From: Candidatus Latescibacterota bacterium
Lineage (GTDB): Bacteria > Latescibacterota > UBA2968 > GCA-2709665
DNA length: 64,000 nt
Assembly (NCBI GenBank): GCA_965222075.1
Contig: OZ244937.1
Coordinates: 2,720,001-2,784,000 of the forward strand
Direction of reading: 5' to 3'
Shown: positions 1 through 64,000 of the stretch, piece after piece
Position numbering within the stretch: the first letter of the stretch is position 1
How the letters are laid out: each line of letters opens with the position of its first letter
Notes under the pieces: generated by a model
Databases searched by the model: none
Told to the model about the DNA's origin: nothing
The model's input: the letters and a program-made list of their open reading frames with translations, nothing else
Position numbers and translations under genes: made by a program

Positions 1-943
1 CCAGGGTGCGCTCGATCGCCTCTTGCACCTCTCCGCTGCGGACCAGTTCCACCGGCATCCGCCCCTCTGCGGGTCCGGTCGTTCCAAACAACCTCTCGAA
101 GGCCCGGTTGATCATCTGCACGTGCCCATCCCGATCCGTAACCAGCATCCCCTCGGCAATGCTGTCCAGAACCGCTTCTAAGCGCGATTTCTCCACCGTA
201 ATCTGCCCGATGCGCTCCTGAATCTGCCGGCGCATCCCGTCCAGGGCCCCCGCCAGATCCCGCAGTTCCCGCACCGACACCCCAGGCGCCTGGGTCTCCC
301 CCGTGAAATCGCCCGACGCCACAGCCCGGGCCACCTGTGTCATGTCCACAATCGGACGCGACACAAATCGGGATCCCCCGTAGGCCAGCGCCAGGGCCAG
401 CGCCAGAGCCAGCACCGAAGCCGCCCAGATCGCGTCGTGGATGCGTTTTTGAATCTGCCCCACATCCCGCACAGGCATGGCCAGACGCATCACAACCCGC
501 CCGTCTCCCACACCGGGGACCACCTCGGCCACATAGAGCATCTCCTGCTTCAGCGTTGCGCTGTAGCGCAAGCTGCGTCCCATCCGTCCACTCCAGGCCT
601 CCCGGACCTCCGGACGGTCGGCGTGGTTCTCCAGACCCGCCAGGTCCTCTAAGCGCACCTCCGAATCTCCCAGCACGCGCCCGGTCCCGTCGGTTACCGT
701 CGCGCGCACCCCCAGTCGCTGCCCCAGCAGGTCGGCCAGGCCGTCCAGCGTCTCCGGCGGCGGCCGGTCCGACAGGTCGCGCCTCAGGTAGGCCCCGGCT
801 AAGCGGACTTCGCGGGTGAGGGTATCGCCGAGCTGCCCCACCAGGAACGCCCGCATAGCCCGGTCCAGGTAGAGGTGCACCGACGCCACCACCAGGACGA
901 TCACCGAGGTGTAGGTCAACATCAGCTTCCAGTGCAGGCGCAT
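1..943 (-). CDS. phoR: PhoR-like sensor histidine kinase, 5' part (runs off the window start)
   Basis: Manual translation from ATG at 943 gives MRLHWKLMLTYTSVIVLVVASVHLYLDRAMR..., with two hydrophobic segments followed by HAMP- and PAS-like sequence. It starts 1 nt after the stop of the OmpR-family regulator. Confidence 0.75.
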   Translation of the reverse strand, partial: MRLHWKLMLTYTSVIVLVVASVHLYLDRAMRAFLVGQLGDTLTREVRLAGAYLRRDLSDRPPPETLDGLADLLGQRLGVRATVTDGTGRVLGDSEVRLEDLAGLENHADRPEVREAWSGRMGRSLRYSATLKQEMLYVAEVVPGVGDGRVVMRLAMPVRDVGQIQKRIHDAIWAASVLALALALALAYGGSRFVSRPIVDMTQVARAVASGDFTGETQAPGVSVRELRDLAGALDGMRRQIQERIGQITVEKSRLEAVLDSIAEGMLVTDRDGHVQMINRAFERLFGTTGPAEGRMPVELVRSGEVQEAIERTL

Positions 944-944
944 C

Positions 945-1658
945 CTACGAAACCTCCGGCCTGAAGCGGTATCCCACCCCGCGCACCGTCTCCACCAAAT
1001 CGCTCGTCTCGCTTAGCTTCTCCCGCAGACGCCGGATGTGGGTGTCCACCGTGCGCCCGTAGCCGGCGTATTCGTAGCCCCATACGGAATTGAGCAGGTC
1101 CTCCCGGGACTGCACGCGCCCCCGCCGTTCGATCAGCGTCACCAGCAGCTTGAACTCGGTAGACGTCAGGGCCAGCGGCTCTCCATCTAAGAAGGCCCGG
1201 TGCGCGGCCAGATCGACCGTCAGCGGCCCTATCCGGATCTCTCCCGCCGTGCCGGGTGCATCCCTAACCTCTGCCTGCATGCGGCGCAGGATCGCCCGGA
1301 TCCGAAGGACCAACTCCCTGGGGGAAAAGGGTTTGACCACATAGTCGTCCGCGCCCAGTTCCAGCCCCACAATCCGGTCCACCTCTTCTGAACGGGCCGT
1401 GAGCATCAAAATCGGCACATCCCGCGTCCTCACGTCCTGCTTCAACAGCTTACAGACCTCTAAGCCGTCGATGCCCGGCAGCATCAAGTCCAGCACAATC
1501 AGCACCGGAAGCGCCTCGCGAACTGCTTCTAAGGCAGTCTCCCCGTCCTCAGCAGTGATCACGTCGAACCCTGCCTGTTCCAGGTTGTACTGGACCATCT
1601 CTGAGATATCGCGTTCATCTTCGACCAACAGAATCTTACCGTCATCCAAATCCCTCAT
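945..1658 (-). CDS. phoB: OmpR/PhoB-family response regulator
   Basis: Receiver motifs ILLVEDE, LDLMLPGIDG, LGADDYVVKPFSPREL and winged-helix RTVDTHIRRLREKL..ETVRGVGYRF. Start moved to MRDLDDG. Confidence 0.85.
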   Translation of the reverse strand: MRDLDDGKILLVEDERDISEMVQYNLEQAGFDVITAEDGETALEAVREALPVLIVLDLMLPGIDGLEVCKLLKQDVRTRDVPILMLTARSEEVDRIVGLELGADDYVVKPFSPRELVLRIRAILRRMQAEVRDAPGTAGEIRIGPLTVDLAAHRAFLDGEPLALTSTEFKLLVTLIERRGRVQSREDLLNSVWGYEYAGYGRTVDTHIRRLREKLSETSDLVETVRGVGYRFRPEVS

Positions 1659-1848
1659 CCCTTTTTCGCCTTTCTCTTTCGCGCCAAATGCTCCAGGGGC
1701 CAGGGTCTCCGCCAATAAACAAAGAATGGAGGTACAGGTCCTCACCCAAGACAAAGACCTGACCTCCACATTTGGTCACGCGTTGAAACACATCCCCAGG
1801 TGGCGGAGTGGAACGCGCGGCGTTCAACTGGTGACTCACAACCCAACT

Positions 1849-2103
1849 TTACACCGGCCGTACTACGCTCGACTGATAGCAGGACCGGTGTGCGCCACAC
1901 GTATTCGGACATGCATATCCATCGTCAGGTCCGAAGGGGCCCATCGTGCGAAGGCACCAGTAGTCTGTCGTGGCGGCATCCTCGGCCAGATAGGTCGCAG
2001 GAGGATCGTCTGAAATATAGTACCGCTTGGTCCGCAGATTCTTGCAGAACTCCAGATTCGATCCGGTCAAGTTCATGTCATCGGCCATCGTGGATACCCT
2101 CAT
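1849..2103 (-). CDS. Small Cys-rich hypothetical protein at the end of the molybdoenzyme operon
   Basis: 84 aa with 5 Cys (CKNLRTK, YWCLRTMGPFGPDD, CPNTC, SCY). ATG lies 1 nt after the stop of the FAD subunit. Confidence 0.65.
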   Translation of the reverse strand: MRVSTMADDMNLTGSNLEFCKNLRTKRYYISDDPPATYLAEDAATTDYWCLRTMGPFGPDDGYACPNTCGAHRSCYQSSVVRPV

Positions 2104-2104
2104 A

Positions 2105-3085
2105 TCATGCGCCCGCCGCCAGAACCGCGCGCCTTATCAGCGCCCGGGTCAGCGGCACCTTGTATGCATTGTGAGCCAGAGGCAATGCCTCGGCCAGGGC
2201 GGCCTCTGCAGCCTGGGCCGCCACATCCCCGGTTAAGCGTTTACCCGTTAACACCTTCTCCGCCCCCACCGCCGACCAGGGCCTGGGCGCCACGCCTCCC
2301 AGCACCACCCGCGCCGACCGGCAGATCCCGCCTTCCACCCGGATCGCCGCTGCGACGGCCGAAAGGGCAAAATCCATACTCCCCTTCTCATTGAATTTGA
2401 GGTACACGCTCACTGTGCCCGGCCTGGGCCTGGGAACCTCCACCCCGGTTACCACCTCGTTCGGCCCCAGCACGGTTTCCTGCCGTAGCCGCTCTCTGGG
2501 CAGAACGTAAAAGTCCTCCAGGTCCAGCTTCCGGCCTCCCGCAGGCCCCTGGATCTCTACCACGGCCCCCAGCGCAATCAGCGCCGGCGCCAGATCGGAC
2601 GGGTGGACAATATAGCTGGGACCGCCCCCCAGGATGGCGTGGTACTTGTTGTTGCCGTCAACAGCATAACAGATGTGCCCGCCCTTCTTCAGGCAGGGAA
2701 ACGCACTGTCCCGATAGTACCAACACCGGGGGCGCTGGCAGAGGTTGCCGCCGAGGGTGCCCACATTTCGGATCTGAAGCGAACCGACTGACTCAGCGGC
2801 CTGCGCCAGCGCCGCATACGCAGAGCGGATCACCTCATCCGAAGCAATCTCCGTCAGCGTGGTCGTCGCCCCGATCTCCAGCTTCCGCTTCCTGTGGCGG
2901 ATATACCTCAGATCCGGCAGCGCTTTCAGGTTCACCAAGCGGTCCGGAGCGATCAGGTCGTCCTTGAGTTCCCCCAGGAGATCGACTCCCCCCGCAATAA
3001 CCACCGCCTTCCGGTCCTGCTTTCGACTCAAGAGCGCTGGAATCTCTTTCAGGCTGGATGGATTGACATATTCGAACGCATTCAC
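2105..3085 (-). CDS. Xanthine dehydrogenase family FAD-binding subunit (YagS/PaoB-like)
   Basis: IAGGVDLL, QIRNVGTLGGNLCQRPRCWYYR with the extra Cys cluster (CLKKGGHIC), HPSDLAPAL. Confidence 0.92.
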   Translation of the reverse strand: MNAFEYVNPSSLKEIPALLSRKQDRKAVVIAGGVDLLGELKDDLIAPDRLVNLKALPDLRYIRHRKRKLEIGATTTLTEIASDEVIRSAYAALAQAAESVGSLQIRNVGTLGGNLCQRPRCWYYRDSAFPCLKKGGHICYAVDGNNKYHAILGGGPSYIVHPSDLAPALIALGAVVEIQGPAGGRKLDLEDFYVLPRERLRQETVLGPNEVVTGVEVPRPRPGTVSVYLKFNEKGSMDFALSAVAAAIRVEGGICRSARVVLGGVAPRPWSAVGAEKVLTGKRLTGDVAAQAAEAALAEALPLAHNAYKVPLTRALIRRAVLAAGA

Positions 3086-3100
3086 AGTCGCCTCTCCTTA

Positions 3101-5218
3101 TCAGACCTTGCCCAGGGCAGTCAGTACCTTATCCGGCGTCATCGGAAACTCCCGAACCCGCACCCCGATGGCGTTGTGTACAGCATTGGCCAGGGCGCCC
3201 AAAATCGGAATCGCCGGCGCCTCGCCCAGCCCGATCACGCCCCGTTCGGGCATGTCCATCGTAATCGGTTCGATTTCGGGCGTCTCCAGCGCCCCGGCAA
3301 TCTTATAGTTCTCAAAGTCCGGGTTCAGCATCATTCCCGTCAGGTCGTCCATCAGGCGGTTTTCTAAAAGCGCATAGCTGATCCCGCCGATCACCCCGCC
3401 GATGATCTGGCTCTCGGCCGTCAGCTTGTCCACCACCAGCCCGCAGTCGTTAATCGCCACCACCTTGATCGGCTGAATCCGTCCCGTCTCCACGTCCACG
3501 TCCACCTCCACGAAATGCACGCCGGCCACCCCCTGGCTGGAAAACCCCGCGCCCCACTCCGCCACCACCATCACCGAATCTCCACCAAGCTGTGCCGTCA
3601 CCTCCCGCCAGTCCCAGCTCTTCCCATTCCCCTTAACGTGTACCCGGCCGTCCCGTGCCTCAAGCTGGTCCGCCGCTACGCCCAGAGTTGAGGCAACGCG
3701 CCCAAAAAGCTGTTCCTTGGCCTGCCGGGCGGCAATTTTAACCGCAGGCACCGTCGAGGGCGTGGTCGTACTTCCCCCGCTGGCCCTGCCCGGTGGAAAC
3801 TGGCTGTCCCCAATATGCGACCGGACATCCTCCAGCTGCAGCCCCAGTTCCTCTGCGGCCACCATTGCAATCAGCGTCCGAATGCCCGTCCCGATATCCT
3901 GTGTCGCGCTCCTGGCATCCACACTCCCGTCCGGATGAATGCTCACCTCCGCAAACGTATTCCGCACGCCACGACCGCCCCACAGCCCGACTCCGACCCC
4001 GATGCCCCGCTTGACCGGACCCTCGCCCGAACCGGCCACCCGATTCCTCCGGCGCCAGCCGATCCGCTCCGCCCCGATCTCGTACTGCTTCAACCGGATC
4101 TCGTTGTGCGCCGAATCGTTTCGCTTCCGGAACTCCAGTGGGTCCATCCCCAGCGCCTCGGCCAGTTCGTCCATCGCAGAGTCCATGGCGAACGCCGCCT
4201 GGGGATGTCCCGGCGCCCGCATCGCCCGGGCCCCGCCCGCATTGATGTGTACATCTTTCAGTTCCACCTTCCGGTTGGGCACCTGGAACACGTAGGGCAG
4301 GGGAATATTTCCCACGCCGGTAACACCGCCCGTGCCATAGCTGCTGGAGTGAAAAGCCGTCAAACCGCCGTCCTTTTTTCCCCCCATCCTGATCTTCATA
4401 ATCGCCGACGGGCGGTTGCCCACACAGAGGTGCTCCTCCTTCCGGCTCAGCATCAGCTTCACCGGCGCCCCCGCCTGTTTGGCCAGCCGTGCGGCAACCA
4501 GCCCTTCAACCCCCGGGCCGAACTTGCTTCCAAACCCACCCCCCACATGCTCGCTGATCACCCGCACCTGGCTTTTGGGAATCTTGAACCAGTCGGCCAG
4601 ATTGCCCTGCACGCCCACAACCCCCTGGGTGGAGCACCACACCGTCAGTTCATCCCCATCCCATCGGGCCACGGCCCCGTGGGTCTCTAAGGAACTGTGG
4701 GTCTGCACCGGCACCCGATAGGTCGCCTCAATCACCTGATCCGCCCCGGCAAACCCCGCCTTGATATCCCCTTGCTCCCTCTGCCGCCGCTTGGGGATCT
4801 CCACATTCCCATTTGGATGGATCTGCGGCGCTACGGGCGCCATCGACTCCTCTTCCACCACAGAAAAGGGCAGCTCTTCGTAGGCCACGTCGATCCACCG
4901 CAGCGCCTCCTCGGCCGCCTCCGGGCTCACCGCCGCCACTGCGGCCACCTCCTCCCCGGCGTAGCGCACCGTCTCCCGCTCGGGCAGCCTGAGGTTAATC
5001 ACGGCCTTCATACCCGGATGCGCCTCTGCCCGGCTCAGATCGACTTTGACCACCTTCGCGTGGGGGTGCGGAGACCGCAGGATCTTTCCGTAAAGCATAC
5101 CGGGCAGGCTGATATCGTAGGTATACTTCGCCCGCCCGGTCACCTTGTCGGCCGCATCCAGCCTGTTGACCTCTGTCCCCGTGAGATACCGCGGGCCCCA
5201 GTCTTTCATCTCTGCCAT
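3101..5218 (-). CDS. Xanthine dehydrogenase family molybdopterin-binding subunit
   Basis: KVTGRAKY, VGGGFGSK, AMRAPG, DIGTG, SGGSTT, QIIGG, GLGE motifs. Confidence 0.93.
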   Translation of the reverse strand: MAEMKDWGPRYLTGTEVNRLDAADKVTGRAKYTYDISLPGMLYGKILRSPHPHAKVVKVDLSRAEAHPGMKAVINLRLPERETVRYAGEEVAAVAAVSPEAAEEALRWIDVAYEELPFSVVEEESMAPVAPQIHPNGNVEIPKRRQREQGDIKAGFAGADQVIEATYRVPVQTHSSLETHGAVARWDGDELTVWCSTQGVVGVQGNLADWFKIPKSQVRVISEHVGGGFGSKFGPGVEGLVAARLAKQAGAPVKLMLSRKEEHLCVGNRPSAIMKIRMGGKKDGGLTAFHSSSYGTGGVTGVGNIPLPYVFQVPNRKVELKDVHINAGGARAMRAPGHPQAAFAMDSAMDELAEALGMDPLEFRKRNDSAHNEIRLKQYEIGAERIGWRRRNRVAGSGEGPVKRGIGVGVGLWGGRGVRNTFAEVSIHPDGSVDARSATQDIGTGIRTLIAMVAAEELGLQLEDVRSHIGDSQFPPGRASGGSTTTPSTVPAVKIAARQAKEQLFGRVASTLGVAADQLEARDGRVHVKGNGKSWDWREVTAQLGGDSVMVVAEWGAGFSSQGVAGVHFVEVDVDVETGRIQPIKVVAINDCGLVVDKLTAESQIIGGVIGGISYALLENRLMDDLTGMMLNPDFENYKIAGALETPEIEPITMDMPERGVIGLGEAPAIPILGALANAVHNAIGVRVREFPMTPDKVLTALGKV

Positions 5219-5221
5219 GGC

Positions 5222-5851
5222 TCAGCCCTCCCCTCGCTGCATCTTAGCCGCCGCGAGCGCGGCCTCAAATACCCTTGGATAGGTGCCGCAGCGACAGAGA
5301 TTTCCCGAAACCGCGGCCTTCACATCTTCCAGCGTCGGGTTCGGGTTCCGGTCCAGAAGCGCCTTTACGGACATCACAAAACCCGGCGTGCAGAACCCGC
5401 ACATCAGGGCGTCGTGCCGGATAAAAGCCTCCTGAACCGGATCGAGCCGGTCGCCGTCGGCCAGGCCCTCAACGGTCGTAATCTCCTTCCCGGCCCCATC
5501 CACCGCCAGCATCATACAGGAATAGACTGGCTGGCCGTCCATCAGCACCGTACACCCGCCGCAGGACCCCCGTTCGCAGATCGGTTTGGGCCCGGTGATA
5601 CCCAGCCGATCGCGCAGCGCCTCCAGCAGCGTATGCCGGGGCTCAACCGCCACCTGGTGGGCCGCGCTGTTCACCCTCAACGAAATCCGGACAGCACCCG
5701 GCCCCAGCCGCTTGCCCGACGCGGCCTCACTCTCCACAGGCGAAATACCGGCCGACAGCAGACCCGTTGCGGCAACGCCGGTGCCCATCCCTTTCAAAAA
5801 CTCACGGCGCGAGACCTCCGACGGCGCATCTGCCTTTGCCTGTTCTTTCAC
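5222..5851 (-). CDS. (2Fe-2S) subunit of xanthine dehydrogenase family with Tat signal (PaoA/YagT-like)
   Basis: SRREFLK twin-arginine motif, CERGSCGGCTV..C, MCGFCTPG, NLCRCGTY. GTG start after an AAGGAGGT RBS. Confidence 0.92.
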   Translation of the reverse strand: MKEQAKADAPSEVSRREFLKGMGTGVAATGLLSAGISPVESEAASGKRLGPGAVRISLRVNSAAHQVAVEPRHTLLEALRDRLGITGPKPICERGSCGGCTVLMDGQPVYSCMMLAVDGAGKEITTVEGLADGDRLDPVQEAFIRHDALMCGFCTPGFVMSVKALLDRNPNPTLEDVKAAVSGNLCRCGTYPRVFEAALAAAKMQRGEG

Positions 5852-6040
5852 AAGACCACCTCCTTCAGTGCTTGAAGATCGCATCATGATGCCGTGTGGA
5901 CCATGGACAAAAACAGGTCCTTTCCGTCGTCTGTCGTCCTATCATAATTTTTTCGCCAGGATCTTTGAAGAACCGTATAAATCATGAATCCTTTTTTTGC
6001 TATTGTCAAGAAAATAAGAGCCACCTTCAGTGGCTCCGTG

Positions 6041-8011
6041 CTATTCCAAGTGGGTAAAAGAGACCCTATCCTCCCAGGGATCACAGCGGCTCAGGCGAAG
6101 CGTAAGGGCCTCCTCCGGCTCTACTGGACGGCTTGGCTTTACTTCGGCCCGAAACCCGTACTCCAGAACCTCGGCATAAAACCCTCGCTCCCACGTCTCC
6201 AGCACCACCGCTTCAAAGTCCTGTCCCACAAAGTCCTCTAAGTATTTGAAGAGCCAGTACCGCTCCCTGCGCCGCTCCAACCGGTTGATCTCACGCACGC
6301 GCTCTCCCGCCTGGAAGAGCACCTCCTGCATGCCCTCCGCATCGTAGGGCAACGGTTCACCCAGCAAAAAGGCCACAACCTGGCGCTGCACCGCCAGATC
6401 GACATAGCGCCGCAAAGGAGAAGACGCCTGGCAGTAAGGCTCCACGCCCAGCCCGCCGTGTGTGCCGGGTTCCAAGCCCATCGTGGCCGGGGGCATCCGG
6501 CGCAAGATCCGGTACCGCTGCACGATTTCGGACGCCGCATCCTGCAAGTCCGACAGGTCCGGCCCCTGCTGCGTTCGGTACACAATCGGGATCTGCCGGT
6601 CCCGGCAAAACTGCGCAACCGCCACATTGGCCATCACCATCAACTCGCTCACCAGCATATTGGACCGGGAGTCCCGGTGCCGCATCGACACCTGAATCTC
6701 ACCCTCCGGCGTCACTCGAATCTGGCGTTCGGCGTGTTCCAGCGCAACCGCCCCCGCATGCATACGCTCCACCCAGTGCGCCTCGGCCACCCGATGGAGT
6801 GCCGATAAGGACGCGTGGAGGGGATGGGACGGATCGTCCAGGATGGCATCCGCCCGGTCGTAGGTCAGCTTCTCCCTGCAGCAGATCACCGACGGCGCAA
6901 TCTCGGCCCCTCCAACCGATCCATCCGCCGCCACATCGAAGCACAGGCTCAGAGCCAGTCGGGGCGCATCAGGGCAGAGGCTCCCCAGCGCTTCGGAAAT
7001 CTCCGGAGGAAACATCGGGATCTTGCATTCTGGAAAATACAGACTCGAAACCCGGCCGGCCGCTTCCCGATCCAGTTTGGACCCGGCCGGGATCAGCGCC
7101 GCCACATCGGTAATATGAACCCCCACCTGGCACGTCCCATCTTCCCGCAGCACCACCGAAACCCCATCGTCCATATCGGTCGTAAGCGCATCGTCGATCG
7201 TAAAAACGGACAGCCCGGTCAGGTCCTGGCGCCGGCCGTCTTCCAACAAAGGGTCCAGCTCCACCCTCCCCGCCGCCCTGAGTACCACCTCTGGAAAGTC
7301 CACCGGGACGTCTTCCCGGATCAGGTCCAGATGTTCGTTCTCATCCCAGACCTCCAGCTCCACCATCCGGTCGAAGGCCCGGCGCCGGTCCGCCTGCCGT
7401 CCCGACATCCGTTCCACCCACCGGGCGTGGGCGCTGTTTTCCCCGTACAGAGCACAATCCTTCAGACGGTCTACCCAGGAGGCCAGATACAAAGATAAAT
7501 CCTCAATCTCCTCTCCCTCTAAGAACCACCTCTGAAACAGCGCCTGCTCCTTTGCCCGTGCCTGCGCCCGGGCCTCCGCCTCCTGCGCCTCGGCCACCTC
7601 CGCCTCGGTCATCGGGCGGTAGGTCTCCCCGTTTGCCTCAAAATAGGGACACGCCTCCAAATGCACCAGAAGCGCTGCCAGCCGGTCCGGCCTCACCCCA
7701 TCTTCAAAATAGAAATCCCCTAATTCCTCCACCCCCCAGCTCTCCCCTTCGTCCCGCACCAGATCCCAGACCTCCTCCAGGTCCATCTCCGCACTCCTGG
7801 CCGCTGCCTGCTCCCACCAGGCCGCTGCCTCCCGGTCTCCGCCAACCTCCCCTGTTGCCAGCAGCACATTCTCCACCGGCACGTTCACCGTCCCCTGGGC
7901 CGGCGTGGCAAACCGCGCTTTCCCCCGCCCCACGGAGAGGCAGACCCCCGCCAGCAGACGGTTTCGGTGCCTGAAAAAGGCAACTTCGTTCTCTTTAAGG
8001 ACAGCCCCCAT
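6041..8011 (-). CDS. RNB-domain exoribonuclease (RNase II/R family)
   Basis: FTIDDALTTDMDDGVS catalytic motif, VHITDV, LVSELMVMAN, SPLRRYVDL. Start set at MGAVLKENE because the longer ORF overlaps ridA. Confidence 0.88.
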   Translation of the reverse strand: MGAVLKENEVAFFRHRNRLLAGVCLSVGRGKARFATPAQGTVNVPVENVLLATGEVGGDREAAAWWEQAAARSAEMDLEEVWDLVRDEGESWGVEELGDFYFEDGVRPDRLAALLVHLEACPYFEANGETYRPMTEAEVAEAQEAEARAQARAKEQALFQRWFLEGEEIEDLSLYLASWVDRLKDCALYGENSAHARWVERMSGRQADRRRAFDRMVELEVWDENEHLDLIREDVPVDFPEVVLRAAGRVELDPLLEDGRRQDLTGLSVFTIDDALTTDMDDGVSVVLREDGTCQVGVHITDVAALIPAGSKLDREAAGRVSSLYFPECKIPMFPPEISEALGSLCPDAPRLALSLCFDVAADGSVGGAEIAPSVICCREKLTYDRADAILDDPSHPLHASLSALHRVAEAHWVERMHAGAVALEHAERQIRVTPEGEIQVSMRHRDSRSNMLVSELMVMANVAVAQFCRDRQIPIVYRTQQGPDLSDLQDAASEIVQRYRILRRMPPATMGLEPGTHGGLGVEPYCQASSPLRRYVDLAVQRQVVAFLLGEPLPYDAEGMQEVLFQAGERVREINRLERRRERYWLFKYLEDFVGQDFEAVVLETWERGFYAEVLEYGFRAEVKPSRPVEPEEALTLRLSRCDPWEDRVSFTHLE

Positions 8012-8018
8012 ATCGATA

Positions 8019-8399
8019 TCAACCCGGCTTCCGGGCCACCACGTCGATCTCCACCAGGATGCCCGGCAGCACCGACTGGACCGTGGTTCGCGCCGGGCGA
8101 ACCCCCTTGAAAAATTCCGAATAGACCTTGTTAAACTCGTCGAAATCCCCGATATCCGCAAGGTGGCAGGTGCTCTTCACCACATCGTCCACCGAACACC
8201 CCGCCCCGGTCAATACCTTCCGGATGTGTTCCAGCGTAACGCGCGTCTGCGTCTCGATATCCTCCCCGACCACCTCGCCCGTCGCCATATCCAGCGGCCC
8301 GTGCCCGCTCACGTAGACCCAGCCGTCGACCTCCACAGCGGCGGAATACGCCCCGGTATCCACTTGCTTCTCCGGATGTTTGACCTCACGTTTGGCCAT
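8019..8399 (-). CDS. RidA/YjgF family protein
   Basis: GAYSAAV, YVSGHGPLD, FNKVYSEFF..RPARTTVQS, LVEIDVVA. Confidence 0.9.
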   Translation of the reverse strand: MAKREVKHPEKQVDTGAYSAAVEVDGWVYVSGHGPLDMATGEVVGEDIETQTRVTLEHIRKVLTGAGCSVDDVVKSTCHLADIGDFDEFNKVYSEFFKGVRPARTTVQSVLPGILVEIDVVARKPG

Positions 8400-8537
8400 G
8401 TTGGCTCCCCTCGTCAATGGTTCAAAAGTACCCGCGCATGTCTGTTGAACAATATATCAAATTCCACAACCTGAAGCCAGTCTGTTCTTCACCCCATACA
8501 CCTCTGCTCCTGGGGAATGATATACAATCGTAACCAC

Positions 8538-8586
8538 AAAAAAAACCGCACAGAACAAGGACTGGGGTCCTCCTTGTCCCGTGCGG
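8538..8586 (-). terminator. Intrinsic terminator on the minus strand
   Basis: Stem CCGCACGGGACAAGGA/TCCTTGTTCTGTGCGG followed by a run of 8 T on the minus strand. Confidence 0.7.
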
Positions 8587-8695
8587 ATAGACGCCCCTCC
8601 TGAATTTGGGATTACAGGGGGAATTCCTATCGGTATCCATCCCTAAGCACCTGCTGCTTAGAAAATAACCTTTCGGTAGATACCCGGGTGCAACT

Positions 8696-8890
8696 GTTCT
8701 TTTGCTCTTGGCCTTTTTCTTGCGCGCCCAAGAAAAAGGCCCAAAAAGAAGGGCGCCGCTCAAGCGCCGCGGGGGCTGCTTTTCCGCGAATTGCCCCCGG
8801 GGTGGAAGCAGAGGCTTCTGCCCTGCGGACCTTTGGGGCGTTCCTGGGCGAAGGCGCTGGAGGAAACCGCGCGGAAAAGCCCCTTCACTC
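8696..8890. repeat. Dispersed ~200-bp intergenic repeat, copy 1
   Basis: Near-identical to 30101-30316 (GCCTTTTTCTTGCRCGCCCAAGAAAAAGGC..GGGGGCTGCTTTTCCGCGAATTGCCCC..CGCGGAAAAGCCCCTTC). Partial inverted copy at 55153-55192. Confidence 0.85.
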
Positions 8891-9032
8891 CGCCCCAAAG
8901 GCGCGGGAGGCGAAATCTGTCAACGCAACGATTTTCATCATCATGGGTGCCCCAGAGGGCGCATGACAACTGCTTGTGAACCAGGCTCAAGGGGGGGTGG
9001 ATCGGCTCTGCGCTCAGGGGGACATTGAACCG

Positions 9033-10217
9033 TTATTCAGCTTGAAATGCGGTTTCGACAGAAAGGGTAGCAAGCGCCTCCCCAACCAGGCGTGCCGCAT
9101 TCCGGATATCCTCGGGGGAGGTGAACCGGCCAAAGCTGAAGCGGATGGAAGCATCGCTTTGTGTTGTCGTCAGGCCGAGTGCGCGAAGTACGTGCGATGG
9201 CTCGGGAATGCCAGACGCGCACGCCGCGCCGGTGGATGCGGCGAGCCGAGGCTGAAGAACGCCAAGGATGTCCTGCGCATCAAAGCCGTCAAAGCAGATG
9301 TTGGCGTTTCCCGGATGGCGCCGATCGCCGATCGTTCCGTTGACGGTGACCGGCGGATTCCCACTTTGGAGCAGACGAACAAATGTGTCGCGTTGGCGAG
9401 CGATCCGTGTGCGTTCCTCGACCGCTTTCTCGTCGGCAATGATCTCGGCAGCCGTTGCCATACCGACGCAAAGCGGCATCGGGACGGTACCGGAACGCAG
9501 ACCGTCTTGCTGCCCGCCACCATAGATCAAGGGCTCGATTGACGCTTTGATATCACGGCGGATGTACAATGCACCGATGCCCTGTGGACCGTACATCTTG
9601 TGCCCTGAAAGGCTGATCAGGTCGGCGTGCGTGGCAAGATCACCCATCTCCATGGCACAAGGCGCTTGCGCTGCATCGCAGTGAAACAGGATGCCGTGAG
9701 GCGCGAGCAGTTCGGCAATCCGCGGGATGTCCTGAATGGTCCCAACTTCATTGTTAACAGCCATTACGGAAAGTAGAAGAGCATCTCCGTCCAGGCGCTT
9801 TTCCAGGGCGTCGAAGTCGATAAATCCCTCCCGGTCCACTCCAATGGTCTCAACGGTGAAACCTTCGCGTTCGGACAACGCGCGCGCTGCCGCTAAGACA
9901 CATTTGTGCTCGATTGCGCTGACCAAAATACGCCGACGGTTGCCCGGCGCGCGGCGTGCAAGGCCGAGCAACGCGAGGTTGTTGGCTTCAGTGGCGCCGG
10001 AGGTGAAGATCACTTCATCGCCGTCGGCGCCTATCAATGCGGCTACGGATGCGGCTGCTTCGCGGACCGCCTTATCGGCTCGCCATCCGAGGACATGATC
10101 AATCGAGTGGGGATTGCCGAACGATCTGCCCCAACAGGGGGCCATCTTTGTCAAGACATGCGGATCAACCGGCGTGGTCGCCTGATAGTCTGCGTAGATG
10201 GTTTCTCGGTTGTCCAT
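9033..10217 (-). CDS. Cysteine desulfurase (IscS/DndA/SspA-like), divergent from the DUF4007 operon
   Basis: YADYQATTP, FTSGATEANN, HCDAAQ, SGHKMYGPQG (PLP Lys), RSGT, STGAACASG (catalytic Cys). Confidence 0.92.
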   Translation of the reverse strand: MDNRETIYADYQATTPVDPHVLTKMAPCWGRSFGNPHSIDHVLGWRADKAVREAAASVAALIGADGDEVIFTSGATEANNLALLGLARRAPGNRRRILVSAIEHKCVLAAARALSEREGFTVETIGVDREGFIDFDALEKRLDGDALLLSVMAVNNEVGTIQDIPRIAELLAPHGILFHCDAAQAPCAMEMGDLATHADLISLSGHKMYGPQGIGALYIRRDIKASIEPLIYGGGQQDGLRSGTVPMPLCVGMATAAEIIADEKAVEERTRIARQRDTFVRLLQSGNPPVTVNGTIGDRRHPGNANICFDGFDAQDILGVLQPRLAASTGAACASGIPEPSHVLRALGLTTTQSDASIRFSFGRFTSPEDIRNAARLVGEALATLSVETAFQAE

Positions 10218-10325
10218 GCTTAGCTCATTTATCATATTTCCAAAATAAAAACAAATACTTATTCCAATAGTATCAGACTTCACCTCTCATTCATATAGCT
10301 ACCGGAGCTTGTCTCCAGTTTGCCA

Positions 10326-10357
10326 TTGACAATACCGAAAAATATCCGTATTGTCAA
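10326..10357. promoter_or_regulatory. Symmetric overlapping divergent promoter / operator palindrome
   Basis: Perfect 10-bp inverted repeat TTGACAATAC-N12-GTATTGTCAA. On each strand TTGACA is followed 17 nt later by TATTGT. Confidence 0.6.
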
Positions 10358-10386
10358 GCTGGACGTTCCATCCAGGCGGAGAGACA

Positions 10387-11352
10387 ATGCTACGAGGCCC
10401 CCTCTACAAAGACGGTTACCAACCGCAGCTATCCGGGCACGAGACGTTTCCGCTCCGATATGGGTGGCTGAAGAAGGCGTTTGATGCGGTGAAGCGGACC
10501 GAAGACGGCACCGACAACCGAGGCGTCTTCACCGGTGACGACGCGATAACCCGTTTCGGCGTTGGCAGAAACATGGTTGCTTCAATACGCCATTGGGCGA
10601 TTGTTTCCGGGGTCATCGAAGAGGTTTCTGGCGAACGACGAATCCGTTGTACGAAATTCGGCGACATGCTATTCGGTGAGGGCAGGCTAGATCCATATAT
10701 GGAGAACCCTGCGACCTCGTGGCACATCCATTGGCGTCTTTGCGGTCGGGCTGAAAAGACGACGTGGTTCTGGGCATTCAACCACTTCCCCGCGCTCTTA
10801 TTCGAACGTGATATGCTGGTCCGAGGCGTCGCCAAGCTGGCAGATGAGAGAGAGTGGACGCGGTCGTCTATGGCTACAATCAGACGCGACGTGTCCTGTT
10901 TTGTGCGCACCTACGTCGCACAGCCTGTGTCGCGGCACGCGAGCTACGAGGACGCTCTCGAATCGCCCCTTACGGAACTCGGTCTTATCAAGCCTATTGG
11001 CCGTCGCGACGGCTTCAGGTTCGTTCGTGGCCCAAAACCGTCGCTTGGCACCGGCGTATTCTCCTGTGCCGTGACCGACTTCTGGTCCCGTTTTTCGAGA
11101 TTTACGAACACCCTATCCTTCGAAGCACTGTCGCACGAGCCCGGCTCACCGGGCAGGGTTTTTCTCCTGGACGAAAATGATCTCGTCGACCTCTTAGGGA
11201 AGATGGAATCTCTTACTGAGGGGATCTACCGGTGGTCAGAGACCGCCGGCCTGAAGCAGTTCATCCAGGAACGCGCACTCACGACCGAGGAAACCTTGAA
11301 CCTGATGGCGGTGGACTACAACGGCTCACATCGGGAGGAGGGGCCTACGTGA
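10387..11352 (+). CDS. DUF4007 family protein (SspB-like)
   Basis: SGHETFPLRYGWLKK, FGVGRNMVASIRHW, DPYMENPATSW, ESPLTELGLI, PGSPGRVFLLDE. Confidence 0.85.
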   Translation: MLRGPLYKDGYQPQLSGHETFPLRYGWLKKAFDAVKRTEDGTDNRGVFTGDDAITRFGVGRNMVASIRHWAIVSGVIEEVSGERRIRCTKFGDMLFGEGRLDPYMENPATSWHIHWRLCGRAEKTTWFWAFNHFPALLFERDMLVRGVAKLADEREWTRSSMATIRRDVSCFVRTYVAQPVSRHASYEDALESPLTELGLIKPIGRRDGFRFVRGPKPSLGTGVFSCAVTDFWSRFSRFTNTLSFEALSHEPGSPGRVFLLDENDLVDLLGKMESLTEGIYRWSETAGLKQFIQERALTTEETLNLMAVDYNGSHREEGPT

Positions 11353-14300
11353 AAGCCTTGGCTGATCGTGTGCAGATAAGCCGTCGCTTCCGGAGGTCTA
11401 TCCGCATCGACACGGACCTCTCTGATCCTACAGCTCTGACGGGTTTCATCTGTCCGCGGTCCTTCGCTGTGGTTCTCGAAAGAATGGCTCAGCAGGTCAG
11501 CCAAACGGGACAGGCTGCGTTCACGTGGACGGGGCCGTATGGTTCTGGCAAGTCCAGCCTCGTGGTTGCCCTCAGTGCGGCTCTGAATGGGAATGGCGAG
11601 CTTAGAAATTCGGCTGCGCAGATCCTCGGTGCCCAAACAGCGGAGGCCATCTGGACTGCCTTGCCTCCCCGAACGAAGGGTTGGCGTGTCCTGCCCGTCG
11701 TGGGGAGACGTGATCGACCCGCCCAAGTGGTCGGTGAGGCGATCGCGCGTGCCCGCCTCGTTCGGAATAGCCGGGTTGAGCCGTGGAGCGACAAGGCTGT
11801 CTATGACGTCCTATTGAAGGTCGCCCAAAGGACTCCCCGCACGTTCGGTGGTCTTGTCGTGTTCATCGACGAAATGGGGAAGTTGCTGGAAGGGGCCGCT
11901 TACGAGGGCACGGACATCTACTTCTTCCAGGAATTGGCGGAGATTGCCTCGCGCAGCAACAATCGGCTGATCGTCGTCGGGATTCTGCACCAAGCGTTTG
12001 AAGAGTACGCAAACCGGCTCTCACGTGAGGTGCGGGATGAGTGGGCAAAGGTCCAAGGGCGATTTATAGACTTACCGATCAATGTTGGGCCTGACGAGCA
12101 GCTGGAGCTCTTGGGACGGGCGATAGAGAGCGATCGAAAGCCTCGAAAGCCCAGTCGACTGGTCGAGGAGGTCGCCGCCCTTGCCCACAACAGCATCTCT
12201 CCCAAAAAGCTACAGAAATGCTGGCCGTTGCACCCTATCGTGGCTTGCTTGCTCGGTCCCATCTCCCGGCGGAGTTTCGGCCAGAATCAGCGCAGCATCT
12301 TCGGCTTTCTGAACTCGACAGAGCTGTTCGGATTCCAGGACTTCCTGAGAACTGCCACTGAGCGCGATCTGTACACACCCGAGCTGCTTTGGGATTACCT
12401 GCGGGTCAACCTGGAACCTTCCATTATGGCTTCTCCGGACGGCCACCGATGGGCGATGGCTGTGGATGCCCTGGATCGATGTCACGGGTCAGGCGGTGAT
12501 GAACTACAGATTCGATTGCTCAAGACGATCGGCCTGGTCGATCTGTTCCGAGAACGATCGGGTCTGGTGCCGAGTCTGGAACTTCTGATTCTGGCCCTTT
12601 GCGATCACAAAACTCCAGACATTCAGAAGGCCTTGGGGAAACTCAAGGACGCCTCGCTGGCGATCTACCGAAAGTTCAGCAATGGATACAGCATCTTCGA
12701 AGGAAGCGACTTTGATATCCGGCGATCGGTGGACGAGGCGTATGGAGAGATCGACCGGATCGACTACGTCCGCCTTTCGGCTCTGGCCGGACTTCAGCCG
12801 GTGATTGCCAAGCGACACTACCACGAAACGGGTGCTATCCGATGGTTCGATACCACAGTCGTTCCGTTGCGGGATCTGGAGGATGTCGCGGCCAACCGTG
12901 AGCTTAAGAATGGTGCAATCGGGTCCTTTTTTCTCGTGCTGCCCACGCCGGGCGATTCCCCCGAGACCGTCGAGCGAATTGCGGACCGCGCCGTGAGAGG
13001 AGCCGAGGGCGGCGACATCATCGTGGGCATTCCCCAACGTTCAACGTGGACGATCCTGACTTTGGCTCGAGAGCTGTTGGCCCTGGAGCATGTCCGGGAC
13101 AACACGCCCGAGCTTCGAGGGGACCGTGTCGGGCGCCGTGAAGTTGAAGACAGCATCGCAGACCTGCAGAGCCACATCGAGGTTGAACTGGACCGAGCCC
13201 TGGAGAATGCCCTATGGCGCGGCAAGGAACTTGAGGCACAGCGACTTGATCCGGCTGAACTGAACAGTCTCGTTTCTGATTTCGCGAACGCCCGATTCAA
13301 CAAAGCTCCTAAACTGCACAATGAACTGTTGAATCGAATCAAACCGTCCAGCAACGCGATCGCTGCACAGAATCTCCTTCTTCGACGTATGGCCCTCAAT
13401 GAAGGCGAAGAGCGTCTTGGCATCAAAGGCTTCCCGGCAGAGGGTGGCCTGTTCGCCTCGCTGCTGGAGGCCAGCGGCCTGTATCGCCGTTCGCCAGAGG
13501 GATGGCGATTTGTTGCGCCCACGCATGGTGATGACCCGTGCAACCTGGTACCCGCTTGGGAGGAGGCGGCGCAGTTCCTGGAAGCCGAATCCCACAGATC
13601 CGTATCGATTGCAGAAATTTACGATCTCTGGCGACAAGCTCCGTTCGGCATCAAGAACGGATTGCTGCCTATTCTGGCCTTCACGTTCACGCTCTCCAAA
13701 CGCGACGTCCTCGCGTTCTACCGGCAGGGCGTCTTCCAGGCTCGTTTTACAGATCTGGACACGGACCTTTTGGCCAAAAACCCAACTGACATCCAGGTTA
13801 GATGGATGGATTTGTCAGAGGTGTCGCGCTGGCTGCTTTCGGATATGGCAGATATCGTGCGGGATCTGGACGAAGAGAACACGCTGCCGAACCTGGAACC
13901 GATTGACATCGCGAGAGGGCTCGTGGCGATCTATGACCGGCTACCGCCGTGGGTCGGTCGGACGCAGCGCCTTTCGGCCAATGCCAAGCACATTCGACAG
14001 CTCCTGAAGCAAGCCAACGACCCAAATCGGTTGATCTTCGACGACATCCCCCACCTGCCTGCGCCGAGTTCTGCTCGGCAGGCAGGGGTGCTGAACGATG
14101 TTCAAGGTGTTGACGATGAGAAAGCTACCCGGCAGGTTGCAGGCCGGGTTCGCGAGGGCTTGACTGAGTTGCGGCAGGCCTATCCCACGATGCTCAACCG
14201 CATGCGGGAGACGATGCTCGCGGAACTGCAAGTGCCGAATGCCTCGCCATCGATGCTGGCCGAGTTGCGTGCGCGCGCCGACAACATCCGCGAGCTTGGC

Positions 14301-14777
14301 GGTGATCATCGCCTGGAGGCTTTTATCATTCGCCTTGCGCGGTTTGAAGGAAGCGACGAGGACATGGAGGGGTTGGCGGGCATGGCTGTCAACAAGCCCC
14401 CGCGGGATTGGGTTGATCCGGATATCGATCGCGCGGTGGTGGAGCTTGCCGGGATGGCCCAACGGTTTATTCGCGCCGAAGCGTTCGCCCGCGTCAAAGG
14501 CCGCCAGGACAAGCGGCACGCCATGGCCGTGATCGTCGGCATGGGCGGGCAGCCGAAGCTGGTCCATGACGAGTTCGAGATCACTGATCTGGATCAGCCT
14601 GCGGTAAGAGCGCTGATTGACCGCGTGGACAGGACACTGCGAAACAACGGTCAAGAGCGACGAAATATCATTCTTGCCGCCCTGGCCGAGTTGAGTGCTC
14701 AGTATCTGAATTCCGCCAGTACCACGAAACCGAAGGCATGTGCGAGGGGAGGGCAGGTAGGTGAACCAGGCGATTAG
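11349..14777 (+). CDS. Large P-loop ATPase (SspC/BrxC-like)
   Basis: Walker A GPYGSGKSS, Walker B VVFIDEMGK, EWAKVQGRF, WPLHP, FGQNQRSIFGFL. GTG start overlaps the DUF4007 stop. Confidence 0.85.
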   Translation: MKALADRVQISRRFRRSIRIDTDLSDPTALTGFICPRSFAVVLERMAQQVSQTGQAAFTWTGPYGSGKSSLVVALSAALNGNGELRNSAAQILGAQTAEAIWTALPPRTKGWRVLPVVGRRDRPAQVVGEAIARARLVRNSRVEPWSDKAVYDVLLKVAQRTPRTFGGLVVFIDEMGKLLEGAAYEGTDIYFFQELAEIASRSNNRLIVVGILHQAFEEYANRLSREVRDEWAKVQGRFIDLPINVGPDEQLELLGRAIESDRKPRKPSRLVEEVAALAHNSISPKKLQKCWPLHPIVACLLGPISRRSFGQNQRSIFGFLNSTELFGFQDFLRTATERDLYTPELLWDYLRVNLEPSIMASPDGHRWAMAVDALDRCHGSGGDELQIRLLKTIGLVDLFRERSGLVPSLELLILALCDHKTPDIQKALGKLKDASLAIYRKFSNGYSIFEGSDFDIRRSVDEAYGEIDRIDYVRLSALAGLQPVIAKRHYHETGAIRWFDTTVVPLRDLEDVAANRELKNGAIGSFFLVLPTPGDSPETVERIADRAVRGAEGGDIIVGIPQRSTWTILTLARELLALEHVRDNTPELRGDRVGRREVEDSIADLQSHIEVELDRALENALWRGKELEAQRLDPAELNSLVSDFANARFNKAPKLHNELLNRIKPSSNAIAAQNLLLRRMALNEGEERLGIKGFPAEGGLFASLLEASGLYRRSPEGWRFVAPTHGDDPCNLVPAWEEAAQFLEAESHRSVSIAEIYDLWRQAPFGIKNGLLPILAFTFTLSKRDVLAFYRQGVFQARFTDLDTDLLAKNPTDIQVRWMDLSEVSRWLLSDMADIVRDLDEENTLPNLEPIDIARGLVAIYDRLPPWVGRTQRLSANAKHIRQLLKQANDPNRLIFDDIPHLPAPSSARQAGVLNDVQGVDDEKATRQVAGRVREGLTELRQAYPTMLNRMRETMLAELQVPNASPSMLAELRARADNIRELGGDHRLEAFIIRLARFEGSDEDMEGLAGMAVNKPPRDWVDPDIDRAVVELAGMAQRFIRAEAFARVKGRQDKRHAMAVIVGMGGQPKLVHDEFEITDLDQPAVRALIDRVDRTLRNNGQERRNIILAALAELSAQYLNSASTTKPKACARGGQVGEPGD
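14054..14086. repeat. 33-bp palindromic mini-element inserted in-frame in the ATPase gene
   Basis: CCTGCCTGCGCCGAGTTCTGCTCGGCAGGCAGG. It encodes the LPAPSSARQAG segment, and removal gives DIPQVL in frame. Confidence 0.75.
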
Positions 14778-15595
14778 AGAAATGCACGTTCTGGGCCTGT
14801 CGGGCGGTCGCGACAGTGCGGCGTTAGCCGTGTACATGCGGCAGAACTATCCCGAGCTGGATATCGACTATTTCTTCACCGATACCGGCAAGGAACTGCC
14901 GGAGGTCTACGAGTTTCTGGTCAAGCTCGAAGGATTTCTGGGTAAGCCCATCGTGCGGCTGAATCCCGATCGTGACTTTGACTTTTGGCTGAAGCAGTAC
15001 AACAACTTCCTGCCGTCGCCGCAGGCACGCTGGTGCACGCGACAGCTCAAGCTCCGCCCTTTCGAACAGTGGATCCGGCCAACTCTTGACAGTGGCGTAA
15101 CCGTTTATAGCTACGTCGCCATTCGGGCGGACGAGGAGTACCGCGAAGGCTATTCGTCCAAACACGACGCTCTTGTCGTGCGGCTTCCGTTCAAAGATGC
15201 CGGCATCGATAAGGCAGGGGTGCTGGAGATTCTGGAGGGTGCGGGATTGGGGCTGCCGAGATACTACGAGTGGCGCACTCGAAGCGGCTGCACCTTTTGC
15301 TTCTTCCAGCAGAAGATCGAATGGGTGCGGCTGATGGAGCAGCATCCCGAATATTTCGAGGAGGCCAAGCGCTACGAGAAGAACGCCGTCGAGCACGGCT
15401 CGCCGTTCACGTGGAGTCAGGGAGAGTCATTAGACGACCTTTCCAAACCTGACAGGGTGGCACAGATCAGAGCAGAGTCGCTTGGAGCGCGCGCGCGCCA
15501 AGCACCATCCTAATCCTCTCCGGCCCGATATGGAGCCTATCGACGTTGATGACCTCTACGGACAGGCGAAGGTCTGTCTGGCGTGTCACAAGTAA
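14761..15595 (+). pseudogene. PAPS reductase family protein (SspD/DndC-like), frameshifted near 15477
   Basis: LSGGRDS PP-loop, DTGKELPE, RWCTRQLK, RSGCTFCFFQ. The ORF stops at 15513, but the +1 frame continues RLERARAK..PNPLRP..DDLYGQAKVCLACHK* to 15595. Confidence 0.75.
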
Positions 15596-15611
15596 AATCT
15601 TAGAAGCCGTT

Positions 15612-16454
15612 TTAAAATTCAGATTTGGGAGCGAGTCTCTTGATCAAAAGGTGAATCATCGCAATGTAAATGAGCGCTTCACTATTTTGTGTCAAGACTT
15701 CATAATCCTTGGAAAGACGTCGAAAATTCAACAACCAAGCAAAAGTGCGCTCAACCACCCAGCGCCATTTCATCACCTCAAACCCCTTGCTTTCTCGTTG
15801 GACTACTTCCAAGTCAATTTTGTGAGTCTGCTTCAAACTTGAAACCCACGCCTTCAAAGCGTCACCGCGATATCCCCCATCGACCCATAGCTTGCGAAGA
15901 CGCCGCAGGCCATCAGCAAAATAACGTTTGAGCAACTCCATCAGCCCGTCCCGATCGGCCAAGTCAGCAGCAGATACAAACACACAGATTGGCAGGCCGA
16001 GGGTATCTACAAGGAGATGACGCTTGCGGCCATTGACTTTCTTTCCAGCATCGTAACCTTTTATTTTCCCTTGTGTTGCTGTCTTAATGCTTTGAGAGTC
16101 TATACTGCCTGCTGAAGCGGTAGGCTTGCGACCCTGACTGCGTCGCTCCCTTCTATGGAGTGCCTGTTGGATCTTTTGGAAGATGCCTTGTTTGCTCCAC
16201 CTGTTGAAATACCCACCTGCCTGTGCGTCGCACGCAGACAGGTACACGGTTTGCCAGCATCCAAAAGCTCTGGGCAGCATGCGCCATTGGCACCCTGTCT
16301 TGGTCAGATACAGGATGCCGTTGAACACCTGGCGTAGATTGACCGGTGGGCGACCACGACAGCCGAAACGCCATTTGGGTTTGGGCAGCAGCGTGAGGAG
16401 AAGTTGCCATTGCGTTTCGATCAAATTTGTTGGATATTGCCTTTGCGTATTCAT
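15612..16454 (-). CDS. IS5 family transposase
   Basis: TGCQWRMLP, IDSQSIKT, GYDAGKKVNGRKRHLLVDTLG, VDGGY, RWVVERTFAWL..RRLSKDYE. Confidence 0.93.
   Translation of the reverse strand: MNTQRQYPTNLIETQWQLLLTLLPKPKWRFGCRGRPPVNLRQVFNGILYLTKTGCQWRMLPRAFGCWQTVYLSACDAQAGGYFNRWSKQGIFQKIQQALHRRERRSQGRKPTASAGSIDSQSIKTATQGKIKGYDAGKKVNGRKRHLLVDTLGLPICVFVSAADLADRDGLMELLKRYFADGLRRLRKLWVDGGYRGDALKAWVSSLKQTHKIDLEVVQRESKGFEVMKWRWVVERTFAWLLNFRRLSKDYEVLTQNSEALIYIAMIHLLIKRLAPKSEF
16216..16242. repeat. 27-bp palindromic mini-element inserted in-frame in the IS5 transposase
   Basis: CCTGCCTGTGCGTCGCACGCAGACAGG. Removal converts WQTVYLSACDAQAGGYFNRW to the typical WQTVYGYFNRW. Confidence 0.8.
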
Positions 16455-16573
16455 CTTTATCCTTTCGTTTCAGGTGGTTTTGGACAACCTGAATTTGGAT
16501 AGATGAATACGCAATTTCAACTTTTTTCTTTACGCCTCTACCTTTTTAAAACAGCTTCTTAGAGTACAGACGA

Positions 16574-17095
16574 TTGAAACTCGACTCCTTGATAGATTTC
16601 GCCAACGAGGCGACTCAAGAAGTGGCCAAGTATACGGTTTCCGTGACGTTGTCTCCAGCGGAAATGTTAAAGGGCGGATATATCGTTTCGTCCCTTGCTT
16701 GGGACTCAATCAGTTACGGTGGGACAGAGATAGAGAAAGTTCCGAACGACAAACGAGGCGTTTATGCCTTTGCTATCTGTCAACAGAGTGCCGTGTTGCC
16801 GCCGCACGGATACATACTTTACATAGGAATTGCGGGGCGAAATTCGCAGCGTCCTCTCAGAGAACGTTATAGGGACTATCTCAACGAGAAGAAAGTTATC
16901 AGACGCGACAGAATCGCTCGAATGATCGGCACATGGCACAAAGTGCTGCGTTTTTTCTTCGCTCCCGTGGATGATGATGTTTCCTCCGATGAGCTTGTGG
17001 CACTTGAAAAGCAGCTTAATACTGCATTAATGCCGCCGTTTTCGGAAGGAGACCTTACGGCAGACATTAAGCGCAAACGGAAAGCATTTAGGTGA
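16574..17095 (+). CDS. GIY-YIG-like nuclease
   Basis: RGVYAF...ILYIGIAG...LRERYRDY...LEKQL..PPFS pattern. Start codon uncertain (TTG next to the IS end). Confidence 0.65.
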   Translation: MKLDSLIDFANEATQEVAKYTVSVTLSPAEMLKGGYIVSSLAWDSISYGGTEIEKVPNDKRGVYAFAICQQSAVLPPHGYILYIGIAGRNSQRPLRERYRDYLNEKKVIRRDRIARMIGTWHKVLRFFFAPVDDDVSSDELVALEKQLNTALMPPFSEGDLTADIKRKRKAFR

Positions 17096-18348
17096 GAGAA
17101 AAAAAGCTTGAGGAGCTTATCCTGCCTGCCCTTCGTGGTTTGATGGGTGATTGGGTCTACTACTCCTGCCTGATGGATCTAGGAGAGTTGAGTTCAAGAG
17201 TCCATTACGCAGAGGAAATTCATGAGAGTAAGGCTCTCTCTGACATGATACAGCGACGGCTAAGAAAGGGCCGAAGTGCACAGATTGCAGAGTATCTAAA
17301 AACGCAGCCGGAGCGATTTTTTAACTCTCTCGTCGTTGCTACATACGGTGGACAACCCAACTGGTATGCATTATCGGATGTTCGGAATAAGACGCAAAGC
17401 GATGACCTCCGGAACTTGACTGAAGATACTGTTGCTTCGGTCGGATTTCTAACTCTTAGGGGAGACGAGAACCTTTTCGCGCTAGACGGGCAACACCGGC
17501 TCGCGGGTATCAAGAAGGCCCTCAAAGATGGACTGGAGCATGACCCTTACGATGTAGTATCCGTTATCTTTGTGGCTCACAACGTAGAGGAAGGCCTAGA
17601 GCGGACACGAAGGCTCTTTACAACACTGAACAAGACTGCTAGACCTGTATCAAAGGGCGACATCATTGCGCTGGACGAAGATGATGTCATGGCGATCTGT
17701 GTTCGCCGGCTTATCGAAGACACGGATCTGTTCGTAGGTGATCGCATAGCGTTCGTCGCAAGTAACAATATGCCAGTAACAAACACCACAAGCCTGACAA
17801 CGATTGGTAACTTGTATGATCTGCTAGCCGTCCTTTTCAGTCGCGCTGTCTCTAACCTAAAGCGTAGTAAGTCTAAGCTGCAGAAGACGCGTCCTGATGA
17901 CACAGAGTTGGAGGAGTACTTCAAGTATGCAAACGAACTGTTTGTTCAGTTAAAGGCACATTTTGAAGAGTTAGATAGATTCTTCTCTGCTGAGAAAACA
18001 GAAGATGTTGTGAGCGAGCTACGTAGTAGCCGCGGGGGTAACGCTCTGTTCCGCCCTATCGGCTTGGAGATTTTCGTTAGAATCATAGCACAGTTGACAA
18101 ACGACATGTCTCTGCCTGAGGCTGTGCAACACGCCGCTAAATTGCCAAGGAGTCTGAACGAAGCGCCATATAAAGGGCTTATGTGGGACGCAAGCAATAG
18201 AGCGATTCTAAACTCCCATAAGGTCACACTAAGGGAGACCCTCTTGTATATGCTTGGCAGGTCAGGATTTTCCGAAGAAGAGCTTCTAGAAAGGTATCGC
18301 AAAGAAACAGGTGACCAGTCATTAATGCTGCCTGCGAAGGTTGTATGA
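17092..18348 (+). CDS. DGQHR-domain (DndB-like) protein
   Basis: IQRRL, RFFNSLVV, ALDGQHRLAGI, RRLFTTLNKTARPV. GTG start overlaps the upstream stop. Confidence 0.85.
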   Translation: MREKKLEELILPALRGLMGDWVYYSCLMDLGELSSRVHYAEEIHESKALSDMIQRRLRKGRSAQIAEYLKTQPERFFNSLVVATYGGQPNWYALSDVRNKTQSDDLRNLTEDTVASVGFLTLRGDENLFALDGQHRLAGIKKALKDGLEHDPYDVVSVIFVAHNVEEGLERTRRLFTTLNKTARPVSKGDIIALDEDDVMAICVRRLIEDTDLFVGDRIAFVASNNMPVTNTTSLTTIGNLYDLLAVLFSRAVSNLKRSKSKLQKTRPDDTELEEYFKYANELFVQLKAHFEELDRFFSAEKTEDVVSELRSSRGGNALFRPIGLEIFVRIIAQLTNDMSLPEAVQHAAKLPRSLNEAPYKGLMWDASNRAILNSHKVTLRETLLYMLGRSGFSEEELLERYRKETGDQSLMLPAKVV

Positions 18349-18366
18349 ACTTAGGAAGTTTGCATT

Positions 18367-20037
18367 TTGAGTGTAGCCATGAGGGATACAAGACCGCCAA
18401 CAGGATTCTACGGCAGTAGTCCCGGACAGGATCTGACTGAGATTGTGTATCGCCTGAGCGCGGATGAGTTACACGCAGTATTGGGAGAAGATCTCATCTC
18501 ACTTATCGAAGCGCTTGCTAGTCCTGAGGACAGAGACGCGACGCTGCGGAGAATAGCGACTGATATACTGCACGACCGGGCGGACGATCTAATGGCGCGC
18601 AGTGAAATCCGCGAAATCTGCTTGAATTCCACGTCGCTTGATAAGCTAGGGGAGTTAGCGAGCCGATTAGGCGTTGCGAATGTCGATGCGGTTCGTGCCA
18701 TGGACCCAACTCAGGATGCCAGAACTTGGCAAGCCTTTCTCGGATTCTTCGGGATCGACACACGCGGCGCGGCTCCTTTCGCAATGGAACCCGAGCAAGA
18801 AGTCGTTCGGCCCGAGTTTGGCCTGTTCCCGCATCAGCGGCGCGTGGCCGACCGTGTCTGTGAAGCCATTCAGAGTGGTCACGGACGGGTTGTTCTCCAC
18901 TTGCCAACCGGTGCTGGTAAGACTAGAACAGCGATGCACGTCGTTAGCCGGTTTATGACTGCCTCGGAGCCGTCCGTTGTTGTTTGGTTAGCCGCTAGTG
19001 CGGAGCTACTCGATCAAGCGGCCGATGCTTTCCAAAACGCTTGGGCGCGGCTTGGCAATCGGGAGATCGACATCCTGCGTTTTTGGGGAGATTATACACC
19101 GGACCTGTCTAGGACTTCGGATGGCCTAATAATCGCCGGACTACAAAAAATGCATGCGCTTAAGACCAGGGACCACATCGGCGTCTTGCGGCTCGCGAAG
19201 TCAGTCAAGCTCGTTGTCGTCGACGAGGCCCATCAGGCAGTTGCGCCGACCTATCGCAAAATAATCGACATCTTAGTTGAAACCGGTAGGAACAATGCTC
19301 TTGTGGGTTTGACTGCCACACCGGGTCGTACATGGTCGGATATTGCTGCCGATAAGCGGCTCTCGGATTTCTTTGGGGAACGGAAGGTCATGCTCGAAGT
19401 CGAAGGCTGGGACGATCCGGTTTCTTTTCTCATCAATCAGGGCTACTTAGCACGGCCGACCTTTCGATGTCTTGAGGTCGAAGCGACGTCTGAACATAAA
19501 CAGCGTTTGAACAAGGAAGGCGCAGGCGACGATTACGATCCAGCGCTGCTGGAATCGCTCGCGGAGCAAGTAGGTCGAAACGTTATCATTATTGATGAGA
19601 TACGCCGTTTGGTAGAAGAGGGGCATAGACGGATAATATTATTCGGTGCGTCGGTACGGCATGCCGAGCTCTTAGCGGCAGCACTGTCAGCTATTGGAAT
19701 CAATGGGCGTGTTGTAACTAGCAACACGGGAGAGACTGTCCGTGCGCGAATTATCAAAGAGTTTCGAGGGCCTTCCACAAAGCCCATGGTTCTGTGTAAC
19801 TTCGGCGTTCTGACGATGGGATTTGACGCGCCGAACACAAGCGCAGGAGTGATTGCCCGGCCAACAAAGTCACTCGTGTTGTTCAGCCAAATGGTAGGTC
19901 GCGCGATACGAGGACCTATGGCAGGCGGAAACAAAACCTGCACTATTTCCACTGTCGTTGACATCGATTTACCTGGCTTCGGCAACGTGGCCGAGGCGTT
20001 TACTAATTGGGAGGACGTGTGGCATGACCCGCACTAA
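18367..20037 (+). CDS. SF2 DEAD/DEAH-box helicase (ResIII-like)
   Basis: LFPHQ, LPTGAGKT, VVDEAH, GLTATPGR, LTMGFDAP, QMVGRAIRG. Confidence 0.9.
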   Translation: MSVAMRDTRPPTGFYGSSPGQDLTEIVYRLSADELHAVLGEDLISLIEALASPEDRDATLRRIATDILHDRADDLMARSEIREICLNSTSLDKLGELASRLGVANVDAVRAMDPTQDARTWQAFLGFFGIDTRGAAPFAMEPEQEVVRPEFGLFPHQRRVADRVCEAIQSGHGRVVLHLPTGAGKTRTAMHVVSRFMTASEPSVVVWLAASAELLDQAADAFQNAWARLGNREIDILRFWGDYTPDLSRTSDGLIIAGLQKMHALKTRDHIGVLRLAKSVKLVVVDEAHQAVAPTYRKIIDILVETGRNNALVGLTATPGRTWSDIAADKRLSDFFGERKVMLEVEGWDDPVSFLINQGYLARPTFRCLEVEATSEHKQRLNKEGAGDDYDPALLESLAEQVGRNVIIIDEIRRLVEEGHRRIILFGASVRHAELLAAALSAIGINGRVVTSNTGETVRARIIKEFRGPSTKPMVLCNFGVLTMGFDAPNTSAGVIARPTKSLVLFSQMVGRAIRGPMAGGNKTCTISTVVDIDLPGFGNVAEAFTNWEDVWHDPH

Positions 20038-21880
20038 AAACCCTGAACAAGGAGAGCTGTTCGACGCCCAGATCATTCCTCTGCGTCTCGCAATAACAGC
20101 AATGCGTGATTCGGGGTATAAGAACACAGCTTATGCGCTCGCCGAGTTGATCGATAACGCTGTGCAAGCAGAGGCCTCCAGGATCGAGGTACTCTGTATC
20201 GAGAAGCGGGAGACCGTCCGGACTCGGGAACGCAGAAGCCTTTACAAGATTGCAGTTCTTGACAATGGATCGGGCATGGACTCACAGACGCTGAGAATGG
20301 CGCTCCAATTTGGAAACGGGACACACCTAAACGATCGAACGGGTATCGGCCGCTTCGGTATGGGACTGCCCAATGCATCAATCTCTCAAGCTGCAAAGGT
20401 GGACGTTTGGAGTTGGCGAAACGGGTCAGACAACGCGGTCAAGACGTTCATTGACATTGATGAGATCCAGGCCGGAAACATGCATGAAGTTCCACATCCG
20501 GAGCACGATCCTGTTCCCAAAGAATGGCGCGTGTTGTCCGACCACATCGGGCAAAGTGGAACATTGGTGGTTTGGTCGGACCTAGATTCGAGCAGGCTGA
20601 CTTGGAAGAGCGCGAAGCATACCTTTTACAATATGGAACGGATCGTCGGCCGAATTTATCGGCGCTTCATCATCAACCAGTCAGTGACGATCCGCCTTTT
20701 TGCTGCGGAGAACGATAGTGAGCACGTGCTAATTGATCGAAAGGCAGCCTTCAACGATCCACTTTACCTTAATATTCCTCCTTCAATGCCGCCACCGTTC
20801 AACGCGAAACCCATGTTCGAGCACGTGTTCGATGATCCTTATGAGATTGAGCATGATGGCAAAAAGAACACTGTACAGGTCCGCTATTCAGTGGCTACGC
20901 AGGATACGGTCGACGAGGCAGGTACTCAGCAACGAGGCGATACCAAGTACGGCAAGGATGCACGAAACAACATCGGTGTCTCTGTGCTCCGCGCGGGCCG
21001 GGAGATTATGCTTGATCCGGGATGGTGTATAGGATATGACCCAAGAGAACGCTGGTGGGGTGCTGAAGTGGAGTTTCCACCGAATCTAGATGAGATATTC
21101 GGTCTCACAAACAATAAGCAGGCGGCTACCCATTTTACGGAGTTGGCCACAACGGAATGGGAGCGACTCGCAGAAGAGGGCGAGGAGTTTATTGATGTGG
21201 TGAAACGGCTCAAGGAGGATGGAGACCCACGTGGTTGGCTGCTTAGCCTGAGCGACAGTATTAAGCGAAACCTCGAACAGCTACGTCTGATGATCAGGGC
21301 GCAGGGGGCGGGACGGCGGTCTACGAGCAGGATGCGTCACGATGCCCCCGATGATGTTACGAAGACCGTCAATGAAGCGTGGAAGGAGCGCTCTAAGGAA
21401 CGACCCCTCGAAGGAGAGGATACGTCGCCGACAGAAAATGACTTGGATGACATTCGCACCGATCTTACTGAAAATAAGAAATATAGTGCGTCCGAAGCCG
21501 AGACACTTGCTTCTCTGATAAGAGATGCAGATTTAAAGGTAGTCTTTCTGGAAGCGGACTTTCCGGACCCCTTCCACCTGTTCAACGTGGAGATAAAGGG
21601 AAACACGACAGAGATAACCTTTAACAGGAAGCATCCGGCCTTCGACGACATCTTTGGAACCATCGCAACCGTTGATGAGGACGTGAGCGGACTCTCTAAA
21701 GGAGAGGTGATCGAACGCCTGACGAGGGCGGTGAATGCCACCAAGATTGTCTTTTCAGCTTGGGCACGTTACGAGCGTGAAGCAGGCGTGGACCGCGCTA
21801 AGGCCCTGCAGAAGGTACGTTTCGATTGGGGACAAATGGCGGCGAATTTCTTACAAACAGGCGACGATTTCGCACTGTAA
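20024..21880 (+). CDS. GHKL (MORC/Hsp90-like HATPase_c) ATPase
   Basis: ALAELIDNA, DNGSGM, GIGRFGMGLPNASIS, GTLVVW. The start overlaps the helicase end. Confidence 0.85.
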   Translation: MTRTKNPEQGELFDAQIIPLRLAITAMRDSGYKNTAYALAELIDNAVQAEASRIEVLCIEKRETVRTRERRSLYKIAVLDNGSGMDSQTLRMALQFGNGTHLNDRTGIGRFGMGLPNASISQAAKVDVWSWRNGSDNAVKTFIDIDEIQAGNMHEVPHPEHDPVPKEWRVLSDHIGQSGTLVVWSDLDSSRLTWKSAKHTFYNMERIVGRIYRRFIINQSVTIRLFAAENDSEHVLIDRKAAFNDPLYLNIPPSMPPPFNAKPMFEHVFDDPYEIEHDGKKNTVQVRYSVATQDTVDEAGTQQRGDTKYGKDARNNIGVSVLRAGREIMLDPGWCIGYDPRERWWGAEVEFPPNLDEIFGLTNNKQAATHFTELATTEWERLAEEGEEFIDVVKRLKEDGDPRGWLLSLSDSIKRNLEQLRLMIRAQGAGRRSTSRMRHDAPDDVTKTVNEAWKERSKERPLEGEDTSPTENDLDDIRTDLTENKKYSASEAETLASLIRDADLKVVFLEADFPDPFHLFNVEIKGNTTEITFNRKHPAFDDIFGTIATVDEDVSGLSKGEVIERLTRAVNATKIVFSAWARYEREAGVDRAKALQKVRFDWGQMAANFLQTGDDFAL

Positions 21881-21900
21881 CGCGATGGAGGCCGAAGCTC

Positions 21901-22812
21901 ATGATCGCGGACGGCGAACGCTTGAAGGCTCTCTTACAAGAAGCAGAGCGACGAGTTATCTTGTGTGCACCTTTTATTAAGGCGAGGGTCTTACAGACCG
22001 TTCTGTCGGTCGTGTCAGCAGCAGTGCCGGTACGCATCGTTACAAGATGGCAGCCGACCGAAATCGCGGCGGGCGTCAGCGATTTGGAAGTATTGGAGGT
22101 AGCGAACAATCGGCCGAACACCAAACTTGAGCTTTTAGACGACCTCCACGCCAAGCTTTACCTCGCCGACGACCATTGTCTCGTAGGGTCGGCCAACTTA
22201 ACCGGTAGCGCATTAGGCTGGTCGGAACGAAGCAATGTAGAGCTTCTGGTGCCAGCCCAGCCGACCGATTCCGATGTAGCCTTTCTCTTGAAACGGCTCG
22301 AGTCAGCGACGCGGGCGACCTTTACAAAACGCTTAGAAATGGAAGTGGCTGCCGCCGCTTTTGACATTACCGGGCTCGATGAGGGGCAGGAAATGACGGA
22401 GACCGGCGATACGCGTCGATTGGCTTGGCTACCTCGTTGCGCGGCACCGGACAAGCTCTACGAAATATACCAGAATCCGAAGACAACGGTCGTGGTCGAG
22501 GACACGAAAGAAGATGGTCTTGCCGATCTACGGGATCTACTGGTCCGCCGCGGACTGTCACTAACGGACTTCAATGCCATCGTACGAGATACGCTTCTGT
22601 TGATGCCGACGTTCGCTCGTATCATCGATAAGGTGCCGCAAGGCATCACAGATGCCAGTGGCGTTGGTCTTGTCGAGGATGCCCGTCCAGATTTGGTGGG
22701 ACAGGATGCGCGGGTACAGTGGCGCATCATTCGAGATTGGATTGGAGTCTTTTTCCGAGACCAGTTTGAGGTGGCACCGGATTCATTTGTTACCCGTCTG
22801 CGGCCCCCCTGA
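21901..22812 (+). CDS. Phospholipase D-like (HKD) nuclease domain protein
   Basis: LCAPFIK, GVSDLEV, LHAKLYLAD..LVGSANLT..N.E. Confidence 0.8.
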   Translation: MIADGERLKALLQEAERRVILCAPFIKARVLQTVLSVVSAAVPVRIVTRWQPTEIAAGVSDLEVLEVANNRPNTKLELLDDLHAKLYLADDHCLVGSANLTGSALGWSERSNVELLVPAQPTDSDVAFLLKRLESATRATFTKRLEMEVAAAAFDITGLDEGQEMTETGDTRRLAWLPRCAAPDKLYEIYQNPKTTVVVEDTKEDGLADLRDLLVRRGLSLTDFNAIVRDTLLLMPTFARIIDKVPQGITDASGVGLVEDARPDLVGQDARVQWRIIRDWIGVFFRDQFEVAPDSFVTRLRPP

Positions 22813-23004
22813 GCAGGCGATGCCAGCATCATTGCAATCCGCCGGATCGTGCAGGTCAGCGTGGAATCAACGTGCATCGTCGCGGACTCGACCCGAATCG
22901 ATTGTGATCAAGTCGGACAGCCATTGATCCATATTGTTTCTGCTCATCTTCACTGTCCCGACACGGCGAATCACGATCATCGGCGTGCGCTGGAAGATGT
23001 ACTA

Positions 23005-24480
23005 GAGGGTCGGACAAAATTTTAATAGCTGAAAACGCGTAAGATAGCAAAAGGGGACGGAACGCCTCTTCGATTGTGGGATTTAAAGAGTACCCAACTC
23101 AACCCACAGAGAGGAGGTGTTCAAGATCGCCCCGTCTCCTTCAACGTTTGAAGCAGAAGAGACGTTCCAACCGCCGTCGTATTTTCACCAGGATGAGGTC
23201 GCAAAAGATTACACAGCATTTTTTGCCGATTTGGATTTTTCTCCCCTGCCTGCTCTTAGACGAGAAGGCAGAGGCCGTCGGGGTCACCCCCAGAGCGCTT
23301 ACGTCAAAGCGTTGTTGGTCAAAATTAGAGAGAAGCACACCTATTGCACAGATTTACGTGCGTTTCTGGTCAAACATCCGGCCCTGGTTCTGCTGCTGGG
23401 ATTTCGCCCCAAGGTATGTGAGCAATCTCCCTTTGGGTTTGATGTTTCCAAAACGGTCCCGACCGCTCGACATCTACGACGGAAACTCCAGACAATTCCC
23501 AATTTGGCTCTCCAATCGATCTTTGAGGGAACCGTCCGAGACCTGAAAGCGGAAGTGCCACATCTGGGGCAACGCACAGCGTTGGACAACAAACACATCT
23601 ACGCCTTTGTCAAGCAGAATAACCATAAGACCTATGTGAAGGACCGCTTCAATCCCAACTGTCAACCCAAGGGAGACCCTGACTGTCGCCTAAGTGCCAA
23701 GCAGGTCTCCAACCAAGAGCCAGAAAAGCAGCACAAAACCGCAGAAAAGGAGTATCTGTGGGGATATGGCACCTCGGTGGTGGCCACCAAACATCGCATC
23801 TTGGGTGAGTTTGTCCTGGCCGAACACACCGAGCCCTTCAACGTTCGAGATGTCGAATTCTTCTCCATGTTGATGCCAAGGGTTGAAGCACGCCTCGGCT
23901 TCCGTCCCAAGCACTTTGCCGCAGATGCCGCCTACGATGCCTGGTATGTCTACGACTACTTTGCAAAAGTTGGCGGAACGGCCTACATTCCGCTCAACCT
24001 GCGTGGACATCCAATGCCTCGTCTTGGAAGCAATGGGTTTCACATTTGTCAAGACAACCGGGAAATGATCGGCTCTTATACCTATCAGGATCGCACCCGA
24101 GGCTATCAGGCTCAAAAGGAGGTCTGTCCCATCCTCTTTGGCAACCTGCCTGCTACCCAGACCTGTCGGATCAATCATCCACAGTTCCAAAAGGGATGCG
24201 GATGTGTCAAATATAAAAACCTGGAACTGGGCGCTCAGGCACGGCTCTTACTGGATCGCTCTTCAAGGGTTTTCAAGCTTGGCTATGCCTGGCGAACCAC
24301 TACCGAGCGCATCTTTTCTCAGGCCAAGGAACTGGGCATTGAGCGACCTCGCCTGAGAAACCTGAACTCCATACGCAACCACAACACCTTGATCTACATC
24401 GTGATCAACGTCAATGCCCTAAAACGCGTACGTGAAGCTAAACAACGCAAAATTACGGGCTTGTAATTTGTCCGGCCCTC
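23005..24480 (+). mobile_element. Insertion sequence (IS4/IS5/IS1182-type DDE)
   Basis: IRs GAGGGTCGGACAAA / TTTGTCCGGCCCTC, flanked by the direct repeat TGTACTA (22998-23004, 24481-24487). Confidence 0.85.
23117..24466 (+). CDS. DDE transposase
   Basis: GRRGHPQ N-terminus, LDNKHI, WGYG, ADAAYD, RTTTERIFSQAKE. It fills the IR-bounded element. Confidence 0.85.
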   Translation: MFKIAPSPSTFEAEETFQPPSYFHQDEVAKDYTAFFADLDFSPLPALRREGRGRRGHPQSAYVKALLVKIREKHTYCTDLRAFLVKHPALVLLLGFRPKVCEQSPFGFDVSKTVPTARHLRRKLQTIPNLALQSIFEGTVRDLKAEVPHLGQRTALDNKHIYAFVKQNNHKTYVKDRFNPNCQPKGDPDCRLSAKQVSNQEPEKQHKTAEKEYLWGYGTSVVATKHRILGEFVLAEHTEPFNVRDVEFFSMLMPRVEARLGFRPKHFAADAAYDAWYVYDYFAKVGGTAYIPLNLRGHPMPRLGSNGFHICQDNREMIGSYTYQDRTRGYQAQKEVCPILFGNLPATQTCRINHPQFQKGCGCVKYKNLELGAQARLLLDRSSRVFKLGYAWRTTTERIFSQAKELGIERPRLRNLNSIRNHNTLIYIVINVNALKRVREAKQRKITGL

Positions 24481-24551
24481 TGTACTACGAAGTCAAAACG
24501 TCACAATCCATGGAGCAACGGCGTAGTTTGGAAACCGGGAAACGAACCAAT

Positions 24552-26003
24552 ATGGGAATACGCATCCAACCACGTGAAATCGAAGTGCCCGAGGACGATC
24601 CGTTCAAAAACGACCTTCTCGGCCGGAAGGAGCCAGTGAAGATTCTCACCCACCTCGTTGGTGCTCTCGAAGGTCCATGCGTCCTGGCAGTCGATGCCGC
24701 ATGGGGAACCGGCAAGACCACGTTTCTCCGGATGTGGGCGCAGCACCTGCGCAACCAAGGATTTCCTGTTGTCGAGTTCAATGCATGGGAGACCGACTTC
24801 TCCGGGGACCCCTTCGTCGCTCTCTCCACAGAATTGACAGAAGGTCTCCACGAATACACGGACGAACCGCTGGCGACGAAGATCGCCGAGACGAAGAAGG
24901 GGGCGAAGGAGGTTCTTCGACGAGCCGTTCCAGGCCTGATTCGACTCGCAACCGCAGGCATCCTGGATCTCGCCCCGCTAATGGAAAAGGAAGTGGGCCA
25001 AGCTCTTGCGTCCTACGCCGAGGACAGGCTGTCCGAATACCAGGAGGCGCAGAAGTCGGTCAAGGCATTCAGGCATGTCCTGCAAGACATGGCGAAGACG
25101 TTGGCGCAATCCAGAGAGAACCGATCCCTGATCGTAGTCATTGATGAGCTGGACCGGTGCCGCCCTTCTTATGCTGTCGAACTGCTTGAAGTCGCCAAGC
25201 ACCTGTTTTCAGTGGACTACATTGTTTTTGTATTGGCGGTTAATCGCCCTGAACTCGCACATTCGATCAAAGCCCTGTATGGAAGCGGTTTTGACGCCGC
25301 GGGATATTTCCGCCGGTTCTTTGATATGGACTTTCGACTTCCCGATCCTGAACGGAAAGCTTTTATCGACGCAGCGCTCGATGCGATACAGATCGATGAA
25401 TACTTTGGGCGAACTCAAGATGGGTCCGCACGATACGACTATGAAGACGTTCGGAAACTGTTACAGGGTTTTTTTCGTGCACCTGACCTCAGCCTTCGAC
25501 GGATAGCGCAAGCCATCTATCGTCTGGGGCTGGTATTGGCGTCGTTGGGCAGCAACCAGCAGTCGTTCGCCACGAGGGCAGTTGTGGCTTTGATCCTTCG
25601 AACCATCGACGCGGATCTCTATCATCGGTTCCACTGCGGTGAGGCCTCGGACCTTGAAGTCGTTGACAAGGTGTTCACACCATCCGGAGCAATAACTCTT
25701 GAAGAAGAGGAAGTAAGATCCTTTTTTGAGAAAACGATCATTCTCGCTGCTCGCGATGTGTCAGGTTTGACTGACTCGCCGCTGTTGCAGCGGTACCAGA
25801 AGCTGGTTGATGCCGAAGAGTCAGACCCCTCCTCACACAACCCGGATCGAAAGCGCGGGGAGAAAATCATCGAATGGGCTGAGCATATCCGTCAGGGAGG
25901 CCTCGGCAGACCCATTGGATTCCGGCATTCAGTTCAGCGGATTGAATTGCTATCCCCTGATCTCATTGGCGAGCGCTCAGGAACGGTTTCGCATAATTTT
26001 TGA
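24552..26003 (+). CDS. KAP family P-loop NTPase
   Basis: DLLGRK, DAAWGTGKTTF, FNAWETDF, IVVIDELDRCRP, LEVAKHLF, YFRRFFD. Confidence 0.88.
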   Translation: MGIRIQPREIEVPEDDPFKNDLLGRKEPVKILTHLVGALEGPCVLAVDAAWGTGKTTFLRMWAQHLRNQGFPVVEFNAWETDFSGDPFVALSTELTEGLHEYTDEPLATKIAETKKGAKEVLRRAVPGLIRLATAGILDLAPLMEKEVGQALASYAEDRLSEYQEAQKSVKAFRHVLQDMAKTLAQSRENRSLIVVIDELDRCRPSYAVELLEVAKHLFSVDYIVFVLAVNRPELAHSIKALYGSGFDAAGYFRRFFDMDFRLPDPERKAFIDAALDAIQIDEYFGRTQDGSARYDYEDVRKLLQGFFRAPDLSLRRIAQAIYRLGLVLASLGSNQQSFATRAVVALILRTIDADLYHRFHCGEASDLEVVDKVFTPSGAITLEEEEVRSFFEKTIILAARDVSGLTDSPLLQRYQKLVDAEESDPSSHNPDRKRGEKIIEWAEHIRQGGLGRPIGFRHSVQRIELLSPDLIGERSGTVSHNF

Positions 26004-26011
26004 GGCCGCCG

Positions 26012-26130
26012 AGCCCCGAGAGGTGTCTGAGAATATCTACCTGGATATAGACGATAATGGAAATTCGGTCTCCATAACGATTGAGCATGTCGGGGAGAGT
26101 GCCAACATCCGGGATTTCGCCTTTGAGCAT
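26012..26130 (+). pseudogene. C-terminal remnant of a DUF2283-like small protein
   Basis: REVSENIYLDIDDNGNSVSITIEH resembles DUF2283. There is no start or N-terminus. Confidence 0.45.
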
Positions 26131-26738
26131 CAACTATTCGTGTTTAGACTAATTTGAACATGTCGGAAGGAACCCCTTGTTTCGTAAGTCTAATATTTTC
26201 AACACTTCCATTTTACACAGTTTCCCGATACAGGGATTTACGAGCGGGTTTGGTCACGCCAAATCACGTACCAAACTCCTCAATAAATCTCCCGAAGTGG
26301 CTGATGAAATCTCGGAGTATTGTAAATAAAGGGGTTACGATTTTCATCCATGATTGCTACCTTGCTGATTTAGTCTAAACACGAATCAACTAAGGGTGAG
26401 CGCATAACCAGTCAGCGCAACCCCCGACCGTCTGTGTAACCGCTTCACTGGCCCCAACAAGCTGGTCCGCCTAATCGACTTGGGTGAAGTGGTGCAGCGC
26501 CTGATGCAGGGCTTCACGGACGATGTGACTTCAGCGCCTCGGACAGCGTCCATTGCTCTGGATCGCTCAACTCCCTGGATAAGGCGAACTGGACTTCGCG
26601 GTGCGGCCGCACCGCGGTGACATGTTGATATTCAAGAGTCCGCCGTAGACGGTGCCGTGCGGTCCGTTCGTTGAGCAAGAGCAGCCGTGAATCGTGAAAA
26701 CGAGCCACGAACCGGGAACCACACAAACAAAGGAGAGC

Positions 26739-27473
26739 ATGATGCAAGAAACCACAGACACCCAGAGCGCTGAGAGTTCTCAGGAGACCGGCGTAATCGG
26801 ACGGATGGTCGGAACGCTCTTCTCACCCGGCAGGACCTTTGCCTCAGTAAATAAGCAGGTCGAACATCAGGACTGGCTTATCCCGCTGATTGTGATAGCG
26901 ATTGTCGGCATGCTCTCCGCGTACCTGATCATGCCGATGGCTCAGACCGGGGAAATGGAGGCCATGCGCGAGCAACTCCAGAAGGACGAAGCCTTTTCGG
27001 ACGAACAGCAGACACAGGTCTTAAAGGTGGGAAGCATCATCGGCATCCTTGTCGCGGCCATCGGCACGGTTGCGACGCTCTTTATCCAGGCGGCGATCTT
27101 CCTGGCGCTCGCCAATTTTGTCCTCGGCGGCGACGGAACCTACAAAAAAACGCTTGCCGTCGTCAGCTACAGTTCCCTCGTCGGCATTCCCGACGCGATC
27201 GTAACCGTACCGCTCATGCTGATCAAAGGGTCGATGAAGGTCCAGGTCGGCCTCAGCCTTCTCCTGCCCGGGTCGATGGAAGGCGGCTTCCTGTTCCACT
27301 CCCTGTCCATGCTCAACCTCTTTTCCATCTGGCAATTTTCGTTGATTGCCATCGGTCTGGGAGCTGTTGCGGACATCCGGACCAGGCGGGCGGCCTACGG
27401 CGTCTTCGGCCTCTGGATCGTCTACGTCCTGATCACATCCGCTACTCAGAACCTCTCCGGCAGCATGATATAA
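26739..27473 (+). CDS. YIP1-family membrane protein
   Basis: LFSPGRTF N-terminal motif, about five TM segments, AAGGAG RBS. Confidence 0.8.
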   Translation: MMQETTDTQSAESSQETGVIGRMVGTLFSPGRTFASVNKQVEHQDWLIPLIVIAIVGMLSAYLIMPMAQTGEMEAMREQLQKDEAFSDEQQTQVLKVGSIIGILVAAIGTVATLFIQAAIFLALANFVLGGDGTYKKTLAVVSYSSLVGIPDAIVTVPLMLIKGSMKVQVGLSLLLPGSMEGGFLFHSLSMLNLFSIWQFSLIAIGLGAVADIRTRRAAYGVFGLWIVYVLITSATQNLSGSMI

Positions 27474-27652
27474 GGAAATGGGAAAACAGGTGCCAGCCGC
27501 GTGATCCAAAGCGTCCGGGATGGAGGCTGGGGACTCCTGAAGGATCCGGGTTTGGCGGGCATGCCCCGGACAGCATGGGGATGCCCTTTTCCATTTAGAG
27601 TTTTCATTATGCCCTGTGCGCTTTGCGCGATGCCCTCCCCGGAGAGCAAACC

Positions 27653-29959
27653 ATGACCGACTTCTACGACCACAACCAGGTCCTCCATCTCGTCCGCCAC
27701 GGCGTCACAGTCAACACCTCCGACGCCTACACCCTCTGGATCTGGGCCAAAGAGGGCAGCCACATCCGGACGACCTTTGCGGGCCGTACGTTTCCACCAA
27801 CCCATACCCGCAGCCGGTCCGGTCTCTTCACCTGGGCCAGGGCCGGCCGGGTCAATCTGGAAAAGGGCCTGCATATCCGGATCGACCTTAAAGCCGACAA
27901 AGCCGCAGACCCGTCCCCGGTCAGCGCCGTCGCCCTCTCCTCCAGCAGGAACTTCAACCCGGCCCGCAGTTTCGAGGTCTCCCGCGTCTTCCACACAGAA
28001 CCCGATCCCCTGCCGGACGCCCGTCTGGCCGAATCTCGCCACGTGCATACCCCCTGGACCCTGCGCACCTATCCGACCCTTGAGAAATGGGAAGCCAGAG
28101 CCGCCCACATCCGGCAACACATCCTCGTCGCCCTGGGCCTCTATCCACTCCCGGAAAAGACACTGCTCAAACCCCGGATCAGCGGCCGTATCGAACGCGA
28201 GGGGTACACCGTCGAAAAGGCCTACTTTGAATCCCTCCCCGGATTCTTCGTCTGCGGTAACCTCTACCGGCCCCTCGGCCAAAAAGGGTCCACCCCCGGC
28301 ATCGTCTGTCCGCATGGCCACTGGAAAACCGGCCGCCTTGAAAACTCGGACCTGGGATCGATCCCCGGCCGCTGCATCAACCTCGCCCGCCAGGGGCACG
28401 CCGTCTTCTCTTACGACATGGTCGGCTACAACGACAGCGACCAGATCGTCCACCGGAGCTTCGGCGGTCTTGTGGAGGACCTCTGGGGCATCGGCGTGAT
28501 GGGCCTCCAGCTCTGGAACGCCATCCGGGCGGTTGACTTCCTCTGCTCCCTGGACGGTGTGGACCCCGACCGCATCGGCTGCACCGGCGCCTCCGGCGGC
28601 GGCACCCAGACCTTCATGCTCACCGCCGTGGACGATCGTGTAAAGGTCGCTGCTCCCGTCAACATGGTCTCCGCCCACATGCAGGGCGGATGCAACTGCG
28701 AAAACCAGGGCGGCCTCCGCTTAGAGGTCAACAACGTCGAAATCGCCTCGATCATGGCCCCCCGGCCCCTCTTCCTCGTCTCCGCGTCGGGCGATTGGAC
28801 CGCCAACACCCCGGAACTCGAATACCCCGCGATTAAAGACATCTACCGCCTCTACAACGCCGAAGATAAGGTCGCGGCCGCACAGGTAGATGCCCCCCAC
28901 AACTACAACAGGGAAAGCCGCGAACACATCTACGCCTGGTTCGGCAAATGGCTGCTGGGCATCCACGATCCCAAACGCTTCCGCGAACGGGGCTTCGCTG
29001 CCGAAAAAGACGGCGACCTCCTCGTCTTCCACAATCGCAAACGCCCCGCCTACGCCTTAGACGCCGGCGGGCTGACCCGCGCCCTCATCGCTCGCTCCGA
29101 GGCCCGGCTCAACGCACTCAGACCTGAGGACCGCACGTCCCTTCTCCGCTTCAAGAAAAAGATGGGGGCTGCGTTCAAACACGCCATCTCGGCGGACTGC
29201 CCGGATACGCTTTCCGTCCGGGACATGGGCCGTACCAAACGTGATGCGTACATCATCCGGCGCCTCCTGCTCGGCCGGCAGGGCCACGGAGATCGCATCC
29301 CGGCGCTCCTGTTCACTCCCCGCACCCGCAGGAAAAGATCCCCCGCGACCCTCGTCGTCCATCCCGAGGGCAAGGCCGCCTTGGCCGATCTTTGTATCCC
29401 CGGCCCCATCATCTCCGACCTCCTGAAACACGGCCACCTCGTCCTGGCGATCGACACCTTCCTCACCGGGGAGTTCCACTCCTCCTTTGGCCAGCCGGCG
29501 CGCAACACCGATGTCCCCCACTTTACCACCTACAACCCGACCGACGCTGCCTGCCGGGTGCAGGACATTCTCACCGCCCTGGCCTACCTTCGATCGCATT
29601 CCGAAGCGAAAACCTGCAACCTGCTCGGCCTCGGTGCCGCCGGCCCCTGGTGCCTCCTGGCCCGCGCCCTGGCCCCCAACGTCGCCCGCACCGCCGTTGA
29701 CCTCAACCGCTTCGCAGCCGACAGCGACGCCCGCTGGGTCGCAGACCTCTTCATCCCCGGCATCCGAAGCGCGGGCGACTTCCGGACCGCCTGCGCATTG
29801 ATCGCGCCCGGCCGCCTCCTGATCCACAACACAGGCAAGCGTTTCCCACTCGACCGGCTCCAGGCTGCCTACCGGGCCGCCGGTGTGAAAGACGCGCTCC
29901 GGATCTCGGAACAGCGGCTAAACAGGTCGGACATCCTCAGCTGGCTGCTTGGAAAATAA
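27653..29959 (+). CDS. Alpha/beta hydrolase (acetylxylan esterase-like) with a duplicated hydrolase domain
   Basis: YFESLPGFFVCGNLYRP, CPHGHW, RIGCTGASGGGTQT nucleophile, APRPL, PHNY. The second domain is degenerate (LLGLGAAG). Confidence 0.82.
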   Translation: MTDFYDHNQVLHLVRHGVTVNTSDAYTLWIWAKEGSHIRTTFAGRTFPPTHTRSRSGLFTWARAGRVNLEKGLHIRIDLKADKAADPSPVSAVALSSSRNFNPARSFEVSRVFHTEPDPLPDARLAESRHVHTPWTLRTYPTLEKWEARAAHIRQHILVALGLYPLPEKTLLKPRISGRIEREGYTVEKAYFESLPGFFVCGNLYRPLGQKGSTPGIVCPHGHWKTGRLENSDLGSIPGRCINLARQGHAVFSYDMVGYNDSDQIVHRSFGGLVEDLWGIGVMGLQLWNAIRAVDFLCSLDGVDPDRIGCTGASGGGTQTFMLTAVDDRVKVAAPVNMVSAHMQGGCNCENQGGLRLEVNNVEIASIMAPRPLFLVSASGDWTANTPELEYPAIKDIYRLYNAEDKVAAAQVDAPHNYNRESREHIYAWFGKWLLGIHDPKRFRERGFAAEKDGDLLVFHNRKRPAYALDAGGLTRALIARSEARLNALRPEDRTSLLRFKKKMGAAFKHAISADCPDTLSVRDMGRTKRDAYIIRRLLLGRQGHGDRIPALLFTPRTRRKRSPATLVVHPEGKAALADLCIPGPIISDLLKHGHLVLAIDTFLTGEFHSSFGQPARNTDVPHFTTYNPTDAACRVQDILTALAYLRSHSEAKTCNLLGLGAAGPWCLLARALAPNVARTAVDLNRFAADSDARWVADLFIPGIRSAGDFRTACALIAPGRLLIHNTGKRFPLDRLQAAYRAAGVKDALRISEQRLNRSDILSWLLGK

Positions 29960-29966
29960 GAGCGGA

Positions 29967-29991
29967 CCTGTCTGCCGGCGGCACAGGCAGG
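29967..29991. repeat. Intergenic copy of the CCTG..CAGG palindromic mini-element
   Basis: CCTGTCTGCCGGCGGCACAGGCAGG, just after the esterase stop. Confidence 0.65.
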
Positions 29992-30016
29992 TCGGCCCGG
30001 GCCCTTCGGGCTTCAA

Positions 30017-30039
30017 GTAGCACAAACTGTCAGTTTGTG
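30017..30039 (+). repeat. GTAG-type REP-like palindrome
   Basis: GTAG-CACAAACTG-T-CAGTTTGTG. A related copy GTAGCGCAAACCGGCAGTTTGC lies at 39274-39295. Confidence 0.55.
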
Positions 30040-30100
30040 TGAGGGTAAGGGAGGGGATTTGGAGGCAGGTTGCATGATCACCGCCCCTTGCCACCATTCC

Positions 30101-30464
30101 GTTCTTTTGCTTTTGGCCTTTTTCTTGCACGCCCAAGAAAAAGGCCGAAAAAGAAGGGCGCCGCTCAAACGCCGCGGGGGCTGCTTTTCCGCGAATTGCC
30201 CCTGGGGTGGAAGCGAGAGCCGTGCCGGGCACGGCACAGGCAGGTCTGCCCTGCGAGCGCTTGGGGATTCACGCGGCGAAGGCGGTGGACGGAAACGCGC
30301 GGAAAAGCCCCTTCCCCCCCCGCACCAGACCGGGGGAGTCGGCAAGGCAGGGGCGCCAGCCCGAAACCTGCGCGGAAAAGCCCCTTCTCCCGGCCCCGAA
30401 GGCGGGGGAGGCGAGACCTTTTCGCTCGCGCCTGGGAACTCATCAGGAATTTTAAAACAACTTC
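30101..30464. repeat. Dispersed intergenic repeat, copy 2, ending in a MITE/IS5-type right end
   Basis: 30101-30316 matches 8696-8890. The last ~50 bp (CCTTTTCGCTCGCG..CAGGAATTTTAAAACAACTTC) match the right end of the MITE at 57686-57873. Confidence 0.8.
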
Positions 30465-30595
30465 TGACACATTTCTTGACTCTCTTCCGGATGTGGGTAT
30501 ATTTTAATACGGTACCTGGCTTAACCGCTTGCTGTACCGCTCATCTCGAGTAGCTCCGGGGGGGCATACCCGGAGACACGGAAAGGGGGATCTGT

Positions 30596-31228
30596 ATGTG
30601 TCGGCTTATTGGATCGCTCACGCCGCTTTTCCTGCTCTGCACCCTCACCGGCTGCTACACCCAGCTTCGGGCCCCTGAGCCGTCCCGTTCGGACGCGCCC
30701 GTCCCGCCCGCAGTGCAGGAGCACCTCCCGCCCCTGCCGGACCGGCTCCATGGGTCTCTCTACTCTGGCCTCCTCCCGGCGCGGTTCTACGATCCCTGGG
30801 ACGCCCTCCCCTACCATACCTATTACAATCCCTGGACCGGCCGGCTCACCTTTCCCTCCTCCCACGATCTCATACGGACGTCCCACGGGTGGTACCTCAG
30901 GATAGGCAATCTCTTTTACAATCCCCACCCCAACCGGTGGACCAACCGTGTGCTCCCCATCGCCCCGAGACCCCGCATTCGCCGCCTGGCAGGCGAATTG
31001 CATCCAGAGGATTTAAACCCCGTCGCCCCGAGACCCCGCATTCGCCGCCGTGGATTTGGACCGGAGATCTCTTCTGCTTCGGCTGTGCGAGGGCAAAATG
31101 CCGTGACCTCCCCAAAAGAGTCAAAACCGTCTGAGGGAAAGCAGCCGGAGAAGAAAAAGAAACCGTCTGAGGAAGAGAAACGGGAGAAGAAGCGGAAGAA
31201 AAATCGCCGGAGGGGAGGGATGAACTGA
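30596..31228 (+). CDS. Hypothetical lipoprotein
   Basis: Lipobox LTGC followed by YTQL, a Y/W/P-rich middle and a basic tail. An internal 27-bp direct repeat lies at 30960 and 31023. Translationally coupled to the downstream OMP. Confidence 0.65.
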   Translation: MCRLIGSLTPLFLLCTLTGCYTQLRAPEPSRSDAPVPPAVQEHLPPLPDRLHGSLYSGLLPARFYDPWDALPYHTYYNPWTGRLTFPSSHDLIRTSHGWYLRIGNLFYNPHPNRWTNRVLPIAPRPRIRRLAGELHPEDLNPVAPRPRIRRRGFGPEISSASAVRGQNAVTSPKESKPSEGKQPEKKKKPSEEEKREKKRKKNRRRGGMN

Positions 31229-32493
31229 TGCGACGCCTCAACAGCGTCGCCTTCACCTTCCTGAGCCTCGCCTGTGGGTGCCCTCTCTCCGCGCAGGAGG
31301 TCGTCCTGGACAGCTTCGCGGGCCTGGGGGCCCGGGCGATGGGCATGGGAGGCGCGTACACGGCGCTGTCCAACGACTTTTCCGGCCTCTTCTGGAACCC
31401 CGCCGGGCTGGCGAGAATCCAGAAGAAGGAGATCTACACCGCCCTCTCGCACGAGAACTTCCGGAATCAGACACAGTTCTTCGGCACGCCCGCAGCGGAC
31501 CGGCTCTCCAGCACCCGGCTGAACGCGGTTGGAGCGACCTATCCCTATCCTGTCTACCGGGGCAGCCTGGTATTTGCCGGAGGCTACGGACGCACCGGAA
31601 GTTTTGACTCAGGGCTGAAGATAGAAGGCTACGATACCATTTCGCAGTTCGAAAAATCGGGCATCTCCGAAGACCGGGGAGGGCTGGGCGCCTTCGTCCT
31701 GGGAGGCGCGGTGGACGTGGCGCCAAACACCTCACTCGGCCTGTCTCTCCAGGCCTGGCGGGGCAGCGACCGGTTCCGCCAGGAACTCACCCTGCGGGAC
31801 ACGGAGGATGCCCACGGCGACACAATCCGTCTCTACCAGCGGTTTACCTTTACAGACCGCTACACCGCCTGGGGGGGGCGGGCAGGCCTGCTCTACCTGC
31901 ACCCGTCCGGAATGCGGGTCGGGGTATCCATCTCTTCGCCGATCATCTTTCAGGTGCGCTCCGAACTGGAGGACGAATTTGAAGACGAGCTGGAGGGGGG
32001 CACGGAAAGCTACCCCCCCGAAGGCTTTTCCGACCGCTATTCGCTACGCTACCCATTTGCGTTCGACCTGGGCATGGCCTGGTCCGGCCGGGGACTCACC
32101 TTAGCGGGCGACCTTCAGTATGCCGACCTCCAGCAGGTCACCTACCGGGAACTGCCGGACGTGATCTCCCCCCACGTGGAAAGCTTCCAGAACCAGTACC
32201 GAAACACCTTCCGCTACCACCTGGGCGCCGAATATCGAACCCCGCAGGGGGTGTTGGCCCTGCGGGCGGGCTACTACCGCGACCCGGTCCGCTATGTGGG
32301 AGGGCAGGGCCAGCCCACGGTTCAGGTAGAGGAAGGCCGGGACGTTCTGACCTTTGGTCTGGGCACCCTCCTGGAAAAAACCGTCGCCCTCGACCTGGCC
32401 GTCGCAGTGGGCGGCCACCGCCAGGTGGAAGGCAACCGCCAGGACCACATCCGCACGGTGCGGCTGTTCGCATCCATGGGATGCCGGTTCTGA
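31228..32493 (+). CDS. OmpP1/FadL-like outer membrane beta-barrel protein
   Basis: GARAMGMGGAYTALSNDFSGLFWNPAGLA, YHLGAEY..LRAGYY, C-terminal F. Confidence 0.82.
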   Translation: MRRLNSVAFTFLSLACGCPLSAQEVVLDSFAGLGARAMGMGGAYTALSNDFSGLFWNPAGLARIQKKEIYTALSHENFRNQTQFFGTPAADRLSSTRLNAVGATYPYPVYRGSLVFAGGYGRTGSFDSGLKIEGYDTISQFEKSGISEDRGGLGAFVLGGAVDVAPNTSLGLSLQAWRGSDRFRQELTLRDTEDAHGDTIRLYQRFTFTDRYTAWGGRAGLLYLHPSGMRVGVSISSPIIFQVRSELEDEFEDELEGGTESYPPEGFSDRYSLRYPFAFDLGMAWSGRGLTLAGDLQYADLQQVTYRELPDVISPHVESFQNQYRNTFRYHLGAEYRTPQGVLALRAGYYRDPVRYVGGQGQPTVQVEEGRDVLTFGLGTLLEKTVALDLAVAVGGHRQVEGNRQDHIRTVRLFASMGCRF

Positions 32494-32690
32494 AATACCG
32501 GTCGAAAGTGTCGTATCCTATCCTTGAACAGGAGTTGTTGAGAATCGAGTCCTACATTTGCTGAATATCCAGGGTGATTTTGTTGAGGACCCAACAGGTT
32601 TCCTCTACAAGAAGACCCAAAACGCAGGGCTTGTCCGTCGGCGATGTGCGATCTCCAGGGCAGGCCCCTCTGCGTAGTAGGAAAGAAACC

Positions 32691-34298
32691 ATGCGTAAGC
32701 TGCTGCTTCATCTGGCCTGTTGGTTCGGCTCGGCACGTACCTCGATCTTCGCAATCCTGTCCATCGCCCTTTGGATTCACCCGCTGTCTCTTTCCTCAGT
32801 CAATATTGCGCTGCAACCAGGTCCTTCTCCCGACTTTGACCGCGATGTGCTGGTGGCGCTGTACAATGCGACCGATGGGGACAATTGGACGAACAGGACA
32901 AATTGGCTGACTGACAACGACCTTTCGACCTGGCATGGCGTCACGGTTTTAAACGGTCGGGTCACGTCCCTGAACCTGGAAGAAAACAATCTGACGGGCG
33001 AGATCCCGCCCCAATTGGGCAACCTGACCAGCCTTGACAGCCTGCGTCTTGTCAGGAATAAATTGAGTGGCACGATCCCGCCCCAATTGGGCAACCTGTC
33101 CAAACTTACGGTGCTGGATCTCTGGGGCAATCAGCTGCGTGGTCCGATTCCTGTGGAATTGGGCAACCTGGCCAACCTTGAGGTGCTGAAGCTCAGCGGC
33201 AATAGGTTGGGTGGGGGTATTCCGTCCTTCCTGGGCAACATGGCCAACCTCAGGGCGCTGAGTCTTGGCTACAATGGGTTGGGTGGGAGTATTCCGTCCT
33301 TCCTGGGCAACTTGACCAACCTTGAGTGGCTGGATCTTGCCAACAATGGGTTGGGTGGGAGTATTCCGTCCTTCCTGGGCAACTTGACCAACCTTAAGGG
33401 GCTGTTTCTTGGCTACAATGCGTTGAGCGGCAAGATCCTACCCGAATTGGGAAAACTATCCAACCTTGAGAAGCTGTTTCTTGGCTACAATGCGTTGAGT
33501 GGCAAGATCCCACCCGAATTGGGAAAACTATCCAACCTGACGTGGCTGTTTCTTAAAAGAAATAAGTTGAAGGGCGCAATTCCTGTGGAATTGGCCGAAC
33601 TATCCAACCTTGAATGGCTGTATCTTACCAGCAATCAGTTGAGTGGCAAAATCCCGGCCGAACTGGCCAAACTATCCAACCTGAAGCGGCTGGGTCTTAC
33701 CAACAATAAGTTGAAGGGCAAGATCCCGGCCGAATTGGCCAACCTGTCCAACCTGAAGCGGCTGGCTCTTGCCAACAATAAGTTGAGTGGTCCGATTCCC
33801 GTGGAATTGGCCGAACTATCCAACCTTGAGTGGCTGTTTCTTAACAGCAATAAGTTGAGTGGTCCGATTCCCGTGGAATTGGGAAAACTATCCAACCTGA
33901 AGTGGCTGACGCTTAACAACAATAGGTTGAGCGGCAAAATCCCGGCCGAACTGGCCAAACTATCCAACCTGACGCGGCTGGCTCTTCACGAGAATAAGTT
34001 GAAGGGCACGATCCCGGCCGAACTGGCCAAACTATCCAACCTGACGCGGCTGGCTCTTCACGAGAATAAGTTGAAGGGCACGATCCCGGCCGAACTGGCC
34101 AACCTGGCCAACCTCACTCACCTGTGGCTTGGCCAGAATCAGTTGAGTGGTACGCTTCCTCAGAGCCTGACAAGGCTGACGAAGCTGGAGAAATTTCACT
34201 TTGGGGGCAAGGGGGGGCTATGCGCGCCGCCTGATGCGGCCTTTCAGGCGTGGCTTCAGGGCATTAGAATTGTCCAGGGCCCGACTTGCTGGAGATAG
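32691..34298 (+). CDS. Secreted leucine-rich repeat protein (plant-specific-type 24-aa LRRs)
   Basis: Cap DRDVLVALYNATDGDNW..W..WHGV, 17 repeats of LxxLxLxxNxLxGxIPxxLxxL, C-cap LCAPPDAAFQAWL..GPTC. Confidence 0.9.
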   Translation: MRKLLLHLACWFGSARTSIFAILSIALWIHPLSLSSVNIALQPGPSPDFDRDVLVALYNATDGDNWTNRTNWLTDNDLSTWHGVTVLNGRVTSLNLEENNLTGEIPPQLGNLTSLDSLRLVRNKLSGTIPPQLGNLSKLTVLDLWGNQLRGPIPVELGNLANLEVLKLSGNRLGGGIPSFLGNMANLRALSLGYNGLGGSIPSFLGNLTNLEWLDLANNGLGGSIPSFLGNLTNLKGLFLGYNALSGKILPELGKLSNLEKLFLGYNALSGKIPPELGKLSNLTWLFLKRNKLKGAIPVELAELSNLEWLYLTSNQLSGKIPAELAKLSNLKRLGLTNNKLKGKIPAELANLSNLKRLALANNKLSGPIPVELAELSNLEWLFLNSNKLSGPIPVELGKLSNLKWLTLNNNRLSGKIPAELAKLSNLTRLALHENKLKGTIPAELAKLSNLTRLALHENKLKGTIPAELANLANLTHLWLGQNQLSGTLPQSLTRLTKLEKFHFGGKGGLCAPPDAAFQAWLQGIRIVQGPTCWR

Positions 34299-34516
34299 GC
34301 GTCGCTCGGGCGGATTACAAACCGTTAGCCTGACTCCGCGTGTCAAACGGTCGGGTTCAGCTTCTATCTTTCTCAGCAGGGAACTGCATGAAGATATTTG
34401 ACCAAAAACCTGGAGACCGGATAAAAACTACAAAAAATATAGAAGGTGAAGAGTACCTCCTTCAGACGTCTATATCCATCAAAATCATAGTGGCCATCTA
34501 CTGGCCTTAAGAGGCA

Positions 34517-36904
34517 ATGATGCTGCGTAACTATCTGATTGTGGCGATTCGGAATCTGCTGAAGAATAGAGTCTTGTCCATGATCAACATTCTTGGGCTG
34601 GGAGCGAGCATGTCGATTTGCATGCTGATCATCTTGTTCGTGTCATACCAGCAGTCGTCGGACGCGTGGCACAAGAAGGCAGATCGTATCTACCGCATCA
34701 CCTGCGACTATAGTTCGCTTGCTGGTAGTATTCGCCCCTTCGCAACGACACCTGCGAGCCTTGCTCCGCTGCTGCAAGAGGCCTACCCGGAGGTGGAGGT
34801 GGCTACACGGGTACGCATCTTCCGCGGCTCGGCGGGCCCTCGCGGCGAGCAGATCGACGTGTCCGGCCTTTATGCCGAGCCGTCGTTTTTCGAGGTATTC
34901 GACTTCACGCTCGCGGAAGGGGATGCCGCCACCTCGCTTTCCGAGCCCAATTCCATCCTGCTTTCGCGGCACCAGGCGGTCGCATTCTTTGGCGATTCCA
35001 GTCCGCTGGGCAAGACAGTGACGATCGGACAAACGCCATACACGGTAAAGGGCGTCCTGGCCGATCAGGCAGGGCCCAGTTATCTGCGGTTTCAGGTTCT
35101 GGTGTCGTTCGCGACCCTGGCATCGTCCAACCGACGGGCCCCGTACTGGTACGAAGACATGAACGACACATACACCTTCCTGGTCCTGCGAGAGGGTAGC
35201 CGCCCCCCGGCTCTGGAAGCGCACCTGATGCAGATCATCCGTGACCACTATCCTCCCAGGATGAACTCACGGCTGGAGAGGGCGTATGTCCAATTGTTGA
35301 CCGACATCAGCCTGGGCGTCATGATGGTTAACCAGCTTAGCTGGATCGTTCCGGGCTCGGTTGTCTATTTTGTGAGTGTCCTGGCCATCCTGACACTGGC
35401 GGTGGCGTGCTACAATTACACCAACCTGACGGTGGCCAGGGCAATGGCACGGGCGCAAGAGGTGGCGATTCGGAAAGTGGTAGGTGCATATCGGGGACAG
35501 ATCGCCTGCCAGATCTTGATAGAGTCGATTCTAACGGCACTGCTGGGAATGGTCCTTGCCTCATTGCTGCTCTTATGGCTCATCCCCAGTTTCAATGCGT
35601 TGTTCTTTACATCGCTTTTTCCATCGGCCCGCATCAGGATCGGCGTTCTCGAACACGGGACGGTCTATCTCAAGCTCCTCGGCTTCAGCGCAGGGGTAGG
35701 ACTTCTCGCGGGCACCTACCCTGCACTTCGTCTTTCCCGATTCGTCCCAGCCCTGGTCTTGAAGGGAGGACGTTTCACGAAGGGTCGGGCCTGGTCATTC
35801 AAACAGGTGCTTGTGATGGGGCAGCTTGGATTGTCGCTATTCTTCGTCCTCTCGACCCTGTTCGTATACCAGCAGTTCCGCTACCTGGTGTCGTCCGACT
35901 ATGGATTCGATCACGAAAATATCGTGAACGTGAGGCTTCAGGGGGTGCGCTACGACGTGTTCCGGCAGGCGATGGAGCAGTCGCCTGCGGTGGAGCACAT
36001 TTCAGGCGCCTCGCAGCTCCTGATGCAGGGGGAGCAGGAGCCAGTCCTGGTGAAGGTCGGCGGGGGAAACCCTCAGACGATCAACCAGTTGAAGGTGGAC
36101 CGCAATTTTGTTACGAACCTGAAGCTCAAGTTGCTTGCAGGCCGCAATTTCGATCAGCCATCGGAGATCCACACCGGCGCGCTTCTGAATAGCACCGCTG
36201 CTCGGCGTCTGGGGCTTGGGGACGGGGAGCAGGCGATAGGCCGAATCCTGACCGTGGGGAAGAGCACTGAACTCACCGTCGTGGGGATTCTGGACGACTT
36301 CCAGACATACGGCATGGGCACGGACTTCGATCCGATCATCCTGCGCTGGGACCCGGCGGGCATAAATTGGGCGAACGTGCGAGTGTTACCAGGCCAGATG
36401 TCTCAGGCGGTTGCGGACCTCGAACGGATCTGGCCGAAGCTTGGAAGCCCATGGAAAGTGGAGCATGCTCCGTTCACGACGCAAATCCGTGCAGGAATGC
36501 TCGGCGGGTTCTATTCAGACGCATTGCGCATCATTGCTCTGATCGCCACTTTCGTGGTGCTCCTGGCCTTGCTCGGAGTCCTGGGAATGGCGATTCACAC
36601 GACGGAAACGCAGGTCAAAGAAGTCGCCATACGCAAGGTTCTGGGAGCGAGTCCCTGGCAGATCGCAGTGCTGCTATCAAAGGGCTTCTTGATAATGTTT
36701 GCCCTGGCGGCCCTGCTGTCGGCGCCCGCGGCATGGTTCGCAAACCACCTCTGGCTCAACCAGTTCCCCTTCCGGGTCACGATGAACCCGTGGCTGTTCG
36801 GCAGCGCTGTTGCCGCGATGATGGCGATTATTCTCGCGGTGGTTGGGTCGCAGACGCTTCGCGCGGCGACTTCGGACCCGGTAAAGGCGCTCAGGAACCA
36901 GTGA
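34517..36904 (+). CDS. ABC transporter permease (MacB/FtsX family, duplicated)
   Basis: NYLIVAIRNL..INILGL, RAQEVAIRKVVGA, KEVAIRKVLGAS, AATSDPVKALR. Confidence 0.9.
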   Translation: MMLRNYLIVAIRNLLKNRVLSMINILGLGASMSICMLIILFVSYQQSSDAWHKKADRIYRITCDYSSLAGSIRPFATTPASLAPLLQEAYPEVEVATRVRIFRGSAGPRGEQIDVSGLYAEPSFFEVFDFTLAEGDAATSLSEPNSILLSRHQAVAFFGDSSPLGKTVTIGQTPYTVKGVLADQAGPSYLRFQVLVSFATLASSNRRAPYWYEDMNDTYTFLVLREGSRPPALEAHLMQIIRDHYPPRMNSRLERAYVQLLTDISLGVMMVNQLSWIVPGSVVYFVSVLAILTLAVACYNYTNLTVARAMARAQEVAIRKVVGAYRGQIACQILIESILTALLGMVLASLLLLWLIPSFNALFFTSLFPSARIRIGVLEHGTVYLKLLGFSAGVGLLAGTYPALRLSRFVPALVLKGGRFTKGRAWSFKQVLVMGQLGLSLFFVLSTLFVYQQFRYLVSSDYGFDHENIVNVRLQGVRYDVFRQAMEQSPAVEHISGASQLLMQGEQEPVLVKVGGGNPQTINQLKVDRNFVTNLKLKLLAGRNFDQPSEIHTGALLNSTAARRLGLGDGEQAIGRILTVGKSTELTVVGILDDFQTYGMGTDFDPIILRWDPAGINWANVRVLPGQMSQAVADLERIWPKLGSPWKVEHAPFTTQIRAGMLGGFYSDALRIIALIATFVVLLALLGVLGMAIHTTETQVKEVAIRKVLGASPWQIAVLLSKGFLIMFALAALLSAPAAWFANHLWLNQFPFRVTMNPWLFGSAVAAMMAIILAVVGSQTLRAATSDPVKALRNQ

Positions 36905-37027
36905 ACTGCATAGCATCCTGTGAAATTCTCCAGTAACGAGCGTTTTCAGCGCATCATTGATCCTCCAGAAAAGCGAACGATCATGGCATGCTATTTCTGG
37001 GACAGAACACCAGGTCACCGGAGCATA

Positions 37028-37693
37028 ATGATGAAATTTACGCTTTTATTTTTGATCCTATATCTGGGTACAACACCTGTTTTTGCACAGGAAACGCAAG
37101 CGGATTCAACGCGGAGTGAACGGCCGACATTTTCGATGACGCCTACCTGAGTGGGCTGACCTGGGGAAGGCGCACCGCTTCGGGGAAGCGGCATTCATAC
37201 GAAATTTACACTTTCAGGGCGGTATGTAGATACGCCAATGGACCGCCCGCAGTGGCGGTTTACCGCCAATTACAGCCTCCATCAACGCTTGCAAGTTGGG
37301 GTTGAGGTGAATCCAAAAGCGAAAGAGGCAGGACCTCTTGTGACGCTGTTTCTGTTAACCGAGACCAGGACGCGTCCGGCGCTCTTTTTGGGCACGAGCT
37401 CAGATCGAATCGGTTCGCCGGCGGGCGAGCAGTCTTACTTCGCCACCATAAGCAAATATATACCCCGGTTGCGCACTTCTTTTTACGGCAGTTTGAATTA
37501 TTCGGAATGGGATGGGAAGTTCAATATTCCCTTTGGCGCGGGGGTTGAATTGGGTAAAGGCTTTTCACTTCGACCGATGTATGATGGCGACCGGGGGCAT
37601 GTGATGCTGAATTATTTCACCACGCACTACGGTGTCAGTTTGATGTATGTGTGGCTTGAAACCCCGGGTATTTCGTTTTCTCTCGGATTTTAA
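37028..37693 (+). CDS. Putative secreted/outer-membrane selenoprotein with UxxU motif (two in-frame TGA read as Sec)
   Basis: A signal-peptide ORF (MMKFTLL..VFAQ) continues in frame through TGA 37148 and TGA 37157 (T-U-V-G-U-P-G) into the 37238-37693 ORF, which ends ISFSLGF. A SECIS-like hairpin follows the TGAs. Confidence 0.7.
37175..37191 (+). promoter_or_regulatory. Candidate bacterial SECIS hairpin
   Basis: Perfect 7-bp stem CCGCTTC/GAAGCGG with a GGG loop, 22 nt after the second TGA and 31 nt after the first. Confidence 0.6.
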
Positions 37694-37840
37694 TTTGACA
37701 TTGTCAGATTTGGAAGGAGACCCCTGTCGAGAACAAAAATCCAATCCACCTTAAATTCGCCTCAAATTGGTCTTGACTTTGGGGTCCACTTCAAAGGTAG
37801 TTTATCTTTGTATGTTCACTGCTGAGGGAGGATCGATTAA

Positions 37841-39208
37841 ATGCACGTCACCAGAAGGCAGTTTCTGAAGTCGGCGGCCGCCGTCACCGTGGGATTCCAA
37901 GGGCTGCAGCGCCACGTGGTCTGGGGGGAGGCCCCCAGGGAGGGGATCGCCGCGGGCTACGGCCCCATGCGACCGGACCCGGGCGGGATCGTCGACCTGC
38001 CCGCGGGCTTCACCTATCGGGTGATCTCCCGCACCGGCGTCGAGATGGACGATGGCCTCCGGGTGCCGGGGCTGCCCGACGCCATGGCCGCCTTTCCCGG
38101 AGCGGAGGGACGGACCCTGCTGGTCTGCAACCACGAGCTCACGGCGGGGGCCCGCAAGGTCGGCGCCTTCGGCGATGAGAACGAGCGTCTCGGCAAGCTG
38201 CCGCGGGAGCGGTTCTACGACTGGGGCCGTAGCGACCCGCCCCAGGGAGGGACGACGACCTTCGTGCTCGGCCCCGCCGGTGAGCTGGAGAAACATTACC
38301 TCAGCCTCGCCGGCACCGTGCGCAACTGCGCCGGCGGCCTCACCCCCTGGGGAAGCTGGATCACCTGCGAGGAGACGACCCAGCGCGCCGACGACAACCA
38401 CGAACAGGACCACGGGTACAACTTCGAGGTCCCGGTGGGCCCGGCCACGGGGCCGGTGGAGCCAGTGGCCCTGAAGGCGATGGGCCGCTTCAACCACGAG
38501 GCCGTCGCCGTCCATCCGGCGACGGGCATCGTCTATCAGACCGAGGACGCCGGCGACGGTCTCATCTACCGCTACCTGCCCGACGAGCCCGGACGTCTCG
38601 CGGCCGGTGGCCGGCTGCAGGCGCTCATGGCCCTCGACCGGCCGAGCCTGAACACGGACAACCACAAGTCGCAGACCGTCGCTCCCGGGGACCGCCTGGC
38701 CACGGCCTGGGTCGACATGGAGGACGTGGAGTCCCCGAACGATGACCTGCGCGCCCAGGGGTTCGACAAGGGCGCCGCCCGCTTCGCCCGCGGCGAGGGC
38801 ATGTGGTACGGCCGGGGGGCCGTCTACTTCGCATGCACCAGCGGCGGCAAGGAAAAGAAGGGGCAGGTGTGGCGCTACGAGCCGAGCCCCTATGAGGGGA
38901 CGCCCGACGAGACGGCCTCGCCCGGGACCCTGGAGCTGTTCATCGAGCCCAACGACGGCAACCTGGTGGAGAACTGCGACAACCTGACGGTGGCGCCCTG
39001 GGGCGACCTCGTGCTCTGCGAGGACGGCGGTGGGGACAACCACTTGGTGGGGGTCACGCCGGAGGGGCGGATCTACAAGCTCGGCCGCAACGCCTTCAAC
39101 GAGTCCGAGTTCGCCGGCGCCACGTTCTCGCCCGACGGCCGCACGCTTTACGCCAACATCCAGTCGCCCGGGATCACCCTGGCCATCACCGGGCCCTGGA
39201 CGGGCTGA
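37841..39208 (+). CDS. phoX: PhoX-family alkaline phosphatase (DUF839), Tat-exported
   Basis: TRRQFLK Tat motif, NHE, NCAGGLTPWGSWITCEE, MGRFNHEA, YQTED, RGEG, DNL, LCED, EFAGATFSPDG. Confidence 0.88.
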   Translation: MHVTRRQFLKSAAAVTVGFQGLQRHVVWGEAPREGIAAGYGPMRPDPGGIVDLPAGFTYRVISRTGVEMDDGLRVPGLPDAMAAFPGAEGRTLLVCNHELTAGARKVGAFGDENERLGKLPRERFYDWGRSDPPQGGTTTFVLGPAGELEKHYLSLAGTVRNCAGGLTPWGSWITCEETTQRADDNHEQDHGYNFEVPVGPATGPVEPVALKAMGRFNHEAVAVHPATGIVYQTEDAGDGLIYRYLPDEPGRLAAGGRLQALMALDRPSLNTDNHKSQTVAPGDRLATAWVDMEDVESPNDDLRAQGFDKGAARFARGEGMWYGRGAVYFACTSGGKEKKGQVWRYEPSPYEGTPDETASPGTLELFIEPNDGNLVENCDNLTVAPWGDLVLCEDGGGDNHLVGVTPEGRIYKLGRNAFNESEFAGATFSPDGRTLYANIQSPGITLAITGPWTG

Positions 39209-39492
39209 GCCGAGGCCTCAGTCGAGTCCCTGGCGCGGCTCGGCGCAGGTCACGGCTGATCGCGCTTGATCAGGTAGCGCAAACCGGCAGTTTGCAGCAC
39301 CCTCGCCGGGCTGTTGCGTTTTACGTACTAAGCGAGCCTTAACCCTTTAAAATCAAGCAAATGAAAGCCATGGCGGCCTGCAGAAATTGGGGCATGGTCA
39401 ACATCCAAATGCGCCATGTGAAGGTTGGGACCGTTCAATGATTTGCATCAATGGTATTTCGTTTTCTCTCGGATTTTAATGTGGAGGGTCAC

Positions 39493-40176
39493 ATGCGTTA
39501 TTGGACATTTTTATTCCTGATTGTTCTGGCAAGTCCGGCTGCGCTGACAGCTGAAACTCAGATTCCCGATAGGGCGCTTTGCAGTGTCTGTGCATTAAAG
39601 GGCGGCGAGACAGAGTTGGAAAAGGTCAAGGCCCACTCGGAATATGAGGGCAAGGCATACTACTTTTGTTCTGAAAACTGCAAAATGGAATTTGACTCAG
39701 ACCCCACGGCTTTTTTACCACCGGTATTTCCACGACCTGCACCAGCCTGCGTTGTTGAAACGCTGGAGGGCGGAGACAGGGCGTTGGGGGATTTTAAGGG
39801 CAAAGTTGTGCTCGTAGATTTCTGGGCAACCTGGTGCAAACCCTGTCTTGAAACAATGCCCCGGTTGCAAAAACTCTACAACGTTTATTCCGACAGGGGA
39901 TTGGACGTTTTGGGTGTGTCTATAGATGAAGACAAAGACCGGATTAAAAAGATCAAAAAGATGGTGGACAAAATGAATATTTCTTATCCCATCTTTGTAG
40001 ACGCGAAGCAGACGCCCGCCTGGCATCAGTTCAAAGTGAAAGCGATTCCTGCGATGTATCTTCTCAACAGAGAAAGCCAGATCGTAGCGCAGTGGACGGG
40101 AAAGATAGATTACGAGGAAGTGGAGAAGGAAGTTTTGAGACAGTTGAAAAAAAAGCTCGAAGTTGAAGGGCCATAA
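39493..40176 (+). CDS. YHS-domain + TlpA-like thioredoxin fusion, exported
   Basis: Signal peptide, CSVC, YEGKAYYFCSENCKMEFDSDP (YHS), VDFWATWCKPC (TlpA). Confidence 0.85.
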   Translation: MRYWTFLFLIVLASPAALTAETQIPDRALCSVCALKGGETELEKVKAHSEYEGKAYYFCSENCKMEFDSDPTAFLPPVFPRPAPACVVETLEGGDRALGDFKGKVVLVDFWATWCKPCLETMPRLQKLYNVYSDRGLDVLGVSIDEDKDRIKKIKKMVDKMNISYPIFVDAKQTPAWHQFKVKAIPAMYLLNRESQIVAQWTGKIDYEEVEKEVLRQLKKKLEVEGP

Positions 40177-40297
40177 GCGAATTTTGTTGCGAAGCATACT
40201 CAGACCCGTTGTGATCTGAGCTGGCTCGTACCCGAGTTTGGTTCCTACCCAACGTCAGCGTGGAAATCCACAAACCATTTGAGCTCATGGAATAAAA

Positions 40298-40867
40298 ATG
40301 GAACTACTATCCTTTATTTTGTTGCTGGTTATTCTGTTGGGGCCTTTCTGGCTGATTTTCCATGTTCGCAAGGAAAGTCGTCGGTGTCGTTACTGTTTGG
40401 TTGCGATAAAGAAGGTGCAGGATTTGCCCGAACGGGGGAAGATTAATTCCCTCATAAAAAACGAAAAGATGCCGGGGACAGCAGCCCATTATGAGCTGTG
40501 TTCGAAGTGCAAAAGACTGTACGATTGGAGATGGTTTGACGATGAACGAGCACACAGACGAGACTGGGATATGCATGATAGGCAGTGCGCCTGTGGGTTC
40601 AATTTGAAACCTCCGTGGAATGTAGCTCCGGAGATTTCTAAAGAGGTATTGCGCAAGATTCCCCTTGAAACGCTCGAGGCCTTATATCAAAAGTATGGAA
40701 AATCAACGTTGATTGAGAAACTCTACGACAATCTTGATGACGACAATATTTTTTTCTTATGCTCAAAATGCAGAAGAATTTATATGTGGCAGCCTCTAAA
40801 CGGATATCAAGTGCTACAGTGCATTTCACAAGATCATTCAAAATATGACCCGGACCCGTTTTTATGA
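40298..40867 (+). CDS. Hypothetical membrane-anchored Cys-rich (zinc-ribbon-like) protein
   Basis: N-terminal TM helix. CRYC, CSKC, CAC and CSKC motifs, with an internal duplication (LCSKCKRLYDW / LCSKCRRIYMW). Confidence 0.65.
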   Translation: MELLSFILLLVILLGPFWLIFHVRKESRRCRYCLVAIKKVQDLPERGKINSLIKNEKMPGTAAHYELCSKCKRLYDWRWFDDERAHRRDWDMHDRQCACGFNLKPPWNVAPEISKEVLRKIPLETLEALYQKYGKSTLIEKLYDNLDDDNIFFLCSKCRRIYMWQPLNGYQVLQCISQDHSKYDPDPFL

Positions 40868-41146
40868 GTCATTCTAACTTCATTTTGGCCAAAGTCCAGT
40901 TGGAAGGATGTTCTTCAGTCCAGACGTCATGGATACAATGAAGATTGACCAACACGCGGCTCTCAATCTCGTCGCGCCCTCGTCCTCCACGCCTGCGGAA
41001 CCTGAATCCGAAACGCCGAGATTGTCCTCGCCGGATGAGTCGTAGTTGATGTCGCCGTCGCATGCCAGCCGTTTGCGCGACTGCAGGCTTACGTCAGAAC
41101 AACACTTTAGGGGTCAGAAACAGCGTACAGGAGGCATCGATAAGCC

Positions 41147-41462
41147 ATGCAGAACACGTGCCCTGTCTGCCAGTCTGAGTTGCAGGATTTCACTAAGAGA
41201 CCGGAAGGCCACGACAAGAATCAATACTCCTGCCCCCGCTGTGGTGATTTTCTCTTCTCTCGGACACTGGTCCAAACACTCCTGTATAAGCCCCCCTCCG
41301 AACTTGCAAAAATCAGCCATGCCCTTCGGTTGATGCAAGCGAATAATCAAGTGGCTGAGATGTCTACGAACACTGTTGAGGAAGTGCTGAAGCGTCCATT
41401 GCCATCTCCAAGTGAGCAAGCCGATCTTCTCGTTCGCTGGATCGCCGAGAATGTCGATGGTC
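41147..41462 (+). pseudogene. Truncated gene with a zinc-ribbon N-terminus, cut by an IS3 fragment
   Basis: CPVC..CPRCGDF..PLPSPSEQADLLVRWI, then an abrupt switch to transposase sequence in another frame. Confidence 0.55.
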
Positions 41463-41842
41463 CTAAATGCCCTAAATATGGCCTTGTGGCAGCGTCGTCC
41501 CAAGGACGTGATCCATCATTCTGACCGGAGATCGCAGTATACTTCTCTGGCCTTCGGCCTGCGCTGCAAGAAGGCCGGTGTCCGTCCCTCCACAGGATCC
41601 GTCGGAGACTGCTTTGACAACGCCATGTGCGCGAGTTTCTTCGCCACAGTAGAATGCGAACTGCTCGACCACCGCTGCTTCCGCACTTACCAGGAAGCGC
41701 AACAGGCACTCTTCGCGTATATTGAGGGGTGGTATAATCCACATCGCAGACATTCAGCTTTGGGATACGACTCACCCACAACCTACGAGGTAAGACACCA
41801 AACACGGGCTTGACACCCAAGCCTAAAACCGGGGTAGCTCCA
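41458..41842 (+). mobile_element. IS3-family remnant (integrase core C-terminus and right end)
   Basis: IHHSDRRSQYTS, GDCFDNAMCASFF (catalytic E replaced by A), YIEGWYNPHRRHSALGY. Ends ..AAACCGGGGTAGCTCCA. Confidence 0.8.
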
Positions 41843-41889
41843 CCGGCTTTGCCGGAGGTCTCATAACATAAACAAAAGGACATACTCAA

Positions 41890-43959
41890 ATGAAAGAGTT
41901 ATACAGTTGGGTGCGGTGGTTTCGAGAATTGGCGGAAAAAATTTCGGAAGGTGACAAAGCATATCTGATTGAAAAAGCCAGAGAAGTGGAGTGGGGAAAG
42001 ACCCCCACCTTGCTTCGATATGGCGATGAGGCCATCAATCCGTTTTCTTTTTTTTATTTTTTGGCTTCAAAAAACACCAGTAAGCAACTCAAACCCGTGT
42101 TCCACAGCGTTAGTAGTGTATTTGAAATTGAACCGCTGCTATATATGGACGTAGATGAACGCTTTGTCTTTCCCGTTCCCAATTTCAATATACTTTTCTA
42201 TGATGAAACAAACTCCAATATGGATCTGCTCTGGCGTTTGTTCAGGCAGGCGGCAGTAAAGGACGAGCCAAAGATAGACCCGGATGAATTCAAGAAAGTT
42301 CTTGATATTAAGGGAGTTGGGATTGCAAAATTGACGCAAACCTTGTTTTTGACAAACCCCGAATACTTCCTGCCCATGGATAATGTAACCAAGGATTTGT
42401 GGAAAGTTCTGGACTTGCCGACGCTGTCAGAAATAGAAAATGATGGCTATGAGACATATCGATCGTTTCTTGAGAAGTTAAAGGAAGCATTTCCAGAGTG
42501 CCAGCCGTATGAAATCAATATGTTCTTATATCTGCAAAACTCCGGAAAAATAAAGGTGAACGATAATTTCTATCAAATTAGCACTCAGGTATATGGAGAC
42601 AAGAAGGGTGATCATTGGGACGACTTCAAGTACAACAATTGGGTTTATACCGGCGGACCGGGGGGTAAATCATGGGGGGAACCGGGAAAGTATCCTTTGG
42701 AAGAACCTGCACCGGGAGATATTATCCTGGTCAGAACAGGAATAACAAAAGGAAAGGCTATTGGCATCGTTCAGAAAAACGATTATGTCGAGTCGGGGAT
42801 AAACAAAGACAGCAGGATTCATGTCTTGTGGATAAACAAGGAGCAAACAGACTTATCCAGGAAAACGGAACAGGTTGGTTTTGCGAAGACTAAATCGGAC
42901 TCGAAGACATATTTGGCATTTGAGAATACGGATGCCTATAAGCCTTCCTTCGAGTTGATTGAAAAAATGAAAGGAAATTCGATTGGGAACGAACCAGAAA
43001 CCGATACCATGAAATATCTACAACCTTTGAATCAGATACTTAGATCCCGCGATCCGATCCAGGATACGGGCGAGGATCTCTTTCTGCGCGAGGGCGAAAT
43101 CGAGCGCCTGATCGCTCTGCTTCGGCGCAAGAAGAATCTGGTCCTCCAGGGGCCGCCGGGGACGGGAAAAACCTATTTGGCGCAGGGTTTGGCTCGGTTG
43201 GTGGTGGGAGAAAAGTCGAAAAACCGCATCGAGACCGTTCAGTTCCACCAGTCTTATGGTTACGAGGATTTCGTCCAGGGATATCGGCCCACCGGGGATG
43301 GCGGATTCGAGCTGAAGGATGGTCCTTTTCTGCGCTTCTGCGAACGCGCCCAGCCGAGCCCGGATTGCCCCTTCGTGCTGGTGATCGACGAGATCAACCG
43401 CGGCAACCTGAGCCGGATCTTCGGTGAGCTGTTGATGCTGATCGAGGCCGACAAGCGCAAGCCTGAGTGGGCAGTGCAGATGGCCTATTCGGACGAAGAC
43501 ACGACCCCGTTCCACATTCCGCCGAATCTGTACCTGATCGGAACCATGAACACCGCGGACCGTTCTCTGGCTCTGGTCGATTACGCTCTGCGCCGCCGAT
43601 TCGTTTTTCACACAGTCGAGCCCGCCTTCGGAAATGAGCGATTCGCCCGCCACCTGGAAGAGCGCGGCGTGCCGGAAGAGTTTCAGGAGCGCATCCGAAA
43701 CCGCCTGGGCGCTTTGAACGAGACCATTCGGGAAGATCCGAGGCTCGGCGAGGGGTTCCAGATCGGGCACAGCTATTTCTGCGATCCACCCGGGGAGCTG
43801 CACGAAGAGGAAGATTCAAGCGGGTGGGAGGAGTGGTACGAGGACGTGATCCGCTACGAGATCGAGCCCCTTCTCGCCGAGTACTGGTTCGACGATTCCG
43901 AAAAAGCCAAGACAGAAGTCAAGAAACTGCTTGCTACTCCTGCCGATAACGCTCCATGA
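41890..43959 (+). CDS. mcrB: McrB-family AAA+ GTPase with a long variant N-terminal region
   Basis: GPPGTGKT, QFHQSYGYEDFVQG, IDEINRGNLSRIFGEL, signature MNTADRSLALVDYALRRRF, IGHSYF. Confidence 0.9.
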   Translation: MKELYSWVRWFRELAEKISEGDKAYLIEKAREVEWGKTPTLLRYGDEAINPFSFFYFLASKNTSKQLKPVFHSVSSVFEIEPLLYMDVDERFVFPVPNFNILFYDETNSNMDLLWRLFRQAAVKDEPKIDPDEFKKVLDIKGVGIAKLTQTLFLTNPEYFLPMDNVTKDLWKVLDLPTLSEIENDGYETYRSFLEKLKEAFPECQPYEINMFLYLQNSGKIKVNDNFYQISTQVYGDKKGDHWDDFKYNNWVYTGGPGGKSWGEPGKYPLEEPAPGDIILVRTGITKGKAIGIVQKNDYVESGINKDSRIHVLWINKEQTDLSRKTEQVGFAKTKSDSKTYLAFENTDAYKPSFELIEKMKGNSIGNEPETDTMKYLQPLNQILRSRDPIQDTGEDLFLREGEIERLIALLRRKKNLVLQGPPGTGKTYLAQGLARLVVGEKSKNRIETVQFHQSYGYEDFVQGYRPTGDGGFELKDGPFLRFCERAQPSPDCPFVLVIDEINRGNLSRIFGELLMLIEADKRKPEWAVQMAYSDEDTTPFHIPPNLYLIGTMNTADRSLALVDYALRRRFVFHTVEPAFGNERFARHLEERGVPEEFQERIRNRLGALNETIREDPRLGEGFQIGHSYFCDPPGELHEEEDSSGWEEWYEDVIRYEIEPLLAEYWFDDSEKAKTEVKKLLATPADNAP

Positions 43960-45035
43960 AGATTCCGCCCATGAATCTCTACTACCTGCTCTGCTATGCC
44001 TGGGACCGGCTGGAATCCCGAAACTATGTGGATGTGCGGGCCGTCGGTGAAGAGCTTCCTCAGGACCTCTTCGCACGCCTGCTCCGGGCGGGCTTCGAGC
44101 AACTTCTGAAACGCGGCCTTGATCGCGGTTACCGGGAGCACACCGAGGATACGCGCCGGCCGCGGGGCAAAATCGACTTCGCATCAACCGCCCGGCGCGC
44201 GTTACGGATCCGAGGTCAAGTGCATGTGCGCTACGAGAATCTGAGCCGCGACGTGCTCCACAATCGGATCATCAAGACGACGATGCGTCGCCTGGGGACC
44301 GACCCGGACCTGGATCGCGGCCTGAGCGGAGACCTCGAGCGCCTGGCGCGGCGCATTCCCGAAGTCGCCGAAGTGGAGTTGCGCGACGATCTGTTCGATC
44401 GCGTGCAGATTCACCGCAACAACGCCGGCTACGGCTTTCTGCTCAATCTTTGTCGGCTGGTGAGTCGCAACCTTATCCCGGAACACCGCTCCGGGAGATT
44501 CCGCTTTCGAGACTTCACTGGAAACGATATGGAGATGGGCCGGCTCTTCGAAGACTTCGTGCGCAATTTCCTGCGCATCGAGCGACGGGCTCTTGGAGTG
44601 CTCGGGAGGCACAAGCAGATCGAGTGGGACGCTTCCCTGGAGGGCAACGCAATCCGCCTCCCCGTCATGGAGGCGGATATCTTCGTTCCGAACGTCCGCG
44701 GGCGCAGCGCCATCCTCGAGACCAAGTGCGTATCCGTGCGTTTCTCTTCGAGGCAAGGTGGACCCGCTTCACTGAAGAGCGACCATCTCTATCAGCTCTT
44801 CGCCTACCTGGCAAATCACGCGCGCTGCTATCCGAACGAGCCGCCAGTCATCGGCGTGCTGCTCTATGCGACCGACGGCGAGAGTTTCGGTTATCGTTAC
44901 CGCATCCACGATCATCCACTGTGGGTGCGGTCCCTCGACCTCGCACAACCCTGGCAAGAGATCCGCGAGGAATTGCTCGGATTGGCAGCCGAGTTGGAGC
45001 AGCAGACATCCGTGACCGCGTCGGCTGTGACTTGA
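43956..45035 (+). CDS. mcrC: McrC-family PD-(D/E)xK nuclease subunit
   Basis: IPPMNLYYLLCYAW, LLKRGLDRGY, RGKIDF, LFEDFVRNF, ADI..ILETK, LYQLFAYL. ATGA overlap with mcrB. Confidence 0.9.
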   Translation: MKIPPMNLYYLLCYAWDRLESRNYVDVRAVGEELPQDLFARLLRAGFEQLLKRGLDRGYREHTEDTRRPRGKIDFASTARRALRIRGQVHVRYENLSRDVLHNRIIKTTMRRLGTDPDLDRGLSGDLERLARRIPEVAEVELRDDLFDRVQIHRNNAGYGFLLNLCRLVSRNLIPEHRSGRFRFRDFTGNDMEMGRLFEDFVRNFLRIERRALGVLGRHKQIEWDASLEGNAIRLPVMEADIFVPNVRGRSAILETKCVSVRFSSRQGGPASLKSDHLYQLFAYLANHARCYPNEPPVIGVLLYATDGESFGYRYRIHDHPLWVRSLDLAQPWQEIREELLGLAAELEQQTSVTASAVT

Positions 45036-45325
45036 AGCGAGGCCGCTCTGTCCGGTCTACCGAGTGCTCCACCAGCGCTGTGATGCAGACCGCGATTTAC
45101 GCACATCCAAAACCGTAAAACGAAGTCCTCGATTTTGGCCGAATTCCACGTTTTGTCCTATAAAACCAGCCATTATACACTGAATTTTCGGTCAGGATGC
45201 TGCTTTTGAGTAATCACGGTACTCCTCGATGACGTGATCCAGAGCGATGATGAGATATAGCACAGTGCCCTCCTGATCATCTTATCCAGTCCATCTATAT
45301 CCATCTCCACAAACCGTGCAATCTG

Positions 45326-48067
45326 TCAGTACCTATCTCCACCTTCAAACAGGTCCTTCTCCGTTAGATGAGAAAGCTGCCCGGAAACAGCGCACACGAA
45401 ATCCGACAAAATCTTCAGTATCTCCGGCGATAGCTTCCCCTGTTGGCCCTGCTCTGTCTGAAGGAATTCATCTACGGGAATGAGGTGATCGGCCATGAAG
45501 GTTTTCCTTGGATTCCTGCTTTTGCTCTGCAGACAGAGAACTTCGACCTTCTCTTTTGGTTTTCTGAGACAGTCTCTTTGCGCAACACACAGACCCGCAG
45601 AGCCCTGCCAGAGCAATTCCCCTTTCCGGATCTTCGTTCGACCGAGCACTTCCTTCAGTTGCGCCGGCTCAAACGCCTCATAGGTCTCTTGAAAGATCCG
45701 AATCGCATTTCCTCTTCTGATCAGAGTCTTCCACTTGGCCAGGTATTTCTGCCAGAACTGATCATCAGCATTGGGCAATATCCTGGTATGCGCAAGAAGC
45801 TTACGAATCTTGGGCAGAAGCTCCTCAGTTGAGTCCGTACGCCACAGCCAGCCAAAGCGGGCAATGGCCGATACCTGTATCAGGGTCAGTTGTGCATTCC
45901 TGGGGGAATCCGTAATTTCCTGAGTACCCAGCATCCACACAGCCATCGCGGCGGCGAAATCCACTGAGGCCAAAGCTTTGACAAACCCTTGCGGATCTTT
46001 CGACTCCTGATATAACTTGTCGATATACCCGTGATACGGCTTCTGAGAGTCGGATTCGGAATCTATGAGCTTGAAGAACGCGAGGTGCCACACCTTATAC
46101 GTCAGATTAAGGTACTCCGCTTCAGGCAACCAGTTCTCTTTTACAGCAGAGGCCATCAAAATGGCGACAATTGCCAGATCCTTCGAGATCAGTTCTGGAG
46201 ACCGTTTCCCAAGATATCCCTTGTCCGAGATCTTGGCTACTACGGACTCCAGGAGCCCGATCATTTTCTGGCGTTCCCTCTCGTCTATTTCCTCCGTTTT
46301 TATAGAAGGCCCCACGTAGGAGGACACAAGCCTTGGGGCCTCGATTTTGTCCTCATCGGTGTCCTCATCCACATCTTCTGGTTCCGGCATTTCCCCTTCG
46401 GATGAGGGCCTTTCGGAAATACGCCCAAAGCCGAAATACCGAAGCAAAAGCCCCCGCAGTCCATCTATCCTCCCCTGAGGGTAATAACCAGAGACGGGAG
46501 AGGGGTCAGATAGGAGACCAAAATCATCTGAGAACACATCCGCTCGGGTGAACCGAACCGTTGTCGATTCTTCACCCTCTCCGGCGCGCCACCCTCCGGG
46601 GAAGGAACCATCCCGAGGCGTCTGATAATCCAGGTGGTCCTGGAGGAGTCTGAGTATATCATTGAATGCGGGAAGCCCCCAGGTGCCTTCCCGTACGCTC
46701 TGGTGGATGGTATTCACAAGCGCACGCTCCTTGGAGGTTGCGCTGAGTTCGAATTCGTGGTCAATCCAGATGAGATTTGAATTTACCTTCTCGCCTGAGC
46801 ATACACCTTTGAGTTGTAGAGATAGGTTGCGCTGTGCGGCTGAAAACTCCGATGGCGGCGTCACGATAAGTTCTTCGTCACCACTCAACTGGAATTTAAC
46901 AGCCCGACCATTGACCAGGCATTCCTCGATCTGAACATCCCCCTGTTTTGTGAAGCCGACCCGAATCTCCTCGTCGTTCGATCTCGCAGCCAGCACCTTC
47001 AACACATAGGCTGGTCCATCCGACGGAGTTTCTTCCGGCTCAGGGTGCTCAAGGCGAGGCCGTTGGTTTGAGATCTTCAATTCAGCCAGAAAGTGCTTCC
47101 TGAATTCACTCCTGGACAGTTCCTGCACTGCAACCAACTCCGCATTTCCTCCAGCTCCTGAAATCGTCCAGGCAGCCCGGGAGCAGTTTGCGCTGCCCAG
47201 GACAGCGGTTACACGGTTTCCCCTTTCGATGCCGTAGAACTTTGCATGGAGAAACCTCAGGTTTCCATCGGGACCGACATATTTGACGGTTCTGAGAGCT
47301 ATACCTTCCGGCAAGTTCGAAACAACCTCTTCAGAGAGATTGGTCTTCCCCTCCTGCAGGAGCGCAACTACCTCACCGGCAGAGAAACGTTCCTTCATTT
47401 CCTCCAGGGCCTTCCCTTTTTCATCAAAATAGGGCGCGCAAACCCAGAGTCTGTCTACCCCCCCATTCGCGGTGACCGCGGTCAGTTGATCAATCAGGCT
47501 ATCACCCATCCCCGCTTTTCCCACAAGCATACCAGGCTGCCCCAGGTAACTAACCCACCGCTTTCGTTCCGACCCGAATGCATCCTCCACATCGTGCCGG
47601 ATAGCCTCCGCAATATGCACATGGTCGAGAATTCCAGTCAGGTAATCCCTGAAATAAGCAAATGCCGGTGCCTCATCCTGTGTTTCTTCGTTGAGCCCAA
47701 ACTCCGCCCAGACCTCGCCGTTTTCCCGCCATCCTCCAAACCCAGCATTTCCGCTACCGACAAAAAGTGTGGCCTGTTCTCTTGCGGAAAGCAGAACCGC
47801 TTTGGGATGAAACCGAAAGGGATGGGGCAACCCGATCGGAACCAACCGATACCGCCTCCCCAGGGCGCTGAGATAGCAGCGCTGGCGCTCATACATGTCA
47901 AACGCACAGCTCCCCTCTGCGAATACCGTGAGTGCAGGGCTCCCAACCCGCTGCAGGACGGGCAAAAGGATATGCTCCAGAAACACGCCGTCGATATTAT
48001 GTGTAAGCACAATGACGTTCTCAAGGTCCCTGTGACCCCTGATTTTCTGTATTAGATCCGCCCTCAT
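45326..48067 (-). CDS. Large protein with two PLD-like (HxK) domains and an extended C-terminus
   Basis: FHPKAVLL..VGSGNAGFGGW..N.E and LHAKFYGI..LGSANCSRAA..NAEL. The start overlaps the upstream stop. Confidence 0.75.
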   Translation of the reverse strand: MRADLIQKIRGHRDLENVIVLTHNIDGVFLEHILLPVLQRVGSPALTVFAEGSCAFDMYERQRCYLSALGRRYRLVPIGLPHPFRFHPKAVLLSAREQATLFVGSGNAGFGGWRENGEVWAEFGLNEETQDEAPAFAYFRDYLTGILDHVHIAEAIRHDVEDAFGSERKRWVSYLGQPGMLVGKAGMGDSLIDQLTAVTANGGVDRLWVCAPYFDEKGKALEEMKERFSAGEVVALLQEGKTNLSEEVVSNLPEGIALRTVKYVGPDGNLRFLHAKFYGIERGNRVTAVLGSANCSRAAWTISGAGGNAELVAVQELSRSEFRKHFLAELKISNQRPRLEHPEPEETPSDGPAYVLKVLAARSNDEEIRVGFTKQGDVQIEECLVNGRAVKFQLSGDEELIVTPPSEFSAAQRNLSLQLKGVCSGEKVNSNLIWIDHEFELSATSKERALVNTIHQSVREGTWGLPAFNDILRLLQDHLDYQTPRDGSFPGGWRAGEGEESTTVRFTRADVFSDDFGLLSDPSPVSGYYPQGRIDGLRGLLLRYFGFGRISERPSSEGEMPEPEDVDEDTDEDKIEAPRLVSSYVGPSIKTEEIDERERQKMIGLLESVVAKISDKGYLGKRSPELISKDLAIVAILMASAVKENWLPEAEYLNLTYKVWHLAFFKLIDSESDSQKPYHGYIDKLYQESKDPQGFVKALASVDFAAAMAVWMLGTQEITDSPRNAQLTLIQVSAIARFGWLWRTDSTEELLPKIRKLLAHTRILPNADDQFWQKYLAKWKTLIRRGNAIRIFQETYEAFEPAQLKEVLGRTKIRKGELLWQGSAGLCVAQRDCLRKPKEKVEVLCLQSKSRNPRKTFMADHLIPVDEFLQTEQGQQGKLSPEILKILSDFVCAVSGQLSHLTEKDLFEGGDRY

Positions 48068-49611
48068 ACCGCAGTCTCAAGCTGTTGAAGCATTTCCTGC
48101 CCGACGTCCGTTATGCCGTATCCACTGTTCTCAGCGCTTTCGACCAGCCCAAGGTCCTCCAGCATATTGACCACACTGCCAAGTCGCTCACCGCTGTACC
48201 CCGCTCTCGTCTGCGTTCCCGTTGAACGGAACACATCCCCGTCCCAGTAGAACCGAAGTGAACATTTTTGACCCTGACCCATCTTACGCCAGGTTGTATT
48301 CAGGTGCGGCGCGATCGTGCAATCTCCCACAATCTTCGCCAGCACATCCACCATCCGTTCCCCCGATGCCCGATCCAGGACCTCAAAGGCCATATCCAGC
48401 GGACTGTTCGGGTACTCTTTTATCAGCCCCTTGCGCCTCCAGGCCGAAATATGACGCCAGCAAGAGACAAGCAAAGACAATCCCAGGATCACCCTGGAAG
48501 CCGATATCAGATTCCGGGCTGCTGCTCTCGTCGGCGCTCCATCCAGAAACGCCTCAAATGGAACCGAGGCTGAGAAATCGTCCCATGTCAGCTCCCAAGG
48601 AGGCGACTGTAAATCCACGTATTTTGTCAATTCATCAGGGAAAGCATCTACTTCTGCCCATTCCCGGATGACCTCATGCAGCCTACCTGCCGTCCTGGAT
48701 GTCAGCTTATCACAGAAGGCAGAAAAGAGGATTTCGAGGCTGAAATGCCCCCGGCGGCGGAATTCGTAATTGACCCAGGCCTTCTGCACCTCTTCAGGAT
48801 AGACTGATTCGTCCTCCAGACACCGTTTGTATTCCTGAACGATCAACGCCCCTGCATCTACACCAGAGTCCTTCACATTCCTCAGAATCCACTGCAAGGT
48901 GCTGCGAAAGCGGCTGTAGTACTCTGCTTGTGGGGAATAGGGTGTAGTAAAATGGCTCGTGAGCAGTTCCCTTTCCTCCCGTGCCGTATCTGAAAGCAAC
49001 CCCTGTAAAGAAAAATGATCCTGCCACTCCAGAACCTGTTCTACTGAGATCTGGCTGCCCTCAAAAAGATGTGGAACAAGTGGACAGCGCTCAAGCTGCT
49101 GTTTCTTAAGTTCGTAAAACGCCTTTCCTCGCGGCGTGACATGGATGGGATCTCCGCCCTGAAGAATGCCAAATCCCTGGCAAGGCATAATATAGACCCC
49201 AACGATAGATCCCCCGCCTTCGGGCTCCAGATCAACTGATCCAGATTCCTGTAACTCCTGGATGAGGCTACGGTGCGTGTCGCTCCCCAGCGCGCCGTAT
49301 ATCGAGGCAGGGGGTTCATCCGGCCTCGTAAGCTCCGAAGCAGCCACAATAATCGTTTCCAGACGGCTCAGGAAGAGACGGAGTTCTTGAGGCTCATATT
49401 CGCCTTCCCAACGGCCATTTCCCATCTTCTGTTTGTAAAACTCCGCAAGAGCCCAGGGGAGCAAGGAAAGATACCTGGCCCTCAGAGAGATCGTGGTAAT
49501 GCCCGCTACCCACGCCTTCTCAATGGCCTGGTCAATACGCCGGATTTCAAGGATATCCAGCCCCTGTATTTTCTTCCGTTCACCGGAGTTCCAAAAGATC
49601 TTCATGATCAA
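48064..49611 (-). CDS. Hypothetical defence-island protein (GLD.L..GITT...RARY N-terminal motif)
   Basis: 515-aa ORF with GLDILEIRR..AGITTISLRARYLSLLPW and a C-terminal wHTH-like LEDLGLV..YGITDVG. Coupled to the PLD gene. Confidence 0.65.
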   Translation of the reverse strand: MIMKIFWNSGERKKIQGLDILEIRRIDQAIEKAWVAGITTISLRARYLSLLPWALAEFYKQKMGNGRWEGEYEPQELRLFLSRLETIIVAASELTRPDEPPASIYGALGSDTHRSLIQELQESGSVDLEPEGGGSIVGVYIMPCQGFGILQGGDPIHVTPRGKAFYELKKQQLERCPLVPHLFEGSQISVEQVLEWQDHFSLQGLLSDTAREERELLTSHFTTPYSPQAEYYSRFRSTLQWILRNVKDSGVDAGALIVQEYKRCLEDESVYPEEVQKAWVNYEFRRRGHFSLEILFSAFCDKLTSRTAGRLHEVIREWAEVDAFPDELTKYVDLQSPPWELTWDDFSASVPFEAFLDGAPTRAAARNLISASRVILGLSLLVSCWRHISAWRRKGLIKEYPNSPLDMAFEVLDRASGERMVDVLAKIVGDCTIAPHLNTTWRKMGQGQKCSLRFYWDGDVFRSTGTQTRAGYSGERLGSVVNMLEDLGLVESAENSGYGITDVGQEMLQQLETAV

Positions 49612-49874
49612 GCCAAACGGATTCAGTAGTAAAAAATTGTCGAATCGGACAATTCTCGGCCAAAAACCGAGGCTTTTCTCCTGATTCGTGGCTCCGCCAC
49701 CGCGATTTCTAAAGCCTTACACCGCCCGCATTTATCCCCGTCCACAAGACGGACATTCTGCGAGATTTTCGTAAACATACAAGAACTAACATCTATGAAT
49801 CGTCTTTGCAATGATCCTTTATATATGGTCTTTTCATTACACTATTCCTCAGTTTTTGAGTTGCCGCTTTCTTG

Positions 49875-52800
49875 TCAGCCGGGGTAAAAGAGATCGCCCT
49901 TAATTGCCTTCGGCGGTTTGCGCATTTCGGCTGAGGCGGAGGGCATCTCGTCGGCTCGGAAGCAGTCGCTTGCGACGACGGCTTCGAGTAGCCGCGCCTG
50001 TTCGGGATAGGACTTCACCGTCGCCTCCAGAACCCAGAGCAAATCGAGTAGTTCCGTGGTGAACTGGCTGGTCCAGCGCACGGGGCGGATGTCGTCGAGG
50101 GGCGAGGATTTCCTGCCGGCCCCTTTTTTCATGCGGTACTTGAGCCAGGACTGCACGACCTTGAGGCCTGAAACATCGAACTCGTAGACCTCAGGTGCGA
50201 CGGGTGCAAACTCGCCCTCGCCGACGCGGAGTGTCTGGGGCGCGTCGCTGTAGTAGAACGCTTTGGGGTAGCTGTCGGCATCGCCGAGGACGGCCTTGAT
50301 ACACTTGGCCGCACCGGGCGGAACACGACCGCGCGTCTGTCCCGTGGGGACGAAACGCTCGCCGTAGGTATGCAGCCACAGCAACCGCGCACCCGCCTTA
50401 CGGACCTGCTCGAACAGCGTCGCGTCCTTTGTGAGGGGCACGCGCAGTTGGCGTGTTTCCAGCTCAGTCTCAAACCGCGCAGTGAAGTCCGGTTGCGCCA
50501 ACACGCCGTAGATGTAGGCGAGCAAATCTTCGGGCGTGACGTCGCGCTGGTAGGCCGCGCCAAGGACTTCGAGCAGGCCAGGGGTAATGTTCGCTTGCGA
50601 GATGTCGGCGGTGCGGTAGAGGGGAATCGTGTCTTTTGCACCGCGGCCTGAAAAATAGTGAAGATCGGGGATCGTCGCACAAGTTGTAAGCGCTGGCCCG
50701 ATACCCAGAGCTTGAGAGAACAAGCTTGTCAGATACACCTGCTGTTCGCCGTGGGCGCGCCAGAGGTCGGGGCGCGGACGGGACATTAAGCGACCGTCCA
50801 CGATGATGTAGTGGCGGTCAAAAGATCGATAAGCATATCGTTGCACTTCTGGTATGGGAGTGTTTTTTGGCAGTTTGGAAATCGGTGTCGAATCGTTCTT
50901 CTTGTCAGTCAAGACAACCCGATATGTGCCATGAACCTCACGGTCACCCGTTCCACGAAATGCCTCTGATCTATCCCCGGCATTTAGCAGACTGCGCCAA
51001 CGATGCTCCAGTGTTTCCGTATCCGGTGCAATCGGCCACGTTCGTTTCAACTGAACACCCGAGTGCTGCCACGGCATCAGATCAGTCAGTAACGGCCAGA
51101 CGAAGTAATCTCCTTCGCCCGCCGGGCGAAACGGAGCTTGCCATTTATCCGGGCAATCCTGCCATTCCACTTCCGCAAAGCCACCGACAGCGTCGAGCAC
51201 GGAGAGCTTCTTTTCCCGTGTCCCCTCAACCCGGGCATGGTGGACTTGTGCGGGCTTGTCTCTCGCCGCCTTCTTCGAGCGGAAAGCCACGGCAATGGCG
51301 ACAGGTGTCTGGATCGCGAAGACGTTGTCGCTTTTGCGCGTGCCGCGTCCCTCGCCGCCGAGGTCGAGGATCCAGATTTCGTCGCAGACGCGGCGCATGT
51401 GTTCACGCATCCCGGCGAAAGCGTCGCCGTCGAGGTAGCTCGACGCACTGATGAAACTGACGATGCCGGGGCCTTTGGCTGTGTCGTGCTCGAAGACTTT
51501 CCACAGCGCCCAGCGCCAGAAATAGACGTAGAGGTTGTAAAGGTTCTTGACGTGGACACCGTGCCCGGCGGCGGTGGCGGGATTGAGGAAATCCTTCAGA
51601 ATGGCGAGTTGCTGTCTTCTTTCAAGTCTGGCCTTGGGAGTCTTGAGTTCCCTGTACCTGCCCTTTCTATTCTTGACCATATTGCTGGACAAAGGGTCAC
51701 CGAATCGAACCCATCCACCGTACTGAGAAAGATTGGCCTCGTTTTCCGTATCCACCGCATCGTGCCGGTCGTATGGGGGATTGCCCAGACAGACGATGAC
51801 CGGGACCGCGCTCTTGACTTTAAGCGCCCTGGCGTGCTGCTCGGCGATAGGTCGCAGAATGAACGGCAAGTGCGGAGGTTCGGCGTGGGGGCTTTCGAGG
51901 GTGTCGGTCAGGTAGATATGCGTACCATCAGCCGGCAGTATTGCGCCGTTATCGCGCAGGGCACGGCTGACGCGCAGTTCGCTCACCGCGTAAGGGCCGA
52001 CCAGCAGCTCGAAGCCGTACATATTTTGAGCCAGCGCGGTGGCCTGGCCGGCGACCGCTCCCGGCCCCTGCTCTGCTCTGACGCGGCCAAGGGCGTGTTC
52101 GATAACGCCGAGCAGATAGGTTCCGGTTCCCACGGCGGGATCGAGCGTGACGACGCCGGGGTCGGCGAAACCGAGCGGCTTCCCGAGACGGCGGACGAGC
52201 AAATCGTCGATCAGGCGCACCTGGGCACGGACGACCTCGACCGGGGTGTAGTAGGCCCCGGCGTCCTTGCGCAGCCCGGGATCGTAGACGGTAAGAAAGT
52301 CTTCGTAGAAATAGAGCCAGGGATCTTCGGGACCGGTGAGCGTGGTGGACGGCACGACATCGATCACGCGCAGCAGCAAGTCGAGGGAAGCGGCTATCTC
52401 GGCATACGCATTTGCATCCGTCAGAACTTGCAGCGCGCGCGACAGCAAGCTGTGCTGTGCGGCGAGGGCCTTTTGCGCGCTTTCAAGGGTGAGGGGATCG
52501 GCCCCCTCGCTGCGGCCCAGCAGCAGCGCGAAGGCCACGGTCTGAGCGTACGCGTCGGCGAACTGCTCGTCCGAGGCATCCGGGAAGAGCAGTTGCCGCC
52601 AGTCTCCCGCAAGCTGCACGAGAGGCGAAGCCAGATTTTTAAGCGCGTCCGTCACATCGTCGCGCAACATCCGGCACAGCGGAGCCAGCAGCACGGCGAA
52701 TCCCCTGAGGTCGATCTTGCCGTTGCGGTCCCTGGGAATGTCCGGTTCCCACGATAGGAAATTGCGCAACAGGCGTTCGACATCGTGGGCATCCTGGGAC

Positions 52801-53246
52801 GCGGCGGCCTTCCTGCCGTCAGCAGCTACATCGCCTGCCAGGCGAACGACCCTGTCTATCAGTTTGCCGTCACGGTAGAGCGCCCACTCGTTGCCGTCGG
52901 TGTAGAGGATATTGGGAATAGCCGAGAAGCGCTTGAACTGATCTCGGTTGTGGCCTCTGAAACGAGTGGCCGTTGCGCCGACGCCAGGGGCTTTGAGCTC
53001 AACATATCCGGCGAGCAGTTGGTTGAGATGAACGGCGTAATCCGGGCGGCCGAGATGGTCGGGCAGGGGTGTTTCGCCCGTGCAGACGACGTTCCAGCCA
53101 AGCGCACGGGCTGCATCGGTCATGAAGGTCTCGAACGGACTGCGCACCTGGTCTTCTGACTCGCCGGTGGTGATTTGCGTCATTTTGGCTGTCACCGAGG
53201 CGGCGAAGTGTTGCAACGCCGCGTAGATCGAGATGCTCTGGCTCAT
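49875..53246 (-). CDS. Type ISP/IIG-like restriction-modification enzyme (nuclease + N6-adenine MTase + specificity domain, no helicase)
   Basis: GRPDYA..GYVELK nuclease, GAYYTP, LDPAVGTGTYL, GNPPY, NLYVYFWRW, YRSFDR, LRVPLT, SWLKYR. Confidence 0.88.
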   Translation of the reverse strand: MSQSISIYAALQHFAASVTAKMTQITTGESEDQVRSPFETFMTDAARALGWNVVCTGETPLPDHLGRPDYAVHLNQLLAGYVELKAPGVGATATRFRGHNRDQFKRFSAIPNILYTDGNEWALYRDGKLIDRVVRLAGDVAADGRKAAASQDAHDVERLLRNFLSWEPDIPRDRNGKIDLRGFAVLLAPLCRMLRDDVTDALKNLASPLVQLAGDWRQLLFPDASDEQFADAYAQTVAFALLLGRSEGADPLTLESAQKALAAQHSLLSRALQVLTDANAYAEIAASLDLLLRVIDVVPSTTLTGPEDPWLYFYEDFLTVYDPGLRKDAGAYYTPVEVVRAQVRLIDDLLVRRLGKPLGFADPGVVTLDPAVGTGTYLLGVIEHALGRVRAEQGPGAVAGQATALAQNMYGFELLVGPYAVSELRVSRALRDNGAILPADGTHIYLTDTLESPHAEPPHLPFILRPIAEQHARALKVKSAVPVIVCLGNPPYDRHDAVDTENEANLSQYGGWVRFGDPLSSNMVKNRKGRYRELKTPKARLERRQQLAILKDFLNPATAAGHGVHVKNLYNLYVYFWRWALWKVFEHDTAKGPGIVSFISASSYLDGDAFAGMREHMRRVCDEIWILDLGGEGRGTRKSDNVFAIQTPVAIAVAFRSKKAARDKPAQVHHARVEGTREKKLSVLDAVGGFAEVEWQDCPDKWQAPFRPAGEGDYFVWPLLTDLMPWQHSGVQLKRTWPIAPDTETLEHRWRSLLNAGDRSEAFRGTGDREVHGTYRVVLTDKKNDSTPISKLPKNTPIPEVQRYAYRSFDRHYIIVDGRLMSRPRPDLWRAHGEQQVYLTSLFSQALGIGPALTTCATIPDLHYFSGRGAKDTIPLYRTADISQANITPGLLEVLGAAYQRDVTPEDLLAYIYGVLAQPDFTARFETELETRQLRVPLTKDATLFEQVRKAGARLLWLHTYGERFVPTGQTRGRVPPGAAKCIKAVLGDADSYPKAFYYSDAPQTLRVGEGEFAPVAPEVYEFDVSGLKVVQSWLKYRMKKGAGRKSSPLDDIRPVRWTSQFTTELLDLLWVLEATVKSYPEQARLLEAVVASDCFRADEMPSASAEMRKPPKAIKGDLFYPG

Positions 53247-53523
53247 TTCATAAGCCCCTTCGACAGTTCCTGCCCTTGTGTCATAGACCTGGACCTTGTA
53301 CAGCTAACGCCTCGCATCATTGGAGCAAGGTAGAGTACTGCCGCTTCTGATTGCGCTTGCTTTTCCGGGAGTTTGATGCTATTTTTCCCATCACGGGCTC
53401 TTGGTCAAGTGGGTGAGAATTTTCGGGTAACCCAATTTAACCGGGTGCCCTTTTTCGTGCAACTCTTTTCTACTACTGATTCGTGCAACAAAGCCACCAT
53501 TAACGCTCAAACTCAGGTTTGAC

Positions 53524-54267
53524 ATGAAAATCGCACACATCTCCGACTTTCACCTGCGCCACCACCTCCCCGGCACCTCCGAACTTCCCCAGCGCCTCAG
53601 CCGGCAGATGCCCGACCTCCTCGTCGAGGCCGTCGAACACATCCGCGCCGGGTCTCCCGACCTCGTCGCCGTCACCGGCGACCTGGTCGACTACCCGCTT
53701 GACTGCCTGCACGCCCCCGACACCGTCGCCCTGGGTGAAAAGGACCTGAGCCTCGTCCGGGAGATCTTCAGCCCCCTCTCGGTTCCGGTCGCCTTCCTCT
53801 ACGGCAACCACGACCACCCCGACGCCTTCCGAAAAATCTTCGGACGTCTTCCCTTAGACTTCGACGTGGCCGGCCACCGCATCCTCCTCTTCTTCGACAA
53901 CGAAGCCCAGGACCACTTCCCCGAGCGTATCGGGGAGGAACGGGAACGCTTCCTCGCCGCGCTTTCAGACGACGACCCCAGGCCCCAGATCCACCTTCAG
54001 CACTACCTGATCGCCCCCGAGCACAACGGGGGCTACCCCTACGCCTACCGGGACGCCGGAAGCCTCAAAGCGGTCCTGCTGAAAGATCCCCGCGTGCGGC
54101 TCGTCCTCAGCGGACACTACCACAGGGGGGAGCCCCTCTTCAGGGAGGGCGGCGTCTACTTCAGCACCGCGTCCGCCTTTGGCGAACCCCCTCATCCCTA
54201 CCGGGTCTACACCCTCACAGCGGAAAGCATCGCCCAGACCGAACGGAGCCTGCGCCCCCCGGCGTAG
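53524..54267 (+). CDS. Calcineurin-like metallophosphoesterase
   Basis: HISDFH, TGDLVD, GNHD, SGHYH. Confidence 0.88.
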   Translation: MKIAHISDFHLRHHLPGTSELPQRLSRQMPDLLVEAVEHIRAGSPDLVAVTGDLVDYPLDCLHAPDTVALGEKDLSLVREIFSPLSVPVAFLYGNHDHPDAFRKIFGRLPLDFDVAGHRILLFFDNEAQDHFPERIGEERERFLAALSDDDPRPQIHLQHYLIAPEHNGGYPYAYRDAGSLKAVLLKDPRVRLVLSGHYHRGEPLFREGGVYFSTASAFGEPPHPYRVYTLTAESIAQTERSLRPPA

Positions 54268-54280
54268 AAAGGAGACCTCT

Positions 54281-54967
54281 TTGGACCGTCCGCGTCTCCC
54301 CCGACCGACGCTCAAGCGCAGCCCCCGCTTCACCCGGGGGCGCGTCACCCTTCTCCTCGCGGTCGCCGGGACCTTATCTGTCTTCCTCAGCCTGGTCCTG
54401 CTGCGCCTTTCCGGCGACCTCGACCGGGCGCTGGCGCCGTCCCCGGAAGACCTGCCCATGTCCGCCTTTTCCCCAGCCCTCCCGCAGGCCCTGAACGCCT
54501 TTGAAGATTCCCGATTTAGCCGTGCAGCGTCCGCCGTTGGCCTGGCGCAGGCCCTCGCCTCCCAACTCGTTCCAAACCAGAGGGGTGCAGCCGCAGCCTT
54601 CAGACGAACGGCCTTTGCGTTCCTCCTTAAGATTCGGTACTCCAGGGATGAAATCGTAACCCACTACCTCAACAGGGCCTGTCTGAGCAGCGCAGGCAAT
54701 ACGCCCATCTGCGGTTTCCAAAAAGCCGCTGACCTCTACTTCGGGACTCCGGTTGAAAATCTGAACCTGGGAGAAGCCCTCCTCCTTTGCGACCTCGCCT
54801 GGTTCCCAAAAAAGCCCGCCCTCCTGGGCGACCTCCCCGCCGCCCTGAAAACCCGCAACCGGCTCCTCGCCCGTCTGCGGGACATCGGACGCCTCTCCCG
54901 GGCAGAATATGAAACCGAGGTCGCCCGCCCCCTGTCCCCGGCTTCGGATCACCGGCCGATATGGTAG
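54281..54967 (+). CDS. Degenerate peptidoglycan transglycosylase (GT51)-domain protein
   Basis: TTG start after AAAGGAG, an N-terminal TM, EDSRF, YSRDEIVTHYLN, GFQKAADLYFG..LNLGEA. Motif 2 (GASTITQQ) is not recognisable. Confidence 0.6.
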   Translation: MDRPRLPRPTLKRSPRFTRGRVTLLLAVAGTLSVFLSLVLLRLSGDLDRALAPSPEDLPMSAFSPALPQALNAFEDSRFSRAASAVGLAQALASQLVPNQRGAAAAFRRTAFAFLLKIRYSRDEIVTHYLNRACLSSAGNTPICGFQKAADLYFGTPVENLNLGEALLLCDLAWFPKKPALLGDLPAALKTRNRLLARLRDIGRLSRAEYETEVARPLSPASDHRPIW

Positions 54968-55079
54968 GCGGAAAACCATCCCTACATCCGAAACAGGCAA
55001 CCCGCGGTCTCCCTGCCATACACACCCGCTCACGCATCTCGCCTCTGCGATCCCCCCACCGCATCAGCCGTCGCCTGGT

Positions 55080-55104
55080 GGGCAACCACAAGGGTTGCCC
55101 CTAC
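55080..55104 (-). repeat. GTAG-type REP sequence
   Basis: Minus strand reads GTAGGGGCAACCCTTGTGGTTGCCC. Confidence 0.7.
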
Positions 55105-55196
55105 AAATGCAACGGCGTGGACATCCACGAGGGGTGCCCACGCAAATGCTGCGGGGGTGAAGGGGCTTTTCCGCGCGGTTCCGTCCAGCGCCACCG

Positions 55197-56236
55197 TCAT
55201 CTTGAAAACCTCACCCCCAGCTTCACGCACCGTTCCGGATGCTCGTCGATCATCCGGTAAGCCTCTGCCGAGTCTTCAAACGGCACGATCGGCGTCACCA
55301 GACCTTCCACGCTCACCCGCTTCGCCCGGAGCAACTCGAAAGCCACCTGCTTGATCCGCGCGCTGTCCCACATCGGGTGGTCCCGGTTGGGATCGGAAAT
55401 CGACCGGCTCGACCGCATCGTGATGCGGTTGATGTGCCACTCCTCACCCAGCCGCAGCCCCTCTGCCTCGCCCTGGTAGAACCCCAGGGGCACCACCAGC
55501 CCCCCCAGGTGCGTTGCCCGGATGGCCTGGTGCAGCGCCCGGTAGGATCCGCTCGCCTCGATCGCCACATCCACACCCTTCCCCGTCATCCGCTTGATTT
55601 CCAGCCCGGCGTCCACTGCCGTCGGATCAAGCGCATCGTCCGCGCCGTGCTGCAGGGCCAGTTCTCTCCGATTCGCAAGAGGGTCCACTGCAATCGCCTG
55701 AACCGCCCCCGACAGCTTAGCCATCTGCAGCACCATAAACCCGATCGCCCCCAGCCCGAAAAGCGCCACCACCTCTCCCAGGCGCACGTTCGCATCCCGA
55801 ACCGCTCCCAGCGCGAACTCCGCCGGATCCCAGTAGACCACCTGTTCTGGCGTCATCTCCTCCGGCATCGGATGCAGGCGTCCTTCTGGCACCGTATGTG
55901 TTTCCCGGATCGGCATATGCCCGAACACCCGGTCGCCTACCTTGAACTTTTCCACCTCCGGCCCAACTCCGGTCACCGTGCCCACGCTCATATTCCCAAG
56001 CCGCACCGGAAAGCCCTGGTGCTCGCCCTGGTGCAGGCAGGCACAAAAACCTGCAACTCCGGATCATACCGCCTCCCGCTGAAGGGCGACACCCCCCGAT
56101 AGCTTCCCGACTCTGTCCCGTGTTTGGGCGCGCTGAACTCGGTCACCACCCGCACCTCATTCCTGCCCAATGACGGCTCATCGTATTCTCGAATCACCGG
56201 CTGCCTCGGGCCAACCGCCACCAGTTCCCTCGGCAT
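55197..56236 (-). pseudogene. Zinc-binding (MDR) alcohol dehydrogenase family gene, frameshifted near 56030
   Basis: The N-part MPRELVAVGPRQ..SAPKHGTE (56236-~56040) and the C-part FPVRLGNMSVG..FGLGAIG..CVKLGVRF are in different frames. Confidence 0.75.
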
Positions 56237-56261
56237 CTTGTACCCCCTCCTTCCCTACACC

Positions 56262-56286
56262 GGGGCGCATCGCAATGCGCCCCTAC
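56262..56286 (-). repeat. GTAG-type REP sequence overlapping the GNAT stop codon
   Basis: Minus strand reads GTAGGGGCGCATTGCGATGCGCCCC. Its TAG is the stop of the GNAT gene. Confidence 0.65.
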
Positions 56287-56798
56287 AGGTATTTATAATA
56301 CGTAACATGCTCCCTGACAATGTCAAACCCCGCCTTCTCATACGCCCGCCGGGCGGGCGCGTGACCCTCGTCCATCCCGGTGGACACGGACGCATACGAA
56401 AGCCCCGCCTGCCGGAACAGATCCAGGACGTAGCCATACATCGCCGTTCCGATCCCCTTCCCCGCCAGCTGTGGCGCAACCCCATTGTTGCCAATGGTCC
56501 CCATCGCCCTCTCCTGATCGATCCGGAATGTAATAAAGGCAACCGCCTCGCCCGTCTCGACCGCCTCCACCACGCGGAACCAGTCCGGATGGCGCTCCCA
56601 GTGGCCGCACACCTGGGCCTCCTTGTCCGCCTCCCAGTTGGCGCAGAGCACGCCGTGCAGTTCCTCGCCCAGAATTTTCACAGCACTCTCATGAATTCGC
56701 ACCCACGCCTGCCGGGCGATCCGGCCCACCCGGTCCATATCGCGCCCGGTCGCCCGGCGGATGCGATAACCGGGAGCGATTGTTGGGTCCAACCCCAC
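56283..56798 (-). CDS. GNAT family N-acetyltransferase
   Basis: NGVAPQLAGKGIG acetyl-CoA motif, HAPARRAYEKAGF. GTG start with a GGAGG RBS. Confidence 0.85.
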   Translation of the reverse strand: MGLDPTIAPGYRIRRATGRDMDRVGRIARQAWVRIHESAVKILGEELHGVLCANWEADKEAQVCGHWERHPDWFRVVEAVETGEAVAFITFRIDQERAMGTIGNNGVAPQLAGKGIGTAMYGYVLDLFRQAGLSYASVSTGMDEGHAPARRAYEKAGFDIVREHVTYYKYL

Positions 56799-56913
56799 TT
56801 TATCAGCCCTCCAAATCCCAAAAGAAAAGGATTGACATTTCGAACAGAGTGAATATCTTAGCCGGAAATCAGACCGTTCATATCCATCGCCGGTTCGGAA
56901 GGAGCGCACCTCT

Positions 56914-57678
56914 ATGAAACTTGGAATCGTCACCTACCAGATCGCCAAAGACTGGGACGTGCCCACCCTCATCGACATGTGTCAGAAGATCGGCCTGCAG
57001 GGCGTTGAGCTCCGCACCACCCACGCCCACGGCGTCGAAATCGACCTCACCGCCGACCAGCGCCAGGGCGTCAAACAGCAGTTCGCCGACGCCGGAGTCG
57101 AAATCGTCGGACTTGGCAGCGCCTTTGAATACCACGCCGTCGAACCCGAAGTCGTCAAACAAAACGTCGACGGCACGGTCGAATACGCCAGGCTCGCCGC
57201 AGACCTGGGCTGTCCCGGCGTCAAAGTCCGCCCCAACGGCCTCCAGGTGGACAAGGGCGTCCCCGCTGAGAAAACCCTGGAACAGATCGGCCTGGCCTTA
57301 CGCGAGTGCGGGCAGACCGCCGCAGACTTAGGCGTTGAAATCCGCCTGGAAGTCCACGGCCGGGAAACCAGCAATCCCAAAAACATGCGCACCATTATCG
57401 ACCACGCCGACCACGACAACGTCTATATCTGCTGGAACTCCAACCCGGGAGAGACTATCGACGGCTCCGTCAAAGAGAACTTCGACCTCCTCAAACACAA
57501 ACTCAGCCTCGTTCACATCAACGAACTCCACAGGGCCGAATACCCCTGGCGGGAACTCTTCTCCCTCCTCAAGGCCGAAAACTACACCGGCTACACCCTT
57601 GCCGAAATCCCGGACAGCCCCGAACCCGAACGCCTGCTGCGCTACTACAAGGCCCTCTGGGAGGCCTACACGGCGTAG
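56914..57678 (+). CDS. Sugar phosphate isomerase/epimerase (xylose isomerase-like TIM barrel)
   Basis: GVELRTTHAHGVE, IRLEVHG, CWNSN, VHINEL, LAEI. Confidence 0.85.
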   Translation: MKLGIVTYQIAKDWDVPTLIDMCQKIGLQGVELRTTHAHGVEIDLTADQRQGVKQQFADAGVEIVGLGSAFEYHAVEPEVVKQNVDGTVEYARLAADLGCPGVKVRPNGLQVDKGVPAEKTLEQIGLALRECGQTAADLGVEIRLEVHGRETSNPKNMRTIIDHADHDNVYICWNSNPGETIDGSVKENFDLLKHKLSLVHINELHRAEYPWRELFSLLKAENYTGYTLAEIPDSPEPERLLRYYKALWEAYTA

Positions 57679-57685
57679 CGCGTAA

Positions 57686-57873
57686 GAAGCTGTCTTAAAA
57701 CCCCCAGCGGTCTTCGCACGGCTGCAAAAGCGCCGGTCGGCGTTGGTCAAACCCACCCGTATCTTGAGGTCGAGGCTGCGCGCCCCTCGCCTCTCATAGG
57801 CGGGTTCTCCCGCCTGGACCGACACCTTTTCGCTCGCGCTCGGGAACCCCACCAGGAATTTTAAAACAGCTTC
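57686..57873. mobile_element. 188-bp MITE with IS5-family ends
   Basis: IRs GAAGCTGTCTTAAAA / TTTTAAAACAGCTTC match the ends of the IS at 15603-16558. Flanked by a TAA direct repeat (57683-57685, 57874-57876). No transposase inside. Confidence 0.85.
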
Positions 57874-58004
57874 TAAGGTAATAGATGTGAGGGTGTAGAT
57901 CAAGCGTTCTTAAACCCGTTGTATTTCTTCCCATCCTTTCGTATGTTTTTCCTCTCAATCCGTCCGTATCCTTCCGTGTGCTTTGATCCACCAGAACCGA
58001 ACCT

Positions 58005-59381
58005 ATGCCCCGCAAAGCCCTCGTCGGCCTCATCCTCGCCATGCTCCTTCCTCTGGCCGTTCTCCTCTGCCCGGGCGACCTTTCCCTGCTATCCCGGCTG
58101 GCCCTTGCCATCTCCGCCTTCACCATTCTCTTTTGGACCTTCGAACCTGTACCCATCGAATACACCTCGCTCCTTATGCTCCTCCTCTTCCCCCTCCTCG
58201 GCGTCATCTCCTTCGAAACCACCTTCGCCGCCTTTTCCGGCAAAGCCGTCTGGCTGGTCTTCTCCGGCATGGCCTTAAGCCTGGCCATCACGGAGACCCC
58301 CCTGGGCGCCCGGCTTGCCCGTCTCGTCCTGGTCCGCATCGGGAGCTACGGCAAACTCCTCCTCAGCATCCACCTCCTCGGCGTCCTCTCGGCTCTCCTC
58401 ATCCCTTCGGGCGTCGTCCGCATCCTCATCCTCATGCCCATGATCATCAGCCTCCTCAAGGCCCTGGGGGAAAAACCCGGATCTCGCACCAGCGCAGCCC
58501 TGATCCTCTCCCTGGTGTGCTCGACCTACTACGGCGGCACGGGCGTCCTCACCGCCTCGGTCCCCAACATGGTCGTCTTCGGCGTAATGGAATCCCGCAA
58601 CATTCCCATCTTCTGGGGGGAATGGGGCCTCTACCTCTTCCCTGTTATCGGCCTCCTCCGTGTCGGCTGCTGCTATCTCCTGATCCGTCTCCTCCTGCCC
58701 GTCCGTCCACCTCCCGTGCTCGCAGCCATCCCGACAGATACACCCCAGATCCCGGCAGCCGTCACCCCTGCCGAAAAGAAAACCGTCGGCATCCTCCTGC
58801 TGGGCACCCTCTGCTGGGCGTCCGACGCCTTCCACGGCATTCATCCCGCCACCATCGGCCTCGCCCTGGTTCTCCTGTGCTACCTGCCCGGCTGGGGGCC
58901 CCTCTCGCCCGACCGGTTGAAGGGGGTCAACTTCCCCATCCTCATCTATATCGCCGCCGTCTTCGCCATGGGGTATGCCCTTGAAAAGACCGGCTTCAAC
59001 GCCCACCTGGCCGGCATCCTCACCGGTTGGCTCGATCTCTCAGAAGCCAACACCCTCTTCAAACTGGGCGCCATCACCTGCCTGACCGTCCCCTTCGACT
59101 TCCTGGCGGATACCGCAGCCATTGCCGGCGTCCTCACCCCCTTCCTCCTCGACTTCGGCGCCAGCATCGGCCTGCCGCCCCTGCCCACCGCCCTTAGCGT
59201 CGCGATCGGCACAAGCCTCGTCTGCATCCCCTACCAATCCGCCCCCTGGGTGCTCGCCTACAGTTTCCGCTACGTCCGCATGGGGCAGTTTATCCTCACC
59301 ATGACCCTCATCTCCACCCTCACACTTCTCCTCCTGCTCCCTCTCAACCTCCTCTACTGGCGCCTCATCGGCCTCTTCTAA
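58005..59381 (+). CDS. SLC13/DASS family anion permease
   Basis: Many TM helices, WTFEPVP, LIPSGVVR, LTASVPN, IPYQSAP. Confidence 0.85.
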   Translation: MPRKALVGLILAMLLPLAVLLCPGDLSLLSRLALAISAFTILFWTFEPVPIEYTSLLMLLLFPLLGVISFETTFAAFSGKAVWLVFSGMALSLAITETPLGARLARLVLVRIGSYGKLLLSIHLLGVLSALLIPSGVVRILILMPMIISLLKALGEKPGSRTSAALILSLVCSTYYGGTGVLTASVPNMVVFGVMESRNIPIFWGEWGLYLFPVIGLLRVGCCYLLIRLLLPVRPPPVLAAIPTDTPQIPAAVTPAEKKTVGILLLGTLCWASDAFHGIHPATIGLALVLLCYLPGWGPLSPDRLKGVNFPILIYIAAVFAMGYALEKTGFNAHLAGILTGWLDLSEANTLFKLGAITCLTVPFDFLADTAAIAGVLTPFLLDFGASIGLPPLPTALSVAIGTSLVCIPYQSAPWVLAYSFRYVRMGQFILTMTLISTLTLLLLLPLNLLYWRLIGLF

Positions 59382-59392
59382 AAGCTTAACCC

Positions 59393-59421
59393 TTGACAAT
59401 ATCGAACCGGCAGAGTACCAT
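59393..59421 (+). promoter_or_regulatory. Sigma70-like promoter for iorA
   Basis: TTGACA-17 nt-TACCAT. Confidence 0.55.
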
Positions 59422-59482
59422 CTCATACCAGTACAAAATTGACGCTTGAGATAGAAACGCGACATCCAACAGGAGACCCCCC

Positions 59483-61099
59483 GTGGCCGCGCAAAAAATC
59501 AACGGAGACCGCTCCCTCGCCTGGGGCGCCATCGAAGCCGGTATCAGCATGGTCACCGGCTATCCCGGTTCCCCCGGCACCGGGACTTTCAATGCCCTGG
59601 CCGAAACCGCATGGGACTACGGCCACCACGCCGAATGGTGCATCAACGAACGCATCGCCCTCGACGTGGCCGCCGGCGCCTCCCAGGGGGGAAAACGGGC
59701 GCTCGTCTGCATCAAAAGCGTCGGCATGAACGTCGCCTTAGACACTTTGATGGTCCTCAACATGACCGGCGTCTACGCCGGCCTTGTCATCCTCATGGGC
59801 GACGACCCGGGCGCCTGGGGGTCTCAGAACGAGCAGGACACCCGTGCCCTGGGTCCCCTGGCCGAACTCCCCATGCTCGAACCGGCAACCCCGGGTGAGG
59901 GTCGTCAGATGGTGCGCTTCGCCTTCGACCTCTCCGAATCCCTCCGCACCGTTGTCATCATCCGCATTACCCGCAGCTTCAGCACGCGCGAGGAAGACCT
60001 CTCCCCACCCTCGCCCCCCCAGACCAGACCCACCCTCCCGCCGGACAGGCAACCGATGCGCTGGGTATCTTCCCTGCGCAACTGCATCCCCAACCACCAC
60101 CGCCTCCACCAGACCGTCCGGAAGCTCGCAGACCGGTTCGGCAGCCTGCCGTTCAACCGGCTCGAAGGCCCGGGCCCCAGGGGCATCCTTGCCGGCGGCT
60201 TCGTGTATACCAAACTAAAGGAGGCCCTCGCCGGCGCCGATACCTCCAACCTCTGCATCCTCAAACTCAGCGCCCTGTATCCGCTGCCCGGGGACCTCAT
60301 CGCCCAATTCCTGAAAACATGCCATGAGGTCCTGGTCCTCGAAGAAGTGGACCCCTACCTCGAAGACGCGGTCAAAACGGTCGGCTACGACATTGGCGCA
60401 ACCCCCGGAATCCTCGGCAAGCGGACCGGCCACGTCAACTGGGAGGGCGAACTCTTCCGCTGGCACATCCAGAAGGCCTTAGACGCCTTCATCCCGGGCT
60501 TTTCTCCCGCCCGGCGCTACACCCAAGCCGAATGGGAAAAGGAAAAGCCCTACCGCAAAGCTTACTGCGCGGGGTGCCCCTACCTTGAAATCCTCACCGC
60601 CTTCCGGGAAGAGGCCGTGGCCCTGGGCCAGAATCCCTTCCTCGCCGGCGACCCTGGCTGCGTCGTCGTCGCCGTCCGACACCTGGACACCAAGCTCTGC
60701 ATGGGATCCTCCATCGGCGTGGCCGCCGGTCTTGAAAAGGCCGGCGTCTCGGAACGCACGGTAGCCGTCATCGGGGACTCTTCATTTTACCACACCAGCA
60801 TAAACGCCCTCATCCACGCCCGGGCCACCGGCGCAAACCTCCTGCTGCTCGTCCTCGACAACGGAGGATCGCTCACCACCGGCGGCCAGCCCACCCCCGA
60901 CAGGGGACTCCCCCTGCCCGAAAAAACCGGCCCCCCCGTGGGCATCCGCGACTTGGCAGCGGCCTGCGGCGTCGAATCCATCTGGACCGTAGAAGAAGAA
61001 GACCCCGAAGACCGGATGCGGGCCGTCTTCCGTGAGGCCCTCACCACAGACCACCTCGCCCTGGTCATCGTCCGCAAACCCTGCAAAAATGTAGAATAA
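59483..61099 (+). CDS. iorA: Indolepyruvate:ferredoxin oxidoreductase alpha subunit-like, without the C-terminal ferredoxin
   Basis: GYPGSPGT, WCINE, KSVGMNVA, DDPGAWGSQNEQDTR, CAGCP, GDPGC, CMGSSIG, IGDSSF..LDNG (TPP motif). Confidence 0.85.
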   Translation: MAAQKINGDRSLAWGAIEAGISMVTGYPGSPGTGTFNALAETAWDYGHHAEWCINERIALDVAAGASQGGKRALVCIKSVGMNVALDTLMVLNMTGVYAGLVILMGDDPGAWGSQNEQDTRALGPLAELPMLEPATPGEGRQMVRFAFDLSESLRTVVIIRITRSFSTREEDLSPPSPPQTRPTLPPDRQPMRWVSSLRNCIPNHHRLHQTVRKLADRFGSLPFNRLEGPGPRGILAGGFVYTKLKEALAGADTSNLCILKLSALYPLPGDLIAQFLKTCHEVLVLEEVDPYLEDAVKTVGYDIGATPGILGKRTGHVNWEGELFRWHIQKALDAFIPGFSPARRYTQAEWEKEKPYRKAYCAGCPYLEILTAFREEAVALGQNPFLAGDPGCVVVAVRHLDTKLCMGSSIGVAAGLEKAGVSERTVAVIGDSSFYHTSINALIHARATGANLLLLVLDNGGSLTTGGQPTPDRGLPLPEKTGPPVGIRDLAAACGVESIWTVEEEDPEDRMRAVFREALTTDHLALVIVRKPCKNVE

Positions 61100-61138
61100 A
61101 AAAAAGGCCCTCCGGGTCGCGGAACCCGAAAGAGCCTT
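61098..61138 (-). terminator. Intrinsic terminator between convergent genes
   Basis: Minus strand AAGGCTCTTTCGGGT..ACCCGGAGGGCCTT running into a T-tract. Confidence 0.6.
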
Positions 61139-61177
61139 GTTGACATCCCGATCCACCTGTCTGCGTCGAGTACTCGA

Positions 61178-61771
61178 CTAGCGCAGGAATTTCATGCTCG
61201 AAATAATCCCCCTGTATTCCTCCAGAGGGAAGTGAACGCGAATGCCGCTGCCCAGCATCACATACACCTGCTGCCTGTGCACCACCACCGCGGCCAGAAA
61301 CCGGCTGCCATATCCCCGGAAGGAAGCCGTCCGGAAGACCCACTCCACCCCTTCAGCAGCATCTATCTGCAGCGTCCGTTTCTCCTCTGCACCGTACCCG
61401 ATAAATCTGGCCCTGAGCTCTTCTTCCAGGGAAGCCACAAACGTCTCTATGGTATTCCCCCGAGGCAGCGCCCGGGGATCTACGACCAGCGTGGGCCGAA
61501 ACCGGGTTCCCTGCAGTGGAAACTTTGAAATCTGCACATTCACTTTGGGCAGGCCGTTGGACTCGCGGTCCTGGAAAAGGGTCTGGGCGTTCAAGCTCCA
61601 GGTCGAATCGTCTGGAACGGTAAGCTGAAACCCCCACTCCTCGTTGACGTAGACCGTGCCCTCTGAAGAGGAAGTTTCGCTGTCGGGATCGGTCGGAATC
61701 GGACCACAGCCCAGCGTTAACTGCGCCAACAAGGTGAGAAAGACCGGAATCCACCGCTGATTTCGACACAT
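61178..61771 (-). CDS. Hypothetical lipoprotein (PsbP/Mog1-like)
   Basis: Lipobox TLGC, YVNEEWGFQLTVP..W, C-terminal IISSMKF. Confidence 0.6.
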   Translation of the reverse strand: MCRNQRWIPVFLTLLAQLTLGCGPIPTDPDSETSSSEGTVYVNEEWGFQLTVPDDSTWSLNAQTLFQDRESNGLPKVNVQISKFPLQGTRFRPTLVVDPRALPRGNTIETFVASLEEELRARFIGYGAEEKRTLQIDAAEGVEWVFRTASFRGYGSRFLAAVVVHRQQVYVMLGSGIRVHFPLEEYRGIISSMKFLR

Positions 61772-61985
61772 AGGTAAGCCTCTTTGGTGAGGAGGTTTCC
61801 CCGGCTCTTTCAGTCAAATACGGCAGGGTTCACGGTTCAAATTACCAAATTTAACGCCCCCGGTCAATATCCACCTCCACCCTCTCCTGGAAAATCGCAA
61901 CATCCCATGCCGTTTTCCTGAGCGCAGCAGCCATCCCCCTGCCTTCCAATCGCTCAAGTCTGTAACGCGTAAACATCGCGGTCCT

Positions 61986-62663
61986 TCAATTCACCGGCCC
62001 CAGCCTGCGCCACCGAATCCTTTCAAACAGGTTCCAAAACGACGCGCTGGTGTCTTGGGAGAAGTAGATCAGCAGCGGATGCGCCTTGATCTTTTCCAGC
62101 GAAACCGTCCCCCAAAACCGGCTGTCGTAGCTGTTGTCCCGGTTGTCTCCCATCACAAAAATGTGCCCCGGAGGCACCGTATAAGGACCGAAGTTGTCCC
62201 GCGCGCTGTACCGCCGGGGCTGCTCCTGGCGGTCCATATACTTGACCCCGGGAGGGTCCCGAAACGGCTGCCCATCCACGTAAACCACCTTATTCTTGAC
62301 CTCAACCGTCTGGCCCTCTACGGCGATACACCGTTTGATAAAATCCCGGGACGGATCGTCCGGAAATTCAGCGATCACAAGATCGCCCGGCCTGGGGCCG
62401 CGAAATCCGGGCATCCGAAACGAGGGCAGCTTCAGGTTCAGGATCGGCAGGCGGTCGGGAATCTGCGTCCCAAACGTCAGCTTATCGCCCAGCACATAAT
62501 CCCCCGCCAGAAGCGTATCCTCCATCGATCCTGAAGGAATATGATACGCCTGCACCAGCGTTGCCCGAATTAAAATAAACAGAACAGCGGCAAAAAGAAG
62601 GCCCTTTGCATAGGCTTTTGCAATCTGAAGCCCAAATGGCTTCCCCACCCAACGTCCATCCAT
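61986..62663 (-). CDS. lepB: Signal peptidase I, copy 2
   Basis: IPSGSMEDTL (Ser), DFIKRC (Lys), MGDNRDNSYDSRFWG. Confidence 0.9.
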   Translation of the reverse strand: MDGRWVGKPFGLQIAKAYAKGLLFAAVLFILIRATLVQAYHIPSGSMEDTLLAGDYVLGDKLTFGTQIPDRLPILNLKLPSFRMPGFRGPRPGDLVIAEFPDDPSRDFIKRCIAVEGQTVEVKNKVVYVDGQPFRDPPGVKYMDRQEQPRRYSARDNFGPYTVPPGHIFVMGDNRDNSYDSRFWGTVSLEKIKAHPLLIYFSQDTSASFWNLFERIRWRRLGPVN

Positions 62664-62718
62664 ACACAGGCCTCCCTATTGGAGCTACCCTACATCACTT
62701 GGAAGTCTTCCAAATCCT

Positions 62719-63375
62719 TCAATTCACCGGCCCCAGCCTGCGCCATCGAATCTTTTCAAACAGGTTCCAAAACGGCGCGTCGGCGTTCCAGGAGAAGTAG
62801 ATCAGCAGCGGATGCGCCTTGACCTTTTCCAGCGAAACCGCCCTCCAGACGCGGCTGTCGGAGCTGTTGTCCCGGTTGTCTCCCATCACAAAAATGTGCC
62901 CCGGAGGCACCGTATAAGGACCAAAATTGCCCCGCTGCCGGTAATCCGTATACTTGACCCCGGGAGGGTCCCGAAACGGCTGCCCATCCACATAAACCAC
63001 CCTGTTCTTGACCTCAACCGTCTGGCCCTCTACGGCGATACACCGCTTGATAAAATCCCGGGACGGATCATTCGGGAATTCGAAGATGACGATATCGCCC
63101 GGCCCGGGATCGCGAAACCCGGGCATCCGAAACGAGGGCAGCTTCAGGTTCAGGATCGGCAGGCGGTCGGGAATCTGCGTCCCAAACGTCAGCTTATCGC
63201 CCAGCACATAATCCCCCACCAGAAGCGTATCTTCCATCGATCCTGAGGGAATATGATACGCCTGCACCAGCGTTGCCCGAATTAAAATGGCCAGAAAAAT
63301 CGCAAAACAGATCGACTTTGCATAATCTTTCACAGCCTGTTTTCCGGGCTGTCTCCCGGTCCGAGGTTTATTCAT
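62719..63375 (-). CDS. lepB: Signal peptidase I, copy 1
   Basis: IPSGSMEDTL, DFIKRC, MGDNRDNSSDSRVW. Confidence 0.9.
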   Translation of the reverse strand: MNKPRTGRQPGKQAVKDYAKSICFAIFLAILIRATLVQAYHIPSGSMEDTLLVGDYVLGDKLTFGTQIPDRLPILNLKLPSFRMPGFRDPGPGDIVIFEFPNDPSRDFIKRCIAVEGQTVEVKNRVVYVDGQPFRDPPGVKYTDYRQRGNFGPYTVPPGHIFVMGDNRDNSSDSRVWRAVSLEKVKAHPLLIYFSWNADAPFWNLFEKIRWRRLGPVN

Positions 63376-63721
63376 AGAAATCGCGGCGTGGCAACCACCG
63401 CCTCCTTTCTGTGGATAAGATGGTGTTCCTCATCAGGGCCGCCAAGATCAAAAGAGATCAAAAAATGCCCCTGTACACGACCAATGGTGGCGTAAAATAC
63501 CCCTCCCACCACAGGCTGTCAAGCAAATTTCCGCACACCCTTGCCAAACCGCTTGACGCCTGCCTGAGATCGACTTAAATTGCCTTGCCTGCGGAAAATC
63601 CTCCACCAGAATAGGGGCGAGTGGCAAGTGGTGGGCAGCGAGTTGCAATCAGGATGTCTTACTCGCCACTCACTCCTGCCTTCACGCGACGATCTCTATG
63701 GTTTTTAAAAGGAGCACTGCC

Positions 63722-64000
63722 ATGCGAGAAGTCCGATGGGAGCGCATGTTCCCTGACCAGCTGGAAAAGGCATTTGCAGACTGTCCCGTAGTCTATTTCA
63801 CCTACGGCCTCTGTGAGCCTCACGGTCCCCAAAACGCGGTGGGGCTGGATGCCCTCAAGGCCCACGGCATTGCCTGTAAGACCGCCCGCGCGCACGGCGG
63901 CATCGTGGCCCCACCCGACTACTGGCACATCCACGAACTGGGCGGCTACGCCCTCTGGTGCGAACGCACCGTGGGCCAGGTCGAACGCGCCTGGCTCACC
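63722..64000 (+). CDS. Creatininase family protein, 5' part (runs off the window end)
   Basis: Manual translation after an AAGGAG RBS: MREVRWERMFPDQLE..YGLCEPHGPQNAVGLDALKAHG..GGIVAPP. Confidence 0.8.
   Translation, partial: MREVRWERMFPDQLEKAFADCPVVYFTYGLCEPHGPQNAVGLDALKAHGIACKTARAHGGIVAPPDYWHIHELGGYALWCERTVGQVERAWLT

What the first reader, a model, noticed from the sequence alone, without database searches (positions are those of the whole stretch)
9033..22812. Phosphorothioation-like module coupled to a non-canonical five-gene effector block
Seen: a divergent cysteine desulfurase, then a tightly coupled run of DUF4007, large ATPase and PAPS-reductase. After an IS5 come GIY-YIG, DGQHR, SF2 helicase, GHKL/MORC ATPase and PLD-nuclease genes, with overlapping or short junctions. 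Established: desulfurase + DUF4007 + ATPase + PAPS-reductase is the SspABCD architecture for single-strand DNA phosphorothioation, usually paired with SspE or SspFGH. DGQHR is the DndB domain of the separate Dnd systems. Inference: an Ssp-type modification module with a Dnd-type DGQHR protein and a helicase/MORC/PLD/GIY-YIG restriction arm. No SspE-like DUF262-DUF1524 gene is visible, so this may be an uncharacterised PT-dependent defence subtype.
Basis: partly seen in the sequence, partly recalled or inferred. Interest (0 to 1): 0.8.

Follow-up and report, generated by a model that had tools for sequence, protein, structure and literature searches.

The report
Ssp phosphorothioation locus with new effectors
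A bacterial DNA-sulfur-marking (Ssp) gene set, here damaged by a frameshift and a jumping gene, is followed by two undescribed partner modules, a small nuclease with a DndB-like protein and a helicase, MORC ATPase and PLD nuclease trio, that travel with Ssp genes in many other bacteria.

Summary
In detail: SspA (divergent), SspB, SspC, a frameshifted SspD, an IS5 element, then five intact genes lie at 9033-22812. The five genes are two separable modules. (i) A translationally coupled pair: a 173-aa GIY-YIG-fold protein with no Pfam/PADLOC/NCBIfam match, plus a 418-aa DndB-family DGQHR protein that is not the DndB orthologue. The pair follows SspBCD in most of 79 related loci and also sits beside dndBCDE. 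(ii) An SF2 helicase, MORC-type GHKL ATPase and PLD nuclease trio. It occupies the slot that SspFGH, Pbe-like genes or an unknown 810-aa protein fill in other loci. On plasmids, 10 of 12 examined trios lie beside Ssp genes, 6 of those 10 with no pair or DndB-family gene annotated beside them. Neither module matched a named PADLOC system, and my literature searches found no paper linking Ssp with MORC. I propose an SspE-like split sensor-nuclease plus an ATP-dependent restriction cassette; function is inferred, not shown. This copy is probably inactive: sspD is frameshifted and the IS5 splits the sspD-orf7 spacer.

The parts
9033..10283 (-). sspA: IscS/DndA-like cysteine desulfurase, divergent from sspBCD
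   Evidence: PADLOC SspA 428 bits, DndA 420 bits; Pfam Aminotran_5 E 2e-75
10387..11352 (+). sspB (DUF4007); the ORF opens at 10351, likely start ATG 10387
   Evidence: PF13182 277 bits; PADLOC SspB 338 bits; start candidates
11349..14777 (+). sspC large P-loop ATPase; the ORF opens at 11232, likely start GTG 11349 overlapping the sspB stop
   Evidence: PADLOC SspC 1262 bits, BrxC-like 380 bits
14761..15595 (+). sspD PAPS-reductase-like gene, frameshifted at about 15473-15480. Frame 1 stops at 15513 and the conserved C-terminus continues in the +1 frame to TAA 15593-15595
   Evidence: PADLOC SspD 424 bits over profile positions 2-239 of 277; three-frame translation; tblastn of intact 279-280-aa homologues gives two pieces in two frames
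15598..16563 (-). IS5-family insertion sequence (transposase 15612-16454) inserted in the sspD-orf7 spacer, 11-15 nt upstream of the orf7 start
   Evidence: NCBIfam IS5 224.9 bits against cut-off 110; 20-nt inverted repeats, 90% complementary; direct CTTAG on both sides. Without the IS the spacer is 19 nt, the commonest length in homologues (18-19 nt in 8 of 41)
16574..17095 (+). orf7: 173-aa GIY-YIG-fold protein of an unnamed family, TTG start, translationally coupled to the next gene
   Evidence: No HMM hit. Invariant G62 Y64 Y83 G85 R98 E145. AF2 pLDDT 91 with top PDB matches the UvrC, Eco29kI and Hpy188I GIY-YIG domains. Atlas neighbours of a 67%-identical homologue are GIY-YIG clusters. 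486 clusters of relatives; the 120 best listed carry no Pfam domain and, where a name is given, are called 'hypothetical protein'
17092..18348 (+). DGQHR-motif, DndB-family (ParB-like) protein of 418 aa, a subfamily distinct from operonic DndB
   Evidence: PF14072 93.8 bits; TIGR03187 119 bits above cut-off 58.85; DndB equivalog 53 bits below cut-off 328. D132-R136 and all 69 positions that are >=95% conserved among 80 homologues are retained. 3676 related clusters at E <= 0.001
18379..20037 (+). SF2 helicase (RadD/type III Res-like) with a poorly conserved ~150-aa N-terminal extension
   Evidence: ResIII 88.9 bits, Helicase_C. Profile against PDB: RadD E 4e-32. Walker A GAGKT, DEAH and TATP motifs in 14 of 14 homologues, the fourth motif in 13 of 14
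20024..21880 (+). MORC-type GHKL ATPase, 618 aa from ATG 20024
   Evidence: HATPase_c_3 79.6 bits. Profile against PDB: human MORC2 E 2.7e-10, then MORC4, MORC3, SMCHD1, MutL. N-box and G2 box in 15 of 15 homologues. 564 representative relatives at E <= 1e-30
21901..22812 (+). Single-HKD PLD-family nuclease with a ~170-aa C-terminal region of unknown fold
   Evidence: PLDc_2 34.3 bits above cut-off 27, PLDc motif at residues 107-128 of the long ORF. H-x-K and GSxN aligned in 15 of 15 homologues

Best explanation
The locus is an SspABCD-type single-strand DNA phosphorothioation (PT) module followed by two accessory modules that are conserved partners of Ssp systems but are separable from each other.

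Module 1 is a translationally coupled pair, a GIY-YIG-fold nuclease (orf7) and a DndB-family DGQHR ParB-like protein. I propose it is a split functional analogue of SspE and DndI. In those proteins a ParB-like DGQQR NTPase domain senses PT-DNA and controls a fused HNH nickase. Here the ParB-like protein would control a separately encoded GIY-YIG nuclease.

Module 2 is an SF2 helicase, a MORC-type GHKL ATPase and a single-HKD PLD nuclease. I propose it is an ATP-dependent restriction cassette that uses Ssp PT marks as the self label. The helicase would translocate, the MORC would act as a DNA clamp or loop maker, and a PLD dimer would cut. The trio occupies the same genomic slot as SspFGH and Pbe-like cassettes and is exchanged against them.

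In this genome the system is probably inactive or uncoupled. sspD has lost its frame before the conserved C-terminal Cys-x-x-Cys, and an IS5 separates sspBCD from the five downstream genes.

Shown: gene identities, motifs, breakage, and conserved linkage across phyla. Inferred: PT sensing, nuclease activity, anti-phage function, and physical interaction of the parts.
For: Ssp identity: PADLOC SspA, SspB, SspC and SspD at 338-1262 bits.

Pair, linkage to PT genes:
- orf7 lies next to the DGQHR gene in 75 of 79 loci fetched with the DGQHR profile.
- The two genes overlap by 4 nt in 44 of 75 pairs and by 1 nt in 14 of 75.
- 51 of 79 loci carry Ssp genes within 10 kb (46 with at least SspC and SspD), 8 carry dndBCDE and 5 carry PDC-M33 PAPS-reductase genes.
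- The median SspD-to-orf7 gap is 37 nt (n = 41).
- Where it sits beside dndBCDE the pair coexists with a separate operonic DndB (6 loci; Rhizobium plasmid), so it is not simply the DndB regulator.
- By the automatic table, 8 Dnd loci and 8 Ssp loci show the pair as the only candidate restriction genes in view. In 3 of those 8 Ssp loci a later Pfam scan did find other candidates (L021, L073, L065).
- One 598-aa protein fuses orf7 to a DndB-family domain.

Pair, nuclease and NTPase features: GIY-YIG catalytic-type residues are invariant and the fold is supported. The DGQHR motif and all positions that are >=95% conserved are intact.

Precedent: SspE and DndI are DUF262 (DGQQR) NTPase plus HNH nickase proteins whose NTPase is stimulated by PT-DNA (PMC9646914 passages; PMC11662687 sections 17-18).

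Trio, linkage to Ssp:
- It is in 14 of the 79 loci, 13 of them with SspBCD. In 8 loci it lies on the same strand directly after the pair, as in the window. In 4 it is convergent on the pair, and in 3 of those (L030, L033, L068) the ORF ends overlap by 8 nt. In L037 the trio follows SspD and the pair lies upstream of SspA.
- Independent sample: I examined 12 plasmid records whose MORC relatives have >=31% identity. 10 have Ssp genes beside the trio. They come from Alphaproteobacteria, Cyanobacteriota, Bacteroidota and Spirochaetota.
- The table annotates no pair and no DndB-family gene beside the trio in 6 of those 10: Pannonibacter, Mesorhizobium, Pleomorphomonas, Treponema, Aminobacter and Planktothrix.
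- In Trichormus the trio lies between sspD and the cysteine desulfurase gene.
- For comparison, sspBCD occurs in about 3% of genomes (PMC12914056 passage).

Slot exchange: SspFGH (7 loci), PbeA/PbeC-like genes (12 full plus 2 partial) and c32 (6) fill the same position. On an SspC tree of 46 rows the trio label needs 10 changes, against a shuffled mean of 12.3. The window's nearest SspC, at 80% identity, carries c32 instead.

Trio enzymes look active: Walker A, DEAH, the GHKL N-box and G2 box, H-x-K and GSxN are conserved.

Architecture precedent: MORC plus SF2 helicase plus an HKD or other nuclease was predicted to form restriction systems (PMC2292703 passages).

Expectation in print: 83.9% of 2,678 sspBCD loci lack sspE and sspFGH, and the authors expect further restriction partners (PMC8092258 passage).
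Against: No function was tested; everything about activity is inference from linkage and motifs.

Pair:
- 15 of 79 loci show no PT genes within the 10 kb held. Some are plainly non-PT contexts (L011 metabolic genes, L079 CBASS/CRISPR genes). The pair may therefore work without PT, or the PT genes may be elsewhere.
- The DGQHR protein gave no PADLOC SspE hit and no PDB sequence hit, and its fold could not be modelled. The likeness to the SspE N-terminal domain therefore rests on the shared ParB/DGQxR class only.
- orf7 has no Pfam GIY-YIG hit, and its fold-search E-values (6e-3) are above 0.001.
- The single fusion protein could be a sequencing artefact of two overlapping genes.

Trio:
- 1 of the 12 plasmid trios shows SspFGH-like genes but no SspBCD in the 18 kb held. 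Another has only iscS annotated, in an incomplete gene table.
- The loci fetched by DGQHR are a biased sample for trio-pair linkage.
- The D of the HKD motif is replaced in 9 of 15 PLD homologues.
- Promoter and terminator scans were no better than shuffles.

Breakage: the sspD frameshift could be an assembly error.
Confidence: 0.6

Rival explanations
1. The orf7-DGQHR pair belongs to the modification side, not the restriction side. It would be a DndB-like regulator, or an NTPase that limits PT incorporation, helped by a nicking enzyme that opens DNA for SspBCD.
For: The protein is in the Pfam DndB family. DndB is described as a negative regulator of PT modification (PMC10853773 and PMC12914056 passages). 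The pair sits directly after sspD with a median 37-nt gap, closer than any restriction cassette, and stays constant while the cassettes downstream change.
Against: In Dnd loci the pair coexists with a genuine operonic DndB, so it is not a replacement for it. Ssp already has a nickase candidate in SspB (PMC9646914 passage). SspBCD-trio loci without the pair exist, so the pair is not needed for the module to persist. A dedicated GIY-YIG nuclease partner is not a feature of DndB regulators.
Confidence: 0.2
2. All five downstream genes form one obligate five-part effector complex.
For: The five are contiguous on one strand after SspBCD in 8 loci. Two cyanobacterial plasmids show an analogous order: a small protein, a 768-778-aa DndB-family protein, then helicase, MORC and PLD.
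Against: The pair occurs without the trio in 61 of the 75 loci that have it, and with SspFGH, Pbe-like or c32 genes instead. The trio occurs with SspBCD and no annotated pair or DndB-family gene on 6 plasmids. In 4 loci the trio is convergent on the pair, so it is a separate transcript. The cyanobacterial small proteins are not detectably related to orf7: profile E 0.48, BLASTP E 0.022 over 18 residues.
Confidence: 0.12
3. The helicase-MORC-PLD trio is a stand-alone defence system (type IV-like or DISARM-like) that merely sits in the same defence islands as Ssp and does not read PT.
For: Defence genes cluster in islands, and the window itself carries McrBC-like, KAP NTPase and other restriction-type genes. 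Distant MORC relatives sit in non-Ssp contexts with DruA or GIY-YIG genes. MORC-helicase-nuclease operons were described without any PT link (PMC2292703).
Against: 10 of 12 examined plasmid trios and 13 of 14 genome-locus trios are beside Ssp genes, in four phyla, often with gaps of 11-90 nt or overlapping ends. In one case the trio lies between sspD and the desulfurase gene. sspBCD is in about 3% of genomes, so this is far above island-level co-location.
Confidence: 0.1

Closest known systems
SspABCD-SspE (PT-sensing Ssp defence)
   Same: The modification genes are the same kind: SspA, SspB (DUF4007), SspC and SspD. Like SspE, the pair combines a ParB-class DGQxR protein with a nuclease placed just after sspD.
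   Different: There is no DUF262-DUF1524 protein. The ParB-like part is of the DndB Pfam family rather than DUF262. The nuclease is a separate GIY-YIG-fold protein rather than a fused HNH domain. PT sensing is untested.
SspABCD-SspFGH
   Same: It is a multi-gene restriction cassette placed downstream of sspBCD, and in related loci genuine SspFGH fills the same slot after the pair.
   Different: The window proteins gave no SspF, SspG or SspH hits. The trio is helicase, GHKL ATPase and PLD nuclease, not a Walker-A protein plus an FtsK-like translocase (PMC8092258).
DndB of DndABCDE, and DndI
   Same: The DGQHR motif and Pfam DndB family are shared. DndI shows that a ParB-like NTPase plus nuclease can be a PT-sensing effector on its own.
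   Different: The protein scores below the DndB equivalog cut-off (53 against 328 bits). It is 24-26% identical to operonic DndB over ~200 aa and coexists with it. It is always paired with orf7.
PbeABCD / CxC ABC-ATPase systems
   Same: The logic is the same: a PLD(HKD) nuclease plus an SF2 helicase plus a large DNA-handling ATPase, coupled to PT modification. Pbe-like genes fill the same slot in 12 full and 2 partial Ssp loci.
   Different: The PLD and helicase are separate genes here, with only generic SF2 similarity to PbeA (BLASTP E 1e-5; PLD E 2.8). The ATPase is a GHKL/MORC protein, not a CxC ABC ATPase, and there is no DndE-like PbeD.
Prokaryotic MORC restriction operons (Iyer, Abhiman and Aravind 2008)
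   Same: A MORC-type GHKL ATPase lies next to a Rad25/Res-like SF2 helicase and an HKD nuclease, an arrangement predicted to act in restriction. The GHKL domain is closest to human MORC2/3/4 among solved structures.
   Different: That work linked MORCs to methylases and did not mention PT: 0 occurrences of 'phosphorothioat', 'DndB' or 'ParB' in its text. Here the partner is SspBCD.
SauUSI-type PLD-helicase restriction enzymes and DISARM DrmC
   Same: PLD nuclease plus SF2 helicase logic. PDB entry 7clg ('putative helicase', 953 aa) is hit by both the helicase profile (3e-11) and, weakly, the PLD profile (0.06). That 7clg is SauUSI is my recollection, not a tool result.
   Different: Here the genes are split and a MORC is added. 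There is no DUF1998 or methylase as in DISARM, and the DrmC hits are weak (E 1.8e-8 and weaker).

Membership tests
SspABCD PT modification module | Cysteine desulfurase SspA/IscS | tested here: met
   PADLOC SspA 428 bits
SspABCD PT modification module | DUF4007 protein SspB followed by the large ATPase SspC in one operon | tested here: met
   PF13182 277 bits; PADLOC SspB 338 bits and SspC 1262 bits; 4-nt overlap
SspABCD PT modification module | Intact PAPS-reductase-like SspD | tested here: not met
   The family match is strong (424 bits), but the reading frame breaks at about 15473-15480 and the conserved C-terminal ~40 residues are out of frame. It could be an assembly error
SspABCD PT modification module | Single-strand PT modification of DNA | not testable with these tools
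   Needs LC-MS/MS or iodine cleavage
SspE | DUF262 (DGQQR NTPase) fused to a DUF1524 HNH nuclease | tested here: not met
   No such Pfam or PADLOC hit among the 15 ORFs scanned between 6041 and 26003
SspFGH | Matches to SspF, SspG and SspH | tested here: not met
   No hit in the window. The same models hit loci proteins at 750-2577 bits
DndB (TIGR03233 equivalog) | Score above the curated cut-off and a place in a dndBCDE operon | tested here: not met
   53.2 bits against cut-off 328; no dndCDE in the window. Only the broader DGQHR domain model is passed (119 bits above 58.85)
GIY-YIG nuclease superfamily (orf7) | GIY and YIG tyrosines, a conserved Arg and a Glu | tested here: met
   G62 Y64 Y83 G85 R98 E145 are invariant in 30 sequences
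GIY-YIG nuclease superfamily (orf7) | GIY-YIG fold | tested here: met
   AF2 pLDDT 91. Top PDB matches are UvrC GIY-YIG (probability 0.99-1.00, TM by target 0.66, E 6e-3), R.Eco29kI and Hpy188I. Atlas structural neighbours of a homologue include PF01541 clusters. The E-values are modest
GIY-YIG nuclease superfamily (orf7) | Match to Pfam PF01541 | tested here: not met
   No Pfam family at E <= 0.001
MORC/GHKL ATPases | GHKL ATP-binding motifs (N-box, G1, G2) | tested here: met
   HATPase_c_3 79.6 bits. The motifs are present in the window and in 12-15 of 15 homologues. MORC2 is the best PDB sequence hit
MORC/GHKL ATPases | S5-fold transducer domain after the GHKL domain | not tested
   No model of this protein could be made, because the structure tool accepted only one job
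PLD/HKD nucleases | HxK(x)4D(x)6GSxN motif | tested here: met
   The window has the full motif. H, K and GSxN are in 15 of 15 homologues, and the D in 6 of 15. PLDc_2 34.3 bits above cut-off 27
PbeABCD | PLD-helicase fusion PbeA plus CxC ABC ATPase PbeC plus DndE-like PbeD | tested here: not met
   The helicase hits a PbeA model at 69 bits, against 829 bits for a true PbeA-like protein. There is no PbeC or PbeD hit
IS5 family | DDE transposase, terminal inverted repeats and a target duplication | tested here: met
   NF033580 224.9 bits above cut-off 110; 20-nt inverted repeats; flanking CTTAG

The most novel reading that the evidence does not exclude
Two undescribed PT-dependent effector modules exist. 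One is a split SspE-like sensor-nuclease, made of a DndB-family ParB-like NTPase and a GIY-YIG nuclease, that serves both Ssp and Dnd systems. The other is a MORC-based restriction machine of helicase, MORC and PLD nuclease that reads a DNA-backbone sulfur mark as 'self'. This would make bacterial MORC ATPases effectors of an epigenetic mark, as their eukaryotic relatives are.
Probability: 0.45. Interest if true: 0.75.

Novelty: new variant of a known kind. Interest (0 to 1): 0.62.

Why it matters
Most sspBCD loci (83.9% of 2,678 in PMC8092258) have no known restriction partner, and the authors asked whether other partners exist. This work names two concrete, widely distributed candidates:
- the pair: the DGQHR protein has 3676 related clusters at E <= 0.001 and orf7 has 486;
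- the trio's MORC subfamily: 564 representatives at E <= 1e-30.

It also shows that they plug into the same slot as SspFGH and Pbe-like genes.

If confirmed, this would widen the catalogue of PT-based immunity. It would give a first biochemical handle on prokaryotic MORC ATPases in a system with a defined DNA mark. It would also provide a split version of SspE/DndI in which sensing and cutting can be studied as separate proteins.

Intact copies exist in culturable strains and on plasmids: Ectothiorhodospira haloalkaliphila ATCC 51935, Roseobacter litoralis pROLI83, Pannonibacter phragmitetus p.BB_2 and a Trichormus variabilis ATCC 29413 plasmid. The tests are therefore practical.

Tried and rejected
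- Structure prediction of the DGQHR protein was not accepted. The DGQHR fold, its C-terminal half, the MORC S5 domain, the helicase N-terminus and the PLD C-terminus stay unmodelled.
- Complex prediction for orf7 with DGQHR was unavailable, so no binding test was made.
- The Atlas did not hold orf7 itself. I used a stored 67%-identical homologue instead.

Searches that gave nothing useful:
- The DGQHR profile had no meaningful PDB sequence hit (best E 0.49, a VPS28 chain).
- The PLD profile had no significant PDB sequence hit (best E 0.029).
- Promoter and terminator scans of 15400-23200 were no better than shuffles (7 against 5.2 and 6 against 7.7).
- Rfam at gathering thresholds found nothing in 8000-27000.
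- Tandem-repeat search found nothing relevant.
- Phage records hold only 2 partial GHKL matches covering 31-34% of the query.
- megablast of the whole region against plasmids found only 2 short sspD matches.

Ideas rejected:
- 'The trio is a split PbeA system': only generic SF2 similarity.
- 'The IS5 broke sspD': the IS lies after the sspD stop codon.
- 'The cyanobacterial small proteins are orf7 homologues': not supported.

Classification caveat: the table is automatic. L021 ('Ssp, none') holds a broken PbeA-like gene, L073 holds a diverged SspFGH-like set, and L065 holds another HATPase_c_3 protein. I relabelled L021 and L073 for the tree.

A census starting from the MORC or PLD gene across genomes and metagenomes was therefore not done.

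Not opened: Table S2 of PMC8092258 and Supplementary Data S1 of PMC10853773. They may list neighbourhoods that bear on the novelty claim.

Full report
**What is in the window**

ORF listing and three HMM libraries give the following map.
- 9033-10283 (-): an IscS/DndA-like cysteine desulfurase (PADLOC SspA 428 bits).
- 10351-11352 (+): DUF4007/SspB (338 bits).
- 11232-14777 (+): SspC (1262 bits).
- 14761-15513 (+): SspD (424 bits).
- 15612-16454 (-): an IS5 transposase (NCBIfam 224.9 bits, cut-off 110).
- 16574-17095 (+): a 173-aa protein with no hit in any library.
- 17092-18348 (+): a DGQHR/DndB-family protein (PF14072 93.8 bits).
- 18367-20037 (+): an SF2 helicase (ResIII, Helicase_C).
- 19958-21880 (+): a GHKL ATPase (HATPase_c_3 79.6 bits).
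- 21826-22812 (+): a PLD-family protein (PLDc_2 34.3 bits, cut-off 27).

Start-codon inspection suggests these true starts: ATG 10387 (SspB), GTG 11349 (SspC), ATG 18379 (helicase), ATG 20024 (MORC) and ATG 21901 (PLD). With these starts all junctions are 4-14-nt overlaps or gaps of 20-30 nt.

No tRNA gene and no Rfam family lies in the region. Downstream come an IS1182-like ORF and a KAP NTPase (PADLOC PDC-S20, 407 bits).

**Two lesions**

The SspD match stops at profile position 239 of 277. Three-frame translation and tblastn with intact 279-280-aa homologues show that the last ~40 residues continue in the +1 frame to TAA 15593-15595. These residues end in a Cys-x-x-Cys that is conserved in the homologues. 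The frame changes at about 15473-15480.

Separately, an IS5 element sits after the sspD stop codon and 11-15 nt before the TTG start of orf7. It is bounded by 20-nt inverted repeats at 15598-15617 and 16544-16563 and by a direct CTTAG. Removing it leaves a 19-nt spacer. 18 or 19 nt is the commonest sspD-orf7 spacing in homologous loci (8 of 41).

So sspBCD and the five downstream genes were once one tight array. Now the modification enzyme is out of frame and the downstream genes are cut off from the ssp promoter. The five downstream genes show no frame breaks. Homologues cover 85-99% of their lengths, and their catalytic-type motifs are present.

A broken modification gene beside silenced restriction genes is what one would expect if the restriction side is toxic without PT. 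That is an inference, and the frameshift could be an assembly error.

**The small protein is a GIY-YIG-fold protein**

orf7 has 486 clusters of relatives. The 120 best that were listed carry no Pfam domain and, where a source names them, are called 'hypothetical protein'.
- In an alignment of 30 relatives down to 23% identity, G62, Y64, Y83, G85, R98 and E145 are invariant. This is the GIY...YIG...R...E pattern.
- A profile search of PDB sequences puts the UvrC GIY-YIG domains first, but weakly (E 0.18-1.4).
- An AlphaFold2 model (pLDDT 91, pTM 0.84) finds UvrC GIY-YIG (probability 0.99-1.00, TM by target 0.66, E 6e-3), R.Eco29kI and Hpy188I as its best PDB matches. No match has E <= 0.001.
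- The Atlas neighbours of a 67%-identical homologue are GIY-YIG clusters.

**The DGQHR protein is a distinct DndB-family subfamily**

It passes the DGQHR domain model (119 bits, cut-off 58.85) but not the DndB equivalog (53 bits, cut-off 328). Relatives are numerous (3676 clusters at E <= 0.001 among the 8000 candidates scored) and highly conserved: at least 66% identity in the 120 best, which come from Planctomycetota, Gammaproteobacteria and others.

In 6 loci that also carry dndBCDE, the operonic DndB is only 24-26% identical to the window protein over ~200 residues. The orf7-linked copies, in contrast, are 42-77% identical over the full length.

**Neighbourhoods fetched by the DGQHR profile**

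One scan of species-representative genomes returned 79 loci with 10 kb on each side where available. I located homologues of the window proteins by tblastn and clustered all ORFs of at least 100 aa. Representatives of the recurrent clusters were named with PADLOC and Pfam.

The pair:
- orf7 lies next to the DGQHR gene in 75 of 79 loci.
- The two genes overlap by 4 nt in 44 of 75 pairs and by 1 nt in 14 of 75.

PT genes in view:
- 46 loci have at least SspC and SspD, and 5 more have partial Ssp sets at contig ends.
- 8 loci have dndBCDE.
- 5 loci have PDC-M33A/B/C, a PADLOC candidate system with PAPS-reductase similarity.
- 15 loci show no PT genes in the stretch held.

What follows the pair in the 46 full Ssp loci:

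| Cassette after the pair | Loci |
|---|---|
| Helicase-MORC-PLD trio | 13 |
| PbeA/PbeC-like genes | 12 |
| SspFGH (750-2577 bits to PADLOC models) | 7 |
| Unknown ~810-aa protein 'c32' | 6 |
| None recognised automatically | 8 |

Of the last 8, three turned out to hold other candidates. L021 has a disrupted PbeA-like gene, L073 has a diverged SspFGH-like set, and L065 has another HATPase_c_3 protein.

The remaining trio locus, L012, has IS110-family transposase genes where Ssp genes would be.

Position of the trio:
- In 8 loci it is on the same strand directly after the pair, as in the window.
- In 4 it is convergent on the pair. In 3 of these (L030, L033, L068) the DGQHR and PLD ORF ends overlap by 8 nt.
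- In L037 the trio follows SspD, convergent on it, and the pair lies upstream of SspA.

On a FastTree of 46 SspC sequences the trio label needs 10 changes (shuffled mean 12.3; 47 of 500 shuffles are as low). The window's closest SspC (80% identity, L001) carries c32 instead. The slot after the pair is therefore a site of cassette exchange.

**An independent sample starting from the MORC gene**

tblastn of the MORC protein against 72,556 plasmids found 42 records, 13 of them covering at least 80% of the query. I opened 12 records with trio-type relatives: H1-H5, H7-H12 and H14.

Ten have Ssp genes beside the trio.
- Pannonibacter (64% identical MORC): SspA, then SspB-C-D-helicase-MORC-PLD, with no pair.
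- Roseobacter: SspABCD-orf7-DGQHR, convergent with the trio.
- Planktothrix: SspBCD, two other genes, then the trio with a DUF2779 gene inserted.
- Geminocystis and Trichormus: SspD, a small protein, a 768-778-aa DndB-family protein, the trio, then a cysteine desulfurase.
- Hymenobacter: SspBCD, a 176-aa protein, then the trio.
- Aminobacter and Mesorhizobium: the trio convergent with SspDCB.
- Pleomorphomonas: IscS, three genes of SspB, SspC and SspD size, then the trio.
- Treponema: DUF4007, a 1201-aa protein, a class-V aminotransferase, then the trio.

The two exceptions are Agrobacterium and Cyanobacterium HL-69. In Agrobacterium the trio is followed by SspFGH-like genes, with no SspBCD in the 18 kb held. 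In Cyanobacterium HL-69 the gene table is incomplete and only iscS is annotated nearby.

More distant MORC relatives (24-32% identity, mostly partial) sit in other contexts, which marks the edge of the Ssp-linked subfamily.

Since sspBCD is reported in about 3% of genomes (PMC12914056 passage), the linkage is not island-level coincidence.

**The trio's parts**
- The helicase profile is closest to RadD among solved structures (E 4e-32). It keeps the Walker A, DEAH and TATP motifs in 14 of 14 sequences and a fourth motif in 13 of 14.
- The GHKL profile's best PDB hits are human MORC2 (2.7e-10), MORC4, MORC3 and SMCHD1, followed by MutL and topoisomerase VI-B.
- The PLD protein has one HKD motif. 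H, K and GSxN are in 15 of 15 sequences, and the D is replaced in 9 of 15. One motif implies a dimeric active site, as in other single-HKD nucleases; this is general knowledge and was not tested here.
- The first ~150 residues of the helicase and the last ~170 of the PLD protein are poorly conserved or of unknown fold.
- The MORC subfamily has 564 representative relatives at E <= 1e-30.

**How it most likely works**

The known precedents are as follows.
- SspE and DndI join a ParB-class DGQQR NTPase, which is stimulated by PT-DNA, to an HNH nickase. Each alone gives PT-based defence together with the modification genes (PMC9646914 passages; PMC11662687 sections 17-18).
- SspFGH damages non-PT DNA and is toxic without SspBCD (PMC8092258 passages).
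- Pbe systems are an HKD-helicase plus a CxC ABC ATPase (PMC10853773 passages).
- MORC plus SF2 helicase plus nuclease operons were predicted to be restriction systems (PMC2292703 passages).

By analogy, I propose that the pair is a split SspE/DndI-like sensor-nuclease. I propose that the trio is an ATP-dependent restriction cassette that treats Ssp PT marks as self.

Shown here: identities, motifs, tight coupling and conserved linkage. Inferred: every activity.

The main rival for the pair is a DndB-like regulatory role. The main rival for the trio is independence from PT.

**Novelty**

PADLOC (2023 models) names none of the five as a member of a system. The hits are weak and generic: DndB 52 bits, PbeA 69 bits, MzaB 56 bits, and ZacB or DrmC 32-39 bits.

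Full-text searches gave the following.
- The 20 papers listed for SspABCD / DndB / MORC (of the 31 holding two or more of the three terms) all show 0 occurrences of MORC.
- The 15 papers listed for sspBCD with GHKL, HKD or phospholipase D (of 247 holding two or more terms) all show 0 occurrences of sspBCD.
- One preprint holds both sspBCD and GIY-YIG, and there the terms are unrelated.
- Eight papers mention DGQHR. I read passages of two of them, and neither describes this pair.

The Aravind-group reappraisal of Dnd systems mentions URI/GIY-YIG nucleases in Dnd neighbourhoods in general and has 0 occurrences of MORC. Its supplements, and Table S2 of the SspFGH paper, were not opened.

The PbeABCD paper (PMC6459918) was seen only as a search listing.

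I therefore rate this as a new variant of a known kind: PT-based restriction-modification with undescribed effector modules. Further partners were anticipated in print, so a specialist would find it useful and moderately surprising rather than startling.

**Limits**
- Only one structure job was accepted, so the DGQHR, MORC, helicase and PLD folds were not modelled.
- The complex predictor was unavailable.
- Only one genome scan was allowed, so the trio census rests on plasmids plus loci chosen by the DGQHR gene.

Noticed in passing
L001:11300-13800, L008, L014, L025:11261-13714, L039, L046: An ~810-aa protein ('c32') with no Pfam or PADLOC hit follows the orf7-DGQHR pair in 6 of 79 loci, including the nearest relative of the window's SspC. 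Atlas features point to GHKL/HATPase_c_3-like clusters (score 0.99; 30% of one cluster carry PF13589). This may be a second GHKL-type Ssp partner.
   Followed up: partly
L020, L028, L032, L036, L040 (upstream of the pair): In five Chloroflexota loci the pair follows three genes that match the PADLOC candidate system PDC-M33A/B/C. One of them has weak SspD/PAPS-reductase similarity plus DUF6339. This may be a third kind of sulfur or DNA-modification module using the same pair.
   Followed up: partly
window 57686-57873 and 30450-30464: The IS5 terminal-repeat motif recurs as an inverted pair ~188 bp apart, a MITE-like derivative without a transposase. It also occurs once alone with 1 mismatch. 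There are 5 matches in the window against 0 expected.
   Followed up: partly
window 15480-15503: A GC-rich 16-nt palindrome containing a (GC)n run lies immediately 3' of the sspD frame change. Whether it promotes slippage is unknown.
   Followed up: no
window 24432-26003 and 23117-24466: A KAP-family P-loop NTPase matches the PADLOC candidate PDC-S20 (407 bits). It lies just after an IS1182-like ORF that overlaps its start.
   Followed up: no
window 41890-45035 and 45326-53246: Further defence-type genes: an AAA_5 plus McrBC-like pair, and a block of a 913-aa PLD-domain protein, a 515-aa protein and an 1123-aa N6-methylase with a Type ISP C-terminal domain. The window is a defence-rich region with uneven G+C of 0.42-0.71.
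   Followed up: no
L001-L079, SspD against SspB/SspC: SspD is about 80% identical to the window protein across loci in which SspB and SspC are about 52-58% identical. The sulfur-transfer enzyme is much more constrained than its partners.
   Followed up: no
P0241 (598 aa): A single protein fuses an orf7-like N-terminus (61% identity, 86% of the query) to a DndB-family domain. It is either a natural fusion supporting a joint function or a frameshift artefact of two overlapping genes.
   Followed up: no
L018:919-2922 and L061:8141-11275: L018 carries a second, diverged orf7-DGQHR pair (28% identity) on the far side of SspDCBA. L061 has two tandem DGQHR genes, one of which lacks the DGQHR motif.
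   Followed up: no
L093 (Rhizobium sp. K1/93 pTi plasmid) and L084 (Agrobacterium plasmid): On a Ti-type plasmid the pair sits directly upstream of SspFGH-like genes, convergent with SspDC. On another plasmid the trio sits directly upstream of SspFGH-like genes. Stacked effector modules therefore seem common.
   Followed up: partly
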